Assembly: GCA_017504605.1 (NCBI GenBank)
Contig: JAFVQW010000001.1
Coordinates: 58,845-122,844, forward strand
DNA length: 64,000 nucleotides
DNA from: Clostridia bacterium
Lineage (GTDB): Bacteria; Bacillota; Clostridia; Oscillospirales; CAG-272
Direction: 5' to 3'
Shown: positions 1 through 64,000 of the stretch, piece after piece
Position numbering within the stretch: the stretch's first letter is position 1
How the letters are laid out: the number at the start of each line of letters is the position of its first letter
Notes under the pieces: generated by a model
Database searches by the model: none
What the model was told of the DNA's origin: nothing
The model's input: only the letters and a program-made list of their open reading frames with translations
Position numbers and translations under genes: made by a program

Positions 1-824
1 ACTTCCATTCCCTCATTCTCCTTTTTAATATAATTACCGTAAATTTCAATCTGTGTAAGTGCCGCAAAGGACAGCGAGCCGTCCTCAAGCCGCTGCTGCT
101 TGAAGCCCGTAAGCTTAACGTATTCGGTCAGGCGGGGCTCAAACTCGGCCGTCTGTCCTTCGGCCGTGCCCTCGAGTGATACGTGCACGGCGGGGCCGTC
201 GGAAAACTCAATATCCATCTCGCGCCAGAAGGTGTCGTGCGGGAAATCCGCGCGCAAAAACAGTGTTACGCGAGAGACCGAGACGGGTGTGCCGAAGTGT
301 ACCTCGTATTCGAGGTCCTCGCGCAGGCCGCCGCCCCACGAATGGTAGGGATAGCCGCCGTGAGAGCTGTTATCTATAACGCCGTCGATGGCGTTACGCT
401 CGAAGAAGCTCGGGTCCTCACGCGTGACGAAGTTAGCCACGGCGTGCGGAAAATATTTAGCCACCTTATGTCTGTCGTGCGAGTTAAGAGAAATCTTACG
501 CTCACCGTAAATCTCCGCCTCGCTCGGCTCACTGACACGCACCCTATGACTGTCGCCCGAGAAGGCGGTCGGTGCATAGCAGCATTTTCTCTCATAATCG
601 AACGGAATGGCGAACTCAAACACGCCGTCGGGAAGATAGACTATCGACGGTGCGAGCGTCTCGTCAAGCTGAAGCGATAGAAACTCCGAGTAATCCACCT
701 CGACTCTGTATCTGTCGCCGTGCTCGTACTCGCCCGAATAGCGCTCGTCTATCTCGGTGCCGTACGCCTTAAACTTCACTTCTCCGTTTTCATTCAGAAG
801 CTTTAAGCTGATTATTTCAATCAC
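1..824 (-). CDS. partial CDS whose 3' end runs off the left edge; unknown protein with a discoidin (F5/8 type C)-like domain
   Basis: An uninterrupted reverse-strand frame of ~274 codons runs from GTG (824-822) to position 3. It is missing from the ORF track because no stop lies in the window. Codon style is GC3-rich like the neighbours. The translation includes NAIDGVIDNSSHGGYPYHSWGGG...VSRVTLFLRADFPHDTFWREMDIEFSDG...FAALTQIEIYG. The start codon is uncertain because the RBS abuts the GTG. Confidence 0.5.
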   Translation of the reverse strand, partial: MIEIISLKLLNENGEVKFKAYGTEIDERYSGEYEHGDRYRVEVDYSEFLSLQLDETLAPSIVYLPDGVFEFAIPFDYERKCCYAPTAFSGDSHRVRVSEPSEAEIYGERKISLNSHDRHKVAKYFPHAVANFVTREDPSFFERNAIDGVIDNSSHGGYPYHSWGGGLREDLEYEVHFGTPVSVSRVTLFLRADFPHDTFWREMDIEFSDGPAVHVSLEGTAEGQTAEFEPRLTEYVKLTGFKQQRLEDGSLSFAALTQIEIYGNYIKKENEGME

Positions 825-858
825 CCCTTTTTTATGATAGCATATATTTTATTCAAAA

Positions 859-1527
859 TCAACCGTTTTCAGAAAACAAAAGCGCCGAGAGCTCGTCTAC
901 CGTCTTAAGATAGTAGTCGCAGCGCTCTCTCATAAATTTCTCGATTTCGGGCACGTCGTAGGCCCAGCCCGCCGCGGCAAAATCAACACCCGCCGCACGT
1001 GCCATATCGAAGCCCGGCTTCAGGTCGTCGACGACGAGAAGCTCGCTCGGACGGAGCGAGTAGCGCTCCATTATATCGTGTAGAGCGTAGGGTGCGGGCT
1101 TACGAAGCTCGGGGGAGAGGTCCCAGCCGTAAATCACGTCGGGCGCGGGCAGCCCGCGGGTGCGGTAATCGCGCTCGATATAATGGCTGAAGGAGTGCGA
1201 GGTGACGGCGATGATACCGCCGCGCGCGCGGAAGGTGTGGAGTATTTCCGACATACCGGGATAGGGCTCGGGTATGTGCTCCCTCACAAAATCCTTCCAA
1301 TACTGCTCCTCCTCGAGCATCTCGCTCTCGCTAAGACCTACCTCGTCGCGAAAAAGCGAGATTATCCCCGGGTGAAAGTTCTTTATAAAATAGTCCTCAA
1401 GGGTATAGTTATCCGCAATCTCGGGACGGTGCTCGCGAAGATATTTTACAAAGCAGGGGAAATGTATGGTCGCGGTGCTGTTAACCACGGTGTCGTCATG
1501 GTCGAGCACAAGACATTTATATTTCAT
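859..1527 (-). CDS. HAD-superfamily hydrolase
   Basis: 222-aa ORF with HAD motif I (LVLDHDDTVVNS) and a late acidic motif (LLVVDDLKPG). Its start overlaps the upstream LRR gene stop by 11 nt. Confidence 0.8.
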   Translation of the reverse strand: MKYKCLVLDHDDTVVNSTATIHFPCFVKYLREHRPEIADNYTLEDYFIKNFHPGIISLFRDEVGLSESEMLEEEQYWKDFVREHIPEPYPGMSEILHTFRARGGIIAVTSHSFSHYIERDYRTRGLPAPDVIYGWDLSPELRKPAPYALHDIMERYSLRPSELLVVDDLKPGFDMARAAGVDFAAAGWAYDVPEIEKFMRERCDYYLKTVDELSALLFSENG

Positions 1528-2416
1528 TCTTTAAATCAAGACAGCTGACCCTCGGCAGCCGCACGGTGAGGTCGCTACACTCTACCGCAAGAGGCTTACC
1601 GCCCGTGAGGCTATCCCACTCGGCGGCACTGCCGCCGAAGGAAATCTCGGCGAGCGCATCACACCCGCCGAAGACGTCGCCGTCCTCAAGCTCCTTTATA
1701 TTTTTCGGTATCGCTATTCTCCGAAGCGCCGAGCAGCCCGAAAAGGCATCGAGACCCACCGCCTCAACCCCGACGGGCAGGATAAGCGAGGCAAGAGAGG
1801 TGCAGCCGAGGAAGGCTCGGCGGCCTATCTTACGCAGCTTCTTTGGCATATCGACGGTAACGAGCGAGCGACAGCCCTCAAAGGTACTCTCGTCGATAAG
1901 CGCCATATTGCCCGAGAGCTTCACCGCCTCAAGCGAGAAGCAAAAGGCGAAGGCGGAGAACTCAACGAGCGCACAGCTGTCGGGCACGGTAACGTCGGTA
2001 AGGTTAAAGCAATATGCAAAGGCCGAGGGGCCGATGATATAAACCGCCTCGGAAAGACGAAGGCTCGAAAGAGAGGCACAGCCCTCGAAGGCTCCCTCTC
2101 CTATTCGCTTAACGCTATCGGGAAGATATACGCCGAGAAGCGAGGAGCAAAAGGCAAACGCCTCGTCCCCGATTTCCAAGAGCCCGTGCTCAAATACGAC
2201 ACGCCTCAGGCTCTTACAGCCCGAGAAGGCGGATGCCGAAATTTTTACAAGCGAGCGCGGAAGATATATCTCGGTAAGCGAGGTGAACTCGCTGAAGGCA
2301 AACTCGGCAATCTCCTCTATCCCCTCGGGGATACGGATAACGGCGTTGTCCGCGGTATCGGCATAATCACCGCGCGATACCGCGCGTATTTCGCTTTTCT
2401 CGTTCGGGGCAGTCAT
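1517..2416 (-). CDS. BspA-type (LRR_5-like) leucine-rich-repeat protein with no signal peptide
   Basis: Repeated ~23-aa units of the form I.IP..V..IG..AF..C.SL..V.LP. The start is trimmed to ATG 2416 (MTAPNEK...) because the 320-aa track ORF would overlap the valS 3' end. The N-terminus is hydrophilic. Confidence 0.75.
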   Translation of the reverse strand: MTAPNEKSEIRAVSRGDYADTADNAVIRIPEGIEEIAEFAFSEFTSLTEIYLPRSLVKISASAFSGCKSLRRVVFEHGLLEIGDEAFAFCSSLLGVYLPDSVKRIGEGAFEGCASLSSLRLSEAVYIIGPSAFAYCFNLTDVTVPDSCALVEFSAFAFCFSLEAVKLSGNMALIDESTFEGCRSLVTVDMPKKLRKIGRRAFLGCTSLASLILPVGVEAVGLDAFSGCSALRRIAIPKNIKELEDGDVFGGCDALAEISFGGSAAEWDSLTGGKPLAVECSDLTVRLPRVSCLDLKNEI

Positions 2417-2420
2417 ACCG

Positions 2421-5051
2421 TCACCCGAGCTTCTTAAGCGCCGCGAGGAGTGACTCGCGGGTCTCGAGATATTTGGCAAGCTTCTCGCGCTCGCCCGCTA
2501 TAACCGCGGCTGGTGCCTTCGAGACGAAGCCCTCGTTCTTAAGCTTATTCTCTATGCGAGAAATCTCTCCCTCGTTCTTCTTAAGCTCGGCACCGAGGCG
2601 CTCGCGCTCCTTATCAAGGTCGATAACCTCGGCAAGAGGAATATACATATTTCCCGCATCGGTGGCAATCATCACCGCATCGTCGGCCTCGTAGCCATCG
2701 GTGAGGATTACCTCGCTCGCAGAGGCGAGCTTCTCAAGAATTTTCGCAGTCTTGCGGAAGGTGTCGGCGTACTTCGTAACGACGAAGAGCTTTGCCTTAC
2801 GCGAGGGGGGTATATTCATCTCCGCACGGCGTGCTCTTATAGCACCGATGCAGGTGATAATTCTGTCAATATCGCGTCTCTCTGCCGAAAAGTCAAGAGA
2901 GGGGTTATAGGTAGGATAGTCGGAAATCATTATCGACTCGACCTCGTGAGGAAGCGCCTGATAGATTTCCTCGGTGATGAAGGGCATATAGGGGTGAAGC
3001 AGCTTCAGTATATTGGTAAGTGCCGTAACAAGCACGCGCTTCGCGGTAAGTGCGGCGGCACCGCCCTCGAATATACGGCTCTTCGCCATTTCTATATACC
3101 AGTCGCAGAAGGTCTCCCAGGTGAAGGAGTAAATCTCGGAAAGCGCAACGCCGACCTCGAAGGCATCAATATTCGCCGTAACGCTCTTGATAAGGTCGTT
3201 CAGGCGGGAGAGAAGCCACTTGTCCTCGGGGGCAAGGTCCTCTGCCGCGGGAGCCTTAAGAAGCTCGGCATCATCCTCGGTCAGGTTCATAAGCACGAAG
3301 CGCGAGGCGTTCCAGAGCTTATTTGCAAAGTTTCTCGCCGCCTCAATCTTCTCATCCGAGAAGCGCATATCGTTTCCGGGGGCGTTACCCGTCGCGAGAG
3401 CGTAGCGGAGAGCATCGGCGCCGTACTTATCGATAATTTCGAGCGGGTCGATGCCGTTTCCGAGAGACTTCGACATCTTCCTTCCCTTCGCATCTCTGAC
3501 AAGTCCGTGGATAAATACAGTGTCAAAGGGGCGCTTGCCCGTGTGCTCAAGGCCCGAGAATATCATTCTCGATACCCAGAAGGTAATGATGTCGTAGCCG
3601 GTTACGAGCGTGCTCGTGGGATAGTATTTTTCAAGGTCCTCGGTCTTATCGGGCCAGCCCATGGTCGAGAAGGGCCAGAGAGCCGAGGAGAACCAGGTGT
3701 CAAGAACGTCCTCCTCCTGGCGTACGGGCGCGCCGCACTTGGGACAGGTGGTAATATCGGTCTTCGAGACCTCCATATGGCCGCACTCGTCGCAATAGAA
3801 GGCGGGAATTCTGTGTCCCCACCAGAGCTGACGGGAGATACACCAGTCGAGAATGTTATTCATCCAGTTGAAGTAGTTCTTCGAGAAGCGCTCGGGCACA
3901 AATCTTATCGAGCCGTCCTCTACCGCGCGGATTGCGGGCTCTGCGAGGGGCTTCATTTTTACGAACCACTGGTCGGAGGTGAGGGGCTCAACCGTCGTGC
4001 CGCAGCGGTAGCAGGTGCCGACGTTGTGCTCGTGGGGCTCGGTCTTAACGAGGTAGCCCTCGCTCTCAAGGTCGGCAACGAGAGCCCGACGGCACTCGTA
4101 TCTGTCCATTCCCTCGTACTTGCCCGCATAGGAGTTCATAGTAGCGTCGTCGTTCATAACCTTAATCTGCTCGAGGCCGTGGCGCTGACCGACGAGGAAG
4201 TCGTTCGGGTCGTGCGCGGGGGTAATCTTAACGCAGCCCGTGCCGAAGCCAATCTCAACGTAGTCGTCGGCTATAACGGGAATTTCACGTCCGACAATGG
4301 GGAGAATAAGGGTCTTACCGATAAGATGCTTGGTATTCTCGTCCTCGGGGTTAACCGCAACGGCGGTGTCGCCGAACATCGTCTCGGGGCGCGTGGTGGC
4401 TATCTCGACGTAGCCGTCCTCGCCCTTTATGGGATACTTTATATGCCAGAAGCTGCCCGGCTGGTCCTTATACTCAACCTCGGCATCCGAGAGCGCGGTA
4501 AGGCAACGGGGGCACCAGTTGATAATTCTGTGTCCGCGGTAAATAAGTCCCTTGTTATAAAGGTTTACGAAAACCTCTCTTACGGCGCGGGAGCAGCCCT
4601 CGTCCATAGTGAAGCGCTCGCGGTCCCAGTCGCAGGACGAGCCGAGCTTCTTCAGCTGATTGATAATTCTGTCGCCGTACTGCTCCTTCCAGGCCCAAAC
4701 GCGCTCGAGGAACTTATCACGGCCGAGGTCGTATCTCGTGAGACCCTCGTTCTTACGAAGGCTCTCCTCAACCTTAATCTGCGTGGCAATTCCCGCGTGG
4801 TCGGTGCCGGGCACCCAGAGCGTGGAGTAGCCCTGCATACGCCTCGTGCGGACGAGTATGTCCTGAAGCGTCTCATCGAGGGCGTGTCCCATATGAAGCT
4901 GACCCGTTACGTTCGGGGGCGGTATGACGATAGAGAACGCGGGTCCCTTAGCGTCACTTTTAGGCGAAAAGTATTTCTTCTCGCACCACTCGCCGTAAAT
5001 TCTGTCCTCAAACTGTGAGGGGTCGTAATTTTTTGCAAGCTCTTTTCTCAT
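2421..5051 (-). CDS. valS: valine--tRNA ligase
   Basis: 876 aa with class I signatures ([22 protein letters not shown]), a C-terminal coiled coil, and a T-box leader upstream. Confidence 0.97.
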
Positions 5052-5080
5052 TTTTATCCTCCAAAATTGTATACATAATA

Positions 5081-5335
5081 AAAAAGCCCGAGACGGTTTA
5101 TCCTGACCGTCTCGGGGCGTAATTAACGCGGTACCACCCGATTTTCAGAGTGCACAGCACTCCCTCATCTCTCCCCATAACGCGGGGCGCGCCGAAGTCT
5201 AATAGGCCGAGGGCCGTTCTTTTCGGTGTAACACGGGCGACCTTCACGCGCCGACTGCAGAAGCTCTCACCTAACGCTTCCTCTCTTTGGCAGCAGCACA
5301 CGCTACTCCTCCCGTGCCTCTCTTTCGAGAACGAA
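5081..5335 (-). promoter_or_regulatory. T-box riboswitch leader with intrinsic terminator, controlling valS
   Basis: On the reverse strand the conserved T-box sequence AAUCGGGUGGUACCGCG lies at plus-strand 5127-5143. It is followed by a terminator stem CCCGAGACGG/CCGUCUCGGG (5087-5116) and a U-run. AGAGA/GGUGAGA stem-I distal motifs are present. Candidate Val specifier (GUC or GUG) lies in GCGUGAAGGUCGCC (5236-5249). Confidence 0.85.
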
Positions 5336-5338
5336 TAC

Positions 5339-5367
5339 ATTTTAACATAAATATTTTGCTTTGTCAA
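5339..5367 (-). promoter_or_regulatory. sigma-70-type promoter for the valS leader
   Basis: Reverse strand: TTGACA (5367-5362), a 17-nt spacer, then TAAAAT (5344-5339). Confidence 0.6.
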
Positions 5368-5376
5368 CCGAATTTA

Positions 5377-6591
5377 TCAATTATATATGCTTTTAATTTC
5401 GGTTTTGAGCGTTGCGTAGGCCTCGTCAAGCAGTGCCTCGACGTCGAGCTTCGCGAGCTCGGCCATAACGCCCTCCCGCTTCGGCTGTGTCTTCGGGTGA
5501 CGGGGAGTGAAGACGGTACAGCAGTCCTCATAGGGCAAAATAGCCGTATCAAAGGTGCCGTAGCGGCGAGCCTCTATAACTATCTCGTTCTTATCAAGGC
5601 CGATGCAGGGACGGAAGACGGGCATATCGACAACCGAGTCGGTGACCGAAATCGCCGCGAGGGTCTGCGAGGCAACCTGGCCGAGGCTCTCGCCCGTGAT
5701 AAGCGCCGAGCACTTATATTCCCCGGCACAGCGCTCCGCGAGGCGCATCATAAACACGCGAAGCAAAAGCGTGAAATAGTCCTCGTCGCACCTGTCGCGA
5801 ATTTCCTCCTGTATATGCGTTAAGGAAATGGTGTGCACGTACATCTTGCCAGTAAACTCGCACATTTCCTCGGCGAGGGTCATAACCTTCTCGAGCGCGC
5901 GCTCCGAGGTGTAGGGGAAGGACTCGAAGTGCAGTGCCTCTATCTCCATACCGCGCTTAGCCATCATACAGCCCGCGACAGGAGAATCGATACCGCCCGA
6001 GAGAAGAAGAAGTCCTCTGCCCGACGAGCGAGGCGGCAGACCGCCCGCACCCGACTCCTGTCCGCTTCTGACGTAGGCGTGCTCGTCGCGCACCTCGACC
6101 GTCACGGTGACGTCCGGGCTATGCACGTCAACGCGAAGCCCGCGTACAAGGCCGAGGATTACACCGCCGACCTCGCGCGAAATCTCGGGCGAGGTAAGAG
6201 GAAAGCGCTTGTCCGCACGCTTAGCGTCAACCTTAAAGGTACGCTTGCCAAGAAGCCTACTCGGCAGGTATTCCTTCACGGTTTTGATGATGCTCTCCAT
6301 AGTCTTATCGCATACCGCCGCGCGGTTTACGCCGACGATACCGAATACGTGTCTTGCCGCAGAGTACATTCCCTCCATATCGCACTCGGCACTCTCGGGC
6401 TCTATAAACACGGTGCTCTGCTTTACGTAAATTTTAAAGACACCGTAGCGGCTCGCCCTGCGGCGCAGCTCCTTTATAAGAAGTGCCTCGAAGCTCTGTC
6501 TGTTAGCCCCCTTAAGCACTACCTCGCCAAACTTGCAAAGTATTACCTCGGGCAGCTTCGCACCGAAATTAAGCTCGCTTGTAAAGTCCAT
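5377..6591 (-). CDS. thiI: tRNA 4-thiouridine synthase ThiI
   Basis: 404 aa. N-terminal ferredoxin-like/THUMP region (KFGEVVLKGANR) and a PP-loop (LLLLSGGIDSPVA). Confidence 0.92.
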   Translation of the reverse strand: MDFTSELNFGAKLPEVILCKFGEVVLKGANRQSFEALLIKELRRRASRYGVFKIYVKQSTVFIEPESAECDMEGMYSAARHVFGIVGVNRAAVCDKTMESIIKTVKEYLPSRLLGKRTFKVDAKRADKRFPLTSPEISREVGGVILGLVRGLRVDVHSPDVTVTVEVRDEHAYVRSGQESGAGGLPPRSSGRGLLLLSGGIDSPVAGCMMAKRGMEIEALHFESFPYTSERALEKVMTLAEEMCEFTGKMYVHTISLTHIQEEIRDRCDEDYFTLLLRVFMMRLAERCAGEYKCSALITGESLGQVASQTLAAISVTDSVVDMPVFRPCIGLDKNEIVIEARRYGTFDTAILPYEDCCTVFTPRHPKTQPKREGVMAELAKLDVEALLDEAYATLKTEIKSIYN

Positions 6592-6601
6592 TTTATTATC
6601 C

Positions 6602-7057
6602 TCACTTTATTATTCCCAAAATGTATTCGCGCGCCGACTCGGGCTCGGGGAAAAAGCCGTATATCACGGCTCCGTGTCTCAAAATCACAAATCCGCCGCC
6701 GGGTGTCCCCGAGTGCGTAAGAAGCGACACGCGCCGCTCGCACGCCTCGTAAATCATAAGCCGCTCGCCCGGGCTCTCGGCACAAAGCACGCCGAGCTCG
6801 CCGACGTAGTCAAGGCGCGAGTGTATAAGGAGCGCCCACTCGCGGGGCTCCTCGCCCTGAAAATCCAGCATATCCGAAAGAAGTCCCGCGGGAGCATAGT
6901 GCTCCTCGCCCTCCTCGGCGCGGGAAAGGTAAATCCGCCCGCTCGGAAGACGGCCGTCCCGAAAAAGAGAAACGACCTCATAGGGCTCGACGGTTCGAGC
7001 CGAGCAGGAGAAAAGAAATATAACCGTTAACAAAATAAGCGCAGTCAGCCTTTTCAT
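6602..7057 (-). CDS. putative lipoprotein, unknown function
   Basis: 151 aa. Signal peptide with lipobox (LLTVIFLFSCS). Confidence 0.55.
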   Translation of the reverse strand: MKRLTALILLTVIFLFSCSARTVEPYEVVSLFRDGRLPSGRIYLSRAEEGEEHYAPAGLLSDMLDFQGEEPREWALLIHSRLDYVGELGVLCAESPGERLMIYEACERRVSLLTHSGTPGGGFVILRHGAVIYGFFPEPESAREYILGIIK

Positions 7058-7106
7058 AAGTCCCCCAAAGCACAGAACTGCTTAATTTTATGCCGCGGGG
7101 GATAAA

Positions 7107-8129
7107 TTATTCGCTAAGCTCGCCGCGAAGGTCCTTCTCCATAAGGCTCTTTATCTCGGACTTATCAAGCCCGAGGCTGAAAAGGTGATACAGCTTGGCA
7201 ACCGCCGCCTCGGTGGTCATATCCTTACCGCTGACAGCACCCGCGCCCTTAAGGCTCGCGCTCGTCTCGTACGCGCCGAGAGTAACCGTGCCCGAGGGGC
7301 ACTGCGAGCATACGGTGATAACCGAGCCCGCGGCAAAGGCCTTCCTGATAATAGGTAAAAGCTCGGTAGCGCCGCCGGGGATGTTGCCCGCGCCGAAGGT
7401 CTCGAGAACTATGCCCGAGAGGCGCTCGGTCATAATCTCCTCAAAGAGCCCGAACTGTATTCCCGGGAAAACCTTAAGAACGCCGATTGGAACCTCGGAA
7501 AAGGGATTGTAGGTAAGACCCTCGGTGCTCCTCTTAAGAAGCGCCGCACGGTTATACCTTATATCTATTCCGACCTCGGCAAGAGGCGGATAGTTCGGCG
7601 AATCGAAGGCGTGAAGCCCGTCCGAGCTCATCTTCTCGGCACGGTTGCCGCGTAAGAGCCGTCCACTGAAATAGAGGCACACCTCTCTGACAACCCCCTC
7701 TGCCGCAATAAGCACGGAGGTAATAAGGTTCTCCCGCCCGTCGCTCCTTATCTCCGAGAGAGGTATCTGGGAGCCGGTAAGCACAACGGGCTTATCGAGC
7801 CCGCCGAGAATAAATGAGAGCGCCGAGGCGGTGTAGGCCATGGTATCGGTGCCGTGAAGCACGACGAAGCCCGCATAGCGCTCGTAGTTTTCGTATATAA
7901 CCTCGGCAATTTTGTTCCACTCTCTCACACTCATATTCGAGGAGTCAAGAAGCGGCGAGGTCTCGTAGAGCTCCCACGAGGGGAACTCGGGGCGCGCCAT
8001 ATCCTCGATTTCTCTGATAGCCTCGGCAAAGAAGCCCGGGGCGGGGGTGTAGCCCATCTCGGTATTCTTCATACCGATAGTGCCGCCCGTGTAGATAATA
8101 AGTACGCTTTTATTTACATTTTCAGCCAT
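7107..8129 (-). CDS. ansA: type I L-asparaginase
   Basis: 340 aa. Catalytic motifs IIYTGGTIGM and VVLHGTDTMAYTASAL. Confidence 0.9.
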   Translation of the reverse strand: MAENVNKSVLIIYTGGTIGMKNTEMGYTPAPGFFAEAIREIEDMARPEFPSWELYETSPLLDSSNMSVREWNKIAEVIYENYERYAGFVVLHGTDTMAYTASALSFILGGLDKPVVLTGSQIPLSEIRSDGRENLITSVLIAAEGVVREVCLYFSGRLLRGNRAEKMSSDGLHAFDSPNYPPLAEVGIDIRYNRAALLKRSTEGLTYNPFSEVPIGVLKVFPGIQFGLFEEIMTERLSGIVLETFGAGNIPGGATELLPIIRKAFAAGSVITVCSQCPSGTVTLGAYETSASLKGAGAVSGKDMTTEAAVAKLYHLFSLGLDKSEIKSLMEKDLRGELSE

Positions 8130-8568
8130 TATTCTTTGCCTCCCGTCTTTCCTTGTCTATATATCCCTGAAGAATAATCTCCGCCGAGAGAGTGTCGACG
8201 GCCTCGCGCCGCCTCTTTCCGTACGCGCCGCTCTCGCCGAGGTATCGGTACGCCACCATAGTAGACATACGCTCGTCGGAAAAGTCGATTTCGATATTGG
8301 TCTCCTCCTTAAGAAGCGCGGCAAAGGCACGAATTACCTCTACACGCCCCCCCTCCGTGCCGTCCATATTCTTCGGCAGACCGATTATTATTTTTTTACA
8401 GGAGCGAGCCTCTGCCTCTCGCGCAACGCGGCGGGCGGTGTTTCTCATTCCGCCCTCCTTCACCGTCGCGATACCGCTCGCAAGGGTTCCCGTGGGGTCA
8501 CATTCGGCGAGCCCCGTGCGGACGTCGCCGTAGTCAACGCCGAGATATTTACCGTGACTGAAGTCCAT
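8122..8568 (-). CDS. ruvX: Holliday-junction resolvase-like / pre-16S rRNA nuclease YqgF
   Basis: 148 aa. N-terminal YLGVDYGDVRTGLA motif typical of the YqgF/RuvX family. Overlaps ansA by 8 nt. Confidence 0.88.
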   Translation of the reverse strand: MDFSHGKYLGVDYGDVRTGLAECDPTGTLASGIATVKEGGMRNTARRVAREAEARSCKKIIIGLPKNMDGTEGGRVEVIRAFAALLKEETNIEIDFSDERMSTMVAYRYLGESGAYGKRRREAVDTLSAEIILQGYIDKERREAKNNG

Positions 8569-9383
8569 TAAAGCTCTCCTTTTTCATAAACGAATATGTA
8601 GAAGTCCGCATCGGTCGTAAGCTCACCGAGTGAGAATAAGCGCTCCCTCTCGCGCTCGGTCGTCCTGTACGCGTAGGGTGTCATCATAAAGAGCTCGCGT
8701 GCGAGGACGGCGGACAGTGTCATCGAATAGGTCATTCTCTCGCGGTGAAGAAGCTTAAAGCCGCGAAGCGCATCATCCTCGGGCTCGTTCTTATAGGGGG
8801 TGTCGTATATCGCCGCCTTAAGCCCAAAGAGATGCTCCTCGGCGGGAAAGGCGATGATAAATTTCCCGCCCCCAGCGAGCGTGCGCCACACCTCGTCGGG
8901 CGCAAGCGGAGAAAAGAGGTTCATCACCGTATCGACCGACCCCGAGGCGATCGGCATCCTGTACGCGCTCGCGACGGCGACGGAAATATTTTTATTTCGC
9001 TTTGCCGCACGGCGTGCGGCATCCTTAGAAATATCGAAGGCCGAAACACGCGCCGAGGGGTCGCGCGCCGTAAGCGCCGTATAAACTATATCGGTATAAT
9101 AGCCCTCGCCGCAGCCAACGTCGAGCACGAGCCCCGAGGGCACGGTGTACTCCGAGACGAGCTCGCCGACACGGCGAGCGAGGGGCTCGTAGGCCCCGCT
9201 CGAGAGAAACTCCCGCCGCGCGCGCACCATCTCGGCGTTATCGCCGTGCGTGCCCGCCCCCTGCCCGAGGAGCAGATTATAATATCCCTCCCTCGCTCGG
9301 TCGAAGCTGTGCCCGCGTGGGCACACGGCGGCGCCGCCGCTCTCGCGCAGCGCCTCTTGGCAAATAGGACAAATGAAAATCAT
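8568..9383 (-). CDS. rlmA: rRNA (guanine-N1)-methyltransferase, RlmA-like
   Basis: 271 aa. N-terminal zinc motif (CPICQ...CPRGHSFD) followed by a SAM-binding motif (VLDVGCGEGYY). Confidence 0.72.
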   Translation of the reverse strand: MIFICPICQEALRESGGAAVCPRGHSFDRAREGYYNLLLGQGAGTHGDNAEMVRARREFLSSGAYEPLARRVGELVSEYTVPSGLVLDVGCGEGYYTDIVYTALTARDPSARVSAFDISKDAARRAAKRNKNISVAVASAYRMPIASGSVDTVMNLFSPLAPDEVWRTLAGGGKFIIAFPAEEHLFGLKAAIYDTPYKNEPEDDALRGFKLLHRERMTYSMTLSAVLARELFMMTPYAYRTTERERERLFSLGELTTDADFYIFVYEKGEL

Positions 9384-9411
9384 ATTACCTCATTTTGCTT
9401 TTTTAATTCAT

Positions 9412-9439
9412 AAGTTGAATATGCCGAAGTTGAATATGC
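9412..9439. repeat. tandem 13-bp direct repeat AAGTTGAATATGC x2
   Basis: Identical copies at 9412-9424 and 9427-9439, 15 bp apart start to start. They lie about 30-55 bp upstream of the rlmA-like start codon. Confidence 0.8.
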
Positions 9440-9547
9440 TGATTAGTAGAAAATTCGCAAGACAAGGCAAAGCGAGCGCGAAGCCCGACGGCGTAGTTAC
9501 CTACGTCGAGGGCGACAAGTCGAAGCTTTAACGCAGTATTGCGGATT

Positions 9548-10627
9548 TTATACAATCAGCATGGCGTCGCCGAAGGAGAAGAAGCGATACTTATCCCTCA
9601 CCGCCGTTTCATAGGCGGACATAATAAGCTCCTTGCCCGCGAGGGCGCTTACGAGCATTATTAGGGTGCTTTCGGGAAGGTGGAAGTTGGTTATGAGGGC
9701 ATCCGTCGCTTTAAAGGTGTATGGGGGGTAGATGAAAATAGCGGTGCTGGCACTCATCGGCTTCACCGTACCGTCTTCATCCGAGGCGCTCTCGAGAGTG
9801 CGGCAGGCGGTGGTGCCGACGGCAATAATTCTGCCGCCCGCCTTACGCCTTCTGTTTATCTCGTCGGCCACCTCGGGGGTGACTATGAAGCGCTCGCTGT
9901 GCATAAGGTGCTCGTCTATTTTATCGACCTTAACGGGGCGGAAGGTGCCGAGACCGACGTGGAGAGTTACCTCACCGAAGCCGACCCCCTTAGCCTTGAT
10001 TTTCTCTATCAGCTCGGGGGTGAAGTGAAGCCCCGCCGTGGGAGCCGCCGCCGAGCCCTCGGTTTTCGCATATACCGTCTGGTAGTCGCTCTTGTTCTCA
10101 AGCTTCTTCGTTATATAGGGCGGCAGAGGCATATTGCCGACCTCGTCGAGCACCTCGTATATGCTCGAGTAGCGCTCCCTGTCAAAGGAAAATTCAACTA
10201 CGCGATTTCCACCCTCTACAATATCGGTAACCGTCGCGCTGAGAATGCCGCCGAAGTCGAAGCGCGCGCCGATTTTCGCCCGCTTACCCGGGCGGACGAG
10301 GGTCTGCCAGGCACCGCCCTCGACCATTTCAAGGAGCAAGAGCTCTATCGGCGAGCCGTTCTTCTCGCTCTTGCCGATAAGGCGCGCGGGTATGACCTTC
10401 GAGGAGTTAACGACGAGCATATCCTCGGGATTAAGATATTCTATTATATCGCGGAAGGTCCTGTGGGTCAGCTCTCCCGTCTCTTTATCCACAACCATAA
10501 GCCGACAGCCGTCGCGCTCCTCGCTCGGAGACTGCGCTATTAGCTCCTCGGGGAGCTCGTAGGAGAAATCCGAGGTTGTCAGATTTGTTTTGGGTCTGTC
10601 GTTTACTATATCGCAAGTGCGCTGCAT
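9548..10627 (-). CDS. queA: S-adenosylmethionine:tRNA ribosyltransferase-isomerase
   Basis: 359 aa. The motifs [22 protein letters not shown] and [12 protein letters not shown] are QueA hallmarks. Confidence 0.95.
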
Positions 10628-10731
10628 GTCCGTACCTTTCTGTCACTAAAGCAGAAAAAAACATAAAATATATTAGTAACAGATATATTATAAACTAAAC
10701 AAAAGCATTTTGCAAGGGAATTTCGGCAAAG

Positions 10732-11616
10732 ATGAAAAAACAAGTGATATTCGAGGGGGTCGGGACGGCGCTCGTCACCCCATTTACTGACGGCAAAATA
10801 GATTATTCCTCTCTCGGTGGGCTCATCGATATTCAGCTCGAGGCGGGTATAGATGCGCTCGTTATCGGCGGCACGACCGCCGAGGCGGCAACGCTCTCGG
10901 ACGAGGAGCGCTACGACCTCTTCCGCTATGCGAAGGACAGGATAGCGGGCAGGACGAGGCTGATATTCGGCACGGGGACGAACGATACCCGCCTCGCCGT
11001 GCGGCATACCGAGTTTGCCTCGTCACTCGGCTGCGACGGCGTGCTCCTCGTCACACCATACTATAACCGTGGCACGAGAGAGGGGATAATACGCCACTAC
11101 CTCACACTCGCAGATGCCTCGGGCGTGCCCATTCTTCTTTACAACGTGCCCTCCCGCACGGGGGTTAATCTCGATACCGAAATTCTCGCACGGCTCGCCG
11201 AGTGCGAGAAAATAGTAGGTATAAAGGAGGCCTCGGACTCACTCGATCGGCTGACCTCCATAGCCGCACTCGGCGAGGAGCTGTGGCTCTACTCGGGCAA
11301 CGACAGCCAGATATACCCCACCCTCGCGCTCGGCGGGCGCGGTGTTATCTCGGTCGTATCGAACCTATACCCGAGGGCGACCATGGAAATATGTAAGCTT
11401 TTCTTTGCAAAAAGAGAGGCCGAGAGCCTCGCGCTTCAGCAAAGAATGATGCCCGTGATAAATTCTCTCTTCCTCGAGACCAATCCCGCGCCGATTAAGT
11501 TCGCGCTCTCGGAGCGCGGCCTCTGCCGCCCCGATATGAGACTGCCCATGTGGCTGCCGACCGAGGCGTGTCAGAAAAGAGTTATCCGTGCTATTCGAGA
11601 ATTCACAGAGGAATAA
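10732..11616 (+). CDS. dapA: 4-hydroxy-tetrahydrodipicolinate synthase
   Basis: 294 aa with GTALVTPF, GTTAEAATLS, PYYNR, LYNVPSRTG and the active-site region IVGIKEAS. Confidence 0.93.
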   Translation: MKKQVIFEGVGTALVTPFTDGKIDYSSLGGLIDIQLEAGIDALVIGGTTAEAATLSDEERYDLFRYAKDRIAGRTRLIFGTGTNDTRLAVRHTEFASSLGCDGVLLVTPYYNRGTREGIIRHYLTLADASGVPILLYNVPSRTGVNLDTEILARLAECEKIVGIKEASDSLDRLTSIAALGEELWLYSGNDSQIYPTLALGGRGVISVVSNLYPRATMEICKLFFAKREAESLALQQRMMPVINSLFLETNPAPIKFALSERGLCRPDMRLPMWLPTEACQKRVIRAIREFTEE

Positions 11617-11619
11617 CAA

Positions 11620-11654
11620 GAGCCCCGTGTCGCTAAATGCGCGACACGGGGCTC
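11620..11654. terminator. perfect 14-bp hairpin between convergent dapA and the Nif3-family gene
   Basis: Stem GAGCCCCGTGTCGC (11620-11633) pairs with GCGACACGGGGCTC (11641-11654) around a 7-nt loop. There is no clear U-tract on either side. Confidence 0.5.
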
Positions 11655-11664
11655 CGCCTTACCG

Positions 11665-12426
11665 TCAAATAAGCTTTATCGGATTTGAATTCATAATCTC
11701 TATATACATATCGTTGTCAAGGCGCATAAGCTGTGCCTGGAAGAAGGCCGTCACGGGCTGCTCGGTGAAGTAATGCCCCGCCTCGAGCATATTAATTCCC
11801 CGCTCTGCCGCCTCTGCCATAATATTGTAGCTTATTCTTCCGCTGACGAAGGTGTCGGCACCCGCGGCAAGCGCCGCCTCAACGTAGTCCTTACCGTCGC
11901 CGCCGACGACGGCAACGCGCTGAACGGGTATGCAGGCATCGGCAACCTTAACGCCGTCGCAATCAAGAAGCCCCTTGAGAAGGTAGGAGAAGTCCTCCAT
12001 GGAAAGCTCCTCCTTAAGCGTGCCTATTCTGCCGAGAAGGCCCTCGCCGAAGGGCACCGCGTCCTTTATACCTATTATATCAGCGAGAATGTCGTTGACC
12101 CCGCCGCGCACCTTATCGGCGCGGGTATGTAGGGATATAACCGCAACCTCGCCCTGTATCAGCTTAATAACCTTCCTCGCGATATGGTTGTCCTCGGTCA
12201 CCGAGGAAATCGGCCGGAATATAAGCGGGTGATGCGACACTATAAGGTCGAAGCCGTGCGAGACGGCGTAATCGACAATCTCCTCGGTTACGTCAAGCGT
12301 AACGAGAGCGCGCTCGACCTCGGCCGAGCCGTCGGATGCACACATAAGGCCGTCGTTGTCCCACTCCTCGCGCAGCTCCTCGGGAATTCTCGCGGTGAGC
12401 GCCTCGTATATCTGCTTAACCGTCAT
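11665..12426 (-). CDS. Nif3-family dinuclear metal-centre protein (GTP cyclohydrolase 1 type 2 homologue)
   Basis: Start trimmed to ATG 12426 (MTVKQIYEALT...). The upstream 99 codons of the track ORF overlap trmK and are Arg/Pro/Ser-rich junk. Motifs LIVSHHPLIF and AGHYFTE are present. Confidence 0.85.
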   Translation of the reverse strand: MTVKQIYEALTARIPEELREEWDNDGLMCASDGSAEVERALVTLDVTEEIVDYAVSHGFDLIVSHHPLIFRPISSVTEDNHIARKVIKLIQGEVAVISLHTRADKVRGGVNDILADIIGIKDAVPFGEGLLGRIGTLKEELSMEDFSYLLKGLLDCDGVKVADACIPVQRVAVVGGDGKDYVEAALAAGADTFVSGRISYNIMAEAAERGINMLEAGHYFTEQPVTAFFQAQLMRLDNDMYIEIMNSNPIKLI

Positions 12427-13108
12427 ATTCTGTTCTCCCCTCAAGTCTTTTTTCAAGCTCTTTAAGTATAGTCTCGTCGCGCTCGGTATCCCTGCCGCCT
12501 GCCCGCCGACCCAGAATACGGCGCCGACACGCCACAGCGAGCGAGGAAAGATAGCCGAAATAGGCCCCGTTTTTATCGGTGACGGACGCCTCACGTCCGA
12601 GATAGGCCTCGGTCTCGGTAAGCGTGCGCCGCTCTCCCGTGTACTCCGCGACGACGGTGACGTAATACTTCCCCTGCGCCTCGGAATAGTCCTCAGCCAT
12701 AACCGAGAAGCCCGCCGCACCAAGATAGGAGCGCAGCTCCCCCGCGCGTGTCATAGGCTGAAGAATAAGTCGCACGCCCCGCGTGCGGAGCCAGGGTGCG
12801 CGGTCGATTATATCGGCAATAAGCTCGCCGCCCATGCCGCAAACGGCAACATCTGTAATACCGAGCCCCGCGAGGCTAAGTGCCCCGTCGGTAAGGTGAA
12901 AATCTATTTTCTCCGACAGGCCCGCCGCCGCGGCGTTCTGCTCGGCACTGCAAAGGGGGCCCTCGTTAATATCCGAGCAAACAGCTCTCTCTATTCTCCC
13001 CTCGGAAAGTAAAAAGAGAGGCAGGTGAGCGTGATCGGTGCCTATATCGGCAAATATCGCTCCCTGCCTCACGAATTTTGCCGCTGAGCCAAGCCTCGCG
13101 TCAAGCAC
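12416..13108 (-). CDS. trmK: tRNA (adenine22-N1)-methyltransferase
   Basis: 230 aa with DIGTDHAHLP, GMGGELI and QPM motifs, followed by a C-terminal coiled-coil domain. In the usual trmK-nif3 pairing. Confidence 0.85.
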   Translation of the reverse strand: MLDARLGSAAKFVRQGAIFADIGTDHAHLPLFLLSEGRIERAVCSDINEGPLCSAEQNAAAAGLSEKIDFHLTDGALSLAGLGITDVAVCGMGGELIADIIDRAPWLRTRGVRLILQPMTRAGELRSYLGAAGFSVMAEDYSEAQGKYYVTVVAEYTGERRTLTETEAYLGREASVTDKNGAYFGYLSSLAVACRRRILGRRAGGRDTERDETILKELEKRLEGRTEYDG

Positions 13109-13111
13109 GGC

Positions 13112-13312
13112 TTACTTGCTTGCAAGAAAGTCGTTAAGCTTCTGAACCAGCTCGTCGGCGTTGGTGCCGTGAACGAGGCAGGCATCGGCAATCGACTCTC
13201 CGCGCGAGTGCGGGCAGCCGAGGCAGTGCATTCCTATCTCAAAGAAAAATCTCGCGGTCTCAACGTCAAAGTCGAGAACGTCGCCGATAAGGGTATCCTT
13301 AGTTACCTTCAT
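13112..13312 (-). CDS. DUF1858 / hybrid-cluster-protein-associated redox disulfide domain protein
   Basis: 66 aa with the characteristic MHCLGCP motif. Confidence 0.72.
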   Translation of the reverse strand: MKVTKDTLIGDVLDFDVETARFFFEIGMHCLGCPHSRGESIADACLVHGTNADELVQKLNDFLASK

Positions 13313-13399
13313 TTTATAAACCTCTCAATTCGATTGTTTTCAACGAATTAAGTATAACACACACGGGTAAAAAAATCAATAGATATTTAAAACTTGCTA

Positions 13400-13428
13400 T
13401 TTACTTTTATCGGCATTTGTGCTAAAAT
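13400..13428 (+). promoter_or_regulatory. candidate extended -10 promoter for prfB
   Basis: TTTACT (13400-13405), a 17-nt spacer including TGC, then TAAAAT (13423-13428). Confidence 0.45.
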
Positions 13429-13494
13429 ATGTATGTTAACACGGCGCGCCCGGGGCGTATCGGGCGACCTTAAATTTATTTGGGAGATTTCAGA

Positions 13495-14610
13495 ATGATT
13501 GTTGCACTCGAGGAAGCAAAGAGAAAGCTCACAGAGCTGAGGGGCGTTCTTACCGAGCTCGGTAGCCAGCTCCGAATAGAAGAGGCACGCGAGAGAGCCT
13601 CCGACCTTGAGCGTGAGACTATGGTACAGGACTTCTGGGCCGATGCCGAGAAATCCTCTAAGAAGCTGCAGGAGATAAAGCAGCTTAAGGACAAGGTATC
13701 GGGCTACGAGGAGCTCACCGCGAGGCTCGAGGATGCGTATGCCCTCTGCGAGATGGCTATTGAGGCATCGGACGAGGACTCGGTTGAGGAGGTCCTCGGC
13801 GAAACGCAGTATATAGAGGAGGAGGCCGAGAAGAAGAGAATTGAGGTTCTTCTCTCCGGTCCCTACGACAAGAATAACGCGATAGTATCCTTCCACCCCG
13901 GAGCCGGCGGCACCGAGGCGCAGGACTGGGCATCTATGCTCTACCGTCTATACACCCGCTGGGGCGAGCGCCACGGCTTCAACGTGAAGCTCGTAGACTG
14001 GCTCGACGGCGACGAGGCGGGCATCAAGTCCGCGACCATTATGGTCGAGGGTCTGAACGCCTACGGATACCTCAAGAGCGAGAACGGCGTTCACCGTCTC
14101 GTTCGCGTATCCCCCTTCGATGCATCGGGCAGACGGCACACGTCGTTCTCCTCGGTCGAGGTTATGCCCGAGTTCGAGGACGATAATACCATAGTCCTTC
14201 GCGACGAGGACCTCGACATCACCGCACACCGCTCGAGCGGCGCGGGCGGTCAGCACATTAACAAGACCGACTCGGCTATCCGTATCGTCCATAAGCCCAC
14301 GGGCATCGTCGTCGGCTGTCAGACCGAGAGAAGCCAGCTCCAGAACAAGGAGACGGCTCTCAAGATGCTTAAGGCGAAGCTTATGGAAATCAAGCTGCGC
14401 GAGAAGCTCGACAGGATAGAGGATATTCAGGGCAACAAGGCCAATATCGAGTGGGGCAGCCAGATACGAAGCTACGTGTTTATGCCCTACACGCTTGCAA
14501 AGGACACGAGAACCGGCTACGAGGACGGAAATATCGACGCGGTTATGGACGGCGAGATCGACGGCTTCATTAACGCATATCTTAAAATGATTTCTAAAAA
14601 CGAGCAGTAA
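13495..14610 (+). CDS. prfB: peptide chain release factor 2, encoded in a single frame
   Basis: SPF tripeptide (RVSPFD) and GGQ (SGAGGQHINK). ATG 13495 lies behind a GGGAGA RBS. The usual frameshift position reads LRGVLTEL (CTT ACC), so there is no internal TGA. Confidence 0.93.
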   Translation: MIVALEEAKRKLTELRGVLTELGSQLRIEEARERASDLERETMVQDFWADAEKSSKKLQEIKQLKDKVSGYEELTARLEDAYALCEMAIEASDEDSVEEVLGETQYIEEEAEKKRIEVLLSGPYDKNNAIVSFHPGAGGTEAQDWASMLYRLYTRWGERHGFNVKLVDWLDGDEAGIKSATIMVEGLNAYGYLKSENGVHRLVRVSPFDASGRRHTSFSSVEVMPEFEDDNTIVLRDEDLDITAHRSSGAGGQHINKTDSAIRIVHKPTGIVVGCQTERSQLQNKETALKMLKAKLMEIKLREKLDRIEDIQGNKANIEWGSQIRSYVFMPYTLAKDTRTGYEDGNIDAVMDGEIDGFINAYLKMISKNEQ

Positions 14611-14643
14611 TGCTCGGACAAAATTAAAGCGCAAATCAAAAAG

Positions 14644-14690
14644 CACCGAGGCGTTGTTTATTCACAGCACCTCGGTGTTTTGTTATTTTT
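14644..14690. terminator. intrinsic terminator between convergent prfB and the MFS gene
   Basis: Stem CACCGAGG (14644-14651) pairs with CCTCGGTG (14670-14677) and is followed by TTTTGTTATTTTT. An A-run lies upstream, so it may work bidirectionally. Confidence 0.7.
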
Positions 14691-15997
14691 CAGATATTTC
14701 TTTTACGCCCGGCGTTCGCGAACCGAATGAGAAGCACGAGACCGAGAAGCGCCGCCACGGCAAAGGCGTTGATACCCGTGACAACCAAAAGCGCGTTTTT
14801 CCAGCTCTCTACCGTGCTAAGAGCCTCGTTGTCGAGAATTACCGTAAGTATTTTAGGCGCAAGGCCGGAAGTAATTGAGGACGCCGCGTTTACCGCGGTG
14901 GTGTAGACACCCGAGTTTATTTTCGCTCTCATTCTGAACGAGGCTATCGAAAGAATGGTCGAGCGCCCTCCGTTAGACGCAGTGATAAACAGTATGAAAA
15001 GAAACAGAGAAAATATCACGCTCGTATCGTAGACGAACAGCAGTACGACGACCGATACAAGAGCTATCACGAAGAACACCGCAGATACCGCTATAAAGTT
15101 GCGGTGGCGCTCACAGGCGCGCACGGTCAAGGCAGGACCGAATACCGCAACTATAGGCGCAACAATCGTTAGTGCCTTAGAAACACCGTTGCTGTATCCG
15201 CCGATTTCCTTAATGTATATATCGAGGTTGTTTAAAACCATAAAATAAATCGAGGTCAGAACGAAGCCCATAATAACCGAGATTATGTAAAAGATGACAA
15301 CGCGTCGACGAGTGTCAAGATGTATAAAATCGTTCTCCTCCTCGTCATCGACCTCCCTCTCACTTCCGTCGGCGAGCACGATACGGTGCATTTCAATCTC
15401 GCGCGGGTAGCGGGTGACGGTAGTAACCGAGACGAAAAAGAGCACTACCGAGCCTATCACGATAACGCCCATAAGAGCAAACGGGGTGCGCCAATCCTCG
15501 CCGAAGAGGGCGGCTATTCCGTACGCCAAGGCAGAGGCAACCGCAGGAGCCGAGGTCATTAGCGTGTTCGCCGTTGGCAACAGTCGCGCCGGGAGATATC
15601 GGCTTAAAATCTTAATGAGTCCTCCCCATATTCCCGCCTGCAAAAAGCCGTTCGCGGCGTATATGAGATAGTGCTGTACGATAGTGTCGGTCATAGCGGT
15701 GAAAATCGAAAGAACACCGGCTACGCCGAGAGTAACCGTCAAAAACCACTTTGTATTAATCTTATCAACGAAGAAAATCAGCAATACCTGCATTATAGCG
15801 TAGGTATAAAAGAAATACTCGGTCGTTGACGCAAGGTCGGACAAATTACCGAAGCTGCCGAGAGAGAGGAGCGTCGTCTTCTCCGCGGTGTAAAGATTTC
15901 TCGTAAGCGTTATCGCGATATACATAAAAACGCTCGAGAAAATCAAAAGAAAGTATGCGAAGCGCCTACCCGTATGCGTTTTTTTCAATTCTGCCAT
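14690..15997 (-). CDS. MFS-type transporter
   Basis: 435 aa with ~12 hydrophobic segments and a central charged loop (REVDDEEENDFIH). Confidence 0.72.
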   Translation of the reverse strand: MAELKKTHTGRRFAYFLLIFSSVFMYIAITLTRNLYTAEKTTLLSLGSFGNLSDLASTTEYFFYTYAIMQVLLIFFVDKINTKWFLTVTLGVAGVLSIFTAMTDTIVQHYLIYAANGFLQAGIWGGLIKILSRYLPARLLPTANTLMTSAPAVASALAYGIAALFGEDWRTPFALMGVIVIGSVVLFFVSVTTVTRYPREIEMHRIVLADGSEREVDDEEENDFIHLDTRRRVVIFYIISVIMGFVLTSIYFMVLNNLDIYIKEIGGYSNGVSKALTIVAPIVAVFGPALTVRACERHRNFIAVSAVFFVIALVSVVVLLFVYDTSVIFSLFLFILFITASNGGRSTILSIASFRMRAKINSGVYTTAVNAASSITSGLAPKILTVILDNEALSTVESWKNALLVVTGINAFAVAALLGLVLLIRFANAGRKRNI

Positions 15998-15998
15998 T

Positions 15999-17333
15999 TT
16001 AATCCGCCCCCAGCAAAGAAATAATATCTGCCAGCCTTTCCGTTTTTATCTTCTTTTTATTCCCCTTGACCGTCAGGGTCAAGTTGCTTACGGTGAAAAT
16101 CTCGCCTGCCGCACGCGACAGAGCCTCCGGGGTAACGGCATCGTAGGCCGCCACACGCTCCTCGAGCGAGGAGTAGCCGAGGTCGAGGATATGATTGTCG
16201 TAGGCGAGCGTGAAGTTAAGCTCGCGCGGGTCGTCAAGGAGCATAGCCGCGTTCTTCACAAACCCCGCCTTCATACAGCGCTCGGGGGCCGGGGGATTTC
16301 TCTTCAGGTCGCGAAGAATCTCCACCACGGTTTCAAGAGCGAGCTCGAGCTTCGCCTCGCGTATCTCAAAGGAAAAGCCGAATACACCAATATTCTTATA
16401 CCTCTCCACCGAGCCCGAGATGTCGTAGAGCAGGCCCTGCCTCTCCGAGAGCTCGATAAACATACGCGAGCTGTAGCCGCCGAAAAGGTGCTCGTAAAGA
16501 AGGTCGCACTCGGGAACGCTCACGCGGCTCATATCAATATCGAAGCTAAGCTTAACCTTGGTGAAGTCGGCGTTCTTTATCAGCACGCTCCCCCCTCTTT
16601 TACCGAATTTATCGGGCACGGGTGCGATATTGGTATGAGGCTCACCGAAGGACAGGGGCGTGTGGCCCACCGCGCTTGCGAGAGTGTCGAGGTCATCCTC
16701 GGTAAAGGCGCCCGTGAGGTAGAAAAACAAATTCTCGGGGATAAAGGTACGGCGGCGAAAGTCCTCAAGCGAGCGTGCGCTTATTTTCGACACCTCGCCG
16801 AGCGTTCCCGTAATCGGGCGTGCGAGCGTAGTACCAGAGTACACCTCTCTCGCGGCAATTGCGGCGAGCGACGACGCCTCGTCAAGCTCGCGTATCTCGG
16901 CCTTAATCCTGCCGCGCTCGGCATCTATCTCGTCGCGCGAGAGAACAATCGGCGAAAAGAGGTGTGCCATAATTCTGGCAGCCGTAGGCAGGCTCTCAGG
17001 CGAGCCCGAGACGTAAAACTGCACCATCTCGCCAAAGGTCGAGGCGTTAAACTCTATTCCCTCTCTGTCAAGAAGCGCGTAGAGCTCGCCACCCATAAGC
17101 TTATTTATATTTCTTATCGCAATATGCTCGAAAAAATGCGTGATACCGCTCTCGCCCTCGCGCTCGTACATACTGCCCGCGCGTAAAAAAAGCGAGAGAA
17201 AGAAGCTGTGCGTACCGTCCGCGCGGTAGCTGAACAGCTCTATTCCGTTAGGTAAAATTCTTTTTTTCTCCACAATACGCACCTCCCCTTTACTTGTCGA
17301 GAACATTTTAGCATAAAGAAATTCAAATTTCAA
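15999..17333 (-). CDS. M16-family zinc peptidase (insulinase-like)
   Basis: 444-aa ORF with the inverted zinc motif HFFEH. The exact start is uncertain; internal Met or GVal candidates lie near codons 10-20. Confidence 0.8.
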   Translation of the reverse strand: MKFEFLYAKMFSTSKGEVRIVEKKRILPNGIELFSYRADGTHSFFLSLFLRAGSMYEREGESGITHFFEHIAIRNINKLMGGELYALLDREGIEFNASTFGEMVQFYVSGSPESLPTAARIMAHLFSPIVLSRDEIDAERGRIKAEIRELDEASSLAAIAAREVYSGTTLARPITGTLGEVSKISARSLEDFRRRTFIPENLFFYLTGAFTEDDLDTLASAVGHTPLSFGEPHTNIAPVPDKFGKRGGSVLIKNADFTKVKLSFDIDMSRVSVPECDLLYEHLFGGYSSRMFIELSERQGLLYDISGSVERYKNIGVFGFSFEIREAKLELALETVVEILRDLKRNPPAPERCMKAGFVKNAAMLLDDPRELNFTLAYDNHILDLGYSSLEERVAAYDAVTPEALSRAAGEIFTVSNLTLTVKGNKKKIKTERLADIISLLGAD

Positions 17334-17351
17334 GCATTACGCAAATATTGA

Positions 17352-17380
17352 TTGACAACAAATTACAAATATAATATAAT
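17352..17380 (+). promoter_or_regulatory. consensus sigma-70 promoter for the rsmF-like gene
   Basis: TTGACA (17352-17357), a 17-nt spacer, then TATAAT (17375-17380). Confidence 0.65.
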
Positions 17381-17413
17381 AGATGTGAATTTTGTCAAGG
17401 CGGGGGTGAAAAA

Positions 17414-18790
17414 ATGCTTTCCGAGAGTTTTTTTATAAGAATGAAGAGTATTCTCGGCTCGGAATACGACGACTTTGTCGCCGAGCTCGAAAAGGCACCC
17501 GTGCGCGCCGTGCGCGTTAATAAAATCAAATCGGAGACCGACACCGTCGTCGGCTCCCCGCGCCTCGCACTCTCCCCCCTTTCCTACACCGACAGCGGAT
17601 TTATACTCGAAAACGATATACAGATAGGCAACACGCCCGAGCACCACGCGGGTATGATTTACGTTCAGGACCCCGGCGCTATGGCGACGGTGAACGCGCT
17701 CGATATAGAGAGCGGGTGGTGGGTCGCCGACCTTTGCGCCGCACCGGGCGGCAAATCGACGCAGCTCGCGGAGAAAATCGGCCCGTCTGGCTTTCTCCTT
17801 GCGAACGAGTTCGTGCCGAAGCGGGCGAAAATCCTCGTCTCCAACCTCGAGAGGCTCGGTGTCACAAACGCGCTCGTTACCTCACTCGACACGGGCGAGC
17901 TGCCCGCTATGTTCCCCGAGGTATTCGACCTCGTGCTTACCGATGCCCCCTGCTCGGGCGAGGGTATGCTCCGCAAATACGACGCCGCGAGCGAGGAGTG
18001 GAGCGAGGAGAACGTCGCCCTCTCGGCAAAGAGGCAGAGCGAAATTCTCGATAACGCCGCACGCCTCGTACGCCGCGGCGGCTATCTGCTCTATTCCACC
18101 TGCACCTATTCCGAGGAGGAAAACGAGGAGCAGATTACCCGTTTCTTAGACAGACACGGCGATTTTGAAATTATACCCGTAAGAGAGAAGCTCGTCGGAG
18201 TTACGAGCGACGGTCTCGCGGGTGACGGCAGGCCCGAAGCAATCAAGCACACGCGCAGGTTCTATCCTCACAAATCGCGCGGCGAGGGACAGTATATCGC
18301 TCTTATGCGCCGCGCGGGCGACGGCGAGCGAGGCAAGATAGCCTTCCGCGACTGTGCAAGGGCGCTTCCGCGCGACAAGGCGAGCGCGGTCGAGGCATTC
18401 TTCAAGGACAGCCTTACGGATATCCCCCGCGGCAGGCTTGCCGAGGTGGGAGAGAATTTGGTTTTAATCACGCACCCATCGCCAATTCCCCGCCACTCGG
18501 TGTTTATGTCGGGAATTCTCGTCGGCGAGGTAAGGCACGGTATTCTTCACCCCTCGCATCAGCTCGCCTCGGCACTCGGAAGGTGCTTCAAGCGACAGGT
18601 AGAGCTCTCGGGCTCCGAGGAGCTATATAAAAAATACCTCGGCGGCGAGGAAATCCCCGACCCACAGGGAATAGATAACGGCTGGTGCGCAATTCTTTTT
18701 TGCGGTGCGCCGCTCGGCCTCGGTAAGATTTCGGGCGGGGTTATTAAAAACCACTACCCGAAGGGGCTTCGTACAAAAAATACTGTTTGA
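17414..18790 (+). CDS. NOL1/NOP2/Sun-family RNA m5C methyltransferase (RsmF/YebU-like)
   Basis: 458 aa. SAM motif DLCAAPGGKSTQ and catalytic DAPCSGEGM. Confidence 0.82.
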   Translation: MLSESFFIRMKSILGSEYDDFVAELEKAPVRAVRVNKIKSETDTVVGSPRLALSPLSYTDSGFILENDIQIGNTPEHHAGMIYVQDPGAMATVNALDIESGWWVADLCAAPGGKSTQLAEKIGPSGFLLANEFVPKRAKILVSNLERLGVTNALVTSLDTGELPAMFPEVFDLVLTDAPCSGEGMLRKYDAASEEWSEENVALSAKRQSEILDNAARLVRRGGYLLYSTCTYSEEENEEQITRFLDRHGDFEIIPVREKLVGVTSDGLAGDGRPEAIKHTRRFYPHKSRGEGQYIALMRRAGDGERGKIAFRDCARALPRDKASAVEAFFKDSLTDIPRGRLAEVGENLVLITHPSPIPRHSVFMSGILVGEVRHGILHPSHQLASALGRCFKRQVELSGSEELYKKYLGGEEIPDPQGIDNGWCAILFCGAPLGLGKISGGVIKNHYPKGLRTKNTV

Positions 18791-18815
18791 TTATTAAATT
18801 TAAGGAGATATAAAA

Positions 18816-19559
18816 ATGAGTAAAATTCTTGCAAGGGTGGGCACGCTCACCGTAACGGAGGACGACGTAAACGAGCTTCTTATGAACCTCGGTCAGAGAG
18901 CACAGGCCTACAATACCCCCGAGGGCAGACGTGCGCTTCTCACACAGATTATCAACAACAAGCTCTTCCTTCTTGATGCGAAGAGAAATCTTCTCGAGGC
19001 AGAGCCCGAGTTCAAGGCAGAGCTCGCGAAGCTTCGCGAGAACCTTCTCGCGGGCTACGCACAGGACAAGGTTATCTCGGCCGTAACCGTCAGCGACAAG
19101 GAGATTGCCGAGTATTACGAGGCTAATAAGGAGCGCTTCGCCTCGGGCGAGAGCGTAAACGCGAGCCATATTCTCGTTGACAGCGAGGAGGGGGCTCTCG
19201 AAATCCTTGCTAAAATCAATGCGGGCGAGACCACCTTCGAGGATGCGGCACGCGAGTATTCCTCCTGCCCCTCCAAGGAGTCGGGCGGAAATCTCGGCGA
19301 CTTCACGAGAGGACAGATGGTTCCCGAGTTTGACAGCGCCGTTTTCCAGATGCAGGTCGGCGAGGTCACCGCTACCCCCGTTAAGACCCAGTTCGGCTAT
19401 CATCTTATAAAGCTCAACTCTAAAAAGGAAAGCAGCATCGCTCCCCTTGAGGAGATTAAAAACGAGCTCTCGGGCGCGCTCTTGAACGAGAAAAGGCGTG
19501 CAGCATACGAGAGCCGCGTTAATCAGCTTAAAATTCTCTACCCCGTGGACCTGCTCTGA
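18816..19559 (+). CDS. parvulin-type peptidyl-prolyl isomerase (SurA/PrsA-like, no obvious signal peptide)
   Basis: 247 aa with a parvulin core (ASHILV...SSCPSKESGGNLGDFTRGQMVPEFD...FGYHLIKL). Confidence 0.82.
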   Translation: MSKILARVGTLTVTEDDVNELLMNLGQRAQAYNTPEGRRALLTQIINNKLFLLDAKRNLLEAEPEFKAELAKLRENLLAGYAQDKVISAVTVSDKEIAEYYEANKERFASGESVNASHILVDSEEGALEILAKINAGETTFEDAAREYSSCPSKESGGNLGDFTRGQMVPEFDSAVFQMQVGEVTATPVKTQFGYHLIKLNSKKESSIAPLEEIKNELSGALLNEKRRAAYESRVNQLKILYPVDLL

Positions 19560-20314
19560 TGAATGACGAGAGCGGGCTTTTAGCCAAGCGCTTTCTCGAG
19601 CTCTCGCATAAGAGCGGCTCGGGCGGGTACTATCTTTTTTCCGACTTTCTCGGGCTTGCCGAGCTCTCGGTGCTCGAGGGGGTAAGAGGACGGCTTTACT
19701 CCCCCGTCACGCTCTTCGGCGGGGCGGAGGGCGCCGAGCGTGTAATCGCCGCCTTCGGCGACGAGGAAGAGATTGGCTATCCGCCGCCCTTCCCTATCGT
19801 CTGTATCAAGGCGGAGCCAAAATCGGCTCGCTTTGCCGAGAGGCTCACGCACCGCGATTTTTTAGGTGCGCTTATGAACCTCGGCATCGAGCGCGATACC
19901 CTCGGAGATATTATTATCCGCGAGAGCGTCGGTTATATATTCGCAAGTGAAAAAATCGCACCCTTTATCCTCTCCTCGCTCGCACGGGTGAGGAATACCG
20001 ATATGACTCTCTCGGTTTGCGAGAGCCTTCCCGAGGGGGCGCTCTACACCACCGAGCGCATCACTATACAGATTTCCTCGGAGAGGCTCGATGCGATAAT
20101 TGCACGCGCCTTTCACCTCTCGCGCGAGGCGGCGCAGGCCTACTTCGGGCGCAAGCTCGTGTTCGTCGACGGCAGACTCTGTGAGAGCCCCTCACACTCG
20201 CCCCGCGAGGGACAGACCGTGAGCGTGCGCGGCCTCGGCCGGCTCGTCTGGCACGGCTCGGTCGGGCTTACGAAAAAGGGTAAACTAAACTGTACGCTTG
20301 ACTTATATAAATAA
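19559..20314 (+). CDS. YlmH-like S4-domain RNA-binding protein
   Basis: 251 aa. TGATG overlap with the upstream gene. C-terminal S4-like segment (RLDAIIARAFHLSREAAQAYFGRKLVFVDG). Confidence 0.68.
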   Translation: MNDESGLLAKRFLELSHKSGSGGYYLFSDFLGLAELSVLEGVRGRLYSPVTLFGGAEGAERVIAAFGDEEEIGYPPPFPIVCIKAEPKSARFAERLTHRDFLGALMNLGIERDTLGDIIIRESVGYIFASEKIAPFILSSLARVRNTDMTLSVCESLPEGALYTTERITIQISSERLDAIIARAFHLSREAAQAYFGRKLVFVDGRLCESPSHSPREGQTVSVRGLGRLVWHGSVGLTKKGKLNCTLDLYK

Positions 20315-20348
20315 AAGAACAAGGCAACCTCGCGGTTGCCTTGTTCTT

Positions 20349-21794
20349 TTATTTCAAGTCTTCTATGATGATGTCCGAATGCCTATCCCAGCTGTAGCCT
20401 CCGCGATAGTCGGAGCCGACGGGCGTGTGAATTTTGAAGTCTGCCCGCTCGTTGCCGAAGCTACCCTTCGCCGGCGGGGTTATATTCTCACGCACGGGGA
20501 TAAGTATATCGAGCCGTCTTAAATTCTCGGCTCCCCTCGCCATACCGTTCTCAAGCCGCTCGATATTGGCATCGGCGGGGATAATCAGCACCTCGAGAGC
20601 AGAGCCCGAGAAGGCTCCCGCGGCAATCGAGCGCACCTTAATTCCGTCGGCGCCGAGAGGCACGGTGAGCGTAGTTTGACTCCTTCCCTCCTCGGTGAGG
20701 CCGACTATAACGAGGGCACCCCACTCGTCCTTCTCGTAGGTGAAGTATTTGGCGTTTTCGTCGGTGCCGAGGTAGGCGTTATCGGCACCGGGAAGAGCCG
20801 GCGCCTCGGGCTCCTCGCGCGGGACGACACCCTCGGGTATCGTGTGCGCAAGCTTAATATCTCGGGCGAGGCGCATAGTGCGCACCGTAACACCCGTGTC
20901 GTTTAAATGAAAGTTCGTGTCGTAGAAGTAGCCTGCCTCAAGGATATAGTTATCAATGTCACTGATGAACTCGCAGTCGATATTATCCTTAAGCAGCCCC
21001 ACGAGCGCATCGGTATCGGCACCCGCGGCAACTCCCATCTCGTTTATCGGGCAGAATGAGAAATAAACCGAGGCTCCGCGCCGCTCGGCGTAGCGGATAT
21101 ACCTATTAAGATAATCGGCAAACTCGAAAAACGCATCGCCGTAGCAGGCGGGGTCAAGCTTCACCGAATTTTCGGTATCGGCGTAGCCGTGCATAATATT
21201 CTCGGGGCGGGGGTATTCAATATCTCCGTATTCGTTAAAGCTCGATGAGCTGTACACGCCCTCGGGGCTCGGCTTCGTTTCGGGGTGTCTCATATACCCA
21301 AGCTTATCCTTTGCGAAGCCCCACATATTGCCGAAAAGCTTAAAGAGGTCGCCCGCGGGGAGACTGCCGAGAAGCTCGGGCGAGCCGTCCGCCGCCATAA
21401 GCGTATTCTCGGCACTGAAAAAGAGCGACAGTGTCTCGGGGTCGAGCTCGGGCGCCAATACGATAACGTCACCCTCGCGTATCTCGGGGCGCGAGAGGTC
21501 GAGCATAAGCTTCGTTCCGAGTGCGGCGTATAGGCCGAAATTCACCACGGGCATACCCGTGTATTCCTCAAGAAGCGCGCTGTCGAGGCCAAACGCCACC
21601 GACGAGCCGCCGACGACTATTATCCTATTCCCGTCGGTATTTTTCAGCCTCTCGACCTTATCGTCAAGAGCGCCGACGAAGGAATTGTCATACTGGGCGG
21701 GTGAGAGAAGCGCAAAGAGGCTAATCGAGATAATCGGTAAAAGTATAAGAATTACCGAGAGGAGCGAGAGAATTATAATTTTCGTTTTCTTCAT
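20349..21794 (-). CDS. membrane-anchored DltD/SGNH-like acyl-transfer accessory protein with a C-terminal LRR_5-type repeat
   Basis: 481 aa. N-terminal TM helix, GSS motif (IIVVGGSSVAFG), D-x-x-H motif (DTNFHLNDTG), then an LRR (IKVRSIAAGAFSGSALEVLIIP). Lies 12 nt downstream of the MBOAT gene. Confidence 0.68.
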   Translation of the reverse strand: MKKTKIIILSLLSVILILLPIISISLFALLSPAQYDNSFVGALDDKVERLKNTDGNRIIVVGGSSVAFGLDSALLEEYTGMPVVNFGLYAALGTKLMLDLSRPEIREGDVIVLAPELDPETLSLFFSAENTLMAADGSPELLGSLPAGDLFKLFGNMWGFAKDKLGYMRHPETKPSPEGVYSSSSFNEYGDIEYPRPENIMHGYADTENSVKLDPACYGDAFFEFADYLNRYIRYAERRGASVYFSFCPINEMGVAAGADTDALVGLLKDNIDCEFISDIDNYILEAGYFYDTNFHLNDTGVTVRTMRLARDIKLAHTIPEGVVPREEPEAPALPGADNAYLGTDENAKYFTYEKDEWGALVIVGLTEEGRSQTTLTVPLGADGIKVRSIAAGAFSGSALEVLIIPADANIERLENGMARGAENLRRLDILIPVRENITPPAKGSFGNERADFKIHTPVGSDYRGGYSWDRHSDIIIEDLK

Positions 21795-21806
21795 TTTCCC
21801 ACCCCC

Positions 21807-23255
21807 TTAAAACCTGAAGTATATGAAGGCGCTCTCCATACCGCGTGAGAGAAGGAGCGCCCAAGCCGCAATAACGACCCATATATAATTGACGAATACC
21901 CCGTGGCGAAGAGGCGAGCTCTCTGCCCCGTCGCTCGCAGGGAGCATACGGTCGAGCATAAAGAGAATGGCGAGGGTAAGAGCCAGGCTCGCTATGCCGA
22001 CGGGGTCGAGCCCCATCTCTGAGAGTGCCGCACCGATGGCACCCCACCCAACGAAAAGGCGGGAGAGGAGAGTTGTCGCATCGGAGAGCGAGCCCGCGCG
22101 GAAGAACACCCAGGCAATACAGACGAGAATAAAGGTAAGCGTGCGGCGCACCGCCGTGACGGCGGGGGCCGTCGGGCTCTTACCGAGCCGCTCGACGAGG
22201 CGGTTTCTCGCGGGGAGCGTGAGCGTGCCGAGCACCTGATATACGCCGTGGAGCGCACCCCATACGACGAAGGTCCAGGCCGCACCGTGCCACAGGCCCG
22301 ACACGAGAAATACTACCATTATGTTAAAGGCGTAGCGCGGCTTTGACACACGGTTGCCGCCGAGGGGTATGTAGAGATAGTCGCGGAACCAGGTCGAGAG
22401 CGAGATGTGCCAGCGCGACCAGAATTCCTTGACGGTGGTAGCAAGATAGGGGTGGTTGAAGTTCTTCATCAGGCGTATGCCCATAATCCTCGCCGCACCC
22501 GTCGCAATATCGGTATAGCCCGAGAAGTCGCAGTATATCTGTACGGCAAAGAGCGCCGTCGCGAGCACGACCATAGGGCCGGTCGCTCCCTCGGGAGAGG
22601 AGTACACCGCAGTTACGTATATCGAGAGTATATCGGCAACGCAAATCTTCTTGAAGAAGCCGAGGAGCATAATCTCGCCGCCGCGGATAAAATTCTCACG
22701 GGTGGGCCTATGCGCCTCACGAAGCTGGGGAATGAGGTTGCCGGGGCGCTCAATGGGTCCCGCAACAAGCTGGGGGAAGAAGGAGACGAAGAGCGCGTAA
22801 AAGAAGAAGTTCTTTTCGCACACGACCTTGCCGCGATAAACGTCGATAACGTAGGAAAGCGTTTGGAAGGTGTAGAAGGAAATTCCGACGGGGAGAATCA
22901 AATTAAGCGACACGGGGTCGGCGCTGACACCGAAAAGGCCGAGTGCCGCAAAGACGCTCTCCGAGAGAAAATCGAAGTATTTATAGAAGAAGAGCACTCC
23001 GAGAGATACGGTGAGGGTAAGCGCAAGGAAGAGCTTACGGACCGCGGGGCGCCGCGAGCGCTCAATAACACCCGCCGAGAGCCAGGAGACGAGGGTCGTG
23101 CCGAAAATAAGCAGCACGAGCTCGGGCTGGGTGTACATATAGAAGAAATAGCTCGCGATAAGGAGCATAACCCACTTGCTCGCCCGAGGGAGAATATAGT
23201 AAAGGAGAGCAACTACGGGATAAAAAATTAAAAATTCAAAGGAGTTAAAGGTCAC
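21807..23255 (-). CDS. MBOAT-family O-acyltransferase (AlgI/DltB-like)
   Basis: Start trimmed to GTG 23255 (VTFNSFEFLIFYP...) behind a GAGGAGGG RBS. The conserved His region is RWHISLSTWFRDYLYIPLGG...WHG. The GTGA overlaps the upstream small ORF stop. Confidence 0.88.
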   Translation of the reverse strand: MTFNSFEFLIFYPVVALLYYILPRASKWVMLLIASYFFYMYTQPELVLLIFGTTLVSWLSAGVIERSRRPAVRKLFLALTLTVSLGVLFFYKYFDFLSESVFAALGLFGVSADPVSLNLILPVGISFYTFQTLSYVIDVYRGKVVCEKNFFFYALFVSFFPQLVAGPIERPGNLIPQLREAHRPTRENFIRGGEIMLLGFFKKICVADILSIYVTAVYSSPEGATGPMVVLATALFAVQIYCDFSGYTDIATGAARIMGIRLMKNFNHPYLATTVKEFWSRWHISLSTWFRDYLYIPLGGNRVSKPRYAFNIMVVFLVSGLWHGAAWTFVVWGALHGVYQVLGTLTLPARNRLVERLGKSPTAPAVTAVRRTLTFILVCIAWVFFRAGSLSDATTLLSRLFVGWGAIGAALSEMGLDPVGIASLALTLAILFMLDRMLPASDGAESSPLRHGVFVNYIWVVIAAWALLLSRGMESAFIYFRF

Positions 23256-23506
23256 GTGCCCGCCCTCCTCGAGAAGATATAGGCGGCAAGCGTGTAGCAA
23301 AATCCAACGAAGAGCAGTGACAAAAGCACCCACTCAAGCTCCCCGCCCGCGAGAAAGAGCATCACGAGCATGGGGATATGCAGCACCGCCGAGAGCGCCT
23401 TCATAAGCCGCCCGCCGCGAAGGACGAATACTCCGAGTGCCGCGAAAAGCGAGCACAAAAGGAGCAGTGCGATATATACGTAAAAATATACGCTCCGAAA
23501 ATCCAT
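23252..23506 (-). CDS. small 3-TM membrane protein translationally coupled to the MBOAT
   Basis: 84 aa, almost entirely hydrophobic. Its stop TGA overlaps the MBOAT GTG start, and its ATG lies 1 nt after the upstream gene stop. Confidence 0.6.
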   Translation of the reverse strand: MDFRSVYFYVYIALLLLCSLFAALGVFVLRGGRLMKALSAVLHIPMLVMLFLAGGELEWVLLSLLFVGFCYTLAAYIFSRRAGT

Positions 23507-23507
23507 A

Positions 23508-25820
23508 TTAATCCTCCGGGGTAAAGGTTACGTCGGGCAGGCCGCTCGTGCCCTCGAATATACAGCCGTCAAAGCCCACGCCGAGCTCGGTAAAGCCCAA
23601 AATATCCTCCTCCGAGATTCCGAGAATCGCGGCAAGGTCAAGATAGATGCGGTAGGTGCGATAGGCTCTGCCGATATCATTTAAGTGGAAGGCGTTATCG
23701 TAGAAATATTTGTGGGCGAATATTGCGCTCACGGCTTTGCCGAGCGTACCGTCGAAGTCGAAGGTGTCCAATATGAGCGCATCGTACGCCGAAATCCATT
23801 CAAGGCTCCGAGCAGCATCGACGAGCTTATCGGCATCGACGGGGCAGAAGGCGAAATAGACGAGCGCTCCGCTCGATTTCGCGCTCGCTATGGCGCGGTT
23901 CATATTACTCCTAAAATCCTCGTCGGTAAAGGAGCACCAGGTTATATTTTCGGGGTCGGTGTAGTCCTTATTCTGCTCCTGAAAATTCGCATCGTCCCAC
24001 GTTCCCTCGTGCTTTGACTTTATACGCTCGTTGAGAGTTATATAATAGACGTCATCGTACTTACTCGAGAGCCCGCCGCGGTCGCTCGCTAAGAAGTCGC
24101 CGTATTTATTCATCGCGCTCACCTCGCAGATGCTCTCGTAGGTGGTGGGGCTCGCCTTATATCTGTAGCTTTGGTTGTAATCGGTAAAGGCGCCGAAGAA
24201 ATTGGTATACTCTGTCATATCGATATAGCGGTAGAGATTAACCATTCCCTCCATATCGCGAAGCGTCTTCCAATAGAGCTCGCGCTCGCCGAACATATAG
24301 GAGCTGTTCTCGGGCGCGTAGAGAATTATATCGCCCTCGTGTGCAAAATGCTTCATAGCCTCAAGGTAAATGAAGCCGTGGGTTGTCCTCGTCGTGCCGA
24401 AGTTTATCACTCGGTAGTCGTCAAGGAGCGCCTCAAGATACTCGGTGCCAAGTCCCTGATAAACCGACGAGCCACCTATAACTATAACTCGGTTCTCGTC
24501 AGCCGATGCCATAAGGCGCGAGAGCTTCGCGGCGAAGAAGCCAAAGCTCTTAGTGTGGCGGGGTGCGAGGGTCGCGTTTACGAAAATATCGGTAAGACCC
24601 GAGGCAGACACCGCATCGAGCGCCGCATTACTCATACTGTACATGCTGTCGGGGAAGTACATTCTTCTTAGGCTCTCGCAGCCGACGAAGGCGCCGTCCT
24701 CGACGGTATGGATAAATCTGTTCAAAATCACCGTTTCGAAGTCGCAACCGACAAAGGCTCCCGCACCTATCGCGATAACCGTCCTGCCGTTTATCTTCTC
24801 GGGGATTGTAAGAATGCTATCCGAACCCGTGTAGCCGACGATTTTAAGTCCGCTCTCGACCCAGTGCGGTGCATACTCCTCGGTCGCGGGCCGCTCAATG
24901 CTCACCTTTTCGGTCACAAAGAGAGAATGCTCGGTATCGGGGCTCCATATACAGTAGAGGGTCGGAGTTTTATCGTCCACGGGCTTAAGAGAAATCTTCG
25001 AGCCGAGGCTATAGCCCTCACCCGTGCCGTCGGGGCGCGTGTTGTATTCCGTGAGAACGTAGCCCTCGCGGGTGAAGCTGCCGTCGTCGTAGAAGAGCGA
25101 GCCGCACTCTATATACGAGAGATACTTCGCCGAATAGGTGACGGTAACCTCGTCGCCCTTCACCGATACCGTGCTGTAGCTATTGCCCGAAATATTGGTG
25201 CTCTCCGTATTAACACTGCCGCCGTTGAGATTATATATCAGCTTATTGCTGTCCTGATAGACGGAATAGAGGTTATACGCACCGTTTTTATCGGTAACGT
25301 CCTCGGTGAGACGGAAGGTGAAAATCCTCTCGCGAGAGACGTACTCCCCGCGCACGCGCCAGCCGACGAAGGCTCGGCTCATATCCTTCGCCTCAACGGT
25401 GATAAGAGTTCCCGCGGGAATTTCAAGGCTTGGTACGACACTGCTCGTGTCGAGATTTGAGCCGCGGTTGAAGATAAACTTCAGCATTTTAGAGGGGTCT
25501 ACGTCGCTCTTCTCGGCAACTATATCCACCATAGTATTTTTCGTGACGGCGGGAACGGTAACCGTGCCGCTGAGCTGGTCGAAGGTGGCTCCGCCGACCG
25601 AGGAGAATATATACCCCTCGTCAAAGGCAACCGAAAAGGAGGCGCTCTCGCCCTCACGGACGTACACGGGGTTCTCGCTTAAAACTCGCACGCCCTCGCC
25701 ATAGGAGAGCATAACCTTATATTCGGCGGGCTCCTCACCCTTACAGGATACGAGGGTCAGGGCCGCTAAAGCGAAAGCAAAAAGCAAGAGCAACACTCGC
25801 ATTCCCTTTTTCATAAGCAC
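23508..25820 (-). CDS. lipoprotein with Ig-like, LRR_5-type and DltD/SGNH-like domains
   Basis: 770 aa. Lipobox (LTLVSCKGE). Central LRR (TVIAIGAGAFVGCDFETVILNRFIHTVEDGAFVGCESLRRMYFP). The C-terminal half is paralogous to 20349-21794 (VIVIGGSSVYQG ... DNAFHLNDIG). Confidence 0.7.
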   Translation of the reverse strand: MLMKKGMRVLLLLFAFALAALTLVSCKGEEPAEYKVMLSYGEGVRVLSENPVYVREGESASFSVAFDEGYIFSSVGGATFDQLSGTVTVPAVTKNTMVDIVAEKSDVDPSKMLKFIFNRGSNLDTSSVVPSLEIPAGTLITVEAKDMSRAFVGWRVRGEYVSRERIFTFRLTEDVTDKNGAYNLYSVYQDSNKLIYNLNGGSVNTESTNISGNSYSTVSVKGDEVTVTYSAKYLSYIECGSLFYDDGSFTREGYVLTEYNTRPDGTGEGYSLGSKISLKPVDDKTPTLYCIWSPDTEHSLFVTEKVSIERPATEEYAPHWVESGLKIVGYTGSDSILTIPEKINGRTVIAIGAGAFVGCDFETVILNRFIHTVEDGAFVGCESLRRMYFPDSMYSMSNAALDAVSASGLTDIFVNATLAPRHTKSFGFFAAKLSRLMASADENRVIVIGGSSVYQGLGTEYLEALLDDYRVINFGTTRTTHGFIYLEAMKHFAHEGDIILYAPENSSYMFGERELYWKTLRDMEGMVNLYRYIDMTEYTNFFGAFTDYNQSYRYKASPTTYESICEVSAMNKYGDFLASDRGGLSSKYDDVYYITLNERIKSKHEGTWDDANFQEQNKDYTDPENITWCSFTDEDFRSNMNRAIASAKSSGALVYFAFCPVDADKLVDAARSLEWISAYDALILDTFDFDGTLGKAVSAIFAHKYFYDNAFHLNDIGRAYRTYRIYLDLAAILGISEEDILGFTELGVGFDGCIFEGTSGLPDVTFTPED

Positions 25821-25885
25821 CTCCGTGTTTTTTTGAATAAATGTAAATAATTGTTTTCTTTTTTAAAGTAAAAACAGACACGCCC

Positions 25886-26368
25886 CTACTCGTAGTCAAG
25901 ATACGCGCTGCCCGCTATCTCGATAAACTCAGCCTCGTAATCGGAGAAAACCACGCTCTCGGTAACGAAGGTAACGACGAAATAGGCATAGCGCGTTCTG
26001 TAAAACGAGGTGAGATAGGAATAAGGTATCTCCTCGCCCTCCTCGTAAACGATATAGGGAGCGTCGCCCGAGAATTTAATCTCGCACTCGCTCTTCCCTA
26101 TCCTGTTTTTATAGTATTTTGCAAACCCCTCGGGCGAATATGTCTCGACGATGCCGTCGTCTATCGCCGCCTGGAAGGAGAGGCGTATAATTCCTATAAC
26201 CGCGACGCCGTCGCTGTAGGCGGCATCGAAGGTGTCCTCGGTATTCTTCTCCCGGTAGGTGTCGGGAATTTCAAGGCCGAGCTCGAGATAGCCGCGCTTA
26301 TCCCTACAGGCCGAGAGCATAACAAGCGAGGAAAAAATCAGAAAAAATGAGATTATCCTCTTAATCAT
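25886..26368 (-). CDS. putative lipoprotein, unknown function
   Basis: 160 aa. Signal peptide with lipobox (LVMLSACRD). 4-nt overlap with the upstream HAD gene. Confidence 0.55.
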   Translation of the reverse strand: MIKRIISFFLIFSSLVMLSACRDKRGYLELGLEIPDTYREKNTEDTFDAAYSDGVAVIGIIRLSFQAAIDDGIVETYSPEGFAKYYKNRIGKSECEIKFSGDAPYIVYEEGEEIPYSYLTSFYRTRYAYFVVTFVTESVVFSDYEAEFIEIAGSAYLDYE

Positions 26369-27021
26369 TGAAGCACCTCGGATATAAGCTCGGCGGGCTC
26401 GGAAATAACTCTGTCAGCCCCCGCCGCCGCGAGCTCGTCCTCGGTACGGAAGCCCCAGAGCACGCCGACCGCGAGCGCGGCCCCCATATTCTTCGCCGTC
26501 AGAATATCAACCGAGGTGTCGCCTATGAAGGCAACCTCGGTGGGCGAAGCGCCCATTTCCCCCGCGAGCGAGAGCGCCGCGGTGGGCTCGGGCTTAAGCG
26601 GTACACCCTCCCTCGCGCCGAGAACGAAATCGAACTCACCGTCAAAGAAGCGCTCTATCACCTGAACGGTAGCCGAGTGCGGCTTGTTCGAGAGAACGCC
26701 GAGGCGAATTCCCGCGCGGCGAAGCTCGGCCACCGTCTCGGTAATACCGGGATATACCCGAGTGAGGTGGTAGGGGTCGGAGTCGTACGCCGCCGAATAT
26801 TTCCTCAGCACGCGTTCGGCGTAATCCGTATCGGTTATTCCGCGCGAGGCAAGAGCGCGGCGTATGAGCAGTCGCGCGCCGTCACCAACGAATATTTTAC
26901 ACTCCTGCTCCGTAATGGGCTCGACACCCTCTCCGACAAGCGTGAGGTTTACGTAATAGGTTATAGTCGAAATGGTATCAAGCAGTGTCCCGTCAAGGTC
27001 GAAAATACACGCTTTTATCAT
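26365..27021 (-). CDS. HAD-family phosphatase (phosphoglycolate phosphatase/PpaX-like)
   Basis: 218 aa with motifs CIFDLDGTLLDT, LSNK and FIGDTSVD. Confidence 0.8.
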   Translation of the reverse strand: MIKACIFDLDGTLLDTISTITYYVNLTLVGEGVEPITEQECKIFVGDGARLLIRRALASRGITDTDYAERVLRKYSAAYDSDPYHLTRVYPGITETVAELRRAGIRLGVLSNKPHSATVQVIERFFDGEFDFVLGAREGVPLKPEPTAALSLAGEMGASPTEVAFIGDTSVDILTAKNMGAALAVGVLWGFRTEDELAAAGADRVISEPAELISEVLQ

Positions 27022-27076
27022 ATTTTACTCCATTAAAGGCCGACCGTGATCGGTTTTTTCTTTGTTTTGTCACATT

Positions 27077-29479
27077 TTAAAGCCTTTTCAGCTTTGCAAA
27101 GGTTGCCATCAGCTTCTTCGTCTGACCGTTATCGAAGCTGACCTCGTAGAGCACGTCGCCGCCCATATCGCGCGCCGAGACTATCCTGCCCGTGCCGAAG
27201 GTGGCGTGCACAACGCGCGCCCCGACGGGAAGCCGCTCCACGCCGAAGCTCGCCGCACCGCTGCGCTTAGCAGTCGAAATCTCGGGCGCACGGCGAAGCT
27301 CGGTATAGCCGCTCCGCGGCGCACTGTCGGTGCGGTACGCGCTCCTCGATGCGCTATAGCCGTCTCTGCTATAGCCGCGAGGCATATCGCGGTAAATAAG
27401 CTCGTCGGGCAGCTCGCATCTGACGAACGAGGACAGTGTCCCGTACATCGTTCGGCCGTACATCATACGGTTCTTCGCATAGGTAATGAAAAGCCGCTCC
27501 TTTGCCCTCGTTATCGCAACGTAGGCGAGGCGGCGCTCCTCTGCGAGCTCTGCCTTATCCATACGGTTCTGCTCCGAGGGGAAGATGCCGTCCTCCATTC
27601 CCGCGAGGAATACCACGGGGAATTCAAGGCCCTTCGCCGAGTGGACGGTCATAAGCACCACCGCATCGGCCGTGTCGTCGTATTTATCAACGTCGCTGAC
27701 GAGTGAGATTTCCTCAAGGAAGCCGAAGAGCGTGGGCTCCTCCTCGAGCTCCTCCATTCGCCGCTCGTATTCCACGGCGGCCGATATAAGCTCGTTTATA
27801 TTTTCTATCTTGGTCTCGCCCTCGAAGCCCTCTGCGACGAGCATTTCGCGGTAGCCCGTACGCTCGAAGAGCTCTCCTATTATGGCCGAGGGCATTTTCT
27901 CGTTCTCGCGTATTCCCTCGATAACCGAGACGAACTCACGAAGCCTGTCTGCGCTGCGCGCGAGAACGGGGTACTCGTCCACGCGCTCCATTACGGTATA
28001 CATAGAGAGCCCCATCGAGTTTCCTATCGCCTCGATTGCCTCAACCGTCGCCGCGCCTATCTTACGCTTCGGCTCGTTTATAATTCTCTTAAGGCGCAGG
28101 TTGTCGCCCGTAGATGCAACGACCGAGAGATAGGCAATCATATCCTTAATCTCCTTGCGGTCGTAGAAGCGCATATCGCCTATAACGCGATAGGGTATTC
28201 CGCTCTTTGAGAAGGCCGACTGAAGCGAGCGCCCGAGCGCGTTTACGCGGTAGAGCACGGCAAAATCCGAATATCTACGCCCCGCGGCCACCTCTGATAC
28301 TATTTTCGACACTATGTATCTGCCCTCGTCGTTCTGGTCGGCACTCTCTCTTACGGTAATCTTCTCACCTGCGCCCTTCTTCGACCAGAGCTTCTTCTCG
28401 TGTCTGTTATCATTATTATTAATAACCGCGTTCGCCGCGGCAAGTATGTTACCCGTCGAGCGATAATTCTGCTCGAGCTTGATAACCGTGGCATCGGGGT
28501 AGAGCTTATCAAAATTAAGTATGTTCTCCACCGTCGCGCCTCGGAAGCGGTATATGCTCTGGTCGTCGTCGCCGACTACCATTATATTCCTCGTGCCGTC
28601 GGAGAGCAGCTTCGTAAGCACGAACTGAGCATAGTTCGTGTCCTGATACTCGTCGACGAGCACGTATTTGAATTTTCTTTGATAATACTCGCGAACCTCG
28701 GTGTCGCTCTCGAGAAGCTCAACCGTCTTCATTATTATATCGTCGAAGTCTACGGCGTTATTCTGCATAAGCTTCTTCTGATATAATTCGTATATTCTCT
28801 TTATATCGCGGCTGCGCGGGTCGCTCGAAATACTGTAATCCTCGGCCGAGACAAGCTCGTCCTTAGCCATACTGATAGCGCCCGCAACCGCCTTCGGCGC
28901 GAGCCGCTTCTCGTCAATCTCGAGCTCCTCCATGCACTGAGTGATAAGGCGCTTCGAGTCGTCGGTGTCGTAGATTGAAAAGGCCTCTCTGTAGCCGAGC
29001 CTGTCTCCGTATTTACGGAGTATGCGCACGCATACCGAGTGGAAGGTTCCCGCCCATATGCTTTCTGCTACCGACTTATCGGAGAAGGCGCGCTCGAGCC
29101 TGTCCTTTATCTCCCGTGCGGCCTTGTTCGTAAAGGTGATAGCGAGCACGCTCCAGGGCGAGACGGGCTCCGAGGCGAGGTCGGACAAAATGCCCTCGAG
29201 GTCCTCGGGCTGAAGAGCCGTCGCCGAGCGGAGCGCGTTAACCGCATCGGGATTTATCCCCTCGGGGAGCGTATCGTCAAAGTATGCATTTCCGTATTTT
29301 ATGAGAAAGACTATTCTGTTAACGAGCACCGTGGTTTTCCCGCTTCCCGCACCCGCAAGCACGAGGAGCGGGCCGTTAACGGTGAAAACCGCCCGTCTTT
29401 GCTCGGGATTTAAGCGAGCACTGTACAGCTTGTCAAAAAGCTGCCTCTTTACAGCCGAAAATTCTGTCAATATATCCAT
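27077..29479 (-). CDS. pcrA: ATP-dependent DNA helicase PcrA/UvrD
   Basis: 800 aa. Superfamily-1 motifs AGAGSGKTTVL, VDEYQDTN, TVHSAKGLEF and VAITRAK, plus a C-terminal Tudor-like tail. Confidence 0.93.
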   Translation of the reverse strand: MDILTEFSAVKRQLFDKLYSARLNPEQRRAVFTVNGPLLVLAGAGSGKTTVLVNRIVFLIKYGNAYFDDTLPEGINPDAVNALRSATALQPEDLEGILSDLASEPVSPWSVLAITFTNKAAREIKDRLERAFSDKSVAESIWAGTFHSVCVRILRKYGDRLGYREAFSIYDTDDSKRLITQCMEELEIDEKRLAPKAVAGAISMAKDELVSAEDYSISSDPRSRDIKRIYELYQKKLMQNNAVDFDDIIMKTVELLESDTEVREYYQRKFKYVLVDEYQDTNYAQFVLTKLLSDGTRNIMVVGDDDQSIYRFRGATVENILNFDKLYPDATVIKLEQNYRSTGNILAAANAVINNNDNRHEKKLWSKKGAGEKITVRESADQNDEGRYIVSKIVSEVAAGRRYSDFAVLYRVNALGRSLQSAFSKSGIPYRVIGDMRFYDRKEIKDMIAYLSVVASTGDNLRLKRIINEPKRKIGAATVEAIEAIGNSMGLSMYTVMERVDEYPVLARSADRLREFVSVIEGIRENEKMPSAIIGELFERTGYREMLVAEGFEGETKIENINELISAAVEYERRMEELEEEPTLFGFLEEISLVSDVDKYDDTADAVVLMTVHSAKGLEFPVVFLAGMEDGIFPSEQNRMDKAELAEERRLAYVAITRAKERLFITYAKNRMMYGRTMYGTLSSFVRCELPDELIYRDMPRGYSRDGYSASRSAYRTDSAPRSGYTELRRAPEISTAKRSGAASFGVERLPVGARVVHATFGTGRIVSARDMGGDVLYEVSFDNGQTKKLMATFAKLKRL

Positions 29480-30041
29480 TTTTACCTGCTTTTATCTGTG
29501 TTTTTGGGTGCTTTTGGCGCTATTCGTAATTTTTGCGAGCAAATTCGTCTCAAATTTGACATATTACATTTCAGAGCGCCCCGCGTTTTGTTCGCGGAAT
29601 ATTTTTTTCGTCCTCTCGTTTTCTTTCTTTTTCCCCATTCGGACATTTTTTCCTCTTAAGTTTTCCACATTTGAAATGTTAGAAATGTTGAAAACTTTTT
29701 GTCGAAAAAGGACGGCGGAATAAGGGTTTGGCGGGTGAACAAGCCCAATTTGACAAGTTTTCAACATTTTTTGTGTTGATAGTGTGGATTAGGCCGTCTG
29801 ATGTCAAAAGTTCCACTTTTCCGTTTTTTGAATGAAAAATTGCACTTTCACGAAATTCGGGCTTTTATTTCGAGTTTTTTCGACTTCATCACTTCTGCCC
29901 GAGGTTTTGTCCCTCTCGCGTTCGGTAAAATTACGAAGTTTTACCACAAAAAGCAATTTTTATTCATTTTGGTCGGAATTTTTAGGTTTTTTCGGATAAA
30001 GTCAAGCGCGACAAGGGAAAAGCCGCCCTCGGCGCTCGGAT
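29480..30041. repeat. AT-rich non-coding tract with five copies of an AAGTTTTC(C/A)ACATTT-type motif
   Basis: Copies at 29658-29672 (+, CCACA), 29683-29697 (inverted) and 29755-29769 (+); the last two are identical 15-mers. Degenerate copies at 29808-29820 and 29936-29948. AATTTGACA is repeated at 29553-29561 and 29747-29755. TGTGGATTA lies at 29783-29791. Confidence 0.7.
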
Positions 30042-32006
30042 TTACCGCTTTTTTCTCTTTGCGGGCGCCGATTTGGCGCGCGGCAGAGGAGCTCGGTGAG
30101 CCGTCCCCCGCTTCTTACCCGCCGCGGCACTGCCGCCACTCTTGCCTTTCGCGGTATTCTTTCTTTTTCCGTCCTTCCTATACTCGCCGTGTCCGTCCTT
30201 GCCAAAGGCCGCACGAACGAGACAGTCGGGAGAATTTCCTATCAGGTCCTCCCTGCCCGCGAGCTTAAGAGCCTCTCTTACAAGGTTTGCGTTCTCGGGG
30301 CGCGAGAACTGAAGCAGCGCACGCTGAAGCTGCTTCTCGCGGTAGTCGGTGGTGACGTATACCTCCTTGCCCGTCATCGGGTGGATGCCCGTATAATACA
30401 TTACCGTCGATATCGTGCCCGGGGTGGGATAGAAGTCCTGCACCTGCTCGGGCGAGTAGCCCCATTTCTTAAGCCAGAGTGCCATATCCACGGCATCCTT
30501 CATAGTCGTACCGGGGTGGCTCGACATAAGGTAGGGCACGAGGTACTGCTCGAGCCCCGCCTCGCGGCTGATTTCAAAGAAGCGGCGCTTGAAGGCCTCG
30601 AAGACCTCGATAGACGGCTTACCCATCATAGCGAGTGCGCCCGCCGAGCAGTGCTCCGGCGCAACCTTCAGCTGACCCGAGACGTGGTGTGTGACGAGCT
30701 GACGGAAGAAGTCCTCGTTCTCGTCAAGCATAAGATAATCAAATCTTACTCCCGAGCGCACGAATACGCGCTTTACGCGCGGAATTTTTTCTATCTCCGA
30801 GAGTATCTCGGCATACTCGGTGTGGTCAACGCGCAAATTCTTGCACGGGGTGGGTGCGAGGCACTTCTTAGACGGACATACTCCGTCCCGACACTGCTTC
30901 TCGCAGGCGGGCTCGCGGAAGTTCGCGGTAGGGCCGCCGACGTCGTTTATGTAGCCCTTGAAGTCGGGCAGCTCGCTTATCAGCCTCGCCTCGGCAAGAA
31001 CGCTCTCACGGCTGCGCGAGCGCACCTCGCGCCCCTGGTGGAAGGCGATAGCGCAGAAGTTACAGGCTCCAAAGCAGCCCCTGTTATGTGTAATTGAGAA
31101 TTTAACCTCGGTTATAGCAGGCACGCCGCCGAGCGGCTCGTAATCGGGGTGATAATCCCGCGCGTAGGGCAAGGAGTAAACGCGGTCGAGCTCCTCGCGC
31201 GTGAGCGGGGGCATAGGCGGATTTTGCACGAGCATCTTGTCGCCGTAGTACTCGATTATCGCCCGTCCTCTTACCGAGTCGGTATTCTTATACTGCACCG
31301 CAAAGGCGCGGGCATATGCCCGCTTGTCACTCTTAAGCTCGTCGAAGTCGCCGTTCTCTATAGCCTCGAAGTGAACGGCCTCACCGCGCCTCGCAAGCCA
31401 TACCGTGCCGCGCACGTCGCGTATCTTTTTAATCGGCACGCCGCGGTCGAGAAGGCGTGCGATGCGCACGAGAATATTCTCGCCCATTCCGTAGGCGAGA
31501 AGGTCGGCGCGGGAGTCAACGAGTATGCTCCTACGCACCCTGTCCTCCCAATAGTCGTAGTGGGCAAAGCGGCGAAGCGAGGCCTCAAGCCCGCCGATTA
31601 CGATAGGCACGTCGCCGTAGGCCTCTCTTATTCTGTTACAGTAAACTATAACCGCGCGGTCGGGTCTGTTACCCATTTTACCGCCAGGGGAATAGTAGTC
31701 GTAGGAGCGGCGCTTCTTCGACACCGTGTAGTGCGCAACCATAGAATCAATATTACCCGAGCTTACAAGAAAGCCGAGGCGCGGACGCCCAAAGCGGCGA
31801 AATGCCTCGGCACTCTTATAATCGGGCTGAGAGAGAATGGCAACGCGGAACCCCTCGGCCTCAAGCACGCGGGATATTATCGAAACGCCAAAGGACGGGT
31901 GGTCCACGTAGGCATCACCCGTCACGTATACGAAATCAACCTCTGCCCAGCCCCTCGCTCTTACGTCGGCGGGTGTCAGGGGCAAAAAGTCCTCTCTCTG
32001 TCGCAT
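30042..32006 (-). CDS. ygiQ: YgiQ-family radical SAM protein (UPF0313)
   Basis: Start trimmed to ATG 32006 (MRQREDFLPLT...) to remove the overlap with hisS. Radical-SAM cluster CFGACNFC and a Lys/Arg-rich C-terminal tail. Confidence 0.87.
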   Translation of the reverse strand: MRQREDFLPLTPADVRARGWAEVDFVYVTGDAYVDHPSFGVSIISRVLEAEGFRVAILSQPDYKSAEAFRRFGRPRLGFLVSSGNIDSMVAHYTVSKKRRSYDYYSPGGKMGNRPDRAVIVYCNRIREAYGDVPIVIGGLEASLRRFAHYDYWEDRVRRSILVDSRADLLAYGMGENILVRIARLLDRGVPIKKIRDVRGTVWLARRGEAVHFEAIENGDFDELKSDKRAYARAFAVQYKNTDSVRGRAIIEYYGDKMLVQNPPMPPLTREELDRVYSLPYARDYHPDYEPLGGVPAITEVKFSITHNRGCFGACNFCAIAFHQGREVRSRSRESVLAEARLISELPDFKGYINDVGGPTANFREPACEKQCRDGVCPSKKCLAPTPCKNLRVDHTEYAEILSEIEKIPRVKRVFVRSGVRFDYLMLDENEDFFRQLVTHHVSGQLKVAPEHCSAGALAMMGKPSIEVFEAFKRRFFEISREAGLEQYLVPYLMSSHPGTTMKDAVDMALWLKKWGYSPEQVQDFYPTPGTISTVMYYTGIHPMTGKEVYVTTDYREKQLQRALLQFSRPENANLVREALKLAGREDLIGNSPDCLVRAAFGKDGHGEYRKDGKRKNTAKGKSGGSAAAGKKRGTAHRAPLPRAKSAPAKRKKR

Positions 32007-32019
32007 AAAAACTCCTATA

Positions 32020-33261
32020 TCAAAGCGTGAGGTCGGAAAGCGAGACCTCGGTCTGCGTGCCGTCCTGCATATTGCGAAGCTGTGCAAGGCCCGCATCGAG
32101 CTCGCTCTCGCCTACGATAAGCGTATATTTTGCACCTATCTTGTTGGCGTATTTCATCTGTGCCTTAAGGCTCCTGCCAACCGTGTCACATTCCACGTAC
32201 TTGCCCGCGCGGCGAAGTCGCTCCGCGGCACCGAGTGCGTATATGGCGGCACGCTCGCCAAGAGGAGCAATATAGAGCTCGGGGGTGTTGCGCCCGAGGT
32301 CGGCAAGCCCGGCCTCACGCATAGCGAGTATAACCCTCGTTATACCCATACCGAAGCCGATGCCCGAGAGCGCCGGGCCGCCGAGAGACTCGACGAGGCC
32401 GTCGTATCTGCCGCCGCCGCATACCGTGGACTGTGCCCCGATGCCCTCGGCGATAAACTCGAACACCGCACCCGTGTAGTAATCAAGACCGCGCACAATG
32501 CGCGAGTCAATCTCGTATTCTATGCCCATCTCGTCAAGAGCCGAGAGAAGCAGCTTAAACTTATCCGAGCACGCGGTGCAAAGGTGGTTAACCGTGCGCG
32601 GCGCCTTGTCGGCAATAGCCGAGCAAATGGGGCTCTTGCAGTCAAGAAGCCTCAGCGGGTTCTTGACAAGTCGGGTGCGGCAGGTATCGCAAAGCTCCTC
32701 CCTGTGCCCCTCGAAGTAGTTAACGAGCGCCTCGCGGTATGCGGGACGGCAGTCATTACAGCCTATCGAATTAATATGCAGCCTCACGTTGGTAAGCCCG
32801 AGGCGGCGAAGCACCGATGCGGCAAGCGCGATTGCGGTAGCATCGGCGGCGGGGCTGTCCGAGCCGAAGGCCTCGGTGCCGAACTGGAAGAACTCGCGGC
32901 TGCGGCCCGCCTGAGGCTTCTCGTGGCGGAAGCAGGAAATGATGTAGTAATATTTGAGCGGCATCGGGTCGGAGTATTTTCCGTTCTCGATAATCGCGCG
33001 CACGACGGAGGCCGTGCCCTCGGGACGAAGCGAAATGGAGCGGTCCTCGTCTCTGTCGACGAAGGTGTACATCTCCTTCTGCACGACGTCGGTCGTGTCG
33101 CCCACACCGCGCACGAAAAGCTCGGTGTTCTCAAAGGTGGGCGTGCGGATTTCGCCGTAGCCGTACTTCTCCGCCTCCTCACGCATTATTCCCTCTATGT
33201 GTCTGAACAGTGCCGCCTCGTCGGGCAGAATGTCCATAGTTCCCTTAATCTTCTGTATCAC
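32020..33261 (-). CDS. hisS: histidine--tRNA ligase
   Basis: 413 aa. Begins MIQKIKGTMDILP, with class II motifs (YYISCFRHEKPQAGRSREFFQFG, GGGRYDGL). Confidence 0.95.
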   Translation of the reverse strand: MIQKIKGTMDILPDEAALFRHIEGIMREEAEKYGYGEIRTPTFENTELFVRGVGDTTDVVQKEMYTFVDRDEDRSISLRPEGTASVVRAIIENGKYSDPMPLKYYYIISCFRHEKPQAGRSREFFQFGTEAFGSDSPAADATAIALAASVLRRLGLTNVRLHINSIGCNDCRPAYREALVNYFEGHREELCDTCRTRLVKNPLRLLDCKSPICSAIADKAPRTVNHLCTACSDKFKLLLSALDEMGIEYEIDSRIVRGLDYYTGAVFEFIAEGIGAQSTVCGGGRYDGLVESLGGPALSGIGFGMGITRVILAMREAGLADLGRNTPELYIAPLGERAAIYALGAAERLRRAGKYVECDTVGRSLKAQMKYANKIGAKYTLIVGESELDAGLAQLRNMQDGTQTEVSLSDLTL

Positions 33262-33652
33262 CGTTAAAGTCCTCCTTATGTGCTATATCCAAAAGCTCGC
33301 CGAGGCGTTCCTCGTCGCCGAGCCAAAAAAGCATTCCCACGACGGCCTCGAAGCCCGTCGCAGTGCGGTAGTCCGCGCCCGAGGCGTGCTTAGGCCGATT
33401 GAGATGCTGTGAGTTATACGCGCGCCTGAAAACCTCGCGCTCGTCCTCGAGCAAGAGGTCGGAAATTCTCTCGTACATTCTGGCCTGTCTCTGTGCCGTC
33501 ACGTATTCGAGCGCCGCGAGGTTCAAATCCTTCGAGCGCGTGAGCCCGCGCGCGACGAGCATTCGCCTTACGTACAGCGAGTGCCGTGCATCGCCGAGAT
33601 AGGCAAGAGCCATAACCGACGGCAGTGCCGCTCCGTTTATTTTTTCGTGCAT
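33245..33652 (-). CDS. mrnC: mini-ribonuclease III
   Basis: Start trimmed to ATG 33652 (MHEKING...). RNase III-like signature ALAYLGDARHSLYVR. 17-nt overlap with the hisS start. Confidence 0.85.
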   Translation of the reverse strand: MHEKINGAALPSVMALAYLGDARHSLYVRRMLVARGLTRSKDLNLAALEYVTAQRQARMYERISDLLLEDEREVFRRAYNSQHLNRPKHASGADYRTATGFEAVVGMLFWLGDEERLGELLDIAHKEDFNGDTED

Positions 33653-33662
33653 TCGCCGCTCC

Positions 33663-34688
33663 TTAATATCCGTATTTCTTGTGAATTTTCCTGATTTCTT
33701 CGTCAATCTCGGCTATACGAACGTCAATTTCAGCCTTCTTTTCCTCGGCAAACGGCAGGAAGTGGTAATAGGTTTCAATATACTCGGTGCGGAAGGCCCT
33801 CGCATCCTCGGGAGTCATAATTTTGATAACCCCGAGGCCGACACCCTCGGCAAGACGGCGCGCCATAGCGTTAACGCTCGCCGTATGCTCCTTCCTCGTC
33901 GGAATAAACCTGTCGTGCTGGAGCCTGTCCTCGCCGATGCCTACGGTGTACATATAGTATCCGCCGGTATTCGTTACTCCGTTAAGCATACTGCTCGCAT
34001 TTCCCGTATCGTTCCAGCCTATCATACCGGGATGCCACACTCCCTCTCCCGCGGTCGTCTCTACGTAGGGAAGTCCGCCGGCGCCTCTGTGAGCCGCAAC
34101 GGTTATACCGAAGCCAAGCAGTACCGTATCAAGCGAGAGGTCGTACACATTATCGAAGAGTATAGTTCTCGGAAATTCGATGCCGAGCCCGTCGAGCAGC
34201 TCTCTCATCTCACCGAGCCAAAGATAAAGCTCGACGGCGAGAAGCTCGGTGTCCTCGGTCTTGCTCTCAAAAAGAAGCGCGGTATCCCAGCCGAGCGAGG
34301 CTATCTCGCGGTATCTCTCAAGGCTTATCTTTCCCTCAAGCCCCGGAAGCTCGTTCTTCGAAAGGCAGAGCGTGCCCGGCAGCTCTCTCGAGTTAAACGC
34401 CTGAAAGAAGGTCTCGAGAAAGAGCTCGTCTAAGTCAAGAAGCGTAACGCCGACGGCGGCCGAGCAGCCGAGGCTCTCAATCAGCCGTCTGTCAATATCA
34501 TTCTTTTCAATCACCAGGGAAGCCTTCTCCGCGCGAAGCGGGTAGAGCTCGGTCTCAAGCTTTACGGCAAACGCCTTATCGCTTGCCTCCTTCTCCCTGA
34601 TTTTTACGACGAATACGCAAAGAAAGGCGGCAATCAGAAGGATTGCTGCCCATACAGTTATCAGCGCTATCAGTTTTTTTCGGCTCAT
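33663..34688 (-). CDS. membrane-anchored extracytoplasmic protein, unknown function
   Basis: 341 aa with an N-terminal TM helix (LIALITVWAAILLIAAFLCVFVV) followed by a coiled-coil segment. No confident family motif was seen. Confidence 0.55.
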   Translation of the reverse strand: MSRKKLIALITVWAAILLIAAFLCVFVVKIREKEASDKAFAVKLETELYPLRAEKASLVIEKNDIDRRLIESLGCSAAVGVTLLDLDELFLETFFQAFNSRELPGTLCLSKNELPGLEGKISLERYREIASLGWDTALLFESKTEDTELLAVELYLWLGEMRELLDGLGIEFPRTILFDNVYDLSLDTVLLGFGITVAAHRGAGGLPYVETTAGEGVWHPGMIGWNDTGNASSMLNGVTNTGGYYMYTVGIGEDRLQHDRFIPTRKEHTASVNAMARRLAEGVGLGVIKIMTPEDARAFRTEYIETYYHFLPFAEEKKAEIDVRIAEIDEEIRKIHKKYGY

Positions 34689-34832
34689 ATCATACCGCCT
34701 GCATTAGTGTTGTGTAATCTGTACCCAAGACATTGCGTAATTATTTATCTATTTTATTATAAAATATTTTCTTCCCTTTGTCAAGGCGTTTCGCACAGCT
34801 TCAAAAGAGTTGTGAGTTTTTTTATTAAATAC

Positions 34833-34861
34833 TTGAAATTGCCTTTAATTGATGATATAAT
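34833..34861 (+). promoter_or_regulatory. sigma-70 promoter for the yggS-sepF-yggT-lspA-rluD block
   Basis: TTGAAA (34833-34838), a 17-nt spacer, then TATAAT (34856-34861). Confidence 0.6.
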
Positions 34862-34900
34862 TAAAAGGACAGCATAGCCGAAAAGAGGACGGAGGAAAAA

Positions 34901-35602
34901 ATGGAAGGCTTTGACTATATAAAGACAAATCTCCGTCAATTGAAGGAGGAGATCAGCGAGCTTGCCGTAAGGCACGGAGAAGAGGTTACCCTCGTCGCCG
35001 TGACTAAGAGCGGCACCGACGAGGAGCTTCTCGCTCTCGCCTCGCTCGGCATCACCGACATAGGAGAGAACAGACCGCAAGAGCTTCGGCGCCGCGGCGA
35101 GCTGCTCGCTCTTTCGGGGCTTACGCCGAACCTTCACGAAATCGGAAATCTTCAAAAGAACAAGGTTAGACTGATAATCGACAGGGTGTCGCTTATACAC
35201 TCGCTCGACAGTCTGTCCTTAGCCGAGGAGATAGACCGACGCGCAAAAGGCGCGAACCGCTGCGTTCCCGTGCTCATCGAAATCAACAGTGCCGCCGAGG
35301 CGAACAAGGGCGGTATTCTGCCGAGCGAGGCAGAGGGCTTCCTGAAGGAGCTTCGCCGCTTTAGCGGAATTTCGGTGAGAGGTCTTATGACGATGGGACC
35401 CGTGTGCGATAATCCCGAGGATATACGCCCGTATTTCAGGCTGACCGCGGGGCTTTACAAGGAATTAAAATCAAAATACGGCTTTGCGGGGCCGGGCGTG
35501 CTCTCTATGGGTATGAGCGACAGCTACCGTGTCGCGATAGAGGAGGGCTCGACGCTCGTTCGCGTGGGTCGAAGACTGTTTGAAAAAGGAAAGGAGAAAT
35601 AA
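34901..35602 (+). CDS. yggS: PLP-homeostasis protein YggS/YlmE
   Basis: 233 aa with VTLVAVTKS (PLP lysine) and LSMGMSDSY motifs. Confidence 0.9.
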   Translation: MEGFDYIKTNLRQLKEEISELAVRHGEEVTLVAVTKSGTDEELLALASLGITDIGENRPQELRRRGELLALSGLTPNLHEIGNLQKNKVRLIIDRVSLIHSLDSLSLAEEIDRRAKGANRCVPVLIEINSAAEANKGGILPSEAEGFLKELRRFSGISVRGLMTMGPVCDNPEDIRPYFRLTAGLYKELKSKYGFAGPGVLSMGMSDSYRVAIEEGSTLVRVGRRLFEKGKEK

Positions 35603-35605
35603 AAA

Positions 35606-35995
35606 ATGTTCGAGAAGCTGACTAAAAAATTCAGAGGTGCCGAGGACACTGAGGATATTACCTTCAAGCCCTGGGGCGCGGATATAAAGGAGGAGGCAGA
35701 GGCTCCCGCAGAGCCGAAGGAGACAGAGGCTCCGAGGGAGGAGACTAAGTCCTCGGGCGTTGAGCTTAAGGTTATGCGCCCCGAGTCCTACGACGAGGTC
35801 GGCAGCGTTGCAGACAACCTTCTTGACGGCTGCACCGTCGTTCTCAACGTTGAGGCGCTCGACCGCACCGCCATTCTCCGTATGCTTGACTTCCTCAACG
35901 GAGTTACCTATTGCAGCGACGGCGAGATAAAGAAGGTTGCACAGAACACCTTCATAATCACCCCTCACAGCCGTGTAGACATCTCCGATATGTAA
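35606..35995 (+). CDS. sepF: cell-division protein SepF
   Basis: 129 aa with a conserved C-terminal domain (VLNVEALDRTAILRMLDFLNGVTYCSDGEIKKVAQNTFIITP). Confidence 0.88.
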   Translation: MFEKLTKKFRGAEDTEDITFKPWGADIKEEAEAPAEPKETEAPREETKSSGVELKVMRPESYDEVGSVADNLLDGCTVVLNVEALDRTAILRMLDFLNGVTYCSDGEIKKVAQNTFIITPHSRVDISDM

Positions 35996-36107
35996 TACCG
36001 CCCGTCAGACACGGGCAAAAAGCGAAACGGTGAGAAAGGACTTCCCCTCACCGTTCGTCTTTACTTAGAGGTGTTTTAAAAAAATCACTACCGAAAAGAG
36101 AATTACC

Positions 36108-36380
36108 GTGTTTATTCTTTACCTTTTGGCAAAGCTCGTCGAGATTACGCTGTCGCTCGTCTCGCTGACGATGATTTTGCGTATGCTCCTGCCGCTGTTC
36201 GGTATGGACGAGGACAATAAATTTTATATTCTCTGCTGCTTCGTTTCCGAGCCCTTCGTGGTTCCCTTCAGATTTATTCTCGCGAAGCTGAATATCGGGC
36301 AGGACTCCCCGCTCGACTTTTCCTTTATGCTCGCATATCTCGTTATTTGCTTAGTACGACTGTTTCTACCCGTAATTTAA
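36108..36380 (+). CDS. YggT/YlmG-family membrane protein
   Basis: 90 aa starting at GTG, with two hydrophobic helices. Sits in the expected position after sepF. Confidence 0.72.
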   Translation: MFILYLLAKLVEITLSLVSLTMILRMLLPLFGMDEDNKFYILCCFVSEPFVVPFRFILAKLNIGQDSPLDFSFMLAYLVICLVRLFLPVI

Positions 36381-36393
36381 ACCGAGGAGCAAA

Positions 36394-36903
36394 ATGAAAA
36401 TCAAGGATTTGTATAAAAAGAGGCGTCCCGCCGAGCTTGTCCTCTATACCGCCATTATCGTTATCGGTATAGTGCTCGACCAGCTGACGAAGCTGCTCGC
36501 CGTGAAGTATTTAGCCCCCGTGGGCTCGGTACCGCTCTGGCAGGACGTGCTTCATCTTACCTACGTTGAAAATCCCGGCGCCGCGTTCGGTATGCTTGCC
36601 GGCGCGCCCTGGGTATTTAATACCATTTCTATAATTGCCACCGTGGCAATTTCCCTTTATCTTTATCTCGGTCACGCCGAGAGCCCGCTTTACGCCGTGG
36701 CGCTCTCGATGATCGTCTCGGGCGGCATCGGCAACCTTATCGACCGCCTCTCGCTCGGCTATGTGGTCGACTTTATCGACTTTACTCTTATCGATTTCGC
36801 CGTGTTCAACGGCGCCGACTCCTTCGTCTGTGTCGGCGCGGGGCTTCTCATTCTCGCCCTCGTGCTCGATATAATAAAGGAGTGGAAGGCGGGTAAAAAA
36901 TGA
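36394..36903 (+). CDS. lspA: lipoprotein signal peptidase II
   Basis: 169 aa with motifs ENPGAAFG, GNLIDR, VVDFIDF and FNGADS. Confidence 0.92.
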   Translation: MKIKDLYKKRRPAELVLYTAIIVIGIVLDQLTKLLAVKYLAPVGSVPLWQDVLHLTYVENPGAAFGMLAGAPWVFNTISIIATVAISLYLYLGHAESPLYAVALSMIVSGGIGNLIDRLSLGYVVDFIDFTLIDFAVFNGADSFVCVGAGLLILALVLDIIKEWKAGKK

Positions 36904-37835
36904 CCTTTACCGCAGATGCCGCCGCCGTTGGCGTGCGGCTCGACAGCTATATTGCCTCGCTCACCGAGCTGTCGCGCAGTGCCGCGGCGAGACTTATCGA
37001 GAGCGGCGACGTGCTCGTATCGGGCAGGGTCGAGAGCAAGAAATATCTTATAAAAGAGGGCGACCGTGTCGAGATTACGCTCCCCGAGGCGGAGGAGTAC
37101 GAGGCGGAGCCCGAGAACATTCCCCTCTCGGTTATATACGAGGACGGGGATATTATAGTAATCAACAAGCCGAAGGGTATGGTCGTGCACCCCGCTCCCG
37201 GAAACTACAGCGGAACGCTCGTCAACGCCCTTCTCTACCACTGCCGCGGCTCGCTCTCGGGCATCGGCGGCGTTATGCGCCCCGGCATCGTACACAGAAT
37301 TGATAAGGACACCTCGGGCCTTCTCGTCGTTGCGAAGAACGATATGGCGCACAGGGCTCTATCTTCGGAGCTCTCCCACCACGGTATAGTTCGCGAATAT
37401 CACGCCTTGGCCCTCGGCGGCTTCTCTTGCGACGGCGGGACAATATCACTCCCGATAGGCAGGCACCCGAAGGACCGTAAGCGTATGGCGGTGCACCCCG
37501 CGGGCTCGCCCACGGCAAAGGAGGCAATAACGCACTACGAGGTCGCAGAGCGCCTCCCCGGTGTCACCTACCTGAGGCTTCGGCTCGAGACCGGCAGAAC
37601 CCACCAGATAAGAGTGCATATGTCGCACCTCGGCCACCCGCTTCTCTTCGACGAGGTATACGGCGGGGGCAAGACGCAGTTTGAAAAGCGACACGCGAGG
37701 CGCTTCTTTGGCCAGACGCTCCACGCGGCAAGGCTCTCTCTTACGCACCCGAGAACGCAGGAGCGTATGGAATTCGAGTGTCCTCTGCCCGAATATTTTA
37801 CCGAGCTGTTAGAGCTTCTAAGACAAAAAAATTAG
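36900..37835 (+). CDS. rluD: 23S rRNA pseudouridine synthase, RluD family
   Basis: 311 aa. S4 domain (RLDSYIA) and catalytic HRIDKDTSGLLVVAKN. ATGA overlap with lspA. Confidence 0.92.
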   Translation: MTFTADAAAVGVRLDSYIASLTELSRSAAARLIESGDVLVSGRVESKKYLIKEGDRVEITLPEAEEYEAEPENIPLSVIYEDGDIIVINKPKGMVVHPAPGNYSGTLVNALLYHCRGSLSGIGGVMRPGIVHRIDKDTSGLLVVAKNDMAHRALSSELSHHGIVREYHALALGGFSCDGGTISLPIGRHPKDRKRMAVHPAGSPTAKEAITHYEVAERLPGVTYLRLRLETGRTHQIRVHMSHLGHPLLFDEVYGGGKTQFEKRHARRFFGQTLHAARLSLTHPRTQERMEFECPLPEYFTELLELLRQKN

Positions 37836-37865
37836 GGACTGCTTCATTTGAGGCATACCCCAAAA

Positions 37866-37911
37866 AGAGCGAAGATTCCGTAAAAACACGGTTTCTTCGC
37901 TCTGTTTTTTT
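37866..37911 (+). terminator. intrinsic terminator after rluD
   Basis: Stem AGAGCGAAGA (37866-37875) pairs with TCTTCGCTCT (37894-37903), followed by GTTTTTTT. Confidence 0.8.
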
Positions 37912-38059
37912 GCCTTGTGATTTTTTAAGGTTGAAATTCTACGAATTTCTCCTTTTTTATGCTCTTTTTGTATCGCCGTTTCCTCGCTCGATGTACCCTC
38001 GTACACCTCACGCTCGGAGAACGACGATTTCTGCTCTAAATCAAGCAGCCCCTGTTGTT

Positions 38060-38953
38060 TTATAATACCTTTGATAAGAATTCACGAAGGCGGGCATTCT
38101 TCGGACTGCCGAAGACCTCGTCGGGTCTGCCCTCCTCGGCGATTTTTCCGCCGTCGACGAAGATAATTCTGTCGGCGACCTCGCGGGCAAAGCCCATCTC
38201 GTGAGTGACTATAACCATCGTCATACCGTCCCCCGCGAGCGACTTCATAAGGTCAAGCACCTCGCCGACCATCTCGGGGTCGAGAGCCGAGGTGGGCTCG
38301 TCGAAAAGGAGCACGTCGGGGTCCATCGCGAGGGCGCGGATTATCGCAACACGCTGCTTCTGTCCTCCCGAGAGCTTCGAGGGGTACTCGTCGCGCTTGT
38401 CCTCAAGGCCTATGCGGCGCAGAAGCTCGAGCGCGCGTGCCTCGGCCTCGGCCCGTGTCTTAAGCCCGAGCTGTACCGGCACGAGAGTAAGGTTCTCTAT
38501 AACCGTCTTATTGTTAAACAGGTTGAAATGCTGGAATACCATTCCCATTTTACGCCGCGCGAGATTGATGTCAATCGCATTCTGCTCTGCAAGGCGGCGG
38601 TATTCACGCCTGTACTCCCCGCCCTCGAAGCGGCCGAGAAGGCGACCGTCCGTAATCTCACTGATTACAGTCTTATCGGAGCCGCCCGCCGCTATCCTTT
38701 TCTTATAGGTAGCCGAGAGGCGTATAAGCTCGGGGTGAAGGTAGGGGTCGAGCCCCGAGAGAAGCGAGCCGTTAACCCAAATCTCGCCACGGGTAGGCAC
38801 CTCGAGCAGATTAAGACAGCGTAAGAGCGTGCTCTTACCGCTTCCCGACGGGCCTATTATGGCGACACGCTCGCCGTCCTTTATATCACAGGAAATGCCG
38901 TTCAAAACCGACAGCTTTCCAAAGCTCTTATATATATTCTTAACGCTTATCAC
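38060..38953 (-). CDS. polar amino-acid ABC transporter ATP-binding protein with a ~55-aa insertion
   Basis: 297 aa. Walker [11 protein letters not shown]-loop MVFQHFNLF, signature LSGGQKQR and Walker [12 protein letters not shown]. An extra segment (~residues 66-125) lies between the Walker A region and the Q-loop. Confidence 0.9.
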
Positions 38954-39641
38954 TTGCCCGAAGCCTCTTTTCTATTAATTTTATTGCGAATACCATAATA
39001 TAAACTATGGCAAGATAGAAGCAGCCGACGATAAGTCCGCTGGCAAGGAAATTCGGCACCTTCGTAAATACCGTATTCGATGCGGCGTTAAGGTCAAAGG
39101 TCAGAGTGCCGACCGTCGCGCCTACCATACTGATAATAGAGGTCTCCTTAAGAAGCGCAATCATCTCGTTACCGATAGCGGGAATGATGTTCTTAATCGC
39201 CTGCGGCATTATAATATTTATCATCGCACGGTTCCAGGTAAAGCCGAGAGCGCGAGCCGCCTCCATCTGTCCGACGTCGACAGAGGAGATACCCGCACGA
39301 ATGTTCTCCGACACGTACGCGCCCGAGTTAATTCCGAAGGTTATAATCGCGGCGTAGGGCTTGAAGCCCGGAATTGCAAACACCGCAAATACCATAATAA
39401 AGAGCTGAAGCGCCACGGGCGTGCCGCGAAATACGGTGGTGTAGAGATTGCAGATTATGGCGGGAATCTTCATATATTTATTATTCTCCGCGGAAATCTT
39501 CACAATCGCCACCACAAAGCCGAGCACGAGTCCGATAGCCGCCGCAACCACGGTCAGAACGAGGGTGTTCAAGAAGCCCTCGAATACATAACCGATAAGC
39601 TCGGGGGTGGTTAGAATTTTCTTTATATCCTCAAATAGCAT
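38940..39641 (-). CDS. amino-acid ABC transporter permease (HisM/GlnP-type)
   Basis: 233 aa, multi-TM, with the EAA-like motif ([24 protein letters not shown]). Confidence 0.88.
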
Positions 39642-39713
39642 TTTTCCTTATTACTCCAAATAGGCTATCCCGCCTATGTGCGCGGGATAGCCCAAGATTG
39701 CTTTTATTGTGGC

Positions 39714-40538
39714 TTAGTCAAGGCCGAGGTGCTTATTAACAAGCGCCTGAATGCCCTCCTCGCCAAGCTCGGTGAGAACCTCGTTGATAGCATCGAGCAG
39801 CTCCTGCTGACCGGGAGTTACGCAGATTGCGTAAACGTCGATAGCGGCCTCGTCTGCCTCACCTTCGCCACCCTGGTAGTAAAGGGGAGCGCAAGCATAT
39901 CCGTCCTTGCCCGCGATAAGCTGCTTAGCGGGAAGCTCGTCGATGATGAGCACGTCGGAGTTAAGTCCAACGTCGGATACGGCAGTGGAAAGCGAGGAGA
40001 AGTCAACCTTCGACGCGCCGGTGTTGTAAATAGTGCCGCCCTCAGCAAGCTCGTCGCCAAGGAAGAGGTCAGCGGTGGTACCGGTCTGAACCGCAATCTT
40101 CTTGCCCGCGAGGCTGTCCCAGTAAACGCCGGTAACCTCGTCGGTGGTGGTGCTCTCGTAGCTTGCAGCCGCATCGGTCTTGTAGATTACGTAGAGCTTA
40201 GCGGTGTAGTACTCGTTAGAGAACCAAACCTTCTCTGCACGCTCGGGGTTCTTCGAGATGCCCGCAGCACCTACGTTGGTAAGCTGACCCGCCGAAACGG
40301 CATCGATAATCGAGTTGAAGTTAACGCTCTCGAAGACAACCTTCTTACCGAGCTTCTCTCCAACCTTGTTCATAATGTCAACGTCAACGCCGACAATAGA
40401 GCCGCCGTCTACGTACTCGAAGGGAGCGAAGCCCGCCTCGGTGTATACGACAAGCGTTTCCTTCTTGCAGGACGTAAAGGCAAATACCGATATAAGCATA
40501 AGCGCCGCCACAAGAACAAGCGAAATAATCTTTTTCAT
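39714..40538 (-). CDS. amino-acid ABC transporter substrate-binding lipoprotein
   Basis: 274 aa. Lipobox (FAFTSCKKE) and family-3 SBP features (GFAPFEY, GVDVDI). Confidence 0.85.
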   Translation of the reverse strand: MKKIISLVLVAALMLISVFAFTSCKKETLVVYTEAGFAPFEYVDGGSIVGVDVDIMNKVGEKLGKKVVFESVNFNSIIDAVSAGQLTNVGAAGISKNPERAEKVWFSNEYYTAKLYVIYKTDAAASYESTTTDEVTGVYWDSLAGKKIAVQTGTTADLFLGDELAEGGTIYNTGASKVDFSSLSTAVSDVGLNSDVLIIDELPAKQLIAGKDGYACAPLYYQGGEGEADEAAIDVYAICVTPGQQELLDAINEVLTELGEEGIQALVNKHLGLD

Positions 40539-40680
40539 TTTGTTTTCCTCTTTTCAAATTTGATTTTGTTTTTCGACTGTGCCACTTATTATACACCGCA
40601 AAATCGGTGTTGTCAAGGGGTTTTTGATAAAAAATTCATTTTTTTCGAATTTTTATTCCAAGTCGCTAAATATATACACC

Positions 40681-40727
40681 ATTTATGCGAAAATAAAATG
40701 CATAATTGCATAAATATTCGCATAAAT
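40681..40727. promoter_or_regulatory. 11-bp inverted repeat (candidate operator) in a divergent promoter region
   Basis: ATTTATGCGAA (40681-40691) and TTCGCATAAAT (40717-40727) flank repeated GCATAA units. Confidence 0.4.
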
Positions 40728-40757
40728 AACCAAAAATCGCTACTCGCCGCGCATATA

Positions 40758-40786
40758 TTGACTTTAGAGCGGCAAAATGATACAAT
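40758..40786 (+). promoter_or_regulatory. sigma-70 promoter for the ABC-F gene
   Basis: TTGACT (40758-40763), a 17-nt spacer, then TACAAT (40781-40786). Confidence 0.6.
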
Positions 40787-40823
40787 ATACTCATTAATAT
40801 AAACCACTTGATACGGAGAAAAA

Positions 40824-42740
40824 ATGATAAGCATATCTGTACAGGATATATCGCTGTCCTTTGGCACCGACGTAATTTTAAAGGACGTCTCCTTCGCCCT
40901 CGAGGACGGAGACCGTCTCGGAATTATCGGCGTCAACGGCGCGGGTAAGACCTCGCTCTTCCGCATTATCTCGGGAGAGTACTCCGCCGATGCGGGTCAG
41001 GTCTTTATTCAGCGCGGGCACAGGGTGGGTCTGCTCGAGCAGAACCCGAAGCTCGACGCCCTGCCCGAGGGGCTGACCTGCCTCGAATATATGTATACCG
41101 CCTTCCCCGAGCTTTTATGCCTTGAGGAGAAAATATCGGCGCTCGAGTGCGAGATTGCGGGGGCCGAGGGCAAAGAGACACTCACCCTCGCCGAGAGGCT
41201 CGCCGAGCTTAATCGGCTCTTTGCCGAGGGCGGCGGGCTCGAGTTCCGCTCGCGCTGCCGCGGTATGCTCCTACGCCTCGGCTTTAGCGACGAGATAATA
41301 AACAGAAAAATAAGCACGCTCTCGGGCGGTCAGTATACCCGCCTCGCGCTCGCGCGGCTTCTCGCCACAGAGCCCGATATTCTTATGCTCGACGAGCCGA
41401 CGAACCACCTCGATATTGATGCGCTCGAGTGGCTCGAGGGCTTCCTCGCCACCTACAAGAAGACGGTTATTATCATCTCACACGACAGATACTTCCTCGA
41501 CAGAACGACGAGCAAGACGCTCCGAATACAGAACTCTCGCGCGAGGCTCTTCCACGGCTCCTACACCGCCTGCCTCGAGCAGCAGGAGGCCGAGGCCGCC
41601 TCTCTTGAAAAGAGGTATAAGGAGCAGCAAAAGGTAATTGCCAAAATCCGCGCGAATATAGAATTTCAGCGCCGCTGCAACCGCGAGCACAACTTCGTCA
41701 CAATTCGCTCGAAGGAGAAGCAGCTCGCGAGAATGGAGCTCGTGGAGCGGGCGGAGCGGGCGCCGCGGGATATCCGAATGTCCTTCTCGGCCGAGGAGGC
41801 GACGGCAAACGACGTAATATCGGTGAAGGAGCTCTCCTTCTCATACGGGAGCCTGCCGCTTATATTGGGGCTCTCCTTCCTCGTCAGGCGAGGCGAGCGC
41901 GTAATGGTGCTCGGGCCTAACGGCTGCGGAAAATCCACCCTTATGAAGCTTATAAATCTATCGCTTACCCCCACGCGCGGTAAAATAACGCACGGATATA
42001 ACGTAAAGGTAGGCTACTACGACCAGGAGATGCGCGGACTGTCCGAGGACAAGACCGTATTCTCCGAGCTTCACGACGAGTACCCCGAGAAGCGGGAGCT
42101 CGAAATCCGCTCGACCCTCGCCCTCTTTCTCTTCGGCGAGGATGATATAGAGAAGCCCGTCTCCACCCTCTCGGGCGGCGAGCGTGCGCGGCTCACTCTT
42201 GCAAAGCTGATACTTAAAAAGGTAAATCTTCTTATAATGGACGAACCGACGAACCACCTCGACATTGGCTCGGCCGAGGCGCTCGAGAACGCGCTCTTAG
42301 CCTTCCCCGGCACTATAATCGCCGTATCGCACGACAGATATTTCATCAACCGCATAGCGACGAGAATAATAGAGCTCGACCCCACTCGCGAGGGTGGCAG
42401 GCTCGATTACGAGCTTGGCGAGAGCGACGAGGCCTTCACCGAATATATGCGCCTGCGCGCCGAGAGGCGTGCCGCGGCGAAGGAGAGCGCACGGCCGCGC
42501 TCGGCAGACGGCCGCGCCGAATACGAGGAGAAGAAGCGCGAGAATGCGAAGCGCCGCAGTGAGGAGCGCGCCCTCGAGCGTGCGCGTACGCGCACGGCGG
42601 AGCTTGAGGGAGAGCTCGAGCGCCTAAACGAGGAGCTCTTCGGCGAGGCGGCGACCGACTATATGCGTGCCGCCGAGATAGAAAGGCGCAAGGGCGAGAT
42701 AGAGGAGGAGCTGCTCTCCCTTTACGAGCTTATTCTCTGA
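40824..42740 (+). CDS. ABC-F family ATPase (two NBDs, charged C-terminal coiled coil)
   Basis: 638 aa. Two Walker A sites (GVNGAGKTS, GPNGCGKST), two LSGG signatures and no TM segments. Confidence 0.9.
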   Translation: MISISVQDISLSFGTDVILKDVSFALEDGDRLGIIGVNGAGKTSLFRIISGEYSADAGQVFIQRGHRVGLLEQNPKLDALPEGLTCLEYMYTAFPELLCLEEKISALECEIAGAEGKETLTLAERLAELNRLFAEGGGLEFRSRCRGMLLRLGFSDEIINRKISTLSGGQYTRLALARLLATEPDILMLDEPTNHLDIDALEWLEGFLATYKKTVIIISHDRYFLDRTTSKTLRIQNSRARLFHGSYTACLEQQEAEAASLEKRYKEQQKVIAKIRANIEFQRRCNREHNFVTIRSKEKQLARMELVERAERAPRDIRMSFSAEEATANDVISVKELSFSYGSLPLILGLSFLVRRGERVMVLGPNGCGKSTLMKLINLSLTPTRGKITHGYNVKVGYYDQEMRGLSEDKTVFSELHDEYPEKRELEIRSTLALFLFGEDDIEKPVSTLSGGERARLTLAKLILKKVNLLIMDEPTNHLDIGSAEALENALLAFPGTIIAVSHDRYFINRIATRIIELDPTREGGRLDYELGESDEAFTEYMRLRAERRAAAKESARPRSADGRAEYEEKKRENAKRRSEERALERARTRTAELEGELERLNEELFGEAATDYMRAAEIERRKGEIEEELLSLYELIL

Positions 42741-42763
42741 AAAACGACTTAATAATTCCCGGG

Positions 42764-42833
42764 TGCACAGAGCGGATTTTTTCCACTCTGTGCATTTTTT
42801 ACATTTTTGCCGCCCGAGGGGGCGGCTTTTTTT
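42764..42833 (+). terminator. two tandem intrinsic terminators after the ABC-F gene
   Basis: Hairpin 1: TGCACAGAG (42764-42772) pairs with CTCTGTGCA (42786-42794), followed by TTTTTT. Hairpin 2: GCCGCCC (42809-42815) pairs with GGGCGGC (42820-42826), followed by TTTTTTT. Confidence 0.8.
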
Positions 42834-42847
42834 GTCAGCCCTCTTTA

Positions 42848-42876
42848 CTTACAAAAGCCGCCCCGTGCTCTATAAT
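42848..42876 (+). promoter_or_regulatory. candidate promoter for the phage-like cluster
   Basis: CTTACA (42848-42853), a 17-nt spacer, then consensus TATAAT (42871-42876). It is the only promoter-like element between the terminators and the first cluster gene. Confidence 0.45.
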
Positions 42877-42944
42877 TGTAGGTGTCGGGAGGCCCCCGAG
42901 TGGCAAAAGGGGACAGGCTACGCACCCGACGGAATGAGGAGAAA

Positions 42945-43280
42945 ATGAAAAAAAGGGTAAGGTACAAAAGCGATTTGCCGCGGCTTATGTATACCTATTT
43001 TATCGGCTACTCCGAGGGGGGCGCACCGAGCTTTGACAAATTTGCGCGGAGCATCGGTCTTACCCTATCGGAGCTTGAGGAGTTCAAATCACACAGCGAG
43101 TTTCTTCGCGCCTGGCGGGAATGCAGCGAAATCCGAAGAGATTATCTTATTGACACAGCGCTGGCAAAGCGGGCAGATGCCTCTCTCGTGAAATTCCTTC
43201 TCACAGCCGAGTACGGTATGCGTGAGCCCGTGGCAGCCGAGGAAAGCACTGTCTCGGTGACGGTCGAGGTTGTGGAATGA
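42945..43280 (+). CDS. small terminase-like protein
   Basis: 111 aa from ATG 42945 behind a GAGGAG RBS. HTH-like segment (FARSIGLTLSELEEF) and a C-terminal LVKFLLTAEYGM typical of small terminases. ATGA overlap with the large terminase gene. Confidence 0.55.
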   Translation: MKKRVRYKSDLPRLMYTYFIGYSEGGAPSFDKFARSIGLTLSELEEFKSHSEFLRAWRECSEIRRDYLIDTALAKRADASLVKFLLTAEYGMREPVAAEESTVSVTVEVVE

Positions 43281-44641
43281 AGCTGCACCTCACCGTAACT
43301 AAAAAGCAAAAGCAGTTTATCGACGCCACCGAGAGCGAGGTGCTCTTCGGCGGGGCGGCGGGCGGGGGAAAGTCCTACGGACAGATTGTGGACGCGCTTC
43401 TCTTTGCGCTGAAATATCCGAGGTCGAAGCAGCTCGTTCTGCGACGCACCTTCGCCGAGCTCGATAAATCACTTATACGCTCGGTGCTCTCGCTCTATCC
43501 GCGAGAAATCTTTTCCTTTAATTCCTCCTCACATTCGGGCAAATTCAAAAACGGCTCCTGTATAGACTTCGGCTACTGTGCCGCGGAGAACGACGTATAT
43601 CAGTATCAAAGTGCGGAATACGACGTCGTCCGCTTCGACGAGCTGACACACTTCACCGAGGCGCAGTACGTCTATCTCATTTCGCGAGTGAGAGGGGCCA
43701 ACGGATACCCGAAGCAAATCAAATCCTCGACCAACCCCGGCGGCGTGGGGCACTCCTGGGTGAAGTCGAGGTTCGTCGACCCCGCAGAGCGTGGCGTGGG
43801 CTTCGTCGGGGGCGACGGAATGAGGCGGATTTTTATCCCCTCTCTTCTCTCGGACAACGGCTTCCTAAAAAGAGGCGACCCCGATTACGAAAAACGCCTC
43901 TTGGCTCTTCCCGAGCGGGAGAAGAAGGCACTGCTCTACGGTGACTGGAACATTTTTGAGGGACAGTATTTCACCGAGTTTTCAAGAGAGCGCCACGTTA
44001 TCCCGCCCTTCGAAATTCCGCCCTCGTGGCGAAAATACCGAACGCTCGATTACGGACTCGACCGCCTCGCGGTTCTCTGGATAGCGGTCGCCCCCGACGG
44101 TACGTCCTACGTATACAGAGAGCTGTGCGAGTCGAATCTTTCAATCAGCGCCGCCGCGCGTGCCATAGGCGAGCACACGCCGAGGGGAGAGGATATTTAC
44201 GCCACCCTCGCGCCGCCCGACCTATGGTCGCGCTCGCAGGAGACGGGCAGGACGAAGGCGGGGATTTTTTCCGAGCACGGAATTAACTTCACTAAAACCT
44301 CGAACGACAGAGAGACGGGGTGGCTGTCGGTAAAGGAGCTGCTCTCCGACAGTGAGGGGCGGCCGAGGCTTAAAATCTTCTCGCAGTGCACCGAGATTAT
44401 TAAATGCCTGCCCGCGCTCTCGATTGACAGAATACGCCCCACCGACTGCGCGACAGAGCCCCACGAAATCACACACGCCCCCGATGCTTTGCGCGGCTTT
44501 GCGATATTTTATACGAGGCCGAATTCACCCGTATGCGAGGTGAAGCGGCAAATCTGGACACCCGATATGTGGGAGGACTACCGCACGGCAGACGAGGAGG
44601 GCAAAAAATACCTAAAAGCTAAATACGGAGAACCAAAGTGA
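43277..44641 (+). CDS. terminase large subunit
   Basis: 454 aa. Walker A (FGGAAGGGKSYG), Walker B-like VVRFDELTH and a C-terminal nuclease-like region (DYGLDR...). Confidence 0.9.
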   Translation: MKLHLTVTKKQKQFIDATESEVLFGGAAGGGKSYGQIVDALLFALKYPRSKQLVLRRTFAELDKSLIRSVLSLYPREIFSFNSSSHSGKFKNGSCIDFGYCAAENDVYQYQSAEYDVVRFDELTHFTEAQYVYLISRVRGANGYPKQIKSSTNPGGVGHSWVKSRFVDPAERGVGFVGGDGMRRIFIPSLLSDNGFLKRGDPDYEKRLLALPEREKKALLYGDWNIFEGQYFTEFSRERHVIPPFEIPPSWRKYRTLDYGLDRLAVLWIAVAPDGTSYVYRELCESNLSISAAARAIGEHTPRGEDIYATLAPPDLWSRSQETGRTKAGIFSEHGINFTKTSNDRETGWLSVKELLSDSEGRPRLKIFSQCTEIIKCLPALSIDRIRPTDCATEPHEITHAPDALRGFAIFYTRPNSPVCEVKRQIWTPDMWEDYRTADEEGKKYLKAKYGEPK

Positions 44642-46422
44642 AAATTGAATATAAAGCGGAAAGAGAGCGCCTCGATTTCTTCAGGGCGCTCTACGCCGAT
44701 GCACTCTCGGCATACGCCGAGGAGCTCACGTCTCTTGAAAGATGCATGAAGCAGTATCGCGGCACCGATGAAATCGACGGCTCCGACACACGCGCCATCA
44801 CCGTAAGAAATATCACCTACGAAATAGTGGAGAGCCAGGTGCTCTCGGATATTCCCATGCCGAAGGCCGACCCCGCGTCGTACAGTGTACGGCGCTCGCG
44901 TAACGCCGAGAGCATAGAGCGGCTCTGCCGCTCGCTCCGAGACAGGCTCCCCTTCGAGGAGTTTAACGACATCGACGAGCGATACACCTACATATACGGC
45001 GGCAGCGTGTGGTATGCAGAGTGGGACAACTCCACCGAATACGACGGAGAGGTCGGCGGCGTGCGCGTTCACTGCATCTCGCCGAGAGACTTCCTCCCGC
45101 AGCCCGGAATTCACAAAATCGAGGATATGGAGTACTGCTTCCTGCGCTTCACCACCACTCGCGGGGAGCTCTCGCGTAAATACGGTGTGGACGGTGAGGA
45201 GGCGGCGCTCGCCGACCTCGAATACGAGTGGGGCGGTGAGGGAGATGCGGTCACGCTCACCCTCTGCTTCTACCGCGACGAGGACGGAGACATCGGAAGA
45301 TTTATCTTCTCGGGCGAGCTTACTCTCTCGGATATGCCGAAGTACTATATGCGAAAGGGCAGAGTCTGCTCTGTATGCGGCTCCGAGGCGGGGCTCTGCT
45401 CCTGCGTCGGCGCACACACGCTGACGAAGAACCTCACCTACGAGCTTATTCCCGAGGATATTATCCTCGGCGACGGCGCTACCCTGCCCGCCGACGCCCC
45501 AAGCCTTGACGGCGATAAAATCAAAATGGGGCGCTCGAGAATTCCCTATTACGTGCCCCGCTCCTTCCCTATAGTAATAAGGAAGAACACCTCGGGAGAA
45601 AAGAGCCTCTTCGGTCAGTCCGACTGCGACTACATACGCCCCGAGCAGCAGGCAATCAACAAAATCGAGTCGAGAATACTCGCGAAGCTGCTCCGCTCGG
45701 GAATTACACCTATAATGCCCGAGGATGCGAGCGTTACTCTCAACAACTCGGTCTTCGGCCAGGTGATAAAAATGAAGCCCGGGGAGAGCGCCGCACAGTA
45801 CGGAACCGTCGACACGACCCCCGACATCTCGCAGGACATCGCCGAGGCCGAGCGCCTCTACGACCACGCGAAAAGAATAATCGGTATATCCGATGCCTAC
45901 CAGGGAGTGGACACCCACAAAAGCGAGTCGGGCTATGCAAGACAGCTCAGGATTTCGCAGGCGAGCGGCCGACTTGAATCGAAGAAGCGAATGAAGCACA
46001 CCGCCTACGCCGCGCTCGACAAAATTATATTCGGGCTCTATCTTGCCTTTGCCGACGAGCCGAGAAAGCTCGCCTACCGCGATGCCTTCGGCACCGTACA
46101 CCCGACGGAATTCAACCGCTACGACTTTATCGAATACGACCTATACCGCGGAGAATTCTTCTACGACGACGGCTATCTGTTCTCGGTCGACCAGAACGGC
46201 GGCGCGGAGTACCAAAGAGAGGCGCTCTGGGAGAGAAATCTCGAAAATCTCAAGGCCGGCACGCTCGGTAACCCCGAGAGCCCCGCAACGCTTCTTCGCT
46301 ACTGGCAGAGCCAGGAGCGCGCACATTACCCCTACGCAAGGGAGAACGTCGAGTACTTCTCCCGTGCGCTCGAGGAGAAAGGAGTGGATATAAGCTATGA
46401 AGAGAACGAATTCAAGCCTTGA
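44638..46422 (+). CDS. portal protein with a Cys4 insertion
   Basis: 594 aa. GTGA overlap with the terminase gene and a GGAG RBS 7 nt upstream. Its size and position follow TerL. Portal-like core (SLFGQSDCDYIRPEQQAINKIESR). CSVCGSEAGLCSC lies at 45361-45411. Confidence 0.72.
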   Translation: MKIEYKAERERLDFFRALYADALSAYAEELTSLERCMKQYRGTDEIDGSDTRAITVRNITYEIVESQVLSDIPMPKADPASYSVRRSRNAESIERLCRSLRDRLPFEEFNDIDERYTYIYGGSVWYAEWDNSTEYDGEVGGVRVHCISPRDFLPQPGIHKIEDMEYCFLRFTTTRGELSRKYGVDGEEAALADLEYEWGGEGDAVTLTLCFYRDEDGDIGRFIFSGELTLSDMPKYYMRKGRVCSVCGSEAGLCSCVGAHTLTKNLTYELIPEDIILGDGATLPADAPSLDGDKIKMGRSRIPYYVPRSFPIVIRKNTSGEKSLFGQSDCDYIRPEQQAINKIESRILAKLLRSGITPIMPEDASVTLNNSVFGQVIKMKPGESAAQYGTVDTTPDISQDIAEAERLYDHAKRIIGISDAYQGVDTHKSESGYARQLRISQASGRLESKKRMKHTAYAALDKIIFGLYLAFADEPRKLAYRDAFGTVHPTEFNRYDFIEYDLYRGEFFYDDGYLFSVDQNGGAEYQREALWERNLENLKAGTLGNPESPATLLRYWQSQERAHYPYARENVEYFSRALEEKGVDISYEENEFKP

Positions 46423-47113
46423 GGACTTCCTCGAGAAGTATCTGAAGAATAAGTCTCTCTACGAGGGCGCCGACAGCTATGAGAGCTACGTCAGGAAAAA
46501 TGCCAAAAATCCGCGCACGGTATACGCCTCGGCTCTGCCCGAGCTCTATTCGAGCCGCGCGCGCTCGAGGGGTGGCTACGGCTCGAGCGCCGAGAGGCTT
46601 GCCGAGGCGGGCCTCTTCGGCAGCGGCTATCAGGAGCACCTCGAGCGCGCCGCCGAGAGAGAGCATAACGAGAGGCTCGACGAGCTCGAGCGGGATATGC
46701 GCGAGAGCGAGGACACCCTTCTCGGCGGCTACACCGCCTATCTCGATAAATACAAGTCGAGCCAGGAAAAGCTCTCGAAGAGCGTCAGCGACAAGATAGT
46801 TAGCACGGGCATTTTAAGCGAGGAGCGCGCCTACGAATACGCGAAGGAGGCGGGCCTCTCCGCCGAGCGTGCGCGGTCGGTGGCCGAGAGAGCCTCGCGC
46901 AGTGCAAAGGACAAGCTTATGCGCCGCATAATGCTCGAAATCCCCTATATGCAAATGGACGGAGAGGGCGCGCGGCTTTATGCGCTCAGCCTCGGTCTTG
47001 ACAGCAATTACGCCGAGCGCGCAAGGGAATACGCCGAGAGCCTGAGAGAGCACTACGACACCGTAGGCTCGTCCTATCTCGAGTATCTTGCAAGCAAGGG
47101 AAACCAATACTGA
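46397..47113 (+). CDS. highly charged helical protein, unknown function (head-internal or assembly candidate)
   Basis: 238 aa, rich in Glu, Arg and Lys. Its start is embedded 26 nt inside the portal 3' end. Confidence 0.5.
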   Translation: MKRTNSSLEDFLEKYLKNKSLYEGADSYESYVRKNAKNPRTVYASALPELYSSRARSRGGYGSSAERLAEAGLFGSGYQEHLERAAEREHNERLDELERDMRESEDTLLGGYTAYLDKYKSSQEKLSKSVSDKIVSTGILSEERAYEYAKEAGLSAERARSVAERASRSAKDKLMRRIMLEIPYMQMDGEGARLYALSLGLDSNYAERAREYAESLREHYDTVGSSYLEYLASKGNQY

Positions 47114-47134
47114 TTTTTTGAAAGGAACTAAAAA

Positions 47135-47275
47135 ATGAAGGATTACAAAAACCGCGACAAGAGTGCCCCCTATCGCACCAACAAGGGCGGCAAAATCTCC
47201 GCCCCCGTGGCACAGACCAACGAGCCGAGGTGCACCTCGGTCAAGGGTAAGGGCGACCTCAGAGGTGGCAAATGA
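47135..47275 (+). CDS. unlisted 46-aa basic ORF
   Basis: ATG 47135 follows GAAAGGAA. Translation MKDYKNRDKSAPYRTNKGGKISAPVAQTNEPRCTSVKGKGDLRGGK. Its stop overlaps ATG 47272. It is below the ORF-track size cut-off. Confidence 0.3.
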   Translation: MKDYKNRDKSAPYRTNKGGKISAPVAQTNEPRCTSVKGKGDLRGGK

Positions 47276-47751
47276 TGACTGATAAGACCGTTATCGAAAG
47301 CGAAGAGACCGAGAGGAGCGAAGCAGAGAGTGCCGCCGAGGTAAGCACCGACGGCGCACCCGAGGCCGAGAAGGAGACCGAGGGGGCCCCCGAAGAGAGC
47401 CCCGAGGAGAGCCCCGCCCCCATCGACTACGAGAGCGTAATCAAGGAGGATATCGCCCTTCTTCGGCGAACCTTCCCCGAGCTCTCGGGCATCTCCGATA
47501 TAACCGAGCTCGAGAACCCCTTAAGATACGCCGCTCTGCGCGACCTCGGCCTTACACCCGCCGAGGCCTATCTCGCCACCGAGAGGGGGCGTAGGGCCGA
47601 CACCCGCTCGCACCTTTTCGGTGCGGTGCCGAGAGGAGCGAGCAGTCCCTCGGGCTCTATGAGCCAGAAGGAGCTCGAGGGTGCACGCGAGATTTTCTCG
47701 GGAATGTCGGACGCCGACATTCAGAAGCTCTACCGCAAGGTTACGCTTTAA
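47272..47751 (+). CDS. scaffold-like protein
   Basis: 159 aa with a very acidic N-terminal half and a helical C-terminal half. Sits between the portal and capsid genes. Confidence 0.5.
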   Translation: MMTDKTVIESEETERSEAESAAEVSTDGAPEAEKETEGAPEESPEESPAPIDYESVIKEDIALLRRTFPELSGISDITELENPLRYAALRDLGLTPAEAYLATERGRRADTRSHLFGAVPRGASSPSGSMSQKELEGAREIFSGMSDADIQKLYRKVTL

Positions 47752-47767
47752 AAGAAAGGAGAACGAA

Positions 47768-48175
47768 ATGTTCAAGTTAGCTAAAATTTTAAACTCCGCA
47801 TCCAACGTGGTAGAGCCCTGCCGTATGCCGAGGGGAAAGGGCGCGAGCTACAGGCTCGGCTCACTCGCTCTCTTAAAATCGGGCGCTCTCGAAAATGCCG
47901 CGGCAACCGAGACCCCGACCTTCGTCATCGGTGAAAGCCTCACCGATGAGGCGGCCTCCACCGTGCTCTGCTACCCCATAAGCCCCGATATGATTTTCGA
48001 GGCCGTATGCAGCGGGGACCCCACGTCTCTCGTGCCCGGCGCGCGCGTTACGCTGAATATCGTTGACGGCTCCGCCGTCGGCGTTACCGCGAGCACCTCG
48101 GGGGGCGTGTGCGAAATCTTCAACCTCGGCGGCGCCAAAAACGTCGGCGACGCCGTATTCGTCAGAATAGTTTAA
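47768..48175 (+). CDS. small beta-rich capsid accessory protein (decoration/cement-like, by position)
   Basis: 135 aa from ATG 47768 behind AAAGGAGAA; the track ORF starts earlier, inside the previous gene. Lies immediately upstream of the capsid gene. Confidence 0.45.
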   Translation: MFKLAKILNSASNVVEPCRMPRGKGASYRLGSLALLKSGALENAAATETPTFVIGESLTDEAASTVLCYPISPDMIFEAVCSGDPTSLVPGARVTLNIVDGSAVGVTASTSGGVCEIFNLGGAKNVGDAVFVRIV

Positions 48176-48193
48176 TAAAAAGGAGAGTAAAAA

Positions 48194-49255
48194 ATGATAA
48201 TTTATTCCAAGTCCCAGGGACTTAACAACGCCGCCATAGGCAAGCTCGAAACGCCTATCAAAATGGTAATCGAGCACGAGAGCGACCTTCTCACAAAGAG
48301 GGGCGGCGTGTGCGACTGGCTCTTTAACGTCGAGAAGAGCGGCAAGTTCGGCGAGACCATAATCGGTCAGAACGAGTTTGACGTATTCAGAGCGGCAGAG
48401 GAGGGCGCGGGCGCCGAGAACGACACCATAAGCGAGACCTACCGCAAATTCATCGAGCACATTCAGTTTATGAAGGAGTTCACCATCACCGCCGAGATGA
48501 TGGAGGATGCGAACTACGGCGTGGCACAGGATGCCAAGCGCCGTGCCGAGAACTTCACGCGTGCATACTACAAGACTATGCACAAGATATGCGAGTACGC
48601 ACTTGCAAACGGTACACAAACCGACGGCACCTTCGCCAAGGCGACCCTCGACCTCACCGCCCCCGACGGCCTTCCCCTCTTCTCGGATTCTCACAAGTGG
48701 GGCGGCGGCAGCGGCAATACCGGCACGCAGTCCAACTACTTCTACGGCGACATCTTCAAGAGCGGAACGGGCAGTGCGAGAGTTGCCTCGACTGCGGCCT
48801 TTGAGGAGGCGCTCGGCGAGCTCGCCGTCAAGATGAGAAATCAGAAGGACGAGAACGGCGAGGTGCTCGGCTACACGGCTGACACCATCATTCTCCCCGG
48901 CAACAGACCCATAGCCGAGACCATTGTCAAGAAGGTATGCGGCTCCGAGGGCAGCCTTGGCGGCAGTCTCAACGACATCAACCTTCAGTTTGGCAACTGG
49001 AGCATAGTAATTATGCCCACCTGGCAGACCGAGGACGACAGAGTGATGATAATGTCGAGCGAGGCTAATAAGAACCTCTCGGGTAATATGTTCTTCAACC
49101 GCGTGCCTCTGACCGTTACGAGCTGGGTGGACAACCACACCGGCAACTACATTTGGAACGGCAGATGCCGCTTCGGCGTCGGCTTCGGCAACTATAAGCA
49201 CATTATGCTTGCCGTTGACTCCGAGAGCGCGGTTAGCGGCGCTTCCGCGATGTAA
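48194..49255 (+). CDS. major capsid protein (HK97-fold type expected)
   Basis: 353 aa behind an AGGAGAG RBS. Size, position and composition are typical of major capsid proteins, and the locus has a scaffold but no protease. Confidence 0.78.
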   Translation: MIIYSKSQGLNNAAIGKLETPIKMVIEHESDLLTKRGGVCDWLFNVEKSGKFGETIIGQNEFDVFRAAEEGAGAENDTISETYRKFIEHIQFMKEFTITAEMMEDANYGVAQDAKRRAENFTRAYYKTMHKICEYALANGTQTDGTFAKATLDLTAPDGLPLFSDSHKWGGGSGNTGTQSNYFYGDIFKSGTGSARVASTAAFEEALGELAVKMRNQKDENGEVLGYTADTIILPGNRPIAETIVKKVCGSEGSLGGSLNDINLQFGNWSIVIMPTWQTEDDRVMIMSSEANKNLSGNMFFNRVPLTVTSWVDNHTGNYIWNGRCRFGVGFGNYKHIMLAVDSESAVSGASAM

Positions 49256-49282
49256 ACAAACAATTACACGGAGGGCTTTGCA

Positions 49283-50116
49283 TTGACACTTAACGAATTG
49301 CAAAGAGAGGTTATGCACCTCGGCTTTGAAACACAAATTGAGGACACCGAGGCTCTTATCTCGGCAACCTCGCTCGCGCTCGGGCTGCTCTATACCGACA
49401 GGCCCGTAAAGAAGCGGCTCGAGCTCGCGGTGTGCCCCATAACGCCCCTATCCCGTGTCGAGAAAATAAGCCTTTCGGGAGGGGAAGAGGTAACTCTTCC
49501 CCTTTCGGGGCTTGCCTTTGCACTCGAGGTCTCGGGCTCGGGTAGGGTTGTCACCTTCGACGGCAAAATGAAAAAGGAGACCGAGCTTGATACCGAGCAC
49601 TCCCTGCTTCGCGGCAGGCTGTTCACAGAGGGAGAAATTACCCTTTATGCAAAGGGGCAGCTCACGGTATTCAATCTCGTTTGCTACCGCGAGAGCCTCG
49701 ACGAGAAGGACATTCCGCCCTTCTCGGTGACAAGGAGCATCAGCCTTTGCGATGCGGCGGAGGATTTTGCGGCGGCGCTCGCCCTGCCCCGCGATAGCTC
49801 GGGCCGCGAGATACCGGGAGCGGCGATTATCGGTGACACTCTCACTCTTCCCTCTGACTTCTTCGGCACCCTCTCGCTCCCCTATCGCGCACGCCCGCCG
49901 AAAAGAGAGGAGATTGCAAGAGGCGAGGAGCTTGCCGCCGACCCCGAGGCCGAGCATCTTCTGCCGCTCCTTACCGCTTCCTTCCTCTGGCTTGACGACG
50001 ATGATGAAAAGGCACGGTATTATATGTCGCTCTATCGCGATGCCCAAAGCACTATGCGCCGCTACGGCACGCACGCCGCCGCGGCGGAATATAAGACCGT
50101 GGACGGGTGGGCGTGA
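49283..50116 (+). CDS. head-tail adaptor-like protein
   Basis: 277 aa from TTG 49283, 7 nt after a GGAGGG RBS. The N- and C-terminal helical segments resemble head-tail connector proteins around a central insert. Function is inferred mainly from position. Confidence 0.45.
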   Translation: MTLNELQREVMHLGFETQIEDTEALISATSLALGLLYTDRPVKKRLELAVCPITPLSRVEKISLSGGEEVTLPLSGLAFALEVSGSGRVVTFDGKMKKETELDTEHSLLRGRLFTEGEITLYAKGQLTVFNLVCYRESLDEKDIPPFSVTRSISLCDAAEDFAAALALPRDSSGREIPGAAIIGDTLTLPSDFFGTLSLPYRARPPKREEIARGEELAADPEAEHLLPLLTASFLWLDDDDEKARYYMSLYRDAQSTMRRYGTHAAAAEYKTVDGWA

Positions 50117-52791
50117 TGGCAGTAAAGGGTTACGGAAGCAACACCGAATACACCCGCTCCTACCGCGGCTTCTCGGGCGTTATGCTCGGGGGCGGCAGCG
50201 TATCGAGCGGCAGGCTTGCCGAGGCGGTAAATATGTACCGCGACTACGACGGCGAGGGACAGAGCGTAATCGAGAGCGTGCCCGGCTACCGCCGCCTCTT
50301 TTCGGTCGGGGAGAGAATAAACGCTATCTATCTTTTCAAGACCTTCGAGGCGGGGGAGCTTCTCCTTATCCACGCGGGAGGCTCGCTCTACAGGTCTAAA
50401 ATATACTCAAAGGACCTGCCCGAGAAAATAGGCGAGATTTCCGACACGAGGAGCACGGGCTTTCCCTTCGGTGACTTCTTTTATATTCTTGACGGAAGTA
50501 AGATACTAAGGATTTCCCCCGCGGGAGAGGTACACGAGGTAGGCAGTGAGGGAGCCCCCGCCTACGTGCCCACGCTCTATCTGAACGGCTCGCCCTACGA
50601 GACGAGAAATCTCTTGACCGACAGCTTTATCGAGAAATACGAGGGCTACGATGCCGCGTCGTTAGCATACGGCACGCCCGAGCTTACCTACAGAATTACC
50701 GACCGCGACCTGTCTCTGTGCGAGGTCTCGGGAGTGGCCGAGGGCTTCACGGGCGCTATCTATGTGCCGGGCAGCGTAATTATCGGCGGCAGGCGCTATA
50801 CCGTCGCTAAGATAGGAAACTATGCCTTTAGGGACAACCTAAATATCACAGACGTTATTATCGGCGAGGGGGTAGAGGTCATAGGCAGACAGGCCTTCAC
50901 CCGAGCAACCGCTCTAAAGCGTGCAGTTATCGCAGGCAGTGTACACGAAATTCAGTACGGCGCCTTCCACGGCTGCTCGGTAATGAACGAGCTCTTCGTC
51001 GGCGCGGGAATGAAGACTGTCGGAGAGGAGGCTATTACCTCCTGCTACTCGCTCGATAGCGTTTTCTTCGGCGGTGACGAGCGCGCCTTCTCCGAGATTT
51101 CGGGCTCCGAGCATCTGTCGATAAAGGAAATAGCCTACGACACGCACTATACCGCAGTGCGTATAGAGCTCCCGCTTCACGCCGATGCAATATCGGTGGA
51201 GCGGCTCACCGTTGGAGATGCTGATACCGAATTCGAGACGGTATACGATGCCGACCGAGTGAAAAGCATTATTCTCGATATAGACACACCCGAGGAAATA
51301 AACAACAAAGCGCTTGCCGTATACGGCACCGAGCGTCCGCTCTACAGCTCCTTCTCGGCCTCCGCCACGGACAGCGAGGACGGGAAAATACGCGGCACCG
51401 ATGCAATCCTACACTGCCGCACGGCCGAGCTCTTCGACGGGCGTGTATTCCTAACGGGTAACGATGCGCTCTCGAACACCGTCTTCTTCTCGGCAAGAGA
51501 CAAGAGCGGAAGAAGCACTCCGCTATACTTCGGCGCGCTGAACTACTTTAACGACGGCGTGGGAAAATATCCCGTAACGGCCCTGCTCTCCGTGCGCGAC
51601 ACGCTCGCAGTCTTCAAGTCGGGGGACGACGGCTCGGGAAGCATATTCTACCACACCCCCGCCGACACGGGTGACGACCTTATGCCGAGAATATATCCCG
51701 TATCCTCGGTACACTCGGGGCTTTGCGCCCTTGGGGGAGCCTGCAACTTCCTCGACGACCCCGTATTTCTCTCGGTGCTCGGTCTCTCGGCGCTCGAGAG
51801 GCAGCCGATAAGCCTCGAGCGGAGCATCGCGGTACGCTCTCATAATGTAAACCTTGATTTACTTAAAGAGGACTTGAGCTCTGCCTCGCTCGTTGAATGG
51901 CTGGGGTATCTTTGTATAGGCGTCGGGGGCAATATTTATCTTGCCGACTCGCGCAGCACCTTCCTACACGAGACGGGCAGCCGTGAGTACGAATGGTTCG
52001 TTATGAAGGGGGTAGGCACCTATAGCGATGCCGCGCGCGGCTTCCGCTTTGACAGCAGCTCACCCCGCGAGGACGTGCTCGTTCACGAGCTGGCCGAGAG
52101 CGTGTGTCGGGGAACGGTTTTTTCGACGAGCGATGAATTAGGCAGCTACAGCTTCTGTGTGATAGACGGACAGCGCTATGCGGTCTACCCGACAGGCGAG
52201 AGCGTGGGCGGAGATTTTTATCCCGCGAGAACGCTCTTCAGCGACGGACGGCTTCTCCTTTTCGGTAACGACCGCGGAGACGTGTGTATTTTCAATAACG
52301 ACATGCGCGGAGTTGCGCCCGAGAGAATAAGCACCAAGGCCGACTTTGACGAAAAGAGCTATAAGGCGAGAATGGGCAGCAGAATTCACCCCGACTTCTA
52401 TTCCTTCGACGGACACGCTCCGACCTACCTTATCAAAACCGCCTTCGACGACTGCAATATTCCCCACCTCGCAAAGAGTACGGTAAAGCACTCGCTCGTA
52501 ATCAAGTGTAAAAGCTACACGGGTACCCACGTCAGCCTCTCTGTAGGCACCGACAGGCGCGGATTTACCGAGCCTCTTTATCTGCCGGGCGGAGAGCTCG
52601 ATTTCGACCAGCTTGATTTTTCCTCCCTTACCTTCTTCTTCGGAGACTACTTCTCGCTCCCCGTCAATGAAAAGGAAAAGAATTGGGTCGAAAAGCAAAT
52701 CGCGATATCCTCCGACGGCTTCGCCTCGCCGATAGGAATTTACTCGATAACCTACCGCTACACGGTTAAGGGCAAGATTAAGCGGAGCTGA
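50116..52791 (+). CDS. large tail protein (nozzle/tail-hub candidate) with an embedded LRR_5-type repeat block
   Basis: 892 aa from ATG 50116 (TGATG junction). The LRR block at ~50690-51120 reads YTVAKIGNYAFRDNLNITDVIIGEGVEVIGRQAFTRATALKRAVIAGSVHEIQYGAFHGCSVMNELFVGAGMKTVGEEAITSCYSLDSVFFGG. The rest is beta-rich. Confidence 0.6.
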   Translation: MAVKGYGSNTEYTRSYRGFSGVMLGGGSVSSGRLAEAVNMYRDYDGEGQSVIESVPGYRRLFSVGERINAIYLFKTFEAGELLLIHAGGSLYRSKIYSKDLPEKIGEISDTRSTGFPFGDFFYILDGSKILRISPAGEVHEVGSEGAPAYVPTLYLNGSPYETRNLLTDSFIEKYEGYDAASLAYGTPELTYRITDRDLSLCEVSGVAEGFTGAIYVPGSVIIGGRRYTVAKIGNYAFRDNLNITDVIIGEGVEVIGRQAFTRATALKRAVIAGSVHEIQYGAFHGCSVMNELFVGAGMKTVGEEAITSCYSLDSVFFGGDERAFSEISGSEHLSIKEIAYDTHYTAVRIELPLHADAISVERLTVGDADTEFETVYDADRVKSIILDIDTPEEINNKALAVYGTERPLYSSFSASATDSEDGKIRGTDAILHCRTAELFDGRVFLTGNDALSNTVFFSARDKSGRSTPLYFGALNYFNDGVGKYPVTALLSVRDTLAVFKSGDDGSGSIFYHTPADTGDDLMPRIYPVSSVHSGLCALGGACNFLDDPVFLSVLGLSALERQPISLERSIAVRSHNVNLDLLKEDLSSASLVEWLGYLCIGVGGNIYLADSRSTFLHETGSREYEWFVMKGVGTYSDAARGFRFDSSSPREDVLVHELAESVCRGTVFSTSDELGSYSFCVIDGQRYAVYPTGESVGGDFYPARTLFSDGRLLLFGNDRGDVCIFNNDMRGVAPERISTKADFDEKSYKARMGSRIHPDFYSFDGHAPTYLIKTAFDDCNIPHLAKSTVKHSLVIKCKSYTGTHVSLSVGTDRRGFTEPLYLPGGELDFDQLDFSSLTFFFGDYFSLPVNEKEKNWVEKQIAISSDGFASPIGIYSITYRYTVKGKIKRS

Positions 52792-52813
52792 TTAAAAAAG
52801 AAAGGAAAGAAAA

Positions 52814-53281
52814 ATGAATATTCAACCTATTTCGGACAGTGAAATATCGGCACTGAAGGTGTCATCACTGCCCACAAGGCCTACCGCCCCCGCCGCCTTC
52901 GGCGGGCGCGGCTATACCGCGAGCGAGATGAAGGCGGCGTTTGATATGCTCCCGCTTTTCATAATCGAGCGCCTGAACGCGCTCATCGCCTATTTAAAAT
53001 CCGAGCCCGACGACTACTCCGTCGCAAGGGATATTCTGACGGGCCTCTCGGAGGGGCACACGCTCTACGACCTCTTCGGCGAAATCCGCGAGGGCTCGCT
53101 CGGTGACAGGCTCTCGGTGCTCGGCGAGGCACTGCCCTCGGCCCTCACGGATATAAGGCTCGAGCTCGCGGACCTCGACAAAAAAATCGAGTCGGCCTCG
53201 GGAGAAATCGACAATCTTTTGCTCGATGCCGGCGGCCCCGCCGATATGCTCGAGATAGAGGAAGGGGGGAGTGAGGAATGA
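52814..53281 (+). CDS. fibre-associated coiled-coil protein, unknown function
   Basis: 155 aa. N-terminal LPTRPTAPAAFGGRGYTASEMKAAFD, then helical heptad-like sequence and an acidic tail. ATGA overlap with the next gene. Confidence 0.5.
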   Translation: MNIQPISDSEISALKVSSLPTRPTAPAAFGGRGYTASEMKAAFDMLPLFIIERLNALIAYLKSEPDDYSVARDILTGLSEGHTLYDLFGEIREGSLGDRLSVLGEALPSALTDIRLELADLDKKIESASGEIDNLLLDAGGPADMLEIEEGGSEE

Positions 53282-53745
53282 AATGCTTAATGCAGCAGCT
53301 CCGCGGAACGAGTGACGAATGGCAACAGAACGACAGAGTTATTCCCGCGGGTACCATTGCCCTTCTTGACGACGGTGACGGCCGCTTCTCGGTAAAGATA
53401 GGAGACGGCGAGAGAGCCTTCTCGGCCCTGCCCTTCCTCGGCTCGAGGGTTAAGAGCACGAGTGAGGTAAACATTCTGCTCGAGCGAGCAGACGACGTTC
53501 GGTACGGAGTAATGACCGAAATTAACGTATCCTTCCCCGACCCGATAGAGGAGGATTATTACGCTACGCTCTGCTTCGACACGAACGACGAGGGAACTAT
53601 GCTTTCGGTTCCCGAAGAGGTGCGCTGCGCGGGCAGCTCCTGCTACTCGGGCTACTTCTATCCCGACTTCAACTGTCACTATACCCTCGTATTCTGGTAC
53701 GACGGGGCTATTCAGTGCACGGTGAGGGGCGTGTACCATGAATAG
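53278..53745 (+). CDS. tail-fibre protein with a HylP/Mtd-type N-terminal motif
   Basis: 155 aa. LRGTSDEWQQNDRVIPAGTIALLDDGDGRFSVKIGDGERAFSALPFL matches the conserved phage hyaluronidase/tail-fibre N-terminus (R.S..EW....vl..GEig.e.D.g..KiGDG...fs.L.yl). Confidence 0.6.
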   Translation: MKCLMQQLRGTSDEWQQNDRVIPAGTIALLDDGDGRFSVKIGDGERAFSALPFLGSRVKSTSEVNILLERADDVRYGVMTEINVSFPDPIEEDYYATLCFDTNDEGTMLSVPEEVRCAGSSCYSGYFYPDFNCHYTLVFWYDGAIQCTVRGVYHE

Positions 53746-54961
53746 GCGTATTCTCAGTGCGGTTTTAAGCAGTGTCGATAAGGCCCCCACCTCCTCGACG
53801 GGTCTCGGCATCGTTACCTACACCGCCGAGGACGGCGGCTCACTGCGTAGCGTAACGGTTATCGGCAATACGGTGGCGAGCGTTAGTAACCCCGTATACC
53901 CCACCGTTGCCACGTATACGCACGCGGGCGACCCCGTTACCCTCGACGACGGCACGACGGGCTACCGCTTCAACCTGAGAATTCACGGCGCGAACTTCCT
54001 CGATGCCGACGAGTTTCTCAGAATATGCCGCATACTGCGCCCCGATATGATAGCAGATGAGGACGAGGAATTCTTCTACCTCAATTGCCCCGCGGCAACC
54101 GAGCCCATCGACCTTGTGACCAATTCCTACGTTGCGCTCGCAAAGACACAGTACACCTTCCGCGCGGGCGCCATAGCCGAGGGCAGAGTTATCGGCGGTG
54201 TCTTTAACTTCAATCTTCAGATGTCGCACGTGGAGAGCTCGAGAATCTACTCCTACAAGGCCTCGGGTGCCACCGAGGGAGTTAACCATATAGCGGTCGT
54301 GGGCCTGCCCTACGACACCCCGCGAGCACTTCAGTACGTATATTCCAACAAGATTATGCCGATAATCGCCTTTGAGAAGAAGAGCTTCGGCATATTCCAG
54401 GGATACAATCCAACAGTGCTCGAGAGCGTGGAGAAATACCGCGGCATAAGCGCCGAGCTTATTCTCAGCGAGCCCCTGCGCTCGTTTAAGGGGGCCTCGG
54501 AAACGGTTGCCGACGAATACTCGCTCGGCACGGGCAAAATTGTTCGCTACGTACGCGAGATGCAGCTCGACCGCCGCGTATACCTCTACCTTATGACCTA
54601 TAAGGAAACGCGGATTTATTACGCCGTAATAAAGAGCGAGCCCGCCGTGGCAAGCGGCCCCGCCGCCGCGAGCTGCCTCAAGAGCGTGAGGAACCTCGAC
54701 GCGCTCGTCGGAACGACCTACAGCTGCTGTGTGAGCAGCAGCGGCTGGCACTTCTATTTCACGCTCTCCGACGACTACACCACGGCGGACGAGGCTATGG
54801 ATTTCATCACCGCGCATCCGATAACCGCCTTCTATAAGAGAGCAACGCCCGTATATGAGGATGCAAAGAGGGTGGCGCCGGTGTCCTACCGCGGCGAGGT
54901 CAACGTAGAGGCGGCCTCGGTAAACCGCCCCTACGTCAAGGCAGAATATATCCAACCATAA
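53738..54961 (+). CDS. putative distal fibre / receptor-binding protein
   Basis: 407 aa, beta-rich. 8-nt overlap with the fibre N-terminal gene. Function is inferred from position. Confidence 0.5.
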   Translation: MNRRILSAVLSSVDKAPTSSTGLGIVTYTAEDGGSLRSVTVIGNTVASVSNPVYPTVATYTHAGDPVTLDDGTTGYRFNLRIHGANFLDADEFLRICRILRPDMIADEDEEFFYLNCPAATEPIDLVTNSYVALAKTQYTFRAGAIAEGRVIGGVFNFNLQMSHVESSRIYSYKASGATEGVNHIAVVGLPYDTPRALQYVYSNKIMPIIAFEKKSFGIFQGYNPTVLESVEKYRGISAELILSEPLRSFKGASETVADEYSLGTGKIVRYVREMQLDRRVYLYLMTYKETRIYYAVIKSEPAVASGPAAASCLKSVRNLDALVGTTYSCCVSSSGWHFYFTLSDDYTTADEAMDFITAHPITAFYKRATPVYEDAKRVAPVSYRGEVNVEAASVNRPYVKAEYIQP

Positions 54962-54982
54962 AGCAAGGAAAGGAAAAAAGAA

Positions 54983-55210
54983 ATGTACGCAAAATTAAAC
55001 GAAGACGGCACGCTTTCCACAATCTCGGGGCGGCTTATTAAGGTCGCGGGCAGAGCCATAACCAACCCAACGCCCGAGCTCCTTCGGGCATCGGGGTATA
55101 AGCCGCTCGTCCCCGACGAGCCGCCCGAAATTCCCGGCGAGGTGCATAACGCATACTACGAGGAAACCGAAGACGAGATAAGGCTCGTTTTCGAGAAGGA
55201 GGAGCAGTGA
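54983..55210 (+). CDS. small fibre-adjacent protein (possible assembly chaperone)
   Basis: 75 aa. MYAKLNEDGTL...NPTPELLRASGYKPLV resembles small proteins commonly encoded beside Firmicute phage fibres. The assignment is weak. Confidence 0.4.
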   Translation: MYAKLNEDGTLSTISGRLIKVAGRAITNPTPELLRASGYKPLVPDEPPEIPGEVHNAYYEETEDEIRLVFEKEEQ

Positions 55211-55599
55211 CGGTATTAAATTACACGGTATCGGACGGCTACGGAGAGATAAGCTCCTTCGTCGGCGGCGGTGGCCGCGCGGTATTTAAAATAGACGGTG
55301 CGGCGGGCGGCGTGCTCCACGTCGGGCGGCTCTGTGCCCCGATTATCGACGGGCGCTGTGAGATAAATCTCAGCAAGCTCCCCGACGGCGACTACACCCC
55401 GATAATATCCGTAAAATCGAGGGGCATAGAGCTCGAGGGGATACGCAAGTTCGGCAGAGAGCTTCTCCCCCTGCCCACCTCTGAAAAAACGCTAAGACGG
55501 CTGATTAGCCGTGTGGCAAAATTAGAGGACAGGCTCGGCCGTGCCGAGGCGGAAATCGCCGCGCTTTCCGAAAAAATCGCGCGCGGCTTAACGTTCTGA
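55207..55599 (+). CDS. hypothetical protein with a C-terminal coiled coil
   Basis: 130 aa. GTGA overlap with the upstream gene. C-terminus LRRLISRVAKLEDRLGRAEAEIAALSEKI. Confidence 0.45.
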   Translation: MTVLNYTVSDGYGEISSFVGGGGRAVFKIDGAAGGVLHVGRLCAPIIDGRCEINLSKLPDGDYTPIISVKSRGIELEGIRKFGRELLPLPTSEKTLRRLISRVAKLEDRLGRAEAEIAALSEKIARGLTF

Positions 55600-55616
55600 A
55601 AGAAAGGAAACAACAA

Positions 55617-56228
55617 GTGAAAAGAAACAAGAAAACTCTACTGATAAGCATTTTAATCATCGCTCTTCTGTGCCTTTTCTCCGCCTCGGCCTACGCCGCC
55701 GAGGAGGAGAGCCCGGAGAGCGTGACGGGGGCGGCAGAAGCCGAGGAGAGCCCCTTCTCGGTTATCTTCGAGGCCGTCAGCGAATACGCAACGGAAATAT
55801 TCTGTGCCCTCTCCTTTATCGGCTCTCTTATTCTCTCCTTCGCATATAAAAAGGGGCTGTTGCCACTCTTACGCGGAGCCCTGACGAGCCTCGGCGGCAC
55901 GGTTGGCAAGCTAAGCGAGAACGTCGAGAGCGAGAGCGAGAAGAATAAGGAGCTCTGCCTCGCGCTCAGCTCGGGCCTCGAGCGTGCCGAGAGTGTCATC
56001 GAAAGGACGGACGAGGGAATGAAAAAAATCGCCGAGCGCCTCGATGCGCTTAGCGAGGATGCGGGCGAGCGGGAGCGCTTCAACACCGTTATGCGGGAGC
56101 AGGTAGAGCTGCTCTACGACGTCTTTATGTCCTCGTCTCTTCCTCAGTACAAGAAGGACGAAATAGGCGAGCGTGTCGCAAAAATGAGAATGGAGCTTTC
56201 GGAAAATGAAGCGGCAGACAAAGAGTAA
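55617..56228 (+). CDS. secreted or membrane protein with one extra TM helix and a long coiled coil
   Basis: 203 aa from GTG behind AAAGGAAA. Signal peptide (LLCLFSASAYAAEE), a second hydrophobic helix (IFCALSFIGSLILSFAY) and a charged helical C-terminal half. Confidence 0.5.
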   Translation: MKRNKKTLLISILIIALLCLFSASAYAAEEESPESVTGAAEAEESPFSVIFEAVSEYATEIFCALSFIGSLILSFAYKKGLLPLLRGALTSLGGTVGKLSENVESESEKNKELCLALSSGLERAESVIERTDEGMKKIAERLDALSEDAGERERFNTVMREQVELLYDVFMSSSLPQYKKDEIGERVAKMRMELSENEAADKE

Positions 56229-56580
56229 GAGCCTCGCCCTTCGCGCTCTCGGTATGCTTCTTTGCACCCTTCCTCCCGCCCTGGCGACCGTCAGCTTCTT
56301 TCCCCTCTGGATGTCAAGAGGAAGTGAGAGCGTGCTCTCGGGCTTTACCGTGCTCCTGCTTGCAATATGCGCGCTACCTCTTTGGCGCGCCCTGAAAAGG
56401 CTTCTCTCCTCGCCGAGCATACATACCGTGTGGCTTATTTTCTTTCTGTGCTTTCTCCTGCTCTCGAAAATTGCAGACGAGATGACGGTTATAGGCTTCG
56501 TCGGCTTTATATCGAGCTCGCTCGGCGCGATTTGCTTTCATTTCGCGCGGCGCGGGGAAGATAGCGAGGGGGCGGAATGA
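56206..56580 (+). CDS. small polytopic membrane protein (holin-like size, 3-4 TM)
   Basis: 124 aa, basic N-terminus followed by hydrophobic helices. Overlaps the upstream gene by 23 nt. Confidence 0.5.
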   Translation: MKRQTKSKSLALRALGMLLCTLPPALATVSFFPLWMSRGSESVLSGFTVLLLAICALPLWRALKRLLSSPSIHTVWLIFFLCFLLLSKIADEMTVIGFVGFISSSLGAICFHFARRGEDSEGAE

Positions 56581-57443
56581 AAAACGACTTTGAGGCCTCA
56601 CTCATCAAGAGCGGCGAGATAATTAAGCGCGGCGCAGGGACCCTGCTCGAAAACCTCGGCAAGATAATCGCGCTCCTGACGGCCATTATTGCCGCTCTCG
56701 TAATATTTACCGAGATAAGCTTCTCGGGCTTCGGCACCGAGCGCGTAACCACGACCCTCTTCGTCATTCTCGGCGCATCCTACATAATCTACTTTTCTCT
56801 TGAGGATGCGGGCGAGCGTGCGGCAAGGTCGTCGGAGAGCTATATAGCTGTGAGCGAGGAGTACCGCTCGCGGCGCGAGAAAATACGCGGCGAGGATATA
56901 GAGGAGCTACGTGCCTTTTGCTCGGAATATACCGAGCGGGAGCTCGAATACAGGCGGCGCGAATTCCTTTTCGCACACGGCCTCGGCCCCGGGGGCTACT
57001 CCGAGTATCTCTCGGGTAAGGACTGTCGGCGCAGCGAGCGGCGCATATATAAGCGGGCGCGGGCCCTGCGCCCCGTGCCCCTGACCCCCGCGGCACTTCT
57101 CTCCGACGAGCGCGGGGGCGGAAGGAGCGAGCTTCGCTCGCCCGAGGGGGATAAGCTCCTGCGCTTCACCCTGCGCCTAATTCCGACCACGCTCTGTATG
57201 ATTTTCACGGTGTCGGTGGCTCTTAATCTGCGCGACGGGCTGACTGCCGAGAGCATTATCGAGGGTGTCCTTAAGCTCTCAACTCTGCCGCTTGCGGCAT
57301 ATAAGGGCTACACGGGCGGCTGGGGCTACGTAAGCGGGCCTCTCTCGGACTGGCAGAGGACCCGTGCCGATATTCTCGATGCATTTCTGGGGAGAAAATG
57401 TAAACAAGAGCTTACACCCGTATTTTTATCCTCCGAAACTTGA
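56577..57443 (+). CDS. membrane protein with two TM pairs and a large basic cytoplasmic loop
   Basis: 288 aa. ATGA overlap behind a GAGGGGG RBS. TM helices LLTAIIAALVIF and TLFVILGASYIIYF, plus later hydrophobic segments. Confidence 0.55.
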   Translation: MKNDFEASLIKSGEIIKRGAGTLLENLGKIIALLTAIIAALVIFTEISFSGFGTERVTTTLFVILGASYIIYFSLEDAGERAARSSESYIAVSEEYRSRREKIRGEDIEELRAFCSEYTERELEYRRREFLFAHGLGPGGYSEYLSGKDCRRSERRIYKRARALRPVPLTPAALLSDERGGGRSELRSPEGDKLLRFTLRLIPTTLCMIFTVSVALNLRDGLTAESIIEGVLKLSTLPLAAYKGYTGGWGYVSGPLSDWQRTRADILDAFLGRKCKQELTPVFLSSET

Positions 57444-57459
57444 TTTTAGTATAAAGCTG

Positions 57460-57468
57460 TGCTATAAT
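57460..57468 (+). promoter_or_regulatory. extended -10 promoter (TGCTATAAT) for the helicase gene
   Basis: TG at 57460-57461 and TATAAT at 57463-57468, within the palindrome TATAATGATTATA. Confidence 0.5.
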
Positions 57469-57512
57469 GATTATAGCTTACAAGGCGTGATTTTTTGAAA
57501 GGAGGGGCGGGT

Positions 57513-59864
57513 ATGAGATACGACGGCCAAAGAGGAAAGATACTTATAGGCTTATCCGAGCTTGTCAGCTGTGCGAGGCGCAGGATTTCTCCCACTCTCC
57601 CCTTCGAGGAGGACGAGCCCGCCGTCAAAGCCGACGCTTACGAGGTCGGCGAGCCTATCGAATACTGCTTCGAGGCGGGCGGCTACGAGTTTTGTCTTAG
57701 CGCCCGCGTCGATGCTCGCGGCTCGGAGCTTTACCTCACCCGCGATATTGACACCTCGCCCTCCCGACCCTCGCGCGCGGCGCTCGCAGAGCTCCGCGGC
57801 GAGGCCTTCGTGCTCGCTAAGGCGTACGCCGAGCTCCACTCGCTCCCCGAGCTGACCCTCATCATCACCCTCGTAAACCGTAAGACGGCGGAGGAGGCCG
57901 AGCGGCGAGAGAGCGTCTCGCGCGCCGCTCTCGATAAATTCTTCGAGCGCTGTCGCGTGTCGGTCGGAATTTACGCACGCCCCGAGGCAGAGCGCGTAAC
58001 GCGCCGCCTTCCCTCTCTTGCACGCCTTAAATTTCCCTACCGTAATATGCGCGACGGACAGGGCGAATTTATCCGCGCCGCATACAGAAATATAGCGAGA
58101 GGCACGACGCTTATCGCGACGGCCCCCACGGGCACGGGTAAGACGGTCTCGGCCCTCTTCCCCGCTCTTCGCGCGCTCGGCGACGGGCATATTGACAAGG
58201 TGTTCTATCTGACCCCGAAGACCACGACCGCCGAGGCGGCGAGGGAGTGCCTGACGACTATAGGCGAGGGAGCCGAGCTGCGCGCCGTTATGCTCCGTGC
58301 GAAGGAGCGCACCTGCCGCCGCGGGCTCCTCTGCCGCGATACGAGAGATGCCTGCGAGAATTCCAAATGCAACAAGCTCGCCGAGGCGGTAATCGAGCTT
58401 TACGATATGCAAAAAACGGTAATTGACGGTATCGATATAGCGCTCGTGGCCGAGCGCTATAGGACCTGCCCCTACGAGCTCTCGCTCGCATACTCCGAGA
58501 TTGCCGACGTTGTTATCTGCGACGTCAACTATCTTTTCGACCCCGTGGTATATCTGCGCCGCTTCTTCACCGAGGGGGGCAGGTACGCCTTCCTCGTCGA
58601 CGAGGCGCACAATCTGCCCGAGCGGGCGCGTGAAATTTATTCGGCGGAAATCTCCACCTCGGAGATTATCTCGCTCGCGGAAAATCCGCTCATAACCGAG
58701 CACTCGCCGCTTATTATGCGGCTTTATAAGAGCGCCGAGGCTATCGACCGCATAATATCGCCGCATCTTTCGGACGGTATGCGCACCTCCCCCGAGGGGA
58801 GAAGAAGCTCCTTCGCACATCTTTCGGAGCCGCCCCCCGAGCTATACGAAATATTCTCCTCGCTCACCGAGGCGCTCGATGCCGAGCTTCTCTCTATCCT
58901 GATTTCCCCCGACGCAGAAAAGTACGCGAGGGCGCGTGCCGTGCGCGAGCTTTTATACAAGGTCAAGCGCTTCGAGGCTACGCTTTTAGCCTTCGACGAT
59001 GCCTACAAGATGTTCCTCTACTTCGACGAGGGAGATATAAAGATAAAGCTGCTCTGCATCGATACGGGAAAGGAAATTGCGCGGCGCGTTGAGCTCGGGC
59101 ACGGAGCGGTTTTCTTCTCCGCCACCCTCTCCCCCGCCGACTATTATAAATCGACACTCGGTGCCGACAGCTCGGCCGAGCTTCTCGTCCTGCCCTCCCC
59201 CTTTGCCCCCGAGCAGCTCTCGGTGGCGATAATGGACAAGATAAGCACCCGCTATTCCGAGCGCGAAAGAACGCTCGGCGCGGTCTCGCGCGTGATTGCC
59301 GCCACCCTGTCGGCGAAGCGCGGAAATTATATGGTATTCTGCCCCTCCTTCGAATACGCAGAGGCGCTCGCCGCCGACTTCTCGCGTAAATACCCGAAGC
59401 TTGGCGTGCTCCTTCAGCGGCGCGGAATGAGCGGTAAGGAAAGAGAGGACTTCCTCGATGCCTTTCGCAGCCACTCGCCGCAGTATCTTATCGGCTTTTG
59501 CGTTATGGGCGGTATATATTCCGAGGGCGTGGACCTCGTCGGCGACAGCCTGATAGGCGCCATAGTAGTCGGAATAGGCATGCCCGCACTCTCGAACGAG
59601 CGCGAGGCAATCTCTGAGTATTACAACGAAAGATATGACGAGGGCAGGCTCTTCGCCTACGTATACCCCGGAATGAACCGCGTGCTCCAGGCGGCGGGCC
59701 GAGTGATACGCCGCGAGGACGACAGAGGCGTTATCGTGCTCATCGACGACCGCTTCGACGACCCCGTGTATAAAAAAATCATTCCCGACCTTTGGCGTGG
59801 AATGAACTTCGTTGATGATGCGAAGGACCTCAAGCTTATACTTGAGGATTTCTGGCGGCAATAA
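57513..59864 (+). CDS. XPD/Rad3/DinG-family Fe-S helicase with an N-terminal ~170-aa extra domain
   Basis: Start at ATG 57513 behind AAAGGAGGGG. Walker A APTGTGKT, DEAH box (VDEAHNL) and a four-Cys cluster (TCRRGLLCRD...CENSKC...TCPYE). The N-terminal domain is reminiscent of PD-(D/E)XK modules but its motifs are unclear. Confidence 0.82.
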   Translation: MRYDGQRGKILIGLSELVSCARRRISPTLPFEEDEPAVKADAYEVGEPIEYCFEAGGYEFCLSARVDARGSELYLTRDIDTSPSRPSRAALAELRGEAFVLAKAYAELHSLPELTLIITLVNRKTAEEAERRESVSRAALDKFFERCRVSVGIYARPEAERVTRRLPSLARLKFPYRNMRDGQGEFIRAAYRNIARGTTLIATAPTGTGKTVSALFPALRALGDGHIDKVFYLTPKTTTAEAARECLTTIGEGAELRAVMLRAKERTCRRGLLCRDTRDACENSKCNKLAEAVIELYDMQKTVIDGIDIALVAERYRTCPYELSLAYSEIADVVICDVNYLFDPVVYLRRFFTEGGRYAFLVDEAHNLPERAREIYSAEISTSEIISLAENPLITEHSPLIMRLYKSAEAIDRIISPHLSDGMRTSPEGRRSSFAHLSEPPPELYEIFSSLTEALDAELLSILISPDAEKYARARAVRELLYKVKRFEATLLAFDDAYKMFLYFDEGDIKIKLLCIDTGKEIARRVELGHGAVFFSATLSPADYYKSTLGADSSAELLVLPSPFAPEQLSVAIMDKISTRYSERERTLGAVSRVIAATLSAKRGNYMVFCPSFEYAEALAADFSRKYPKLGVLLQRRGMSGKEREDFLDAFRSHSPQYLIGFCVMGGIYSEGVDLVGDSLIGAIVVGIGMPALSNEREAISEYYNERYDEGRLFAYVYPGMNRVLQAAGRVIRREDDRGVIVLIDDRFDDPVYKKIIPDLWRGMNFVDDAKDLKLILEDFWRQ

Positions 59865-59875
59865 AATTAAGAAAA

Positions 59876-59904
59876 GGAAGAGACTTTAAGGCCTCTTCCT
59901 TTTT
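59876..59904. terminator. bidirectional intrinsic terminator between the helicase gene and mtnN
   Basis: Stem GGAAGAG (59876-59882) pairs with CTCTTCC (59893-59899), with an A-run upstream and TTTTTGTTTT downstream. Confidence 0.75.
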
Positions 59905-59920
59905 GTTTTAAGTTATACCG

Positions 59921-60622
59921 TTAATATTTTTCAATTAAAGCAAGCGTCAGGGCAAGCGACGAGCGCACCGCGAGCGGCAAAAAGCTCTGGTAGTCCATCG
60001 AGGCCTCGCCGTCGGCGCTGTCGGATATTGCGCGTATCACGGCGAAGGGCGTGTCGTTTACGTAGGCCACCTGCGCTATGGCCGCGCCCTCCATTTCGCA
60101 CGCCGAGGCCGAGAAATCGGAGAGGATACGCCGCTTCTCCTTTGCCGAGGCAACGAAGCGGTCACCCGAGGCAATCCTGCCCGAGATAGCGTGTATCCCC
60201 TGCTCCGCGGCAGCCGCCTCAAGTATTTTCACCGCGCGCGCATCGGTATCGAAATAAATCTTATTTATTCCCGACACGAGCCCCTTCGGGTCGCCGAGGG
60301 GTGAGGTGTCCATATCGTGCTGAACGAGGCTCGTGGCAATTACCACGTCCCCCGTGTTAAGACACTTATCGAGCGCTCCACCGACACCCGTGTTAACTAT
60401 AAGAGAGGGAGCGTAGCCTATTATCATAGCCTCGGCGGCGAGGGCGGCGAAAACCTTACCCACACCCGAGCGGCATACGACAACCCTCTTTCCAAAGAGC
60501 CCTCCCGTATGAAGCTCGACGCTGCCGAGCCTCTCGCACCCGTGCTCCGAGAGCATCGAGATAAGGCCCGCGACCTCGTCCTCAAGTGCGCCTATTATTC
60601 CTATGTCAGCTCTGTTTTCCAT
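59921..60622 (-). CDS. mtnN: 5'-methylthioadenosine/S-adenosylhomocysteine nucleosidase
   Basis: Start trimmed to ATG 60622 (MENRADIGIIGALEDEV...); the track ORF extension overlaps luxS. Motifs GVGKV, CEMEGAAIAQV and RAISD. Confidence 0.88.
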   Translation of the reverse strand: MENRADIGIIGALEDEVAGLISMLSEHGCERLGSVELHTGGLFGKRVVVCRSGVGKVFAALAAEAMIIGYAPSLIVNTGVGGALDKCLNTGDVVIATSLVQHDMDTSPLGDPKGLVSGINKIYFDTDARAVKILEAAAAEQGIHAISGRIASGDRFVASAKEKRRILSDFSASACEMEGAAIAQVAYVNDTPFAVIRAISDSADGEASMDYQSFLPLAVRSSLALTLALIEKY

Positions 60623-60623
60623 A

Positions 60624-61100
60624 CTACACCTCGTACTTAAAGTCGTTTTCCCGAGAGCGAAGCACCGATAAATAGCGGCGGCACTCCTCCTTAGCCGAAG
60701 AAAGCGATAGGTTTTTATAATTGCCGCACTCGCGCCGCAAAGCACCCGGCATATCGCCCGTGTGGGCAATTATTTTCTCAAGCGTATCGATAACCGTCGC
60801 GAGAACCTCCTCATTCTTCGCATCCCTGACGAGGAGATAGAAGCCCGTCTGACAGCCCATAGGCCCGAAATAAATCACACGCTCCCCAATGTCCGAGCTC
60901 CTGACGTAGGTCGCAAAGAGATGCTCAACCGAGTGCATAGTGAGATTATCCATATAATCCCCCGCGTTGGGCACGCGGGTGCGCAGGTCGTAGGTGGTAA
61001 CGTCGCCGTCGATACGCGACAGGTATATTCCCTCGCTGATTTTGTCGTGGTCTACCGTAAACGAGGCGATTTTTTGCACTTGTCCCATTTTTATCTCCAT
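60624..61100 (-). CDS. luxS: S-ribosylhomocysteine lyase
   Basis: 158 aa. Metal motif HSVEHL and GPMGCQTGFY. Confidence 0.92.
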   Translation of the reverse strand: MEIKMGQVQKIASFTVDHDKISEGIYLSRIDGDVTTYDLRTRVPNAGDYMDNLTMHSVEHLFATYVRSSDIGERVIYFGPMGCQTGFYLLVRDAKNEEVLATVIDTLEKIIAHTGDMPGALRRECGNYKNLSLSSAKEECRRYLSVLRSRENDFKYEV

Positions 61101-61145
61101 ATTTTAGGAGCGAGAGCACGACGTGCGCTCTCGCTCGCTTTAAAT

Positions 61146-62537
61146 TCAGAATGCGATTTTTTCTCTGATGTAGGCCTTTACCTCGGTAAGAGGAATTCTG
61201 ACCTGCTCCATAGTGTCTCTGTCACGAACGGTTACGCAGCCGTCGTTCTCGGTATCGAAGTCGTAGGTGATGCAGAAGGGTGTACCAATCTCGTCCTCAC
61301 GGCGGTATCTCTTACCGATAGAGCCGGTCTCGTCGAAGTCAACCGCAAACTCCTTCGCCAAGTCGTCGTAGAGCTCGAGCGCCGCCTCGGAGAGCTTCTT
61401 CGAGAGCGGGAGCACCGCGCACTTAACGGGTGCGAGAGCGGGGTGAAGATGAAGAACGACACGCACGTCGCCGCCCTCAAGCTCCTCCTCATCGTATGCA
61501 TCAACAAGGAAGGCCAGAGCAACTCTGTCGGCTCCGAGCGAGGGCTCGATAACGTAAGGAATATAATGCTCGCCGCTCTCCTGGTCGAAGTAGGTCATAT
61601 CCTTGCCCGAGTGGGTCTGGTGCTGACCGAGGTCGTAATCGGTTCTGTCGGCAACGCCCCAAAGCTCGCCCCAGCCGAACGGGAAGAAAAACTCGAAGTC
61701 GGTCGTAGCCTTGGAATAGAAGCAAAGCTCCTCGGGGTCGTGGTCGCGAAGGCGAAGGTTCTCCTCGCGCATACCGAGGTCAAGAAGCCACTTGTGGCAG
61801 TAGTTCTTCCAATATGCAAACCACTCGAGGTCTGTGCCGGGCTTGCAGAAGAACTCAAGCTCCATCTGCTCGAACTCGCGGGTACGGAATACGAAGTTAC
61901 CGGGGGTAATCTCGTTTCTGAAGGACTTACCTATCTGCGCAACGCCAAAGGGGAGCTTACGTCTCGCCGCACGCTGAACCGAGGGGAAGTTTACGAAGAT
62001 GCCCTGTGCCGTCTCGGGACGGAGATATACCGTATTGGTATTGTCCTCGGTAACGCCGATGAAGGTCTTGAACATAAGGTTGAATTTCTTTATATCGGTA
62101 AAGTCTTTTCCGCCGCAGTCGGGGCAGACAATTCCCTTTTTCTTTATAAAGTCGGCCATCTCGGAGAAGGACCAGCCCGCGGGATTGTCGTCGGTGCCGT
62201 TTTGGAAGGCGTATTCCTCTATAAGCTTATCGGCTCTGTGGCGCGCCTTACAGCCCTTACAGTCCATAAGGGGGTCGGAGAATCCGCCCACGTGTCCCGA
62301 GGCAACCCAAGCCTCAGGGTTCATTATAATAGCCGAATCAAGTCCGACGTTGTAGCGCGACTCCTGCACGAATTTCTTCCACCACGCGCGCTTTACGTTA
62401 TTCTTGAACTCTACGCCGAGGGGGCCGTAGTCCCAAGAGTTAGAAAGTCCGCCGTAGATTTCCGAGCCGGGAAAGATAAATCCGCGGTTCTTGCAAAGAG
62501 CGACGATTTTGTCCATTGTTTTGCGGTTGTTTTCCAT
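61146..62537 (-). CDS. glyQS: glycine--tRNA ligase (dimeric GlyQS type)
   Basis: ATG 62537 is preferred because GGAG lies 8 nt upstream. Motifs [20 protein letters not shown] and GADR. Confidence 0.93.
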
Positions 62538-62564
62538 TTTGCACTCCATATTGTAAATAATTAT

Positions 62565-63887
62565 TTATATTTTCTCAGTGAATTTAGCGGTAATTATGCC
62601 GTCCTTATGCGACACGGGTAGCGCGAAGAACATATCCCCGACCGAAATCGGCGGCACCTCGGCCCGCACCTCGCAGAACTCGTCGGAGTGAGCGAGGGCA
62701 ACCCCGCCCAAAACCCGCTCGGCGATACATCGCAGGGGCTCGCCACGCGCAACTATATCCGAAAGAACGCCGTCGCGCACCGAGGCTACAAGCGAGATAA
62801 GCTCGCGGCTCCTCTCGTGCTTCTCGGCCTCGTCCACCTGACCCTCGTAATATGCCGCGGGCGTGCCCTCTCGGCGCGAGTAGGCGAAGACGTGTGCATC
62901 AAGAAAGCGAACGCGACGCACGAAGTCGCAGGTCACGGCAAACTCCTCGCGGGTCTCACCGGGGAAGCCGACCATAAGGTCTGCCGTGAACTGTGAGCTT
63001 GGCATATATTCCTTTATACGAAGGATATTCTCGTACGCCCTCTCGGCGGTATATCTGCGCTTCATTCGGCGAAGCACCGCCGTCGAGCCGCTCTGGAGCG
63101 ATAGGTGAAAGTGCGGCACGAGAATTTTCGTCCCCGCCACCTTCTCTATAAACTCCCGCCCGACGAGCTCGGGAGCGAGCGAGCCGAGCCTAAGGCGCTC
63201 GCACGAGCCCCTCTTATCAAGCTCGAGCACGAGGTCGGCAAGAGTATATTTTTCTTCGAAATCTGCTCCGTAGGAGCCGGTTTCTATTCCCGTTAAAACT
63301 ATCTCGCGAGTACCGCGGCGGTATAGGCTCTCAACCTCGCGTATTACCTCGTCCCTCGGCTTCGAGCGTACGGGGCCGCGCGCGGCGGATATGGCGCAAT
63401 AGGTGCACTTAGCCTCACAGCCGTCCTCTATCTTAACGTAGGCGCGCGTTCTCGGCGCGCTCTCTATATGCATAGGCTCAAAGGGGGTGCCCGAGAGGTC
63501 GGAGACCGAAATCTCGGTCCGCCCGCGAGCGGCGGAAAGAACCCTGTCAACCACCGACAGCTTGTCCGCCGTGCCGAGAATTATATCAACGCCCTCTATC
63601 TGTGCGACCTCGCTCGGCGCGCGCTGAGTGTAGCAGCCGACGACGGCTACGACGGCGGCGGGGTTCTTTGAAATCGCCCGCCTTATTATCTGCCGCGACT
63701 TGCGGTCGCTCTCGGCGGTAACCGTGCAGGTATTTATAACGTAGGCGTCGCATACCTCGGAAAACGGGCGCACCTTGACACCGCGGCGGGAAAACTCCTC
63801 GCCGATAGCCGAGCTCTCGTACTGGGACACCTTACAGCCGAGGGTGTAGATGCCAACCGACCTTACTCCCACTCTTGCGCCTCCCAT
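62565..63887 (-). CDS. mtaB: radical-SAM methylthiotransferase, MtaB-like
   Basis: 440-aa ORF. N-terminal Cys triad region (YTLGCKVSQYES...NTCTVT), radical-SAM CEAKCTYC and a TRAM-like C-terminus. The exact start is uncertain. Confidence 0.85.
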   Translation of the reverse strand: MGGARVGVRSVGIYTLGCKVSQYESSAIGEEFSRRGVKVRPFSEVCDAYVINTCTVTAESDRKSRQIIRRAISKNPAAVVAVVGCYTQRAPSEVAQIEGVDIILGTADKLSVVDRVLSAARGRTEISVSDLSGTPFEPMHIESAPRTRAYVKIEDGCEAKCTYCAISAARGPVRSKPRDEVIREVESLYRRGTREIVLTGIETGSYGADFEEKYTLADLVLELDKRGSCERLRLGSLAPELVGREFIEKVAGTKILVPHFHLSLQSGSTAVLRRMKRRYTAERAYENILRIKEYMPSSQFTADLMVGFPGETREEFAVTCDFVRRVRFLDAHVFAYSRREGTPAAYYEGQVDEAEKHERSRELISLVASVRDGVLSDIVARGEPLRCIAERVLGGVALAHSDEFCEVRAEVPPISVGDMFFALPVSHKDGIITAKFTEKI

Positions 63888-63903
63888 TCTTTACTATCTA
63901 TAT

Positions 63904-63932
63904 ATTTTAACAGAAATACACCCTCTTGTCAA
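63904..63932 (-). promoter_or_regulatory. consensus sigma-70 promoter for mtaB-glyQS
   Basis: Reverse strand: TTGACA (63932-63927), a 17-nt spacer, then TAAAAT (63909-63904). Confidence 0.6.
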
Positions 63933-64000
63933 GGGCTCGCGCGCGATTATATCGCGCGTAAGCGGCGGCTCGGCACATTTTGCTTTGCAGACCCTTTATT

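Follow-up and report, generated by a model that had tools for sequence, protein, structure and literature searches.

A structural-only, podovirus-like gene cluster of gut Clostridia as a candidate gene transfer agent

The window analysed here (the whole 64,000-nucleotide stretch of a Clostridia bacterium contig) contains a phage-like gene cluster that we judge, with moderate confidence, to be an anciently domesticated and vertically inherited viriform, similar to a gene transfer agent (GTA) and descended from a temperate clostridial phage with a short tail; that it packages host DNA is inferred. The cluster is a strong GTA candidate rather than a dead prophage, because uncultured gut Clostridia, well over a hundred species of them, have kept its structural-only operon intact and inherited it vertically. 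An earlier sequence-only reading had likewise preferred a domesticated, host-controlled particle locus over an inducible prophage or a remnant, an inference now supported by synteny, intactness, pN, co-divergence and GC content.

The cluster is a single co-directional operon of 14.6 kb on the plus strand (42846-57443). It opens with TerS, TerL and the portal gene, followed by a trio of small genes assigned to head assembly, the gene for a capsid protein of HK97 fold and an adaptor candidate. The distal part encodes a tail nozzle with an inserted LRR segment, then a fibre module that varies and, last, three membrane proteins (Table 1). The gene train is present where it had been described, with ATGA overlaps at 43277, 53278 and 56577, GTGA overlaps at 44638 and 55207, and a TGATG junction given as 50116 and seen at 50114-50118. 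The longer overlaps proposed at 46397, 53738 and 56206 are real; the one at 47272 amounts to a few bases only (47275 is the last base of the 46-aa ORF, and the start of g5 lies at 47272 or 47275). Nineteen genes had been counted; an independent gene caller finds 17, the 46-aa ORF at 47135-47275 included, on a record that begins inside TerL, hence 18 with TerS. The train had been placed after two ABC-F terminators and a TATAAT promoter and before a helicase gene with its own promoter, and all of these elements were located. The ABC-F gene (40824-42740) is followed by one hairpin at about 42763-42800 (gtgcacagagcgg...ccactctgtgcatttttt, read from the sequence) and a second with a T-run at 42809-42833 (terminator scan); the last operon gene ends at 57443, and a DinG/Rad3-type helicase gene starts 52-70 bp further on, with the promoter TTGATT-17-TATAAT. 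The operon promoter, also readable as CTTACA-17-TATAAT, forms a composite motif, TACTTAC-N17-TATAAT, that occurs once in the window. Among 2.8 Mb searched (80 related loci) the motif occurs 33 times, 32 of them upstream of TerS; 31 lie 300-750 nt and one more lies 763 nt upstream of TerL, and the motif is kept in 32 species.

Table 1. Features of the cluster and its upstream boundary (positions in the window)
Feature	Coordinates	Strand	Remarks
Two intrinsic terminators	42763-42833	+	Hairpins closing the upstream ABC-F gene
Operon promoter	42846-42876	+	TACTTAC(A) at the -35 position, 17-nt spacer, TATAAT; promoter-scan match
TerS, small terminase, ~111 aa	42946-43280	+	phrog_3064 terminase 1.6e-10; weak GP3_package match
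TerL, large terminase	43277-44641	+	Packaging ATPase and nuclease; phrog_979 1e-43; Pfam Terminase_3, Terminase_6N
Portal protein, SU10-like	44638-46422	+	phrog_156 1.3e-28; SU10_portal PF23899, 31 bits
g4, 238 aa	46397-47113	+	Charged, helical protein; candidate for head assembly, as scaffold or internal protein
46-aa basic ORF	47135-47275	+	Reality uncertain; called as a gene in public records
g5, 158-159 aa	47272-47751	+	Acidic N-terminus; scaffold-like candidate
g6, 135 aa	47768-48175	+	Just upstream of capsid gene; decoration/accessory candidate; phrog_24113 3.7e-9
Major capsid protein, HK97 fold	48194-49255	+	Pfam Phage_capsid_4; phrog_371 9.5e-7; PF25209 precomputed match
g8, 277 aa	49283-50116	+	Head-to-tail adaptor candidate between capsid and nozzle; same-position homologues in phage relatives
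Tail nozzle, 891-892 aa	50116-52791	+	T7 gp12/P22 gp10-type; BspA-type LRR insertion at residues about 210-330
g10, 155 aa	52814-53281	+	Tail-associated, moderately conserved; in 62 loci, 29-80% identity
g11, 155 aa	53278-53745	+	Tail-fibre-type N-terminal domain; phrog_19976 2.5e-4, phrog_6049 3.7e-3 (tail)
g12 (407 aa), g13 (75 aa), g14 (130 aa)	53738-55599	+	Variable distal tail/fibre module
g15, 203 aa	55617-56228	+	Signal or TM segment, second TM, then coiled-coil tail; two hydrophobic segments
g16, 124 aa	56206-56580	+	Resembles holins in size and topology alone; four TM segments
g17, 288 aa	56577-57443	+	Three TM segments; last operon gene; conserved in 52 loci

Profile and structure searches, which the sequence-only reading had proposed, yielded identities for the terminase, portal, capsid and nozzle genes. 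The small and large terminase, portal and major capsid named in that reading rest on profile matches and, for the capsid, on the HK97 fold; the labels scaffold-like, capsid accessory and adaptor-like have no other basis than position and same-position homologues in phage relatives. TerS most likely starts at ATG 42946 rather than at GTG 42882: a GAGGAG ribosome-binding site precedes the former, and orthologue alignments start near residue 13-34 of the long ORF. Its N-terminal region looks HTH-like by eye (no tool was used), unlike the TerS proteins of RcGTA and FpGTA, which are reported to be DNA-binding-deficient, and packaging could therefore be site-directed, a point against the GTA-like reading. 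In TerL, the core residues of the Walker A, Walker B, coupling and nuclease acidic motifs are invariant in 59/59 orthologues. No family match was obtained for g4, conserved in position with 24-36% identity across species, or for g5, present in 79 loci with a median identity of 44%; homologues of g6 occupy the equivalent position in three phage relatives (L141, L162, L081). The capsid protein is 73-90% identical across species, and its AF2 model (pLDDT 76.9) matches HK97, T5, the RcGTA capsid (6tb9) and SU10 in Foldseek at 1e-9 to 1e-12; there are 386 PDB matches at E<=0.001, and the 50 listed are nearly all HK97-fold phage or GTA capsid proteins or encapsulin shell proteins. For g8 neither a direct family match nor a PDB match was found.

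What had been noted simply as an 892-aa tail protein proves to be a podovirus tail nozzle: its AF2 model (pLDDT 88.3) matches cyanophage A4, LME-1, Carin-1, SU10, T7 gp12 and P22 gp10 (8eap) at Foldseek values of 4e-18 to 1e-9. The LRR insert matches LRR_5 (5e-13) and is missing or replaced in some nozzle homologues. Family searches gave no match for g10, and the proposed fibre module is backed solely by the weak N-terminal tail-fibre match of g11, which also weakly matches the N-terminus of the phage-type hyaluronidase fibre 6x3m; g12-g14 have no family matches and occur in some species only (23-44% identity). The last three genes, not mentioned in the earlier reading, encode integral membrane proteins, for which 2, 4 and 3 TM segments are predicted in that order: g15 is conserved in 59 loci and was not detected in phage relatives, g16 (30-57% identity across 59 loci) has no holin family match, and g17 gave no match in family searches. 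Neither the operon nor the rest of the window contains an endolysin or a recognisable holin, which leaves release unexplained and counts against the GTA-like reading.

The window also lacks, as had been stated, an integrase, repressor, replication gene, att repeat and tRNA. A tblastn search of it with the integrase, serine recombinase, Erf, primase and amidase of phage relatives gave no matches, a tRNA search was negative, and no att-like direct repeats flank the cluster. Elsewhere in the window the sizeable ORFs with a Pfam match are housekeeping genes with one exception, a second BspA-type LRR protein (1520-2479); six sizeable ORFs outside the cluster have no Pfam match. Base composition and GC3, judged by eye to be alike in cluster and flanks, are equal when computed.

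Close relatives of the capsid protein are encoded by at least 136 species genomes, and 80 loci from these were fetched and examined. The capsid search gave 1668 matching protein clusters at a threshold of E<=1e-5; among the best 120, identity is 80-90%, and 23 of these 120 are located on contigs 50-359 kb long. The order TerS to g17 is kept throughout the fetched loci, and the cluster is rated colinear and intact in 80/80 species genomes examined. The ABC-F/helicase junction, whose comparison across relatives had been suggested, recurs with a colinear cluster in a large subclade: the cluster lies directly 3' of the same ABC-F gene in 27 species (in 22 of these the ABC-F end is 570-870 bp upstream of TerL), and the helicase follows g17 in every locus extending that far. 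If a gene is scored as intact when one ORF covers 85% or more of it, TerL is intact in 58/60 loci, the portal in 60/67, the capsid in 78/79 and the nozzle in 66/71. Synonymous differences are saturated in cluster and flanks alike (pS 0.67-0.76), and pN is 0.147 for the capsid, 0.231 for TerL, 0.237 for ABC-F, 0.30 for the portal and 0.36 for the helicase. Within the limits set by that saturation, capsid and terminase are conserved no worse than, or better than, the flanking housekeeping genes, and the values indicate purifying selection on the cluster genes. The fastest-evolving or swapped parts are the distal tail/fibre genes and the nozzle LRR insert. Distances follow those of ABC-F (Mantel r 0.81 for TerL, 0.85 for portal, 0.75 for capsid, 0.85 for nozzle and 0.85 for g17; all p<=0.0005), and cluster GC follows flank GC (r=0.94, 41-62% GC, n=60): the cluster is fully ameliorated to each host's GC. 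An ordinary prophage remnant, that is, a structural module surviving deletion and drifting neutrally, would fit the confinement to structural genes without integrase, replication or lysis genes, yet it should be strain-specific and decayed, and in about 80 species the genes have remained intact, at a pN of 0.15-0.30 despite saturated synonymous sites. Flank co-divergence, GC amelioration and the conserved promoter argue against it too, and recent transfers of one element are excluded by the 20-50% protein divergence among the 80 loci. We therefore hold such a remnant to be extremely improbable.

The module is shared with uncultured podophages, temperate or lytic, in which the order TerL-portal-scaffold-g6-capsid-g8-nozzle recurs at 26-44% identity (IMG/VR contigs of about 35-58 kb, L141, L152, L158 and L162, and GenBank MT836833 and MT837280); phage-relative contigs bearing the capsid gene reach no further than about 43 kb. 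These phages carry genes for an exonuclease, Erf, a DnaD-like protein, primase/helicase, amidase endolysin or tyrosine integrase, all absent from the cluster, whereas they lack g15-g17 and have shorter nozzles without the LRR insert. The sequence-only reading would have been refuted by frameshifts or decay, by att junctions, or by close relatives with integrase, replication and lysis modules; none of these came to light, and the only complete phages are the distant relatives. A still-mobile element, either a minimal temperate podophage or a capsid-forming satellite beside ABC-F with integration and replication supplied in trans or elsewhere, has some points in its favour. The cluster occupies different chromosomal sites in different subclades, TerS/TerL are relocated in one species (L042), one MAG has two copies on two contigs (L029, L068), and the distant relative MT836833 has an integrase directly after its tail genes; repeated insertions could also have produced the differing sites and the relocation. 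Nevertheless, neither integrase, att repeats nor a tRNA target exists here or in the 80 loci (within a flank of 10 kb on each side of capsid), distances and GC follow the host, viral-contig collections hold the cluster only as 4.5-17-kb fragments and no complete genome, and a nozzle of its own sets it apart from capsid-forming satellites. Current mobility is accordingly very unlikely.

The earlier statement that no podovirus-like GTA is established in Clostridia has been overtaken by FpGTA of Faecalibacterium prausnitzii (Borodovich et al., Nat Commun 2026, PMC12946183), whose particles and their 8.4-8.9-kb DNA were demonstrated experimentally; the same paper reports that host fragments of 4-10 kb are packaged in GTA fashion by several gut Clostridia not yet in culture, whose gene clusters are unidentified. 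Both systems are chromosomal, structural-only, podovirus-like loci of gut Clostridia without replication or integration genes, both start with TerS, TerL and portal and proceed over about 10 kb through head genes to a P22-gp10/T7-gp12-type nozzle (each matching 8eap), and each is near-ubiquitous in its host group, with the reservation that completeness within the clade is not established for our cluster. The cluster might hence be an orthologue of FpGTA and already described, which we think unlikely without dismissing it. Annotation places the capsid of FpGTA in the N4-gp56 family, with a Prp-like gene between portal and capsid, whereas our capsid is Phage_capsid_4 and neither it nor g4-g6 matches the N4-gp56 or Prp-like family even at E<=1. 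FpGTA comprises two loci 125 kb apart with holin and endolysin; the cluster is one 14.6-kb locus, fibres included, that ends in three conserved membrane proteins instead. FpGTA is confined to one genus, its authors finding no homologues outside Faecalibacterium, sister genera included (PMC12946183), and the cluster spans at least 136 species of 41-62% GC. Judged from annotations and family matches, without direct sequence alignment, the cluster seems to represent a family of its own, with a far broader distribution. FpGTA is backed by experiment, the cluster by sequence and predicted structure only: against the GTA-like reading stands the lack of expression, particle or packaged-DNA evidence, and capsid size, hence a capacity below the locus length, is undetermined.

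RcGTA-type GTAs of Alphaproteobacteria are established viriforms. They share with the cluster vertical inheritance, host-like GC, host promoter control, purifying selection that acts most strongly on TerL, portal and capsid, the absence of phage regulatory and replication genes, and a capsid fold (6tb9, among other HK97 folds). RcGTA is, however, siphovirus-like with tape measure and tube, encoded at several loci, with known regulators (CtrA, GafA) and lysis genes; its sequences are unrelated and its host phylum is different. The PBSX/PBSZ defective prophages of Bacillus are likewise Gram-positive, chromosomally fixed, non-propagating particle loci that package host DNA (inferred only for the cluster), but PBSX is myovirus-like with a contractile tail, retains repressor and lysis genes, and is an SOS-inducible killer particle confined to few species. 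Capsid-forming PICIs (phage satellites) are likewise compact and encode TerS, TerL, portal and capsid; they have integrase and replication genes, no tails and strain-variable occurrence, whereas the cluster has nozzle and fibres, lacks an integrase and is fixed.

A domesticated particle might also serve a role other than transfer, as a PBSX-like killer (bacteriocin) or a device for lysis or DNA release; it would then package DNA incidentally, with selection acting on the killing of competitors or on some other surface interaction. The conservation evidence fits this equally well, fast or swapped fibre genes and LRR insert are as expected for receptor arms races, and the FpGTA authors leave the possibility open for FpGTA (PMC12946183). 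TerS, TerL and portal are, however, among the best-conserved genes, which together with the invariant TerL motifs means that DNA packaging itself is under selection, and no toxin or hydrolase domain was found on the tail proteins; a non-transfer role is unlikely but not dismissed. Under the GTA-like reading, the conserved, non-canonical host promoter would drive one transcript of roughly 14.5 kb, portal, scaffold-like proteins and capsid protein would assemble procapsids, and TerS with TerL would load them with DNA. Since the locus can neither replicate nor excise, the host chromosome would be the DNA at their disposal. Adaptor, nozzle and fibres would then complete podovirus-like particles, and the three membrane proteins specific to the operon, perhaps aided by a hydrolase from another locus, may mediate release or passage through the envelope. 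Particle production, packaged content, capsid capacity, release route and delivery are inferences, as is the GTA function of packaging and transferring host DNA; if they hold, the particles would carry fragments of the host chromosome to related cells in these gut Clostridia.

For the locus between window positions 42846 and 57443 the best explanation is an operon for phage-like particles, derived from a podovirus and since domesticated: a viriform resembling gene transfer agents (GTA). It forms a single unbroken run of co-directional ORFs in the order TerS, TerL, portal, g4, a 46-aa ORF, g5, g6, capsid, g8, nozzle and g10 to g17, and its overlapping or abutting junctions were found as the sequence-only reading had listed them. 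The likeness in base composition and GC3 noted there also holds on computation: GC and GC3 of the cluster equal those of its flanks. AT skew of the + strand climbs to 0.17-0.22 along the head genes while the flanking DNA stays at about 0.0-0.1, the coding strand being A-rich. A public gene call of the identical DNA agrees on the genes, the 46-aa ORF among them; the window proteins are on record as NCBI MBR23427xx (from a 'Clostridia bacterium' MAG, on a contig of 129 kb), with TerL to g17 as MBR2342712-MBR2342728. Two terminator hairpins close the preceding ABC-F gene.

Features of the window, with the loci in which at least 85% of a protein is covered in one ORF, and pN
Feature	Position	Placement	Content	Loci at >=85% coverage	pN
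BspA-type LRR_5 protein	1520-2479, - strand
ValRS gene	2421-5051	downstream of the T-box leader
T-box leader	5110-5328, - strand	upstream of ValRS
ABC-F gene	40824-42740	upstream flank	Pfam ABC_tran x2, ABC_tran_Xtn		0.237
Cluster (operon)	42846-57443, + strand
Operon promoter	42846-42876	after the ABC-F terminators
TerS start (probable)	42946		ATG, preceded by GAGGAG site
Region of raised AT skew	44000-49000	head genes
TerL				58/60	0.231
Portal				60/67	0.30
46-aa ORF	47135-47275
Capsid				78/79	0.147
Nozzle	50116-52791		891 aa	66/71	0.48
g15-g17	55617-57443	end of operon	three consecutive integral membrane proteins (2, 4, 3 hydrophobic/TM segments)
DinG/Rad3-type helicase	starts 52-70 bp past last operon gene	downstream flank, own promoter	DEAD_2, Helicase_C_2		0.36

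The identities of the main parts are observed rather than inferred. TerS, TerL and portal gave clear matches in profile searches; support for the capsid protein was only weak (Pfam family Phage_capsid_4, with no match to any NCBIfam capsid family even at E<=1). An HK97 fold is seen in the AlphaFold model of the capsid (pLDDT 76.9), which gave 386 matches in the PDB at E<=0.001, among them the capsids of HK97, T5, SU10 and the alphaproteobacterial GTA (RcGTA). No informative family match was obtained for g4, g5, g6, g8, g10 and g12 to g14, an NCBIfam search of nine head and tail proteins yielded nothing informative, and Rfam had no match inside the cluster. When sequences were searched against solved structures, portal, capsid and g8 gave no match, g11 and g12 gave only weak ones (E>=0.28), and the nozzle matched through its LRR insert alone. 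Homologues of g6 and g8 occupy equivalent positions in phage relatives. The nozzle model (pLDDT 88.3) matches the nozzles of cyanophage A4, LME-1, Carin-1, SU10, T7 (gp12) and P22 (gp10) at 4e-18 to 1e-9, among them the P22 gp10 structure 8eap_D at 2.5e-13. Inserted in it at residues ~210-330 is a BspA-type LRR domain, which is missing or replaced in some nozzle homologues (among proteins P0189-P0222) and could represent an exchangeable unit for receptor binding, borne by the nozzle itself; nozzles of the phage relatives are shorter (620-780 aa). As the BspA-type LRR family is common in the host, the host is a possible source of the insert. A second protein of this type (LRR_5, 1.2e-55) is encoded elsewhere in the window. 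In the fibre module, g11 weakly matches a tail-fibre N-terminal domain. For the membrane proteins g15 to g17 no family assignment was found; they are present in all subclades of cluster carriers and none was detected in the phage relatives, a pattern that favours a single domestication preceding the radiation of the clade. Their role is unassigned: release, envelope passage or immunity are conceivable.

The loss of autonomy is likewise an observation: caudovirus-derived head, tail and packaging genes stand in the chromosome without genes for replication, integration or lysogeny control. The cluster holds no prohead protease, tape measure, tube, sheath, endolysin or recognisable holin, and no endolysin or holin family was matched in operon or window. 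Of the remaining sizeable ORFs in the window, almost all that have a Pfam match are housekeeping genes (ValRS, ThiI, RuvX, QueA, DapA, RF2, RsmF, a PcrA/UvrD helicase, LspA, RluD, the YggS-SepF-YggT-YlmH region, an ABC transporter, PNP, a class II aaRS and a MiaB-like enzyme), and for another six ORFs no Pfam family was matched. An ordinary T-box leader (98 bits), unrelated to the cluster, precedes the ValRS gene. No tRNA genes were found in the window and no att-like repeats flanking the cluster, and tblastn with the integrase, serine recombinase, Erf, exonuclease, primase and amidase of phage relatives gave no match, although for integrases in the flanks this single-sequence search has limited sensitivity. 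The Pfam, tblastn, repeat and tRNA searches bear out the absence of integrase, replication genes, peptidoglycan hydrolase, direct repeats and tRNA that had been read from the sequence. An inducible temperate prophage would carry integrase, an att or tRNA target, repressor/Cro, replication and lysis modules, and the cluster fails on these; such a prophage would also vary in presence from strain to strain in a patchy manner and be independent of its host in composition and phylogeny, and the cluster shows neither trait. A cf-PICI satellite would have integrase and replication genes beside a capsid module, but no tail genes; the cluster lacks integrase and replication genes and does encode a nozzle and a fibre N-terminal domain.

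Capsid relatives at E<=1e-5 number 1668 (90%-identity clusters). The best 120 of these are all 80-90% identical, and 23 of the 120 lie on contigs of 50-359 kb, which indicates a chromosomal location. One genome per species was scanned, and a close capsid relative is present in at least 136 species; the carriers are all MAGs from the guts of ruminants and humans, with the labels Clostridia, Eubacteriales, Oscillospiraceae or Ruminococcus. We fetched 80 loci (L001-L080), spanning only 10 kb on each side of the capsid gene, with capsids 73-85% identical to that of the window. TerS to g17 are colinear across them; the ABC-F gene lies immediately upstream in 27 species, with 570-870 bp between its stop and the TerL start in 22 of the 27 (TerS plus the intergenic region), and the helicase follows g17 in every locus that extends that far. 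In a more divergent subclade the cluster occupies a different site, which four species have in common. Metagenome contigs searched with ABC-F for empty sites gave one further occupied site (L165), the matches listed being filled by the universal ABC motif MLDEPTNH; no cluster follows the ABC-F relatives that are 50% identical or less, but these are possibly paralogues or from other lineages. Two loci are irregular. In L042 (JAXEKG010000003.1, locus positions 9246-20995) TerS and TerL lie downstream of g16, at 19451-20995, and the region upstream of g5 yielded no portal; these could be translocated packaging genes or a permuted copy. MAG JAZRQS01 holds two copies (L029 and L068, contigs 17 and 36; capsids 80% and 76% identical to the window's), either from two binned strains or species or as two paralogous loci.

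Cluster genes are intact in these loci on the single-ORF criterion of the table, so that the frameshifts or decay which the sequence-only reading had named as refuting it are not seen, and its proposed comparison of the junction across genomes has come out in favour of a locus conserved within a large subclade. Synonymous sites have reached saturation in the cluster as in its flanks (pS 0.67-0.76), and this saturation of dS makes the dN/dS values upper bounds (<=); pN of capsid and TerL is equal to or under the ABC-F level. Pairwise protein distances correlate with those of ABC-F for TerL (Mantel r 0.81), portal (0.85), capsid (0.75), nozzle (0.85) and g17 (0.85), all at p<=0.0005, and cluster GC follows flank GC over a range of 41-62% (r=0.94, n=60). 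Taken together, intactness, pN, co-divergence and GC tracking exclude a decaying remnant, and recent horizontal spread becomes very unlikely. Vertical inheritance over a long time, alongside the host and under purifying selection, is thus observed, on synteny, intactness, pN against saturated pS, Mantel correlations and GC. On function, the chief rival is a killer particle of the PBSX type, or another use that the host makes of particles filled with DNA. In its favour, variability within the cluster is greatest in the parts that face the receptor; against it, the constraint on the packaging genes is among the strongest. In TerL, the core residues of the Walker A, Walker B, coupling and nuclease motifs show no variation in 59 of 59 orthologues. 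For the GTA-like viriform that we prefer, particle production, host-DNA packaging, capsid capacity, release and delivery are all inferred, without functional data.

Conservation extends to regulation. Upstream of TerS, an often present TTTGGAA is followed after 9-10 nt by TACTTAC and, after a further 16-18 nt, by a TATAAT-like -10. This arrangement is kept in 31 species plus locus L049 (32 of L001-L080), at 300-763 nt upstream of TerL, within intergenic sequence that has diverged and in carriers whose synonymous sites are saturated. A search through both strands of 1.4 Mb (2.8 Mb in all) found the composite pattern 33 times, 32 of them at this position; in the window it is unique. Its T-rich part may be merely the tail of the ABC-F terminator. 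An invariant and unusual TACTTAC at -35 suggests a dedicated host factor, which has not been identified; there is no regulator gene within the operon, and no LexA or Spo0A boxes were found upstream of TerS. In the divergent subclade the TACTTAC motif is missing and no shared promoter motif was found instead.

Free relatives of the cluster are distant phages. In an annotated phage collection only two unannotated human-faecal virome fragments matched (25-34% identity). One of the two, MT836833.1 (L081, 'Bacteriophage sp.', human faeces; 9662-10774), has a distant version of the head-tail module with a tyrosine integrase straight after the tail genes, and two related IMG/VR contigs (L151 and L158, 34-36 kb) carry primase; an integrase-bearing phage of this type is likely the kind of temperate ancestor from which the cluster derives. 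Further IMG/VR contigs of 35-58 kb encode TerL, portal, g6, capsid, g8 and nozzle in cluster order at 26-44% identity, together with exonuclease, Erf, DnaD-like protein, primase/helicase and amidase endolysin. The cluster itself appears in IMG/VR only as 4.5-17-kb fragments, and contigs bearing the phage-lineage capsid reach ~43 kb at most. Capsid identities fall into two groups, with no intermediates seen: 73% or more for the chromosomal element, 40% or less for the phages. Another set of IMG/VR contigs (L101-L139, 30-46 kb) shares only TerL (42-69%) and portal (43-48%) with the cluster, the downstream genes being quite different, which shows mosaic exchange of the packaging module; L101, with a 2597-aa protein and a large serine recombinase upstream, is a different type of phage.

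To our knowledge, GTAs are well characterised almost solely in Alphaproteobacteria. That no podovirus-like GTA was established in Clostridia, as the sequence-only reading had it, is outdated by the Faecalibacterium gene transfer agent (FpGTA) of Borodovich et al. (2026), the first in a gut Clostridium (PMC12946183). Its operon I (10.5 kb) encodes TerS, TerL, portal, a Prp-like protein, an N4-gp56-family capsid, an 8eap-like nozzle and a TolA-like protein, a separate operon II (5.5 kb) encodes fibres, receptor-binding protein, holin and endolysin, and the 40-nm particles carry 8.4-8.9 kb of host DNA (PMC12946183). The capsids differ: that of FpGTA (RCH50849.1) is annotated as N4-gp56 family, whereas the cluster capsid belongs to Phage_capsid_4 without an N4-gp56 match (an indirect test). 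Common to both is a nozzle like P22 gp10 (8eap), a fold that is generic to podoviruses. FpGTA has a Prp-like gene between portal and capsid and an abundant structural protein resembling TolA, while g4 to g6 have no Prp or TolA match in Pfam, NCBIfam or PHROGs; FpGTA is split over two loci, while the cluster, so far as the window shows, is a single locus in which the fibre module adjoins the head genes; and cluster and window lack an endolysin and any recognisable holin, the operon ending instead in a private membrane module. The cluster is also much more widespread than FpGTA. It is therefore probably a GTA-like viriform of Gram-positive gut anaerobes in a family distinct from FpGTA, although no direct alignment with RCH50844-RCH50853 supports this. 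Contigs L101, L104 and L137 (TerL 60-69% identity) were considered as a link to FpGTA and rejected, as only TerL and portal are common to them and the cluster.

GTA-type packaging of 4-10-kb fragments was reported in uncultured CAG-115, Onthomonas, UBA11524, UBA1829, UBA1206, HGM11616, QANA01 and UMGS856, with no gene cluster assigned to it in those Clostridia (PMC12946183). Tentatively, and with somewhat more doubt than confidence in the whole, we read the locus as a podovirus domestication independent of FpGTA, older and far wider: a second Gram-positive GTA family, fixed before the radiation of a large uncultured clade of gut and rumen Clostridia, with its own promoter, a presumed dedicated regulator and a novel three-protein membrane module replacing holin-endolysin lysis, which could be the missing cluster behind this packaging. 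A selectively maintained, structurally complete operon in at least 136 species would be a concrete genetic candidate for the unassigned packaging signals, and GTA-like systems would then reach much of the Clostridia in human and ruminant guts. With its free phage relatives, conserved and variable modules and conserved promoter, it would offer a clean comparative system for the passage from phage to host organelle. If the particles do transfer DNA, a major channel of gene flow among gut microbes would so far have gone unrecognised.

Follow-up and report, generated by a model that had tools for sequence, protein, structure and literature searches.

A predicted podovirus-type tail nozzle with an inserted leucine-rich repeat module in a gene transfer agent-like cluster of gut Clostridia

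The window, by which we mean the whole stretch of 64,000 nucleotides analyzed here, encodes an 891-residue protein that is predicted from its structural model to be the nozzle in the tail of a short-tailed particle of phage origin. As judged from sequence comparison, its ~600-residue nozzle scaffold has received a true insertion after residue ~140. The inserted segment of ~277 residues is a complete BspA-type LRR_5 module, comprising an N-cap, four leucine-rich repeats (LRRs) and a C-cap, with a small beta domain after it. We lean, if only modestly, toward the view that the protein is the LRR-bearing nozzle of a domesticated gene transfer agent (GTA)-like cluster, whose LRRs form a collar that binds the envelope of the recipient cell.

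Identification of the nozzle

The reading frame at 50116-52791 on the plus strand translates without internal stops into 891 residues plus the stop codon (counted earlier as 892 aa), and its ATG overlaps the stop codon of the preceding 277-aa frame. In Foldseek searches of the PDB with the AlphaFold2 model (pLDDT 88.5, pTM 0.80), the top 27 matches are without exception tail or portal-tail assemblies of podophages, among them entries whose names identify nozzle proteins (T7 gp12 and P22 gp10). The overall fold is shared with the nozzles of T7 (gp12), P22 (gp10), Sf6 (gp8), SU10 and cyanophage A4, with E values from 7e-20 to 6e-10 and TMt values of up to 0.71 for the compact versions of ~470-520 aa; individual matches include cyanophage A4 (9k09_U, 7e-20), T7 gp12 (9jyz_P, 3e-15), SU10 (7z47_G, 1e-14), P22 gp10 (8eap_D, 1e-13, TMt 0.69) and Pa223 (TMt 0.71). 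Among the BFVD matches are entries named “tail tubular protein B” and “P22 gp10,” and the model of an LRR-less relative (P0069) likewise matches nozzles. The gene also occupies the same position as in podoviruses, directly after the adaptor, in company with an SU10-type portal and adaptor. Model and structure search thus agree with the preliminary description, which had placed the protein among nozzle or tail-hub components. A profile search against solved structures gave no sequence-level match to any solved nozzle.

A Pfam search of the protein found no nozzle family, its only match being LRR_5, and an identical protein (P0001) carries the NCBI name “leucine-rich repeat protein,” as might be expected of a cell-surface LRR protein that stands alone and has nothing to do with virions. 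We regard this interpretation as extremely improbable: the ~160-residue LRR module leaves ~730 of the 891 residues outside it, the whole protein folds as a podovirus nozzle, and the gene stands between the adaptor and other cluster genes in nearly all fully covered loci. Moreover, when read by eye, the translation begins with a hydrophilic N-terminus (MAVKGYGSNTEYTRSY...) in which no hydrophobic stretch resembling a signal peptide is visible. The nozzle relationship found in the structure search contradicts the surface-protein assignment outright.

Of the scaffold on either side of the insertion, the N-terminal segment has invariant residues P56, G57 and R59, and the C-terminal half (residues 431-891) recovers 936 cluster representatives with a threshold of E<=1e-3 and 402 with E<=1e-30, with profile positions 686-741 matching designer and PQQ beta-propellers. 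Among the representatives listed, this half begins anywhere from residue 153 to 795, some of the shortest being N-terminally truncated fragments.

The LRR module and its insertion

The Pfam LRR_5 match (PF13306) covers residues 232-319 (E=5.4e-13; score 49.4 bits, cutoff 27.7), and the family profile matches solved BspA-type LRR proteins (4gt6, 8e-51; 4fs7, 8e-50; TpLRR 6mlx, 2e-19). DSSP places the strands of the model at 244-249, 269-272, 292-295 and 315-318, a 23-residue spacing, with pLDDT >=92 throughout the repeats; a beta-hairpin N-cap (~190-232) precedes them and a C-cap (325-345) follows. The four 23-residue repeats and two caps therefore render accurate the earlier reading of about five repeats at residues ~195-340. 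The repeat type, fold, N-cap hairpin and C-cap are those of the BspA-type surface proteins (the BspA family of T. forsythia, TpLRR 6mlx, F. prausnitzii 4gt6, B. ovatus 4fs7 and B. capillosus 4oju), with 20-26% identity to the solved LRR structures; whereas those proteins are stand-alone or cell-wall-anchored and have many repeats, the nozzle version has four inside a virion-type protein.

The module had been described as an internal, inserted domain, and alignment of homologs upholds this. A complete 600-aa relative (P0380) lacks residues ~141-417, and family members differ in what lies between the invariant anchors N165 and D441, a stretch of 247-324 aa. Among 64 aligned members, 44 have the LRR cassette in common, 2 a divergent LRR and 18 a non-LRR cassette. 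In other relatives the LRR array is longer, or a second site is occupied by LRRs, as in P0346, where two long LRR blocks lie at a different position. The post-LRR beta domain is also found in LRR-less relatives, as judged from the consensus. The preliminary description knew of no precedent for such an insert. This stands for the papers searched, in which we found no description of an LRR in a nozzle and no nozzle reported with an insertion of ~277 aa bearing a BspA-type LRR; it does not stand for the databases, as BFVD holds nozzle homologs named by UniProt as having GLEYA adhesin or VWFA domains, and related phages have LRR nozzles.

Host LRR genes of the window

Three chromosomal genes, all on the minus strand, had been cited as carrying the same repeat type. 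This is clear for 1517-2479 and marginal for 23508-25820 (residues 349-404; 28.0 bits, with the cutoff at 27.7), while for 20349-21794 a search relaxed to E<=10 still gives no LRR_5 match. The proposed exchange with host surface proteins did not find support: the nozzle LRR shares 23-35% protein identity with the host LRR genes of the window and no nucleotide similarity, and the cassettes of 79 loci show no trace of lateral exchange. By sequence, the host LRR protein at 1517-2479 is not closely related to the nozzle module.

The GTA-like cluster

The cluster that houses the nozzle, from the terminase small subunit (TerS)-like gene to g288 (42882-57443; 14.6 kb), has only recognizable head, tail and membrane-protein genes (Table 1). 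A terminator (42809-42826) and a promoter-like site (42848-42876) precede the TerS-like gene, whose product also matches Pfam GP3_package below the cutoff. The three small head-module ORFs have no Pfam or PHROG family matches; g159 and g164 also occur in phage relatives. Homologs of the major capsid protein (MCP) match Phage_capsid_4. The 277-aa protein, described earlier as adaptor-like, is confirmed as such through its family, 13 of whose 19 members match Pfam SU10_adaptor (best 2.1e-7); the window's own copy has no match to that family, and its weak profile match is to tail tubular protein A of cyanophage A4 (9k09_d, E=0.52).

Table 1. Features of the cluster, the nozzle and neighboring host genes (window coordinates)
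Feature	Coordinates	Strand	Basis or remark
Host BspA-type LRR protein, 320 aa	1517..2479	-	LRR_5 1.2e-55
Host ABC-F ATPase, left flank	40824..42740	+	Pfam ABC_tran x2, ABC_tran_Xtn
Terminase small subunit-like, first cluster gene	42882..43280	+	phrog_3064 “terminase” 1.6e-10
Terminase large subunit	43277..44641	+	Pfam Terminase_3, Terminase_6N; phrog_979 1e-43
Portal protein	44638..46422	+	phrog_156 1.3e-28; Pfam SU10_portal 1.2e-7
Three small head-module ORFs (238, 159, 164 aa)	46397..48175	+	position conserved across loci
Major capsid protein, 353 aa	48194..49255	+	phrog_371 major head protein
Adaptor-like protein, 277 aa	49283..50116	+	SU10_adaptor in family
Predicted nozzle with inserted LRR module, 891 aa	50116..52791	+	AlphaFold2 and Foldseek
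N-terminal scaffold segment, residues 1-140	50116..50535	+	aligns to residues 13-145 of insertion-free P0380
Insertion relative to minimal nozzle, residues ~141-417	50536..51366	+	missing from P0380
BspA-type LRR module with N- and C-caps, residues 186-345	50671..51150	+	Pfam LRR_5, PDB LRR matches
Four 23-residue LRR repeats, residues 233-324	50812..51087	+	direct reading of translation; DSSP strands
Small beta-rich domain 3' of LRR, residues 346-430	51151..51405	+	six strands in model
C-terminal scaffold half with beta-propeller blades, residues 431-891	51406..52788	+	family and profile matches
g155a, stub homologous to N-terminus of phage post-nozzle fiber-like proteins	52814..53281	+	BLASTP
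Variable tail region, ORFs of 155, 407, 75, 130 aa	53278..55599	+	varies in content and length from locus to locus
Three conserved ORFs (203, 124, 288 aa), last cluster genes	55617..57443	+	hydrophobic, membrane-helix-like stretches in translations
Host DinG-family helicase, right flank	57495..59864	+	Pfam DEAD_2, Helicase_C_2

Downstream of the nozzle, g155a is present in 76 of 84 loci searched and matches the N-terminal 140 aa of a 568-aa protein of phage L085 (BLASTP, 1e-15) and the 570-aa LRR_5-bearing protein of phage L114 (6e-7). Across loci, a gap of 0.3-4.2 kb separates the nozzle end from the g203 homolog. Within it, g155b weakly matches the N-termini of tail-fiber and tail-assembly PHROGs, and g407 has no matches in the family searches. 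The three last ORFs recur in 71-73 of the 84 loci, with g124 common to phage relatives; lysis or ejection roles for them would be guesses.

Family searches of the cluster found no integrase, replication or lysogeny genes, and neither att-like repeats, tRNAs nor an endolysin were identified in it; eight of its ORFs are without annotation, and it is from negative searches that regulatory or lysis genes are taken to be absent. The element surrounding the nozzle gene is no ordinary prophage or virion gene set, a point that the preliminary description had missed. Housekeeping genes flank the cluster, and its GC3 equals that of the host flanks. A relative is encoded by 117 GTDB species representatives, the best 80 of which all have it on MAG (chromosomal) contigs, and all loci come from mammalian gut metagenomes. 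Where ~10 kb of flank was available on the contig, 48 of 49 loci have the complete cluster in the same order, spanning 10.6-16.2 kb, an order kept across uncultured gut Clostridia of no fewer than 48 species. Of these 49 loci, 38 have one or both host flanks in common, with ABC-F as the left neighbor in 19 and DinG as the right neighbor in 26. In close species pairs, dS of the cluster genes equals that of ABC-F and DinG, and dN/dS, at about 0.1 and ~0.01-0.2 for every cluster gene, shows purifying selection.

The lack of integrase, replication or identified lysis genes would also suit a decaying prophage remnant, in which the LRR insertion has no current function. This is very unlikely in our estimation, given that all ORFs are intact and in constant order in those 48 loci, that dN/dS is low throughout with dS at the level of the host flanks, and that MCP identity is at least 80% across the 120 best-matching protein clusters (of 1668 relatives). 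The cluster resembles a GTA more than a prophage; it is chromosomally fixed and co-diverges with its hosts across many gut Clostridia, and we therefore consider it a domesticated GTA-like element, which may produce DNA-carrying particles.

A comparable, recently described system is FpGTA of Faecalibacterium prausnitzii, a podovirus-like GTA shown experimentally (PMC12946183, Nat Commun 2026), with the order TerS-TerL-portal-small protein-MCP-adaptor-nozzle and with two operons of 10.5 kb and 5.5 kb lying ~125 kb apart, the second bearing a holin and an endolysin (PMC12946183). Both systems are chromosomal, come from gut Clostridia, share the gene order and are without prophage functions; the FpGTA nozzle was assigned via P22 gp10 (8eap), which the window nozzle also matches. 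They differ in that FpGTA is split in two operons and no LRR is reported for its nozzle, whereas the window has one 14.6-kb cluster with no endolysin recognized. The FpGTA MCP is annotated as N4-gp56 family, the comparison with the window being one of annotation and gene order; the window MCP and its relatives, searched up to E<=10, find no capsid family in NCBIfam, not even N4-gp56. No Faecalibacterium genome is among the best 80 of the 117 species. The alphaproteobacterial RcGTA, whose features are taken in part from PMC9662315 and PMC5721377, is likewise a head-tail-only cluster (~14-15 kb) that is vertically inherited at a host-like rate under purifying selection. It is siphovirus-like and recognizes cells by head spikes and tail fibers, whereas the window cluster is podovirus-like and any packaging of host DNA by it is putative.

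On this reading, the GTA-like element is derived from temperate gut podophages of ~40-47 kb with a giant ART-PolyVal-type protein (L085, L086, L091-L096 and L114). Their MCPs are 31-56% identical to that of the window, and they also have g159, g164, the adaptor, the nozzle, the g155a N-terminus and g124. In addition, they carry giant ORFs of 1.5-2.7 kaa, an integrase and an HTH regulator. Podovirus nozzles are encoded in phage genomes, the window nozzle in a chromosomally fixed cluster. Most of these phages have non-LRR cassettes in the nozzle, while some, L091 among them (LRR_5 1.8e-26), have an LRR-bearing one.

Possible role of the LRR module

A role of the LRR as an adhesion or receptor-binding surface, as first suggested in the preliminary description, is plausible. 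It gains from the L114 protein, a post-nozzle fiber-like protein with an N-terminus homologous to g155a, which carries LRR_5 (2e-18) at its C-terminal, distal end. Across 84 sequences the core positions of the LRR are conserved and the exposed positions highly variable (up to ~3-3.6 bits of entropy), and evolution is much faster in tail than in head genes (median identity 41% for the nozzle versus 77% for the MCP); both observations support a binding role. Against it count the low dN/dS of the module (0.07-0.40 in close pairs), which being <1 gives no sign of diversifying selection, and the greater variation of the C-cap and following beta domain than of the repeats. These are the fastest-evolving part of the nozzle, with a mean pairwise identity of 22% in residues 346-430 versus 52% in residues 431-640. 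It also counts against an LRR role that g155b, with its fiber-like N-terminal motif, and the orphan 407-aa ORF could be the true receptor-binding proteins.

In T7, a fiber-dock domain of gp12 holds gp17. By this model, the LRR might be an internal docking platform that holds the g155a stub, or g155b or g407, on the nozzle and binds no receptor. LRRs are general protein-protein interaction modules, a fiber N-terminal stub and the variable tail region come directly after the nozzle, and the LRR is kept in 83 of 83 genomic loci despite differing downstream content. If the LRR served for docking, its partner should co-vary with it, yet the LRR surface diverges strongly while the g155a N-terminal motif remains recognizable in distant phages; the LRR_5 of L114 is in the C-terminal part of its fiber-like protein and not at the attachment end; and relatives without any insertion exist. 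We hence hold docking to be unlikely.

In oral and gut bacteria, LRR proteins of the BspA family are known to adhere to matrix proteins of the host, which raises a further option, namely that the module binds an animal-host component such as mucin or extracellular matrix and holds particles in gut mucus. The mammalian gut origin of all loci and a weak NCBIfam match to the LRR adhesin HupY/LrrG (E=2e-4) fit this option, which we nevertheless rate as decidedly unlikely: the HupY match, at 19.6 bits, falls far short of the cutoff of 1250, no specific similarity to a characterized host-binding LRR was found (best identity, 20-26%), and the nozzle is the part that contacts the target cell, which argues for a bacterial ligand.

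Returning to the envelope-binding collar, we propose that the nozzle, by analogy with T7 gp12 and P22 gp10, would form a hexameric channel beneath the adaptor, on which, given such hexamer geometry, six LRR modules would make up an outward-facing collar. This collar might bind a ligand in the envelope of the recipient cell and position the nozzle for delivery of DNA.

A podovirus-type nozzle protein with an embedded leucine-rich repeat domain

The gene for the nozzle protein is open throughout, with 891 codons followed by a stop, and its ATG overlaps the stop codon of the preceding 277-aa ORF (coordinates of all features are collected in the table below). In its product, the Pfam LRR_5 domain (PF13306, BspA type) is detected over residues 232 to 319 (E=5.4e-13; score of 49.4 bits, where the gathering threshold is 27.7), and a profile of 64 family members recovers BspA-type LRR proteins from the PDB (4gt6, 8e-51; 4fs7, 8e-50; the TpLRR structure 6mlx, 2e-19). 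Four 23-residue repeats can be read directly from the translation at residues 233 to 324, with a beta-hairpin N-cap before them and a C-cap, extending to about residue 345, after them. In the AlphaFold2 model, the LRR strands are spaced exactly 23 residues apart, with a pLDDT of at least 92 across the repeats, and the LRR structures that it matches in Foldseek searches are 6mlx, 4gt6, 4fs7, and 4oju (TMt 0.82). The public record identical to this protein (P0001) is labeled “leucine-rich repeat protein”; named members of the family carry only this label or “hypothetical protein,” and most members are nameless.

The model as a whole, built from the 64-sequence alignment (mean pLDDT 88.5; pTM 0.80), points to the role of the protein. 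In a Foldseek search of the PDB, the first 27 matches are all podophage tail or portal-tail assemblies, named nozzles included (E values from 7e-20 to 6e-10), with stand-alone LRR structures ranking below them. These matches comprise, among others, the corresponding proteins of cyanophage A4 (9k09_U; 7e-20), Carin-1 (1e-16), LME-1 (1e-16), and SU10 (7z47_G; 1e-14), along with T7 gp12 (9jyz_P; 3e-15), P22 gp10 (8eap_D; 1e-13; TMt 0.69), and Sf6 gp8 (6e-10). Predicted viral structures in BFVD matched by the model are likewise named “tail tubular protein B,” “P22 gp10,” or “stabilization protein,” and profile positions 686 to 741 give sequence matches to beta-propeller blades. No nozzle family was matched in Pfam or PHROG, and the family profile retrieved only LRR and propeller matches from the PDB sequences, with no solved nozzle at E<=1; hence, the relationship is detectable only at the level of the fold. 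The genomic context agrees with it: the gene lies directly 3' of the adaptor gene in a portal-MCP-adaptor-nozzle module, and its neighbors, an SU10-type portal, TerL, a TerS-like protein, and the MCP, fit a podovirus tail module. The Pfam SU10_adaptor domain is found in 13 of 19 family members of the 277-aa upstream protein (best 2e-7), the window copy itself being unmatched.

Based on its predicted fold and gene position, we identify the 891-aa protein as a podovirus nozzle of the T7 gp12/P22 gp10 type. The preliminary description had proposed both a nozzle or tail-hub protein and an LRR block within it; the predicted structure matches T7 gp12 and P22 gp10 alike, and the above-threshold Pfam match, the profile matches, and the 23-residue strand spacing confirm the block. 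That the protein is instead a stand-alone surface protein is contradicted by the nozzle fold and is hardly credible.

Coordinates of the features discussed (window positions, unless a locus is named)
Feature	Position	Strand
First chromosomal LRR gene	1517-2479	-
Second chromosomal gene	20349-21794	-
Region of the MBOAT O-acyltransferase gene	21807-23333	-
Third chromosomal gene	23508-25820	-
ABC-F ATPase gene (left flank)	40824-42740	
Stretch before the TerS-like gene	42741-42881	
Terminator-like hairpin	42809-42826	
Promoter-like site	42848-42876	
Head-tail cluster (TerS-like gene to g288)	42882-57443	
MCP gene	48194-49255	
Nozzle gene	50116-52791	+
g155a	52814-53281	
Variable stretch (g155a to g203)	53278-55599	
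Last three cluster genes	55617-57443	
DinG-family helicase gene (right flank)	57495-59864	
Giant protein gene of L085	L085:1-6571	
Giant protein gene of L086 (ART-PolyVal)	L086:1-6673	
Giant protein gene of L092	L092:102-6326	
568-aa post-nozzle protein gene	L085:12712-14415	
570-aa fiber-like protein gene	L114:12613-14322	

The LRR occupies a hot spot for domain insertion

The stretch that separates the invariant anchors N165 and D441 measures 247 to 324 residues in all 64 aligned nozzle-family members, but the cassette that fills it differs: it is the same LRR in 44 of them, a divergent LRR-like segment in 2, and unrelated sequence in 18. In the model of one LRR-less member (P0069; pLDDT 83.7), a mixed alpha/beta domain replaces the LRR; this model still matches nozzle proteins and no LRR structures, suggesting that the LRR-less form too is a nozzle. 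An exhaustive HMMER search with the C-terminal half alone (residues 431 to 891) showed that the nozzle scaffold (the protein minus its insertion) is widespread: it yielded 936 cluster representatives, of which 402 reach E<=1e-30, and among the representatives listed the start of this half ranges from residue 153 to 795, some of the shortest being N-terminally truncated fragments. P0380, a 600-aa member with a complete N terminus, aligns with nozzle residues 10 to 140 and 418 to 884 only; therefore, residues from about 141 to 417 constitute an insertion, a possibility that had been raised for the LRR block from the sequence of the window and that the variation of the cassettes between fixed anchors also indicates. 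Other members extend the range of architectures: P0343 retains only the small beta domain, P0319 and P0345 have LRR-containing inserts much longer than that of the window nozzle, and P0346 (1285 aa) displays two long LRR_5 arrays at another site in the N-terminal segment, before the conserved motif YIPITYYNG...YEQRN. The states observed thus span no insertion, non-LRR domains, a four-repeat LRR, and arrays of more than 12 repeats. The LRR insertion site is a hot spot, and the nozzle scaffold can accommodate large inserted domains at a defined position.

Among LRR-bearing members, the insertion evolves faster than the scaffold: the mean pairwise identity is 34% for the LRR, 18 to 22% for the C-cap and the following beta domain, and 52% for residues 431 to 640. 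Exposed LRR positions are near maximal entropy and core positions are conserved, a pattern that marks the LRR fold as being under constraint. The dN/dS of the LRR (0.07 to 0.40) is above that of the scaffold and below 1; diversifying selection is unsupported by these values.

The preliminary description had further listed three chromosomal genes, all on the minus strand, with the same repeat type and had raised the possibility of exchange with them. Only the first has a solid LRR_5 match (1.2e-55); the third barely reaches the threshold (28.0 bits against 27.7), and the second gives no LRR_5 match even at E<=10. The nozzle LRR is 23 to 35% identical to the first gene and marginally similar to the third; at the nucleotide level, nothing else in the window matches it. 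Recent exchange with these genes was rejected on these BLASTP, BLASTN, and TBLASTN results, and that part of the proposal falls. In a search of 5.8 billion proteins, the best non-nozzle LRR proteins are 29 to 36% identical over about 100 residues. Lateral exchange of the cassette among loci was rejected as well: in pairwise comparisons across 79 loci, LRR identity tracks scaffold identity without outliers, and no pair combines a conserved LRR with a divergent scaffold. The second and third chromosomal genes flank one for an MBOAT O-acyltransferase and have in common the motifs VIGGSSV..G and FYD..FHLND.G; these shared motifs suggest that their products are paralogous acyltransferase-accessory proteins with short LRR-like segments.

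Relatives in temperate gut podophages

LRR-less nozzles occur in temperate podophages such as L085, which also encodes a 2542-aa protein and an HTH regulator, and L086, a contig of 44 kb that encodes an ART-PolyVal protein of 2739 aa and an integrase and gives a faint match to SU10_adaptor and a weak one to Gp10_C. Sixty related contigs were recovered from IMG/VR, many of them 37 to 48 kb in length and with giant ORFs (1.5 to 2.2 kaa) in the portion examined. The nozzle is LRR-less in most of them; LRR-bearing versions are found in L091 (LRR_5, 1.8e-26) and the L092 group (weak LRR). In L085, L086, and L092, giant proteins of 2000 to 2700 aa are encoded not far upstream of the capsid gene and have no counterpart in the window cluster. 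The phages and the window cluster have in common the MCP (31 to 56% identity), g159, g164, the adaptor, the nozzle, g155a, and g124, and because of this shared set such temperate phages are the likely ancestral stock of the cluster.

The LRR-less nozzle of the podophage L114 is followed by a 570-aa fiber-like protein carrying an LRR_5 domain at its C terminus (2e-18). The window protein g155a is homologous to the N terminus of this protein (6e-7); in L085, the first 140 aa of the 568-aa post-nozzle protein likewise match g155a (1e-15). The fiber-like LRR_5 of L114 and the homology of g155a mark LRR_5, as judged from sequence comparison, as a mobile tail module in this phage group, one that can be located at the distal tip of a fiber. 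In the window arrangement, the fiber appears as a 155-aa stub and the LRR is placed in the nozzle.

A conserved head-tail cluster in gut Clostridia

Phage-like genes of the window are confined to 14.6 kb. Those for TerS, TerL, and the portal come first, then three small ORFs and the genes for the MCP, adaptor, nozzle, and g155a; a variable stretch follows, and three ORFs encoding hydrophobic, membrane-helix-like stretches close the cluster. The cluster is directly flanked by genes for an ABC-F ATPase and a DinG-family helicase, with further housekeeping genes outside both flanks. Searches of all its ORFs against Pfam, PHROG, and NCBIfam, which left eight ORFs unannotated, detected no integrase, replication, lysogeny, or recognizable endolysin gene. 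At its boundaries, neither a tRNA nor an att-like repeat exceeding 10 bp was detected, and GC and GC3 do not shift, the GC3 being equal to that of the host flanks. Since no integrase, att repeat, tRNA target, or replication or lysogeny module was found and the position is conserved across species, an ordinary integrated prophage was rejected. Before the TerS-like gene, a strong terminator-like hairpin is followed by a promoter-like site (10/12 matches), an arrangement compatible with independent transcription of the cluster.

The last three genes (203, 124, and 288 aa) encode long hydrophobic, transmembrane-helix-like stretches. Their conservation extends to about 70 loci, and a function in lysis or ejection is possible. 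The stretch from g155a to g203 is hypervariable between species, the gap measuring 0.3 to 4.2 kb in loci L002 to L084. In these loci g155b, which has a fiber-like N-terminal motif, occurs 27 times, g130 15 times, g75 10 times, and the orphan g407 only twice; neither g407 nor g288 has a PDB, Pfam, or PHROG match. This stretch is likely a site of fiber or receptor-binding-protein turnover.

In a survey of one genome per GTDB species, nozzle relatives were found in 117 species, of which the best 80 were analyzed. The MAGs that carry these best 80 loci come from ruminant and human guts and are of uncultured Clostridia, Eubacteriales, Oscillospiraceae, or “Ruminococcus.” Two bins are titled “Coriobacteriaceae bacterium” (L019) and “Akkermansia muciniphila” (L082); since their cluster genes resemble those of Clostridia loci, they are probably binning contaminants rather than cross-phylum occurrences. 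The LRR cassette is present in 83 of 83 genomic loci (the best 80 plus L002 to L004), and TBLASTN with all window proteins found the same gene order throughout. The cluster is complete in 48 of the 49 loci with flanks of about 10 kb, spanning 10.6 to 16.2 kb (median, 12.7 kb); ABC-F on the left and/or DinG on the right flanks it in 38 of the 49, and the same PNP_UDP_1 and MiaB-like genes often come after DinG. Median identities to the window are 77% for the MCP, 74% for TerL, 63% for the portal, 41% for the nozzle, and 32% for the adaptor, and, among host genes, 69% for ABC-F, 57% for PNP and the MiaB-like protein, and 52% for DinG. The MCP is extremely conserved, with 1668 relatives of which the best 120 are all at least 80% identical; one foreign 54.8-kb contig has an MCP 87% identical to that of the window and a nozzle only 57% identical.

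In close species pairs, the dS of cluster genes is about that of the flanking ABC-F and DinG genes (L009/L011, TerL 0.19 and nozzle 0.30 versus ABC-F 0.33 and DinG 0.19; L052/L053, cluster genes 0.44 to 1.37 versus DinG 0.88). Every cluster gene has a dN/dS much lower than 1 (nozzle, 0.11 to 0.21; MCP and TerL lower); these values contradict the alternative that the cluster is an inert remnant and render it very unlikely. Three of the characteristics expected of a gene transfer agent (GTA), namely, head-tail genes with no integration, replication, or lysogeny functions detected, vertical inheritance, and purifying selection, are found here. Taking the head-tail-only content, the housekeeping flanks, and the synteny and co-divergence with the host in dozens of species together, the cluster looks like a domesticated, vertically inherited, and selectively maintained element, GTA-like rather than a prophage.

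Comparison with FpGTA and potential role of the LRR

GTA-like packaging of 4.6- to 8.9-kb host fragments has recently been reported in gut Ruminococcaceae, Oscillospiraceae, and Christensenellaceae and is common in the first two families (PMC12946183, Nat Commun 2026). The gene cluster behind such gut packaging has been identified only in Faecalibacterium, and data on host-DNA packaging and transfer exist for FpGTA, the GTA of Faecalibacterium prausnitzii (PMC12946183). Operon I of FpGTA encodes TerL (RCH50852), a portal (RCH50851), an MCP (RCH50849), an adaptor (RCH50847), and a “tail nozzle (PDB=8eap)” (RCH50846) (PMC12946183). Compared against the text and proteomics table of that study, operon I and the window cluster have the same architecture: TerS, TerL, portal, MCP, adaptor, and nozzle. 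However, FpGTA comprises two distant operons, the second with a holin and an endolysin, and its MCP (RCH50849.1) carries the annotation N4-gp56 family; in contrast, the window MCP and four relatives matched no capsid family in NCBIfam, N4-gp56 included, even at E<=10. The MCP relatives returned by our search were, among the matches listed, filled with sequences of at least 80% identity, and no Faecalibacterium genome is among the best 80 of the 117 loci. Compared by architecture and annotation, the window cluster is either a very divergent relative of FpGTA or an independent domestication. An LRR domain-containing protein (RCH49135.1; 11 peptides) is present in the proteome of a purified FpGTA particle preparation from F. 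prausnitzii, the authors' table giving no function for it (PMC12946183, supplementary file 4).

Taken singly, none of the three elements is new: the nozzle fold, the LRR_5 module, and the podovirus-like GTA are known. In the literature searched, we found no description of LRR_5 in a nozzle or of such a nozzle fixed in a widespread GTA-like cluster; the earlier remark that an LRR in a tail-hub protein is without precedent holds for that literature but not for the phages themselves, given the LRR-bearing nozzle of L091.

Building on the fold, the insertion, its conservation under selection, and the occurrence of LRR_5 at the fiber tip in a relative, which are documented here, we lean, with some reserve, toward a role in recognition. 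Beneath the adaptor, six nozzle subunits would make up the tail channel, each displaying the LRR solenoid and the small beta domain, presumably facing outward; the resulting collar would bind a ligand on the envelope of the target cell and would orient the nozzle, with DNA transfer ensuing. One point against the LRR as the binder is that the repeats are less variable than the C-cap and the beta domain after it. Further, g155b and g407 of the variable stretch may be the primary receptor-binding proteins. The alternative that the LRR docks the fiber stub or the variable tail proteins is unlikely, and binding to animal mucus or matrix is quite improbable.

Following the recognition role that we favor, we tentatively advance, as one joint reading that is possible but falls well short of probable, that the cluster represents a second podovirus-type GTA family, maybe distinct from FpGTA (its capsid is without the NCBIfam match of the latter), inherited vertically in more than 100 uncultured gut Clostridia species, in which recipient recognition has moved from the fiber, reduced to the g155a stub, into the nozzle LRR_5 as the specificity determinant. 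The existence of a nozzle site that tolerates insertions is relevant to the evolution of host range and to the engineering of short-tailed particles. The window provides a complete single-locus candidate GTA element, whose presence we put at at least 117 species, and its LRR module of about 160 residues, which can be expressed, swapped, or deleted, is a tractable candidate for the recognition determinant of the emerging gut GTAs.
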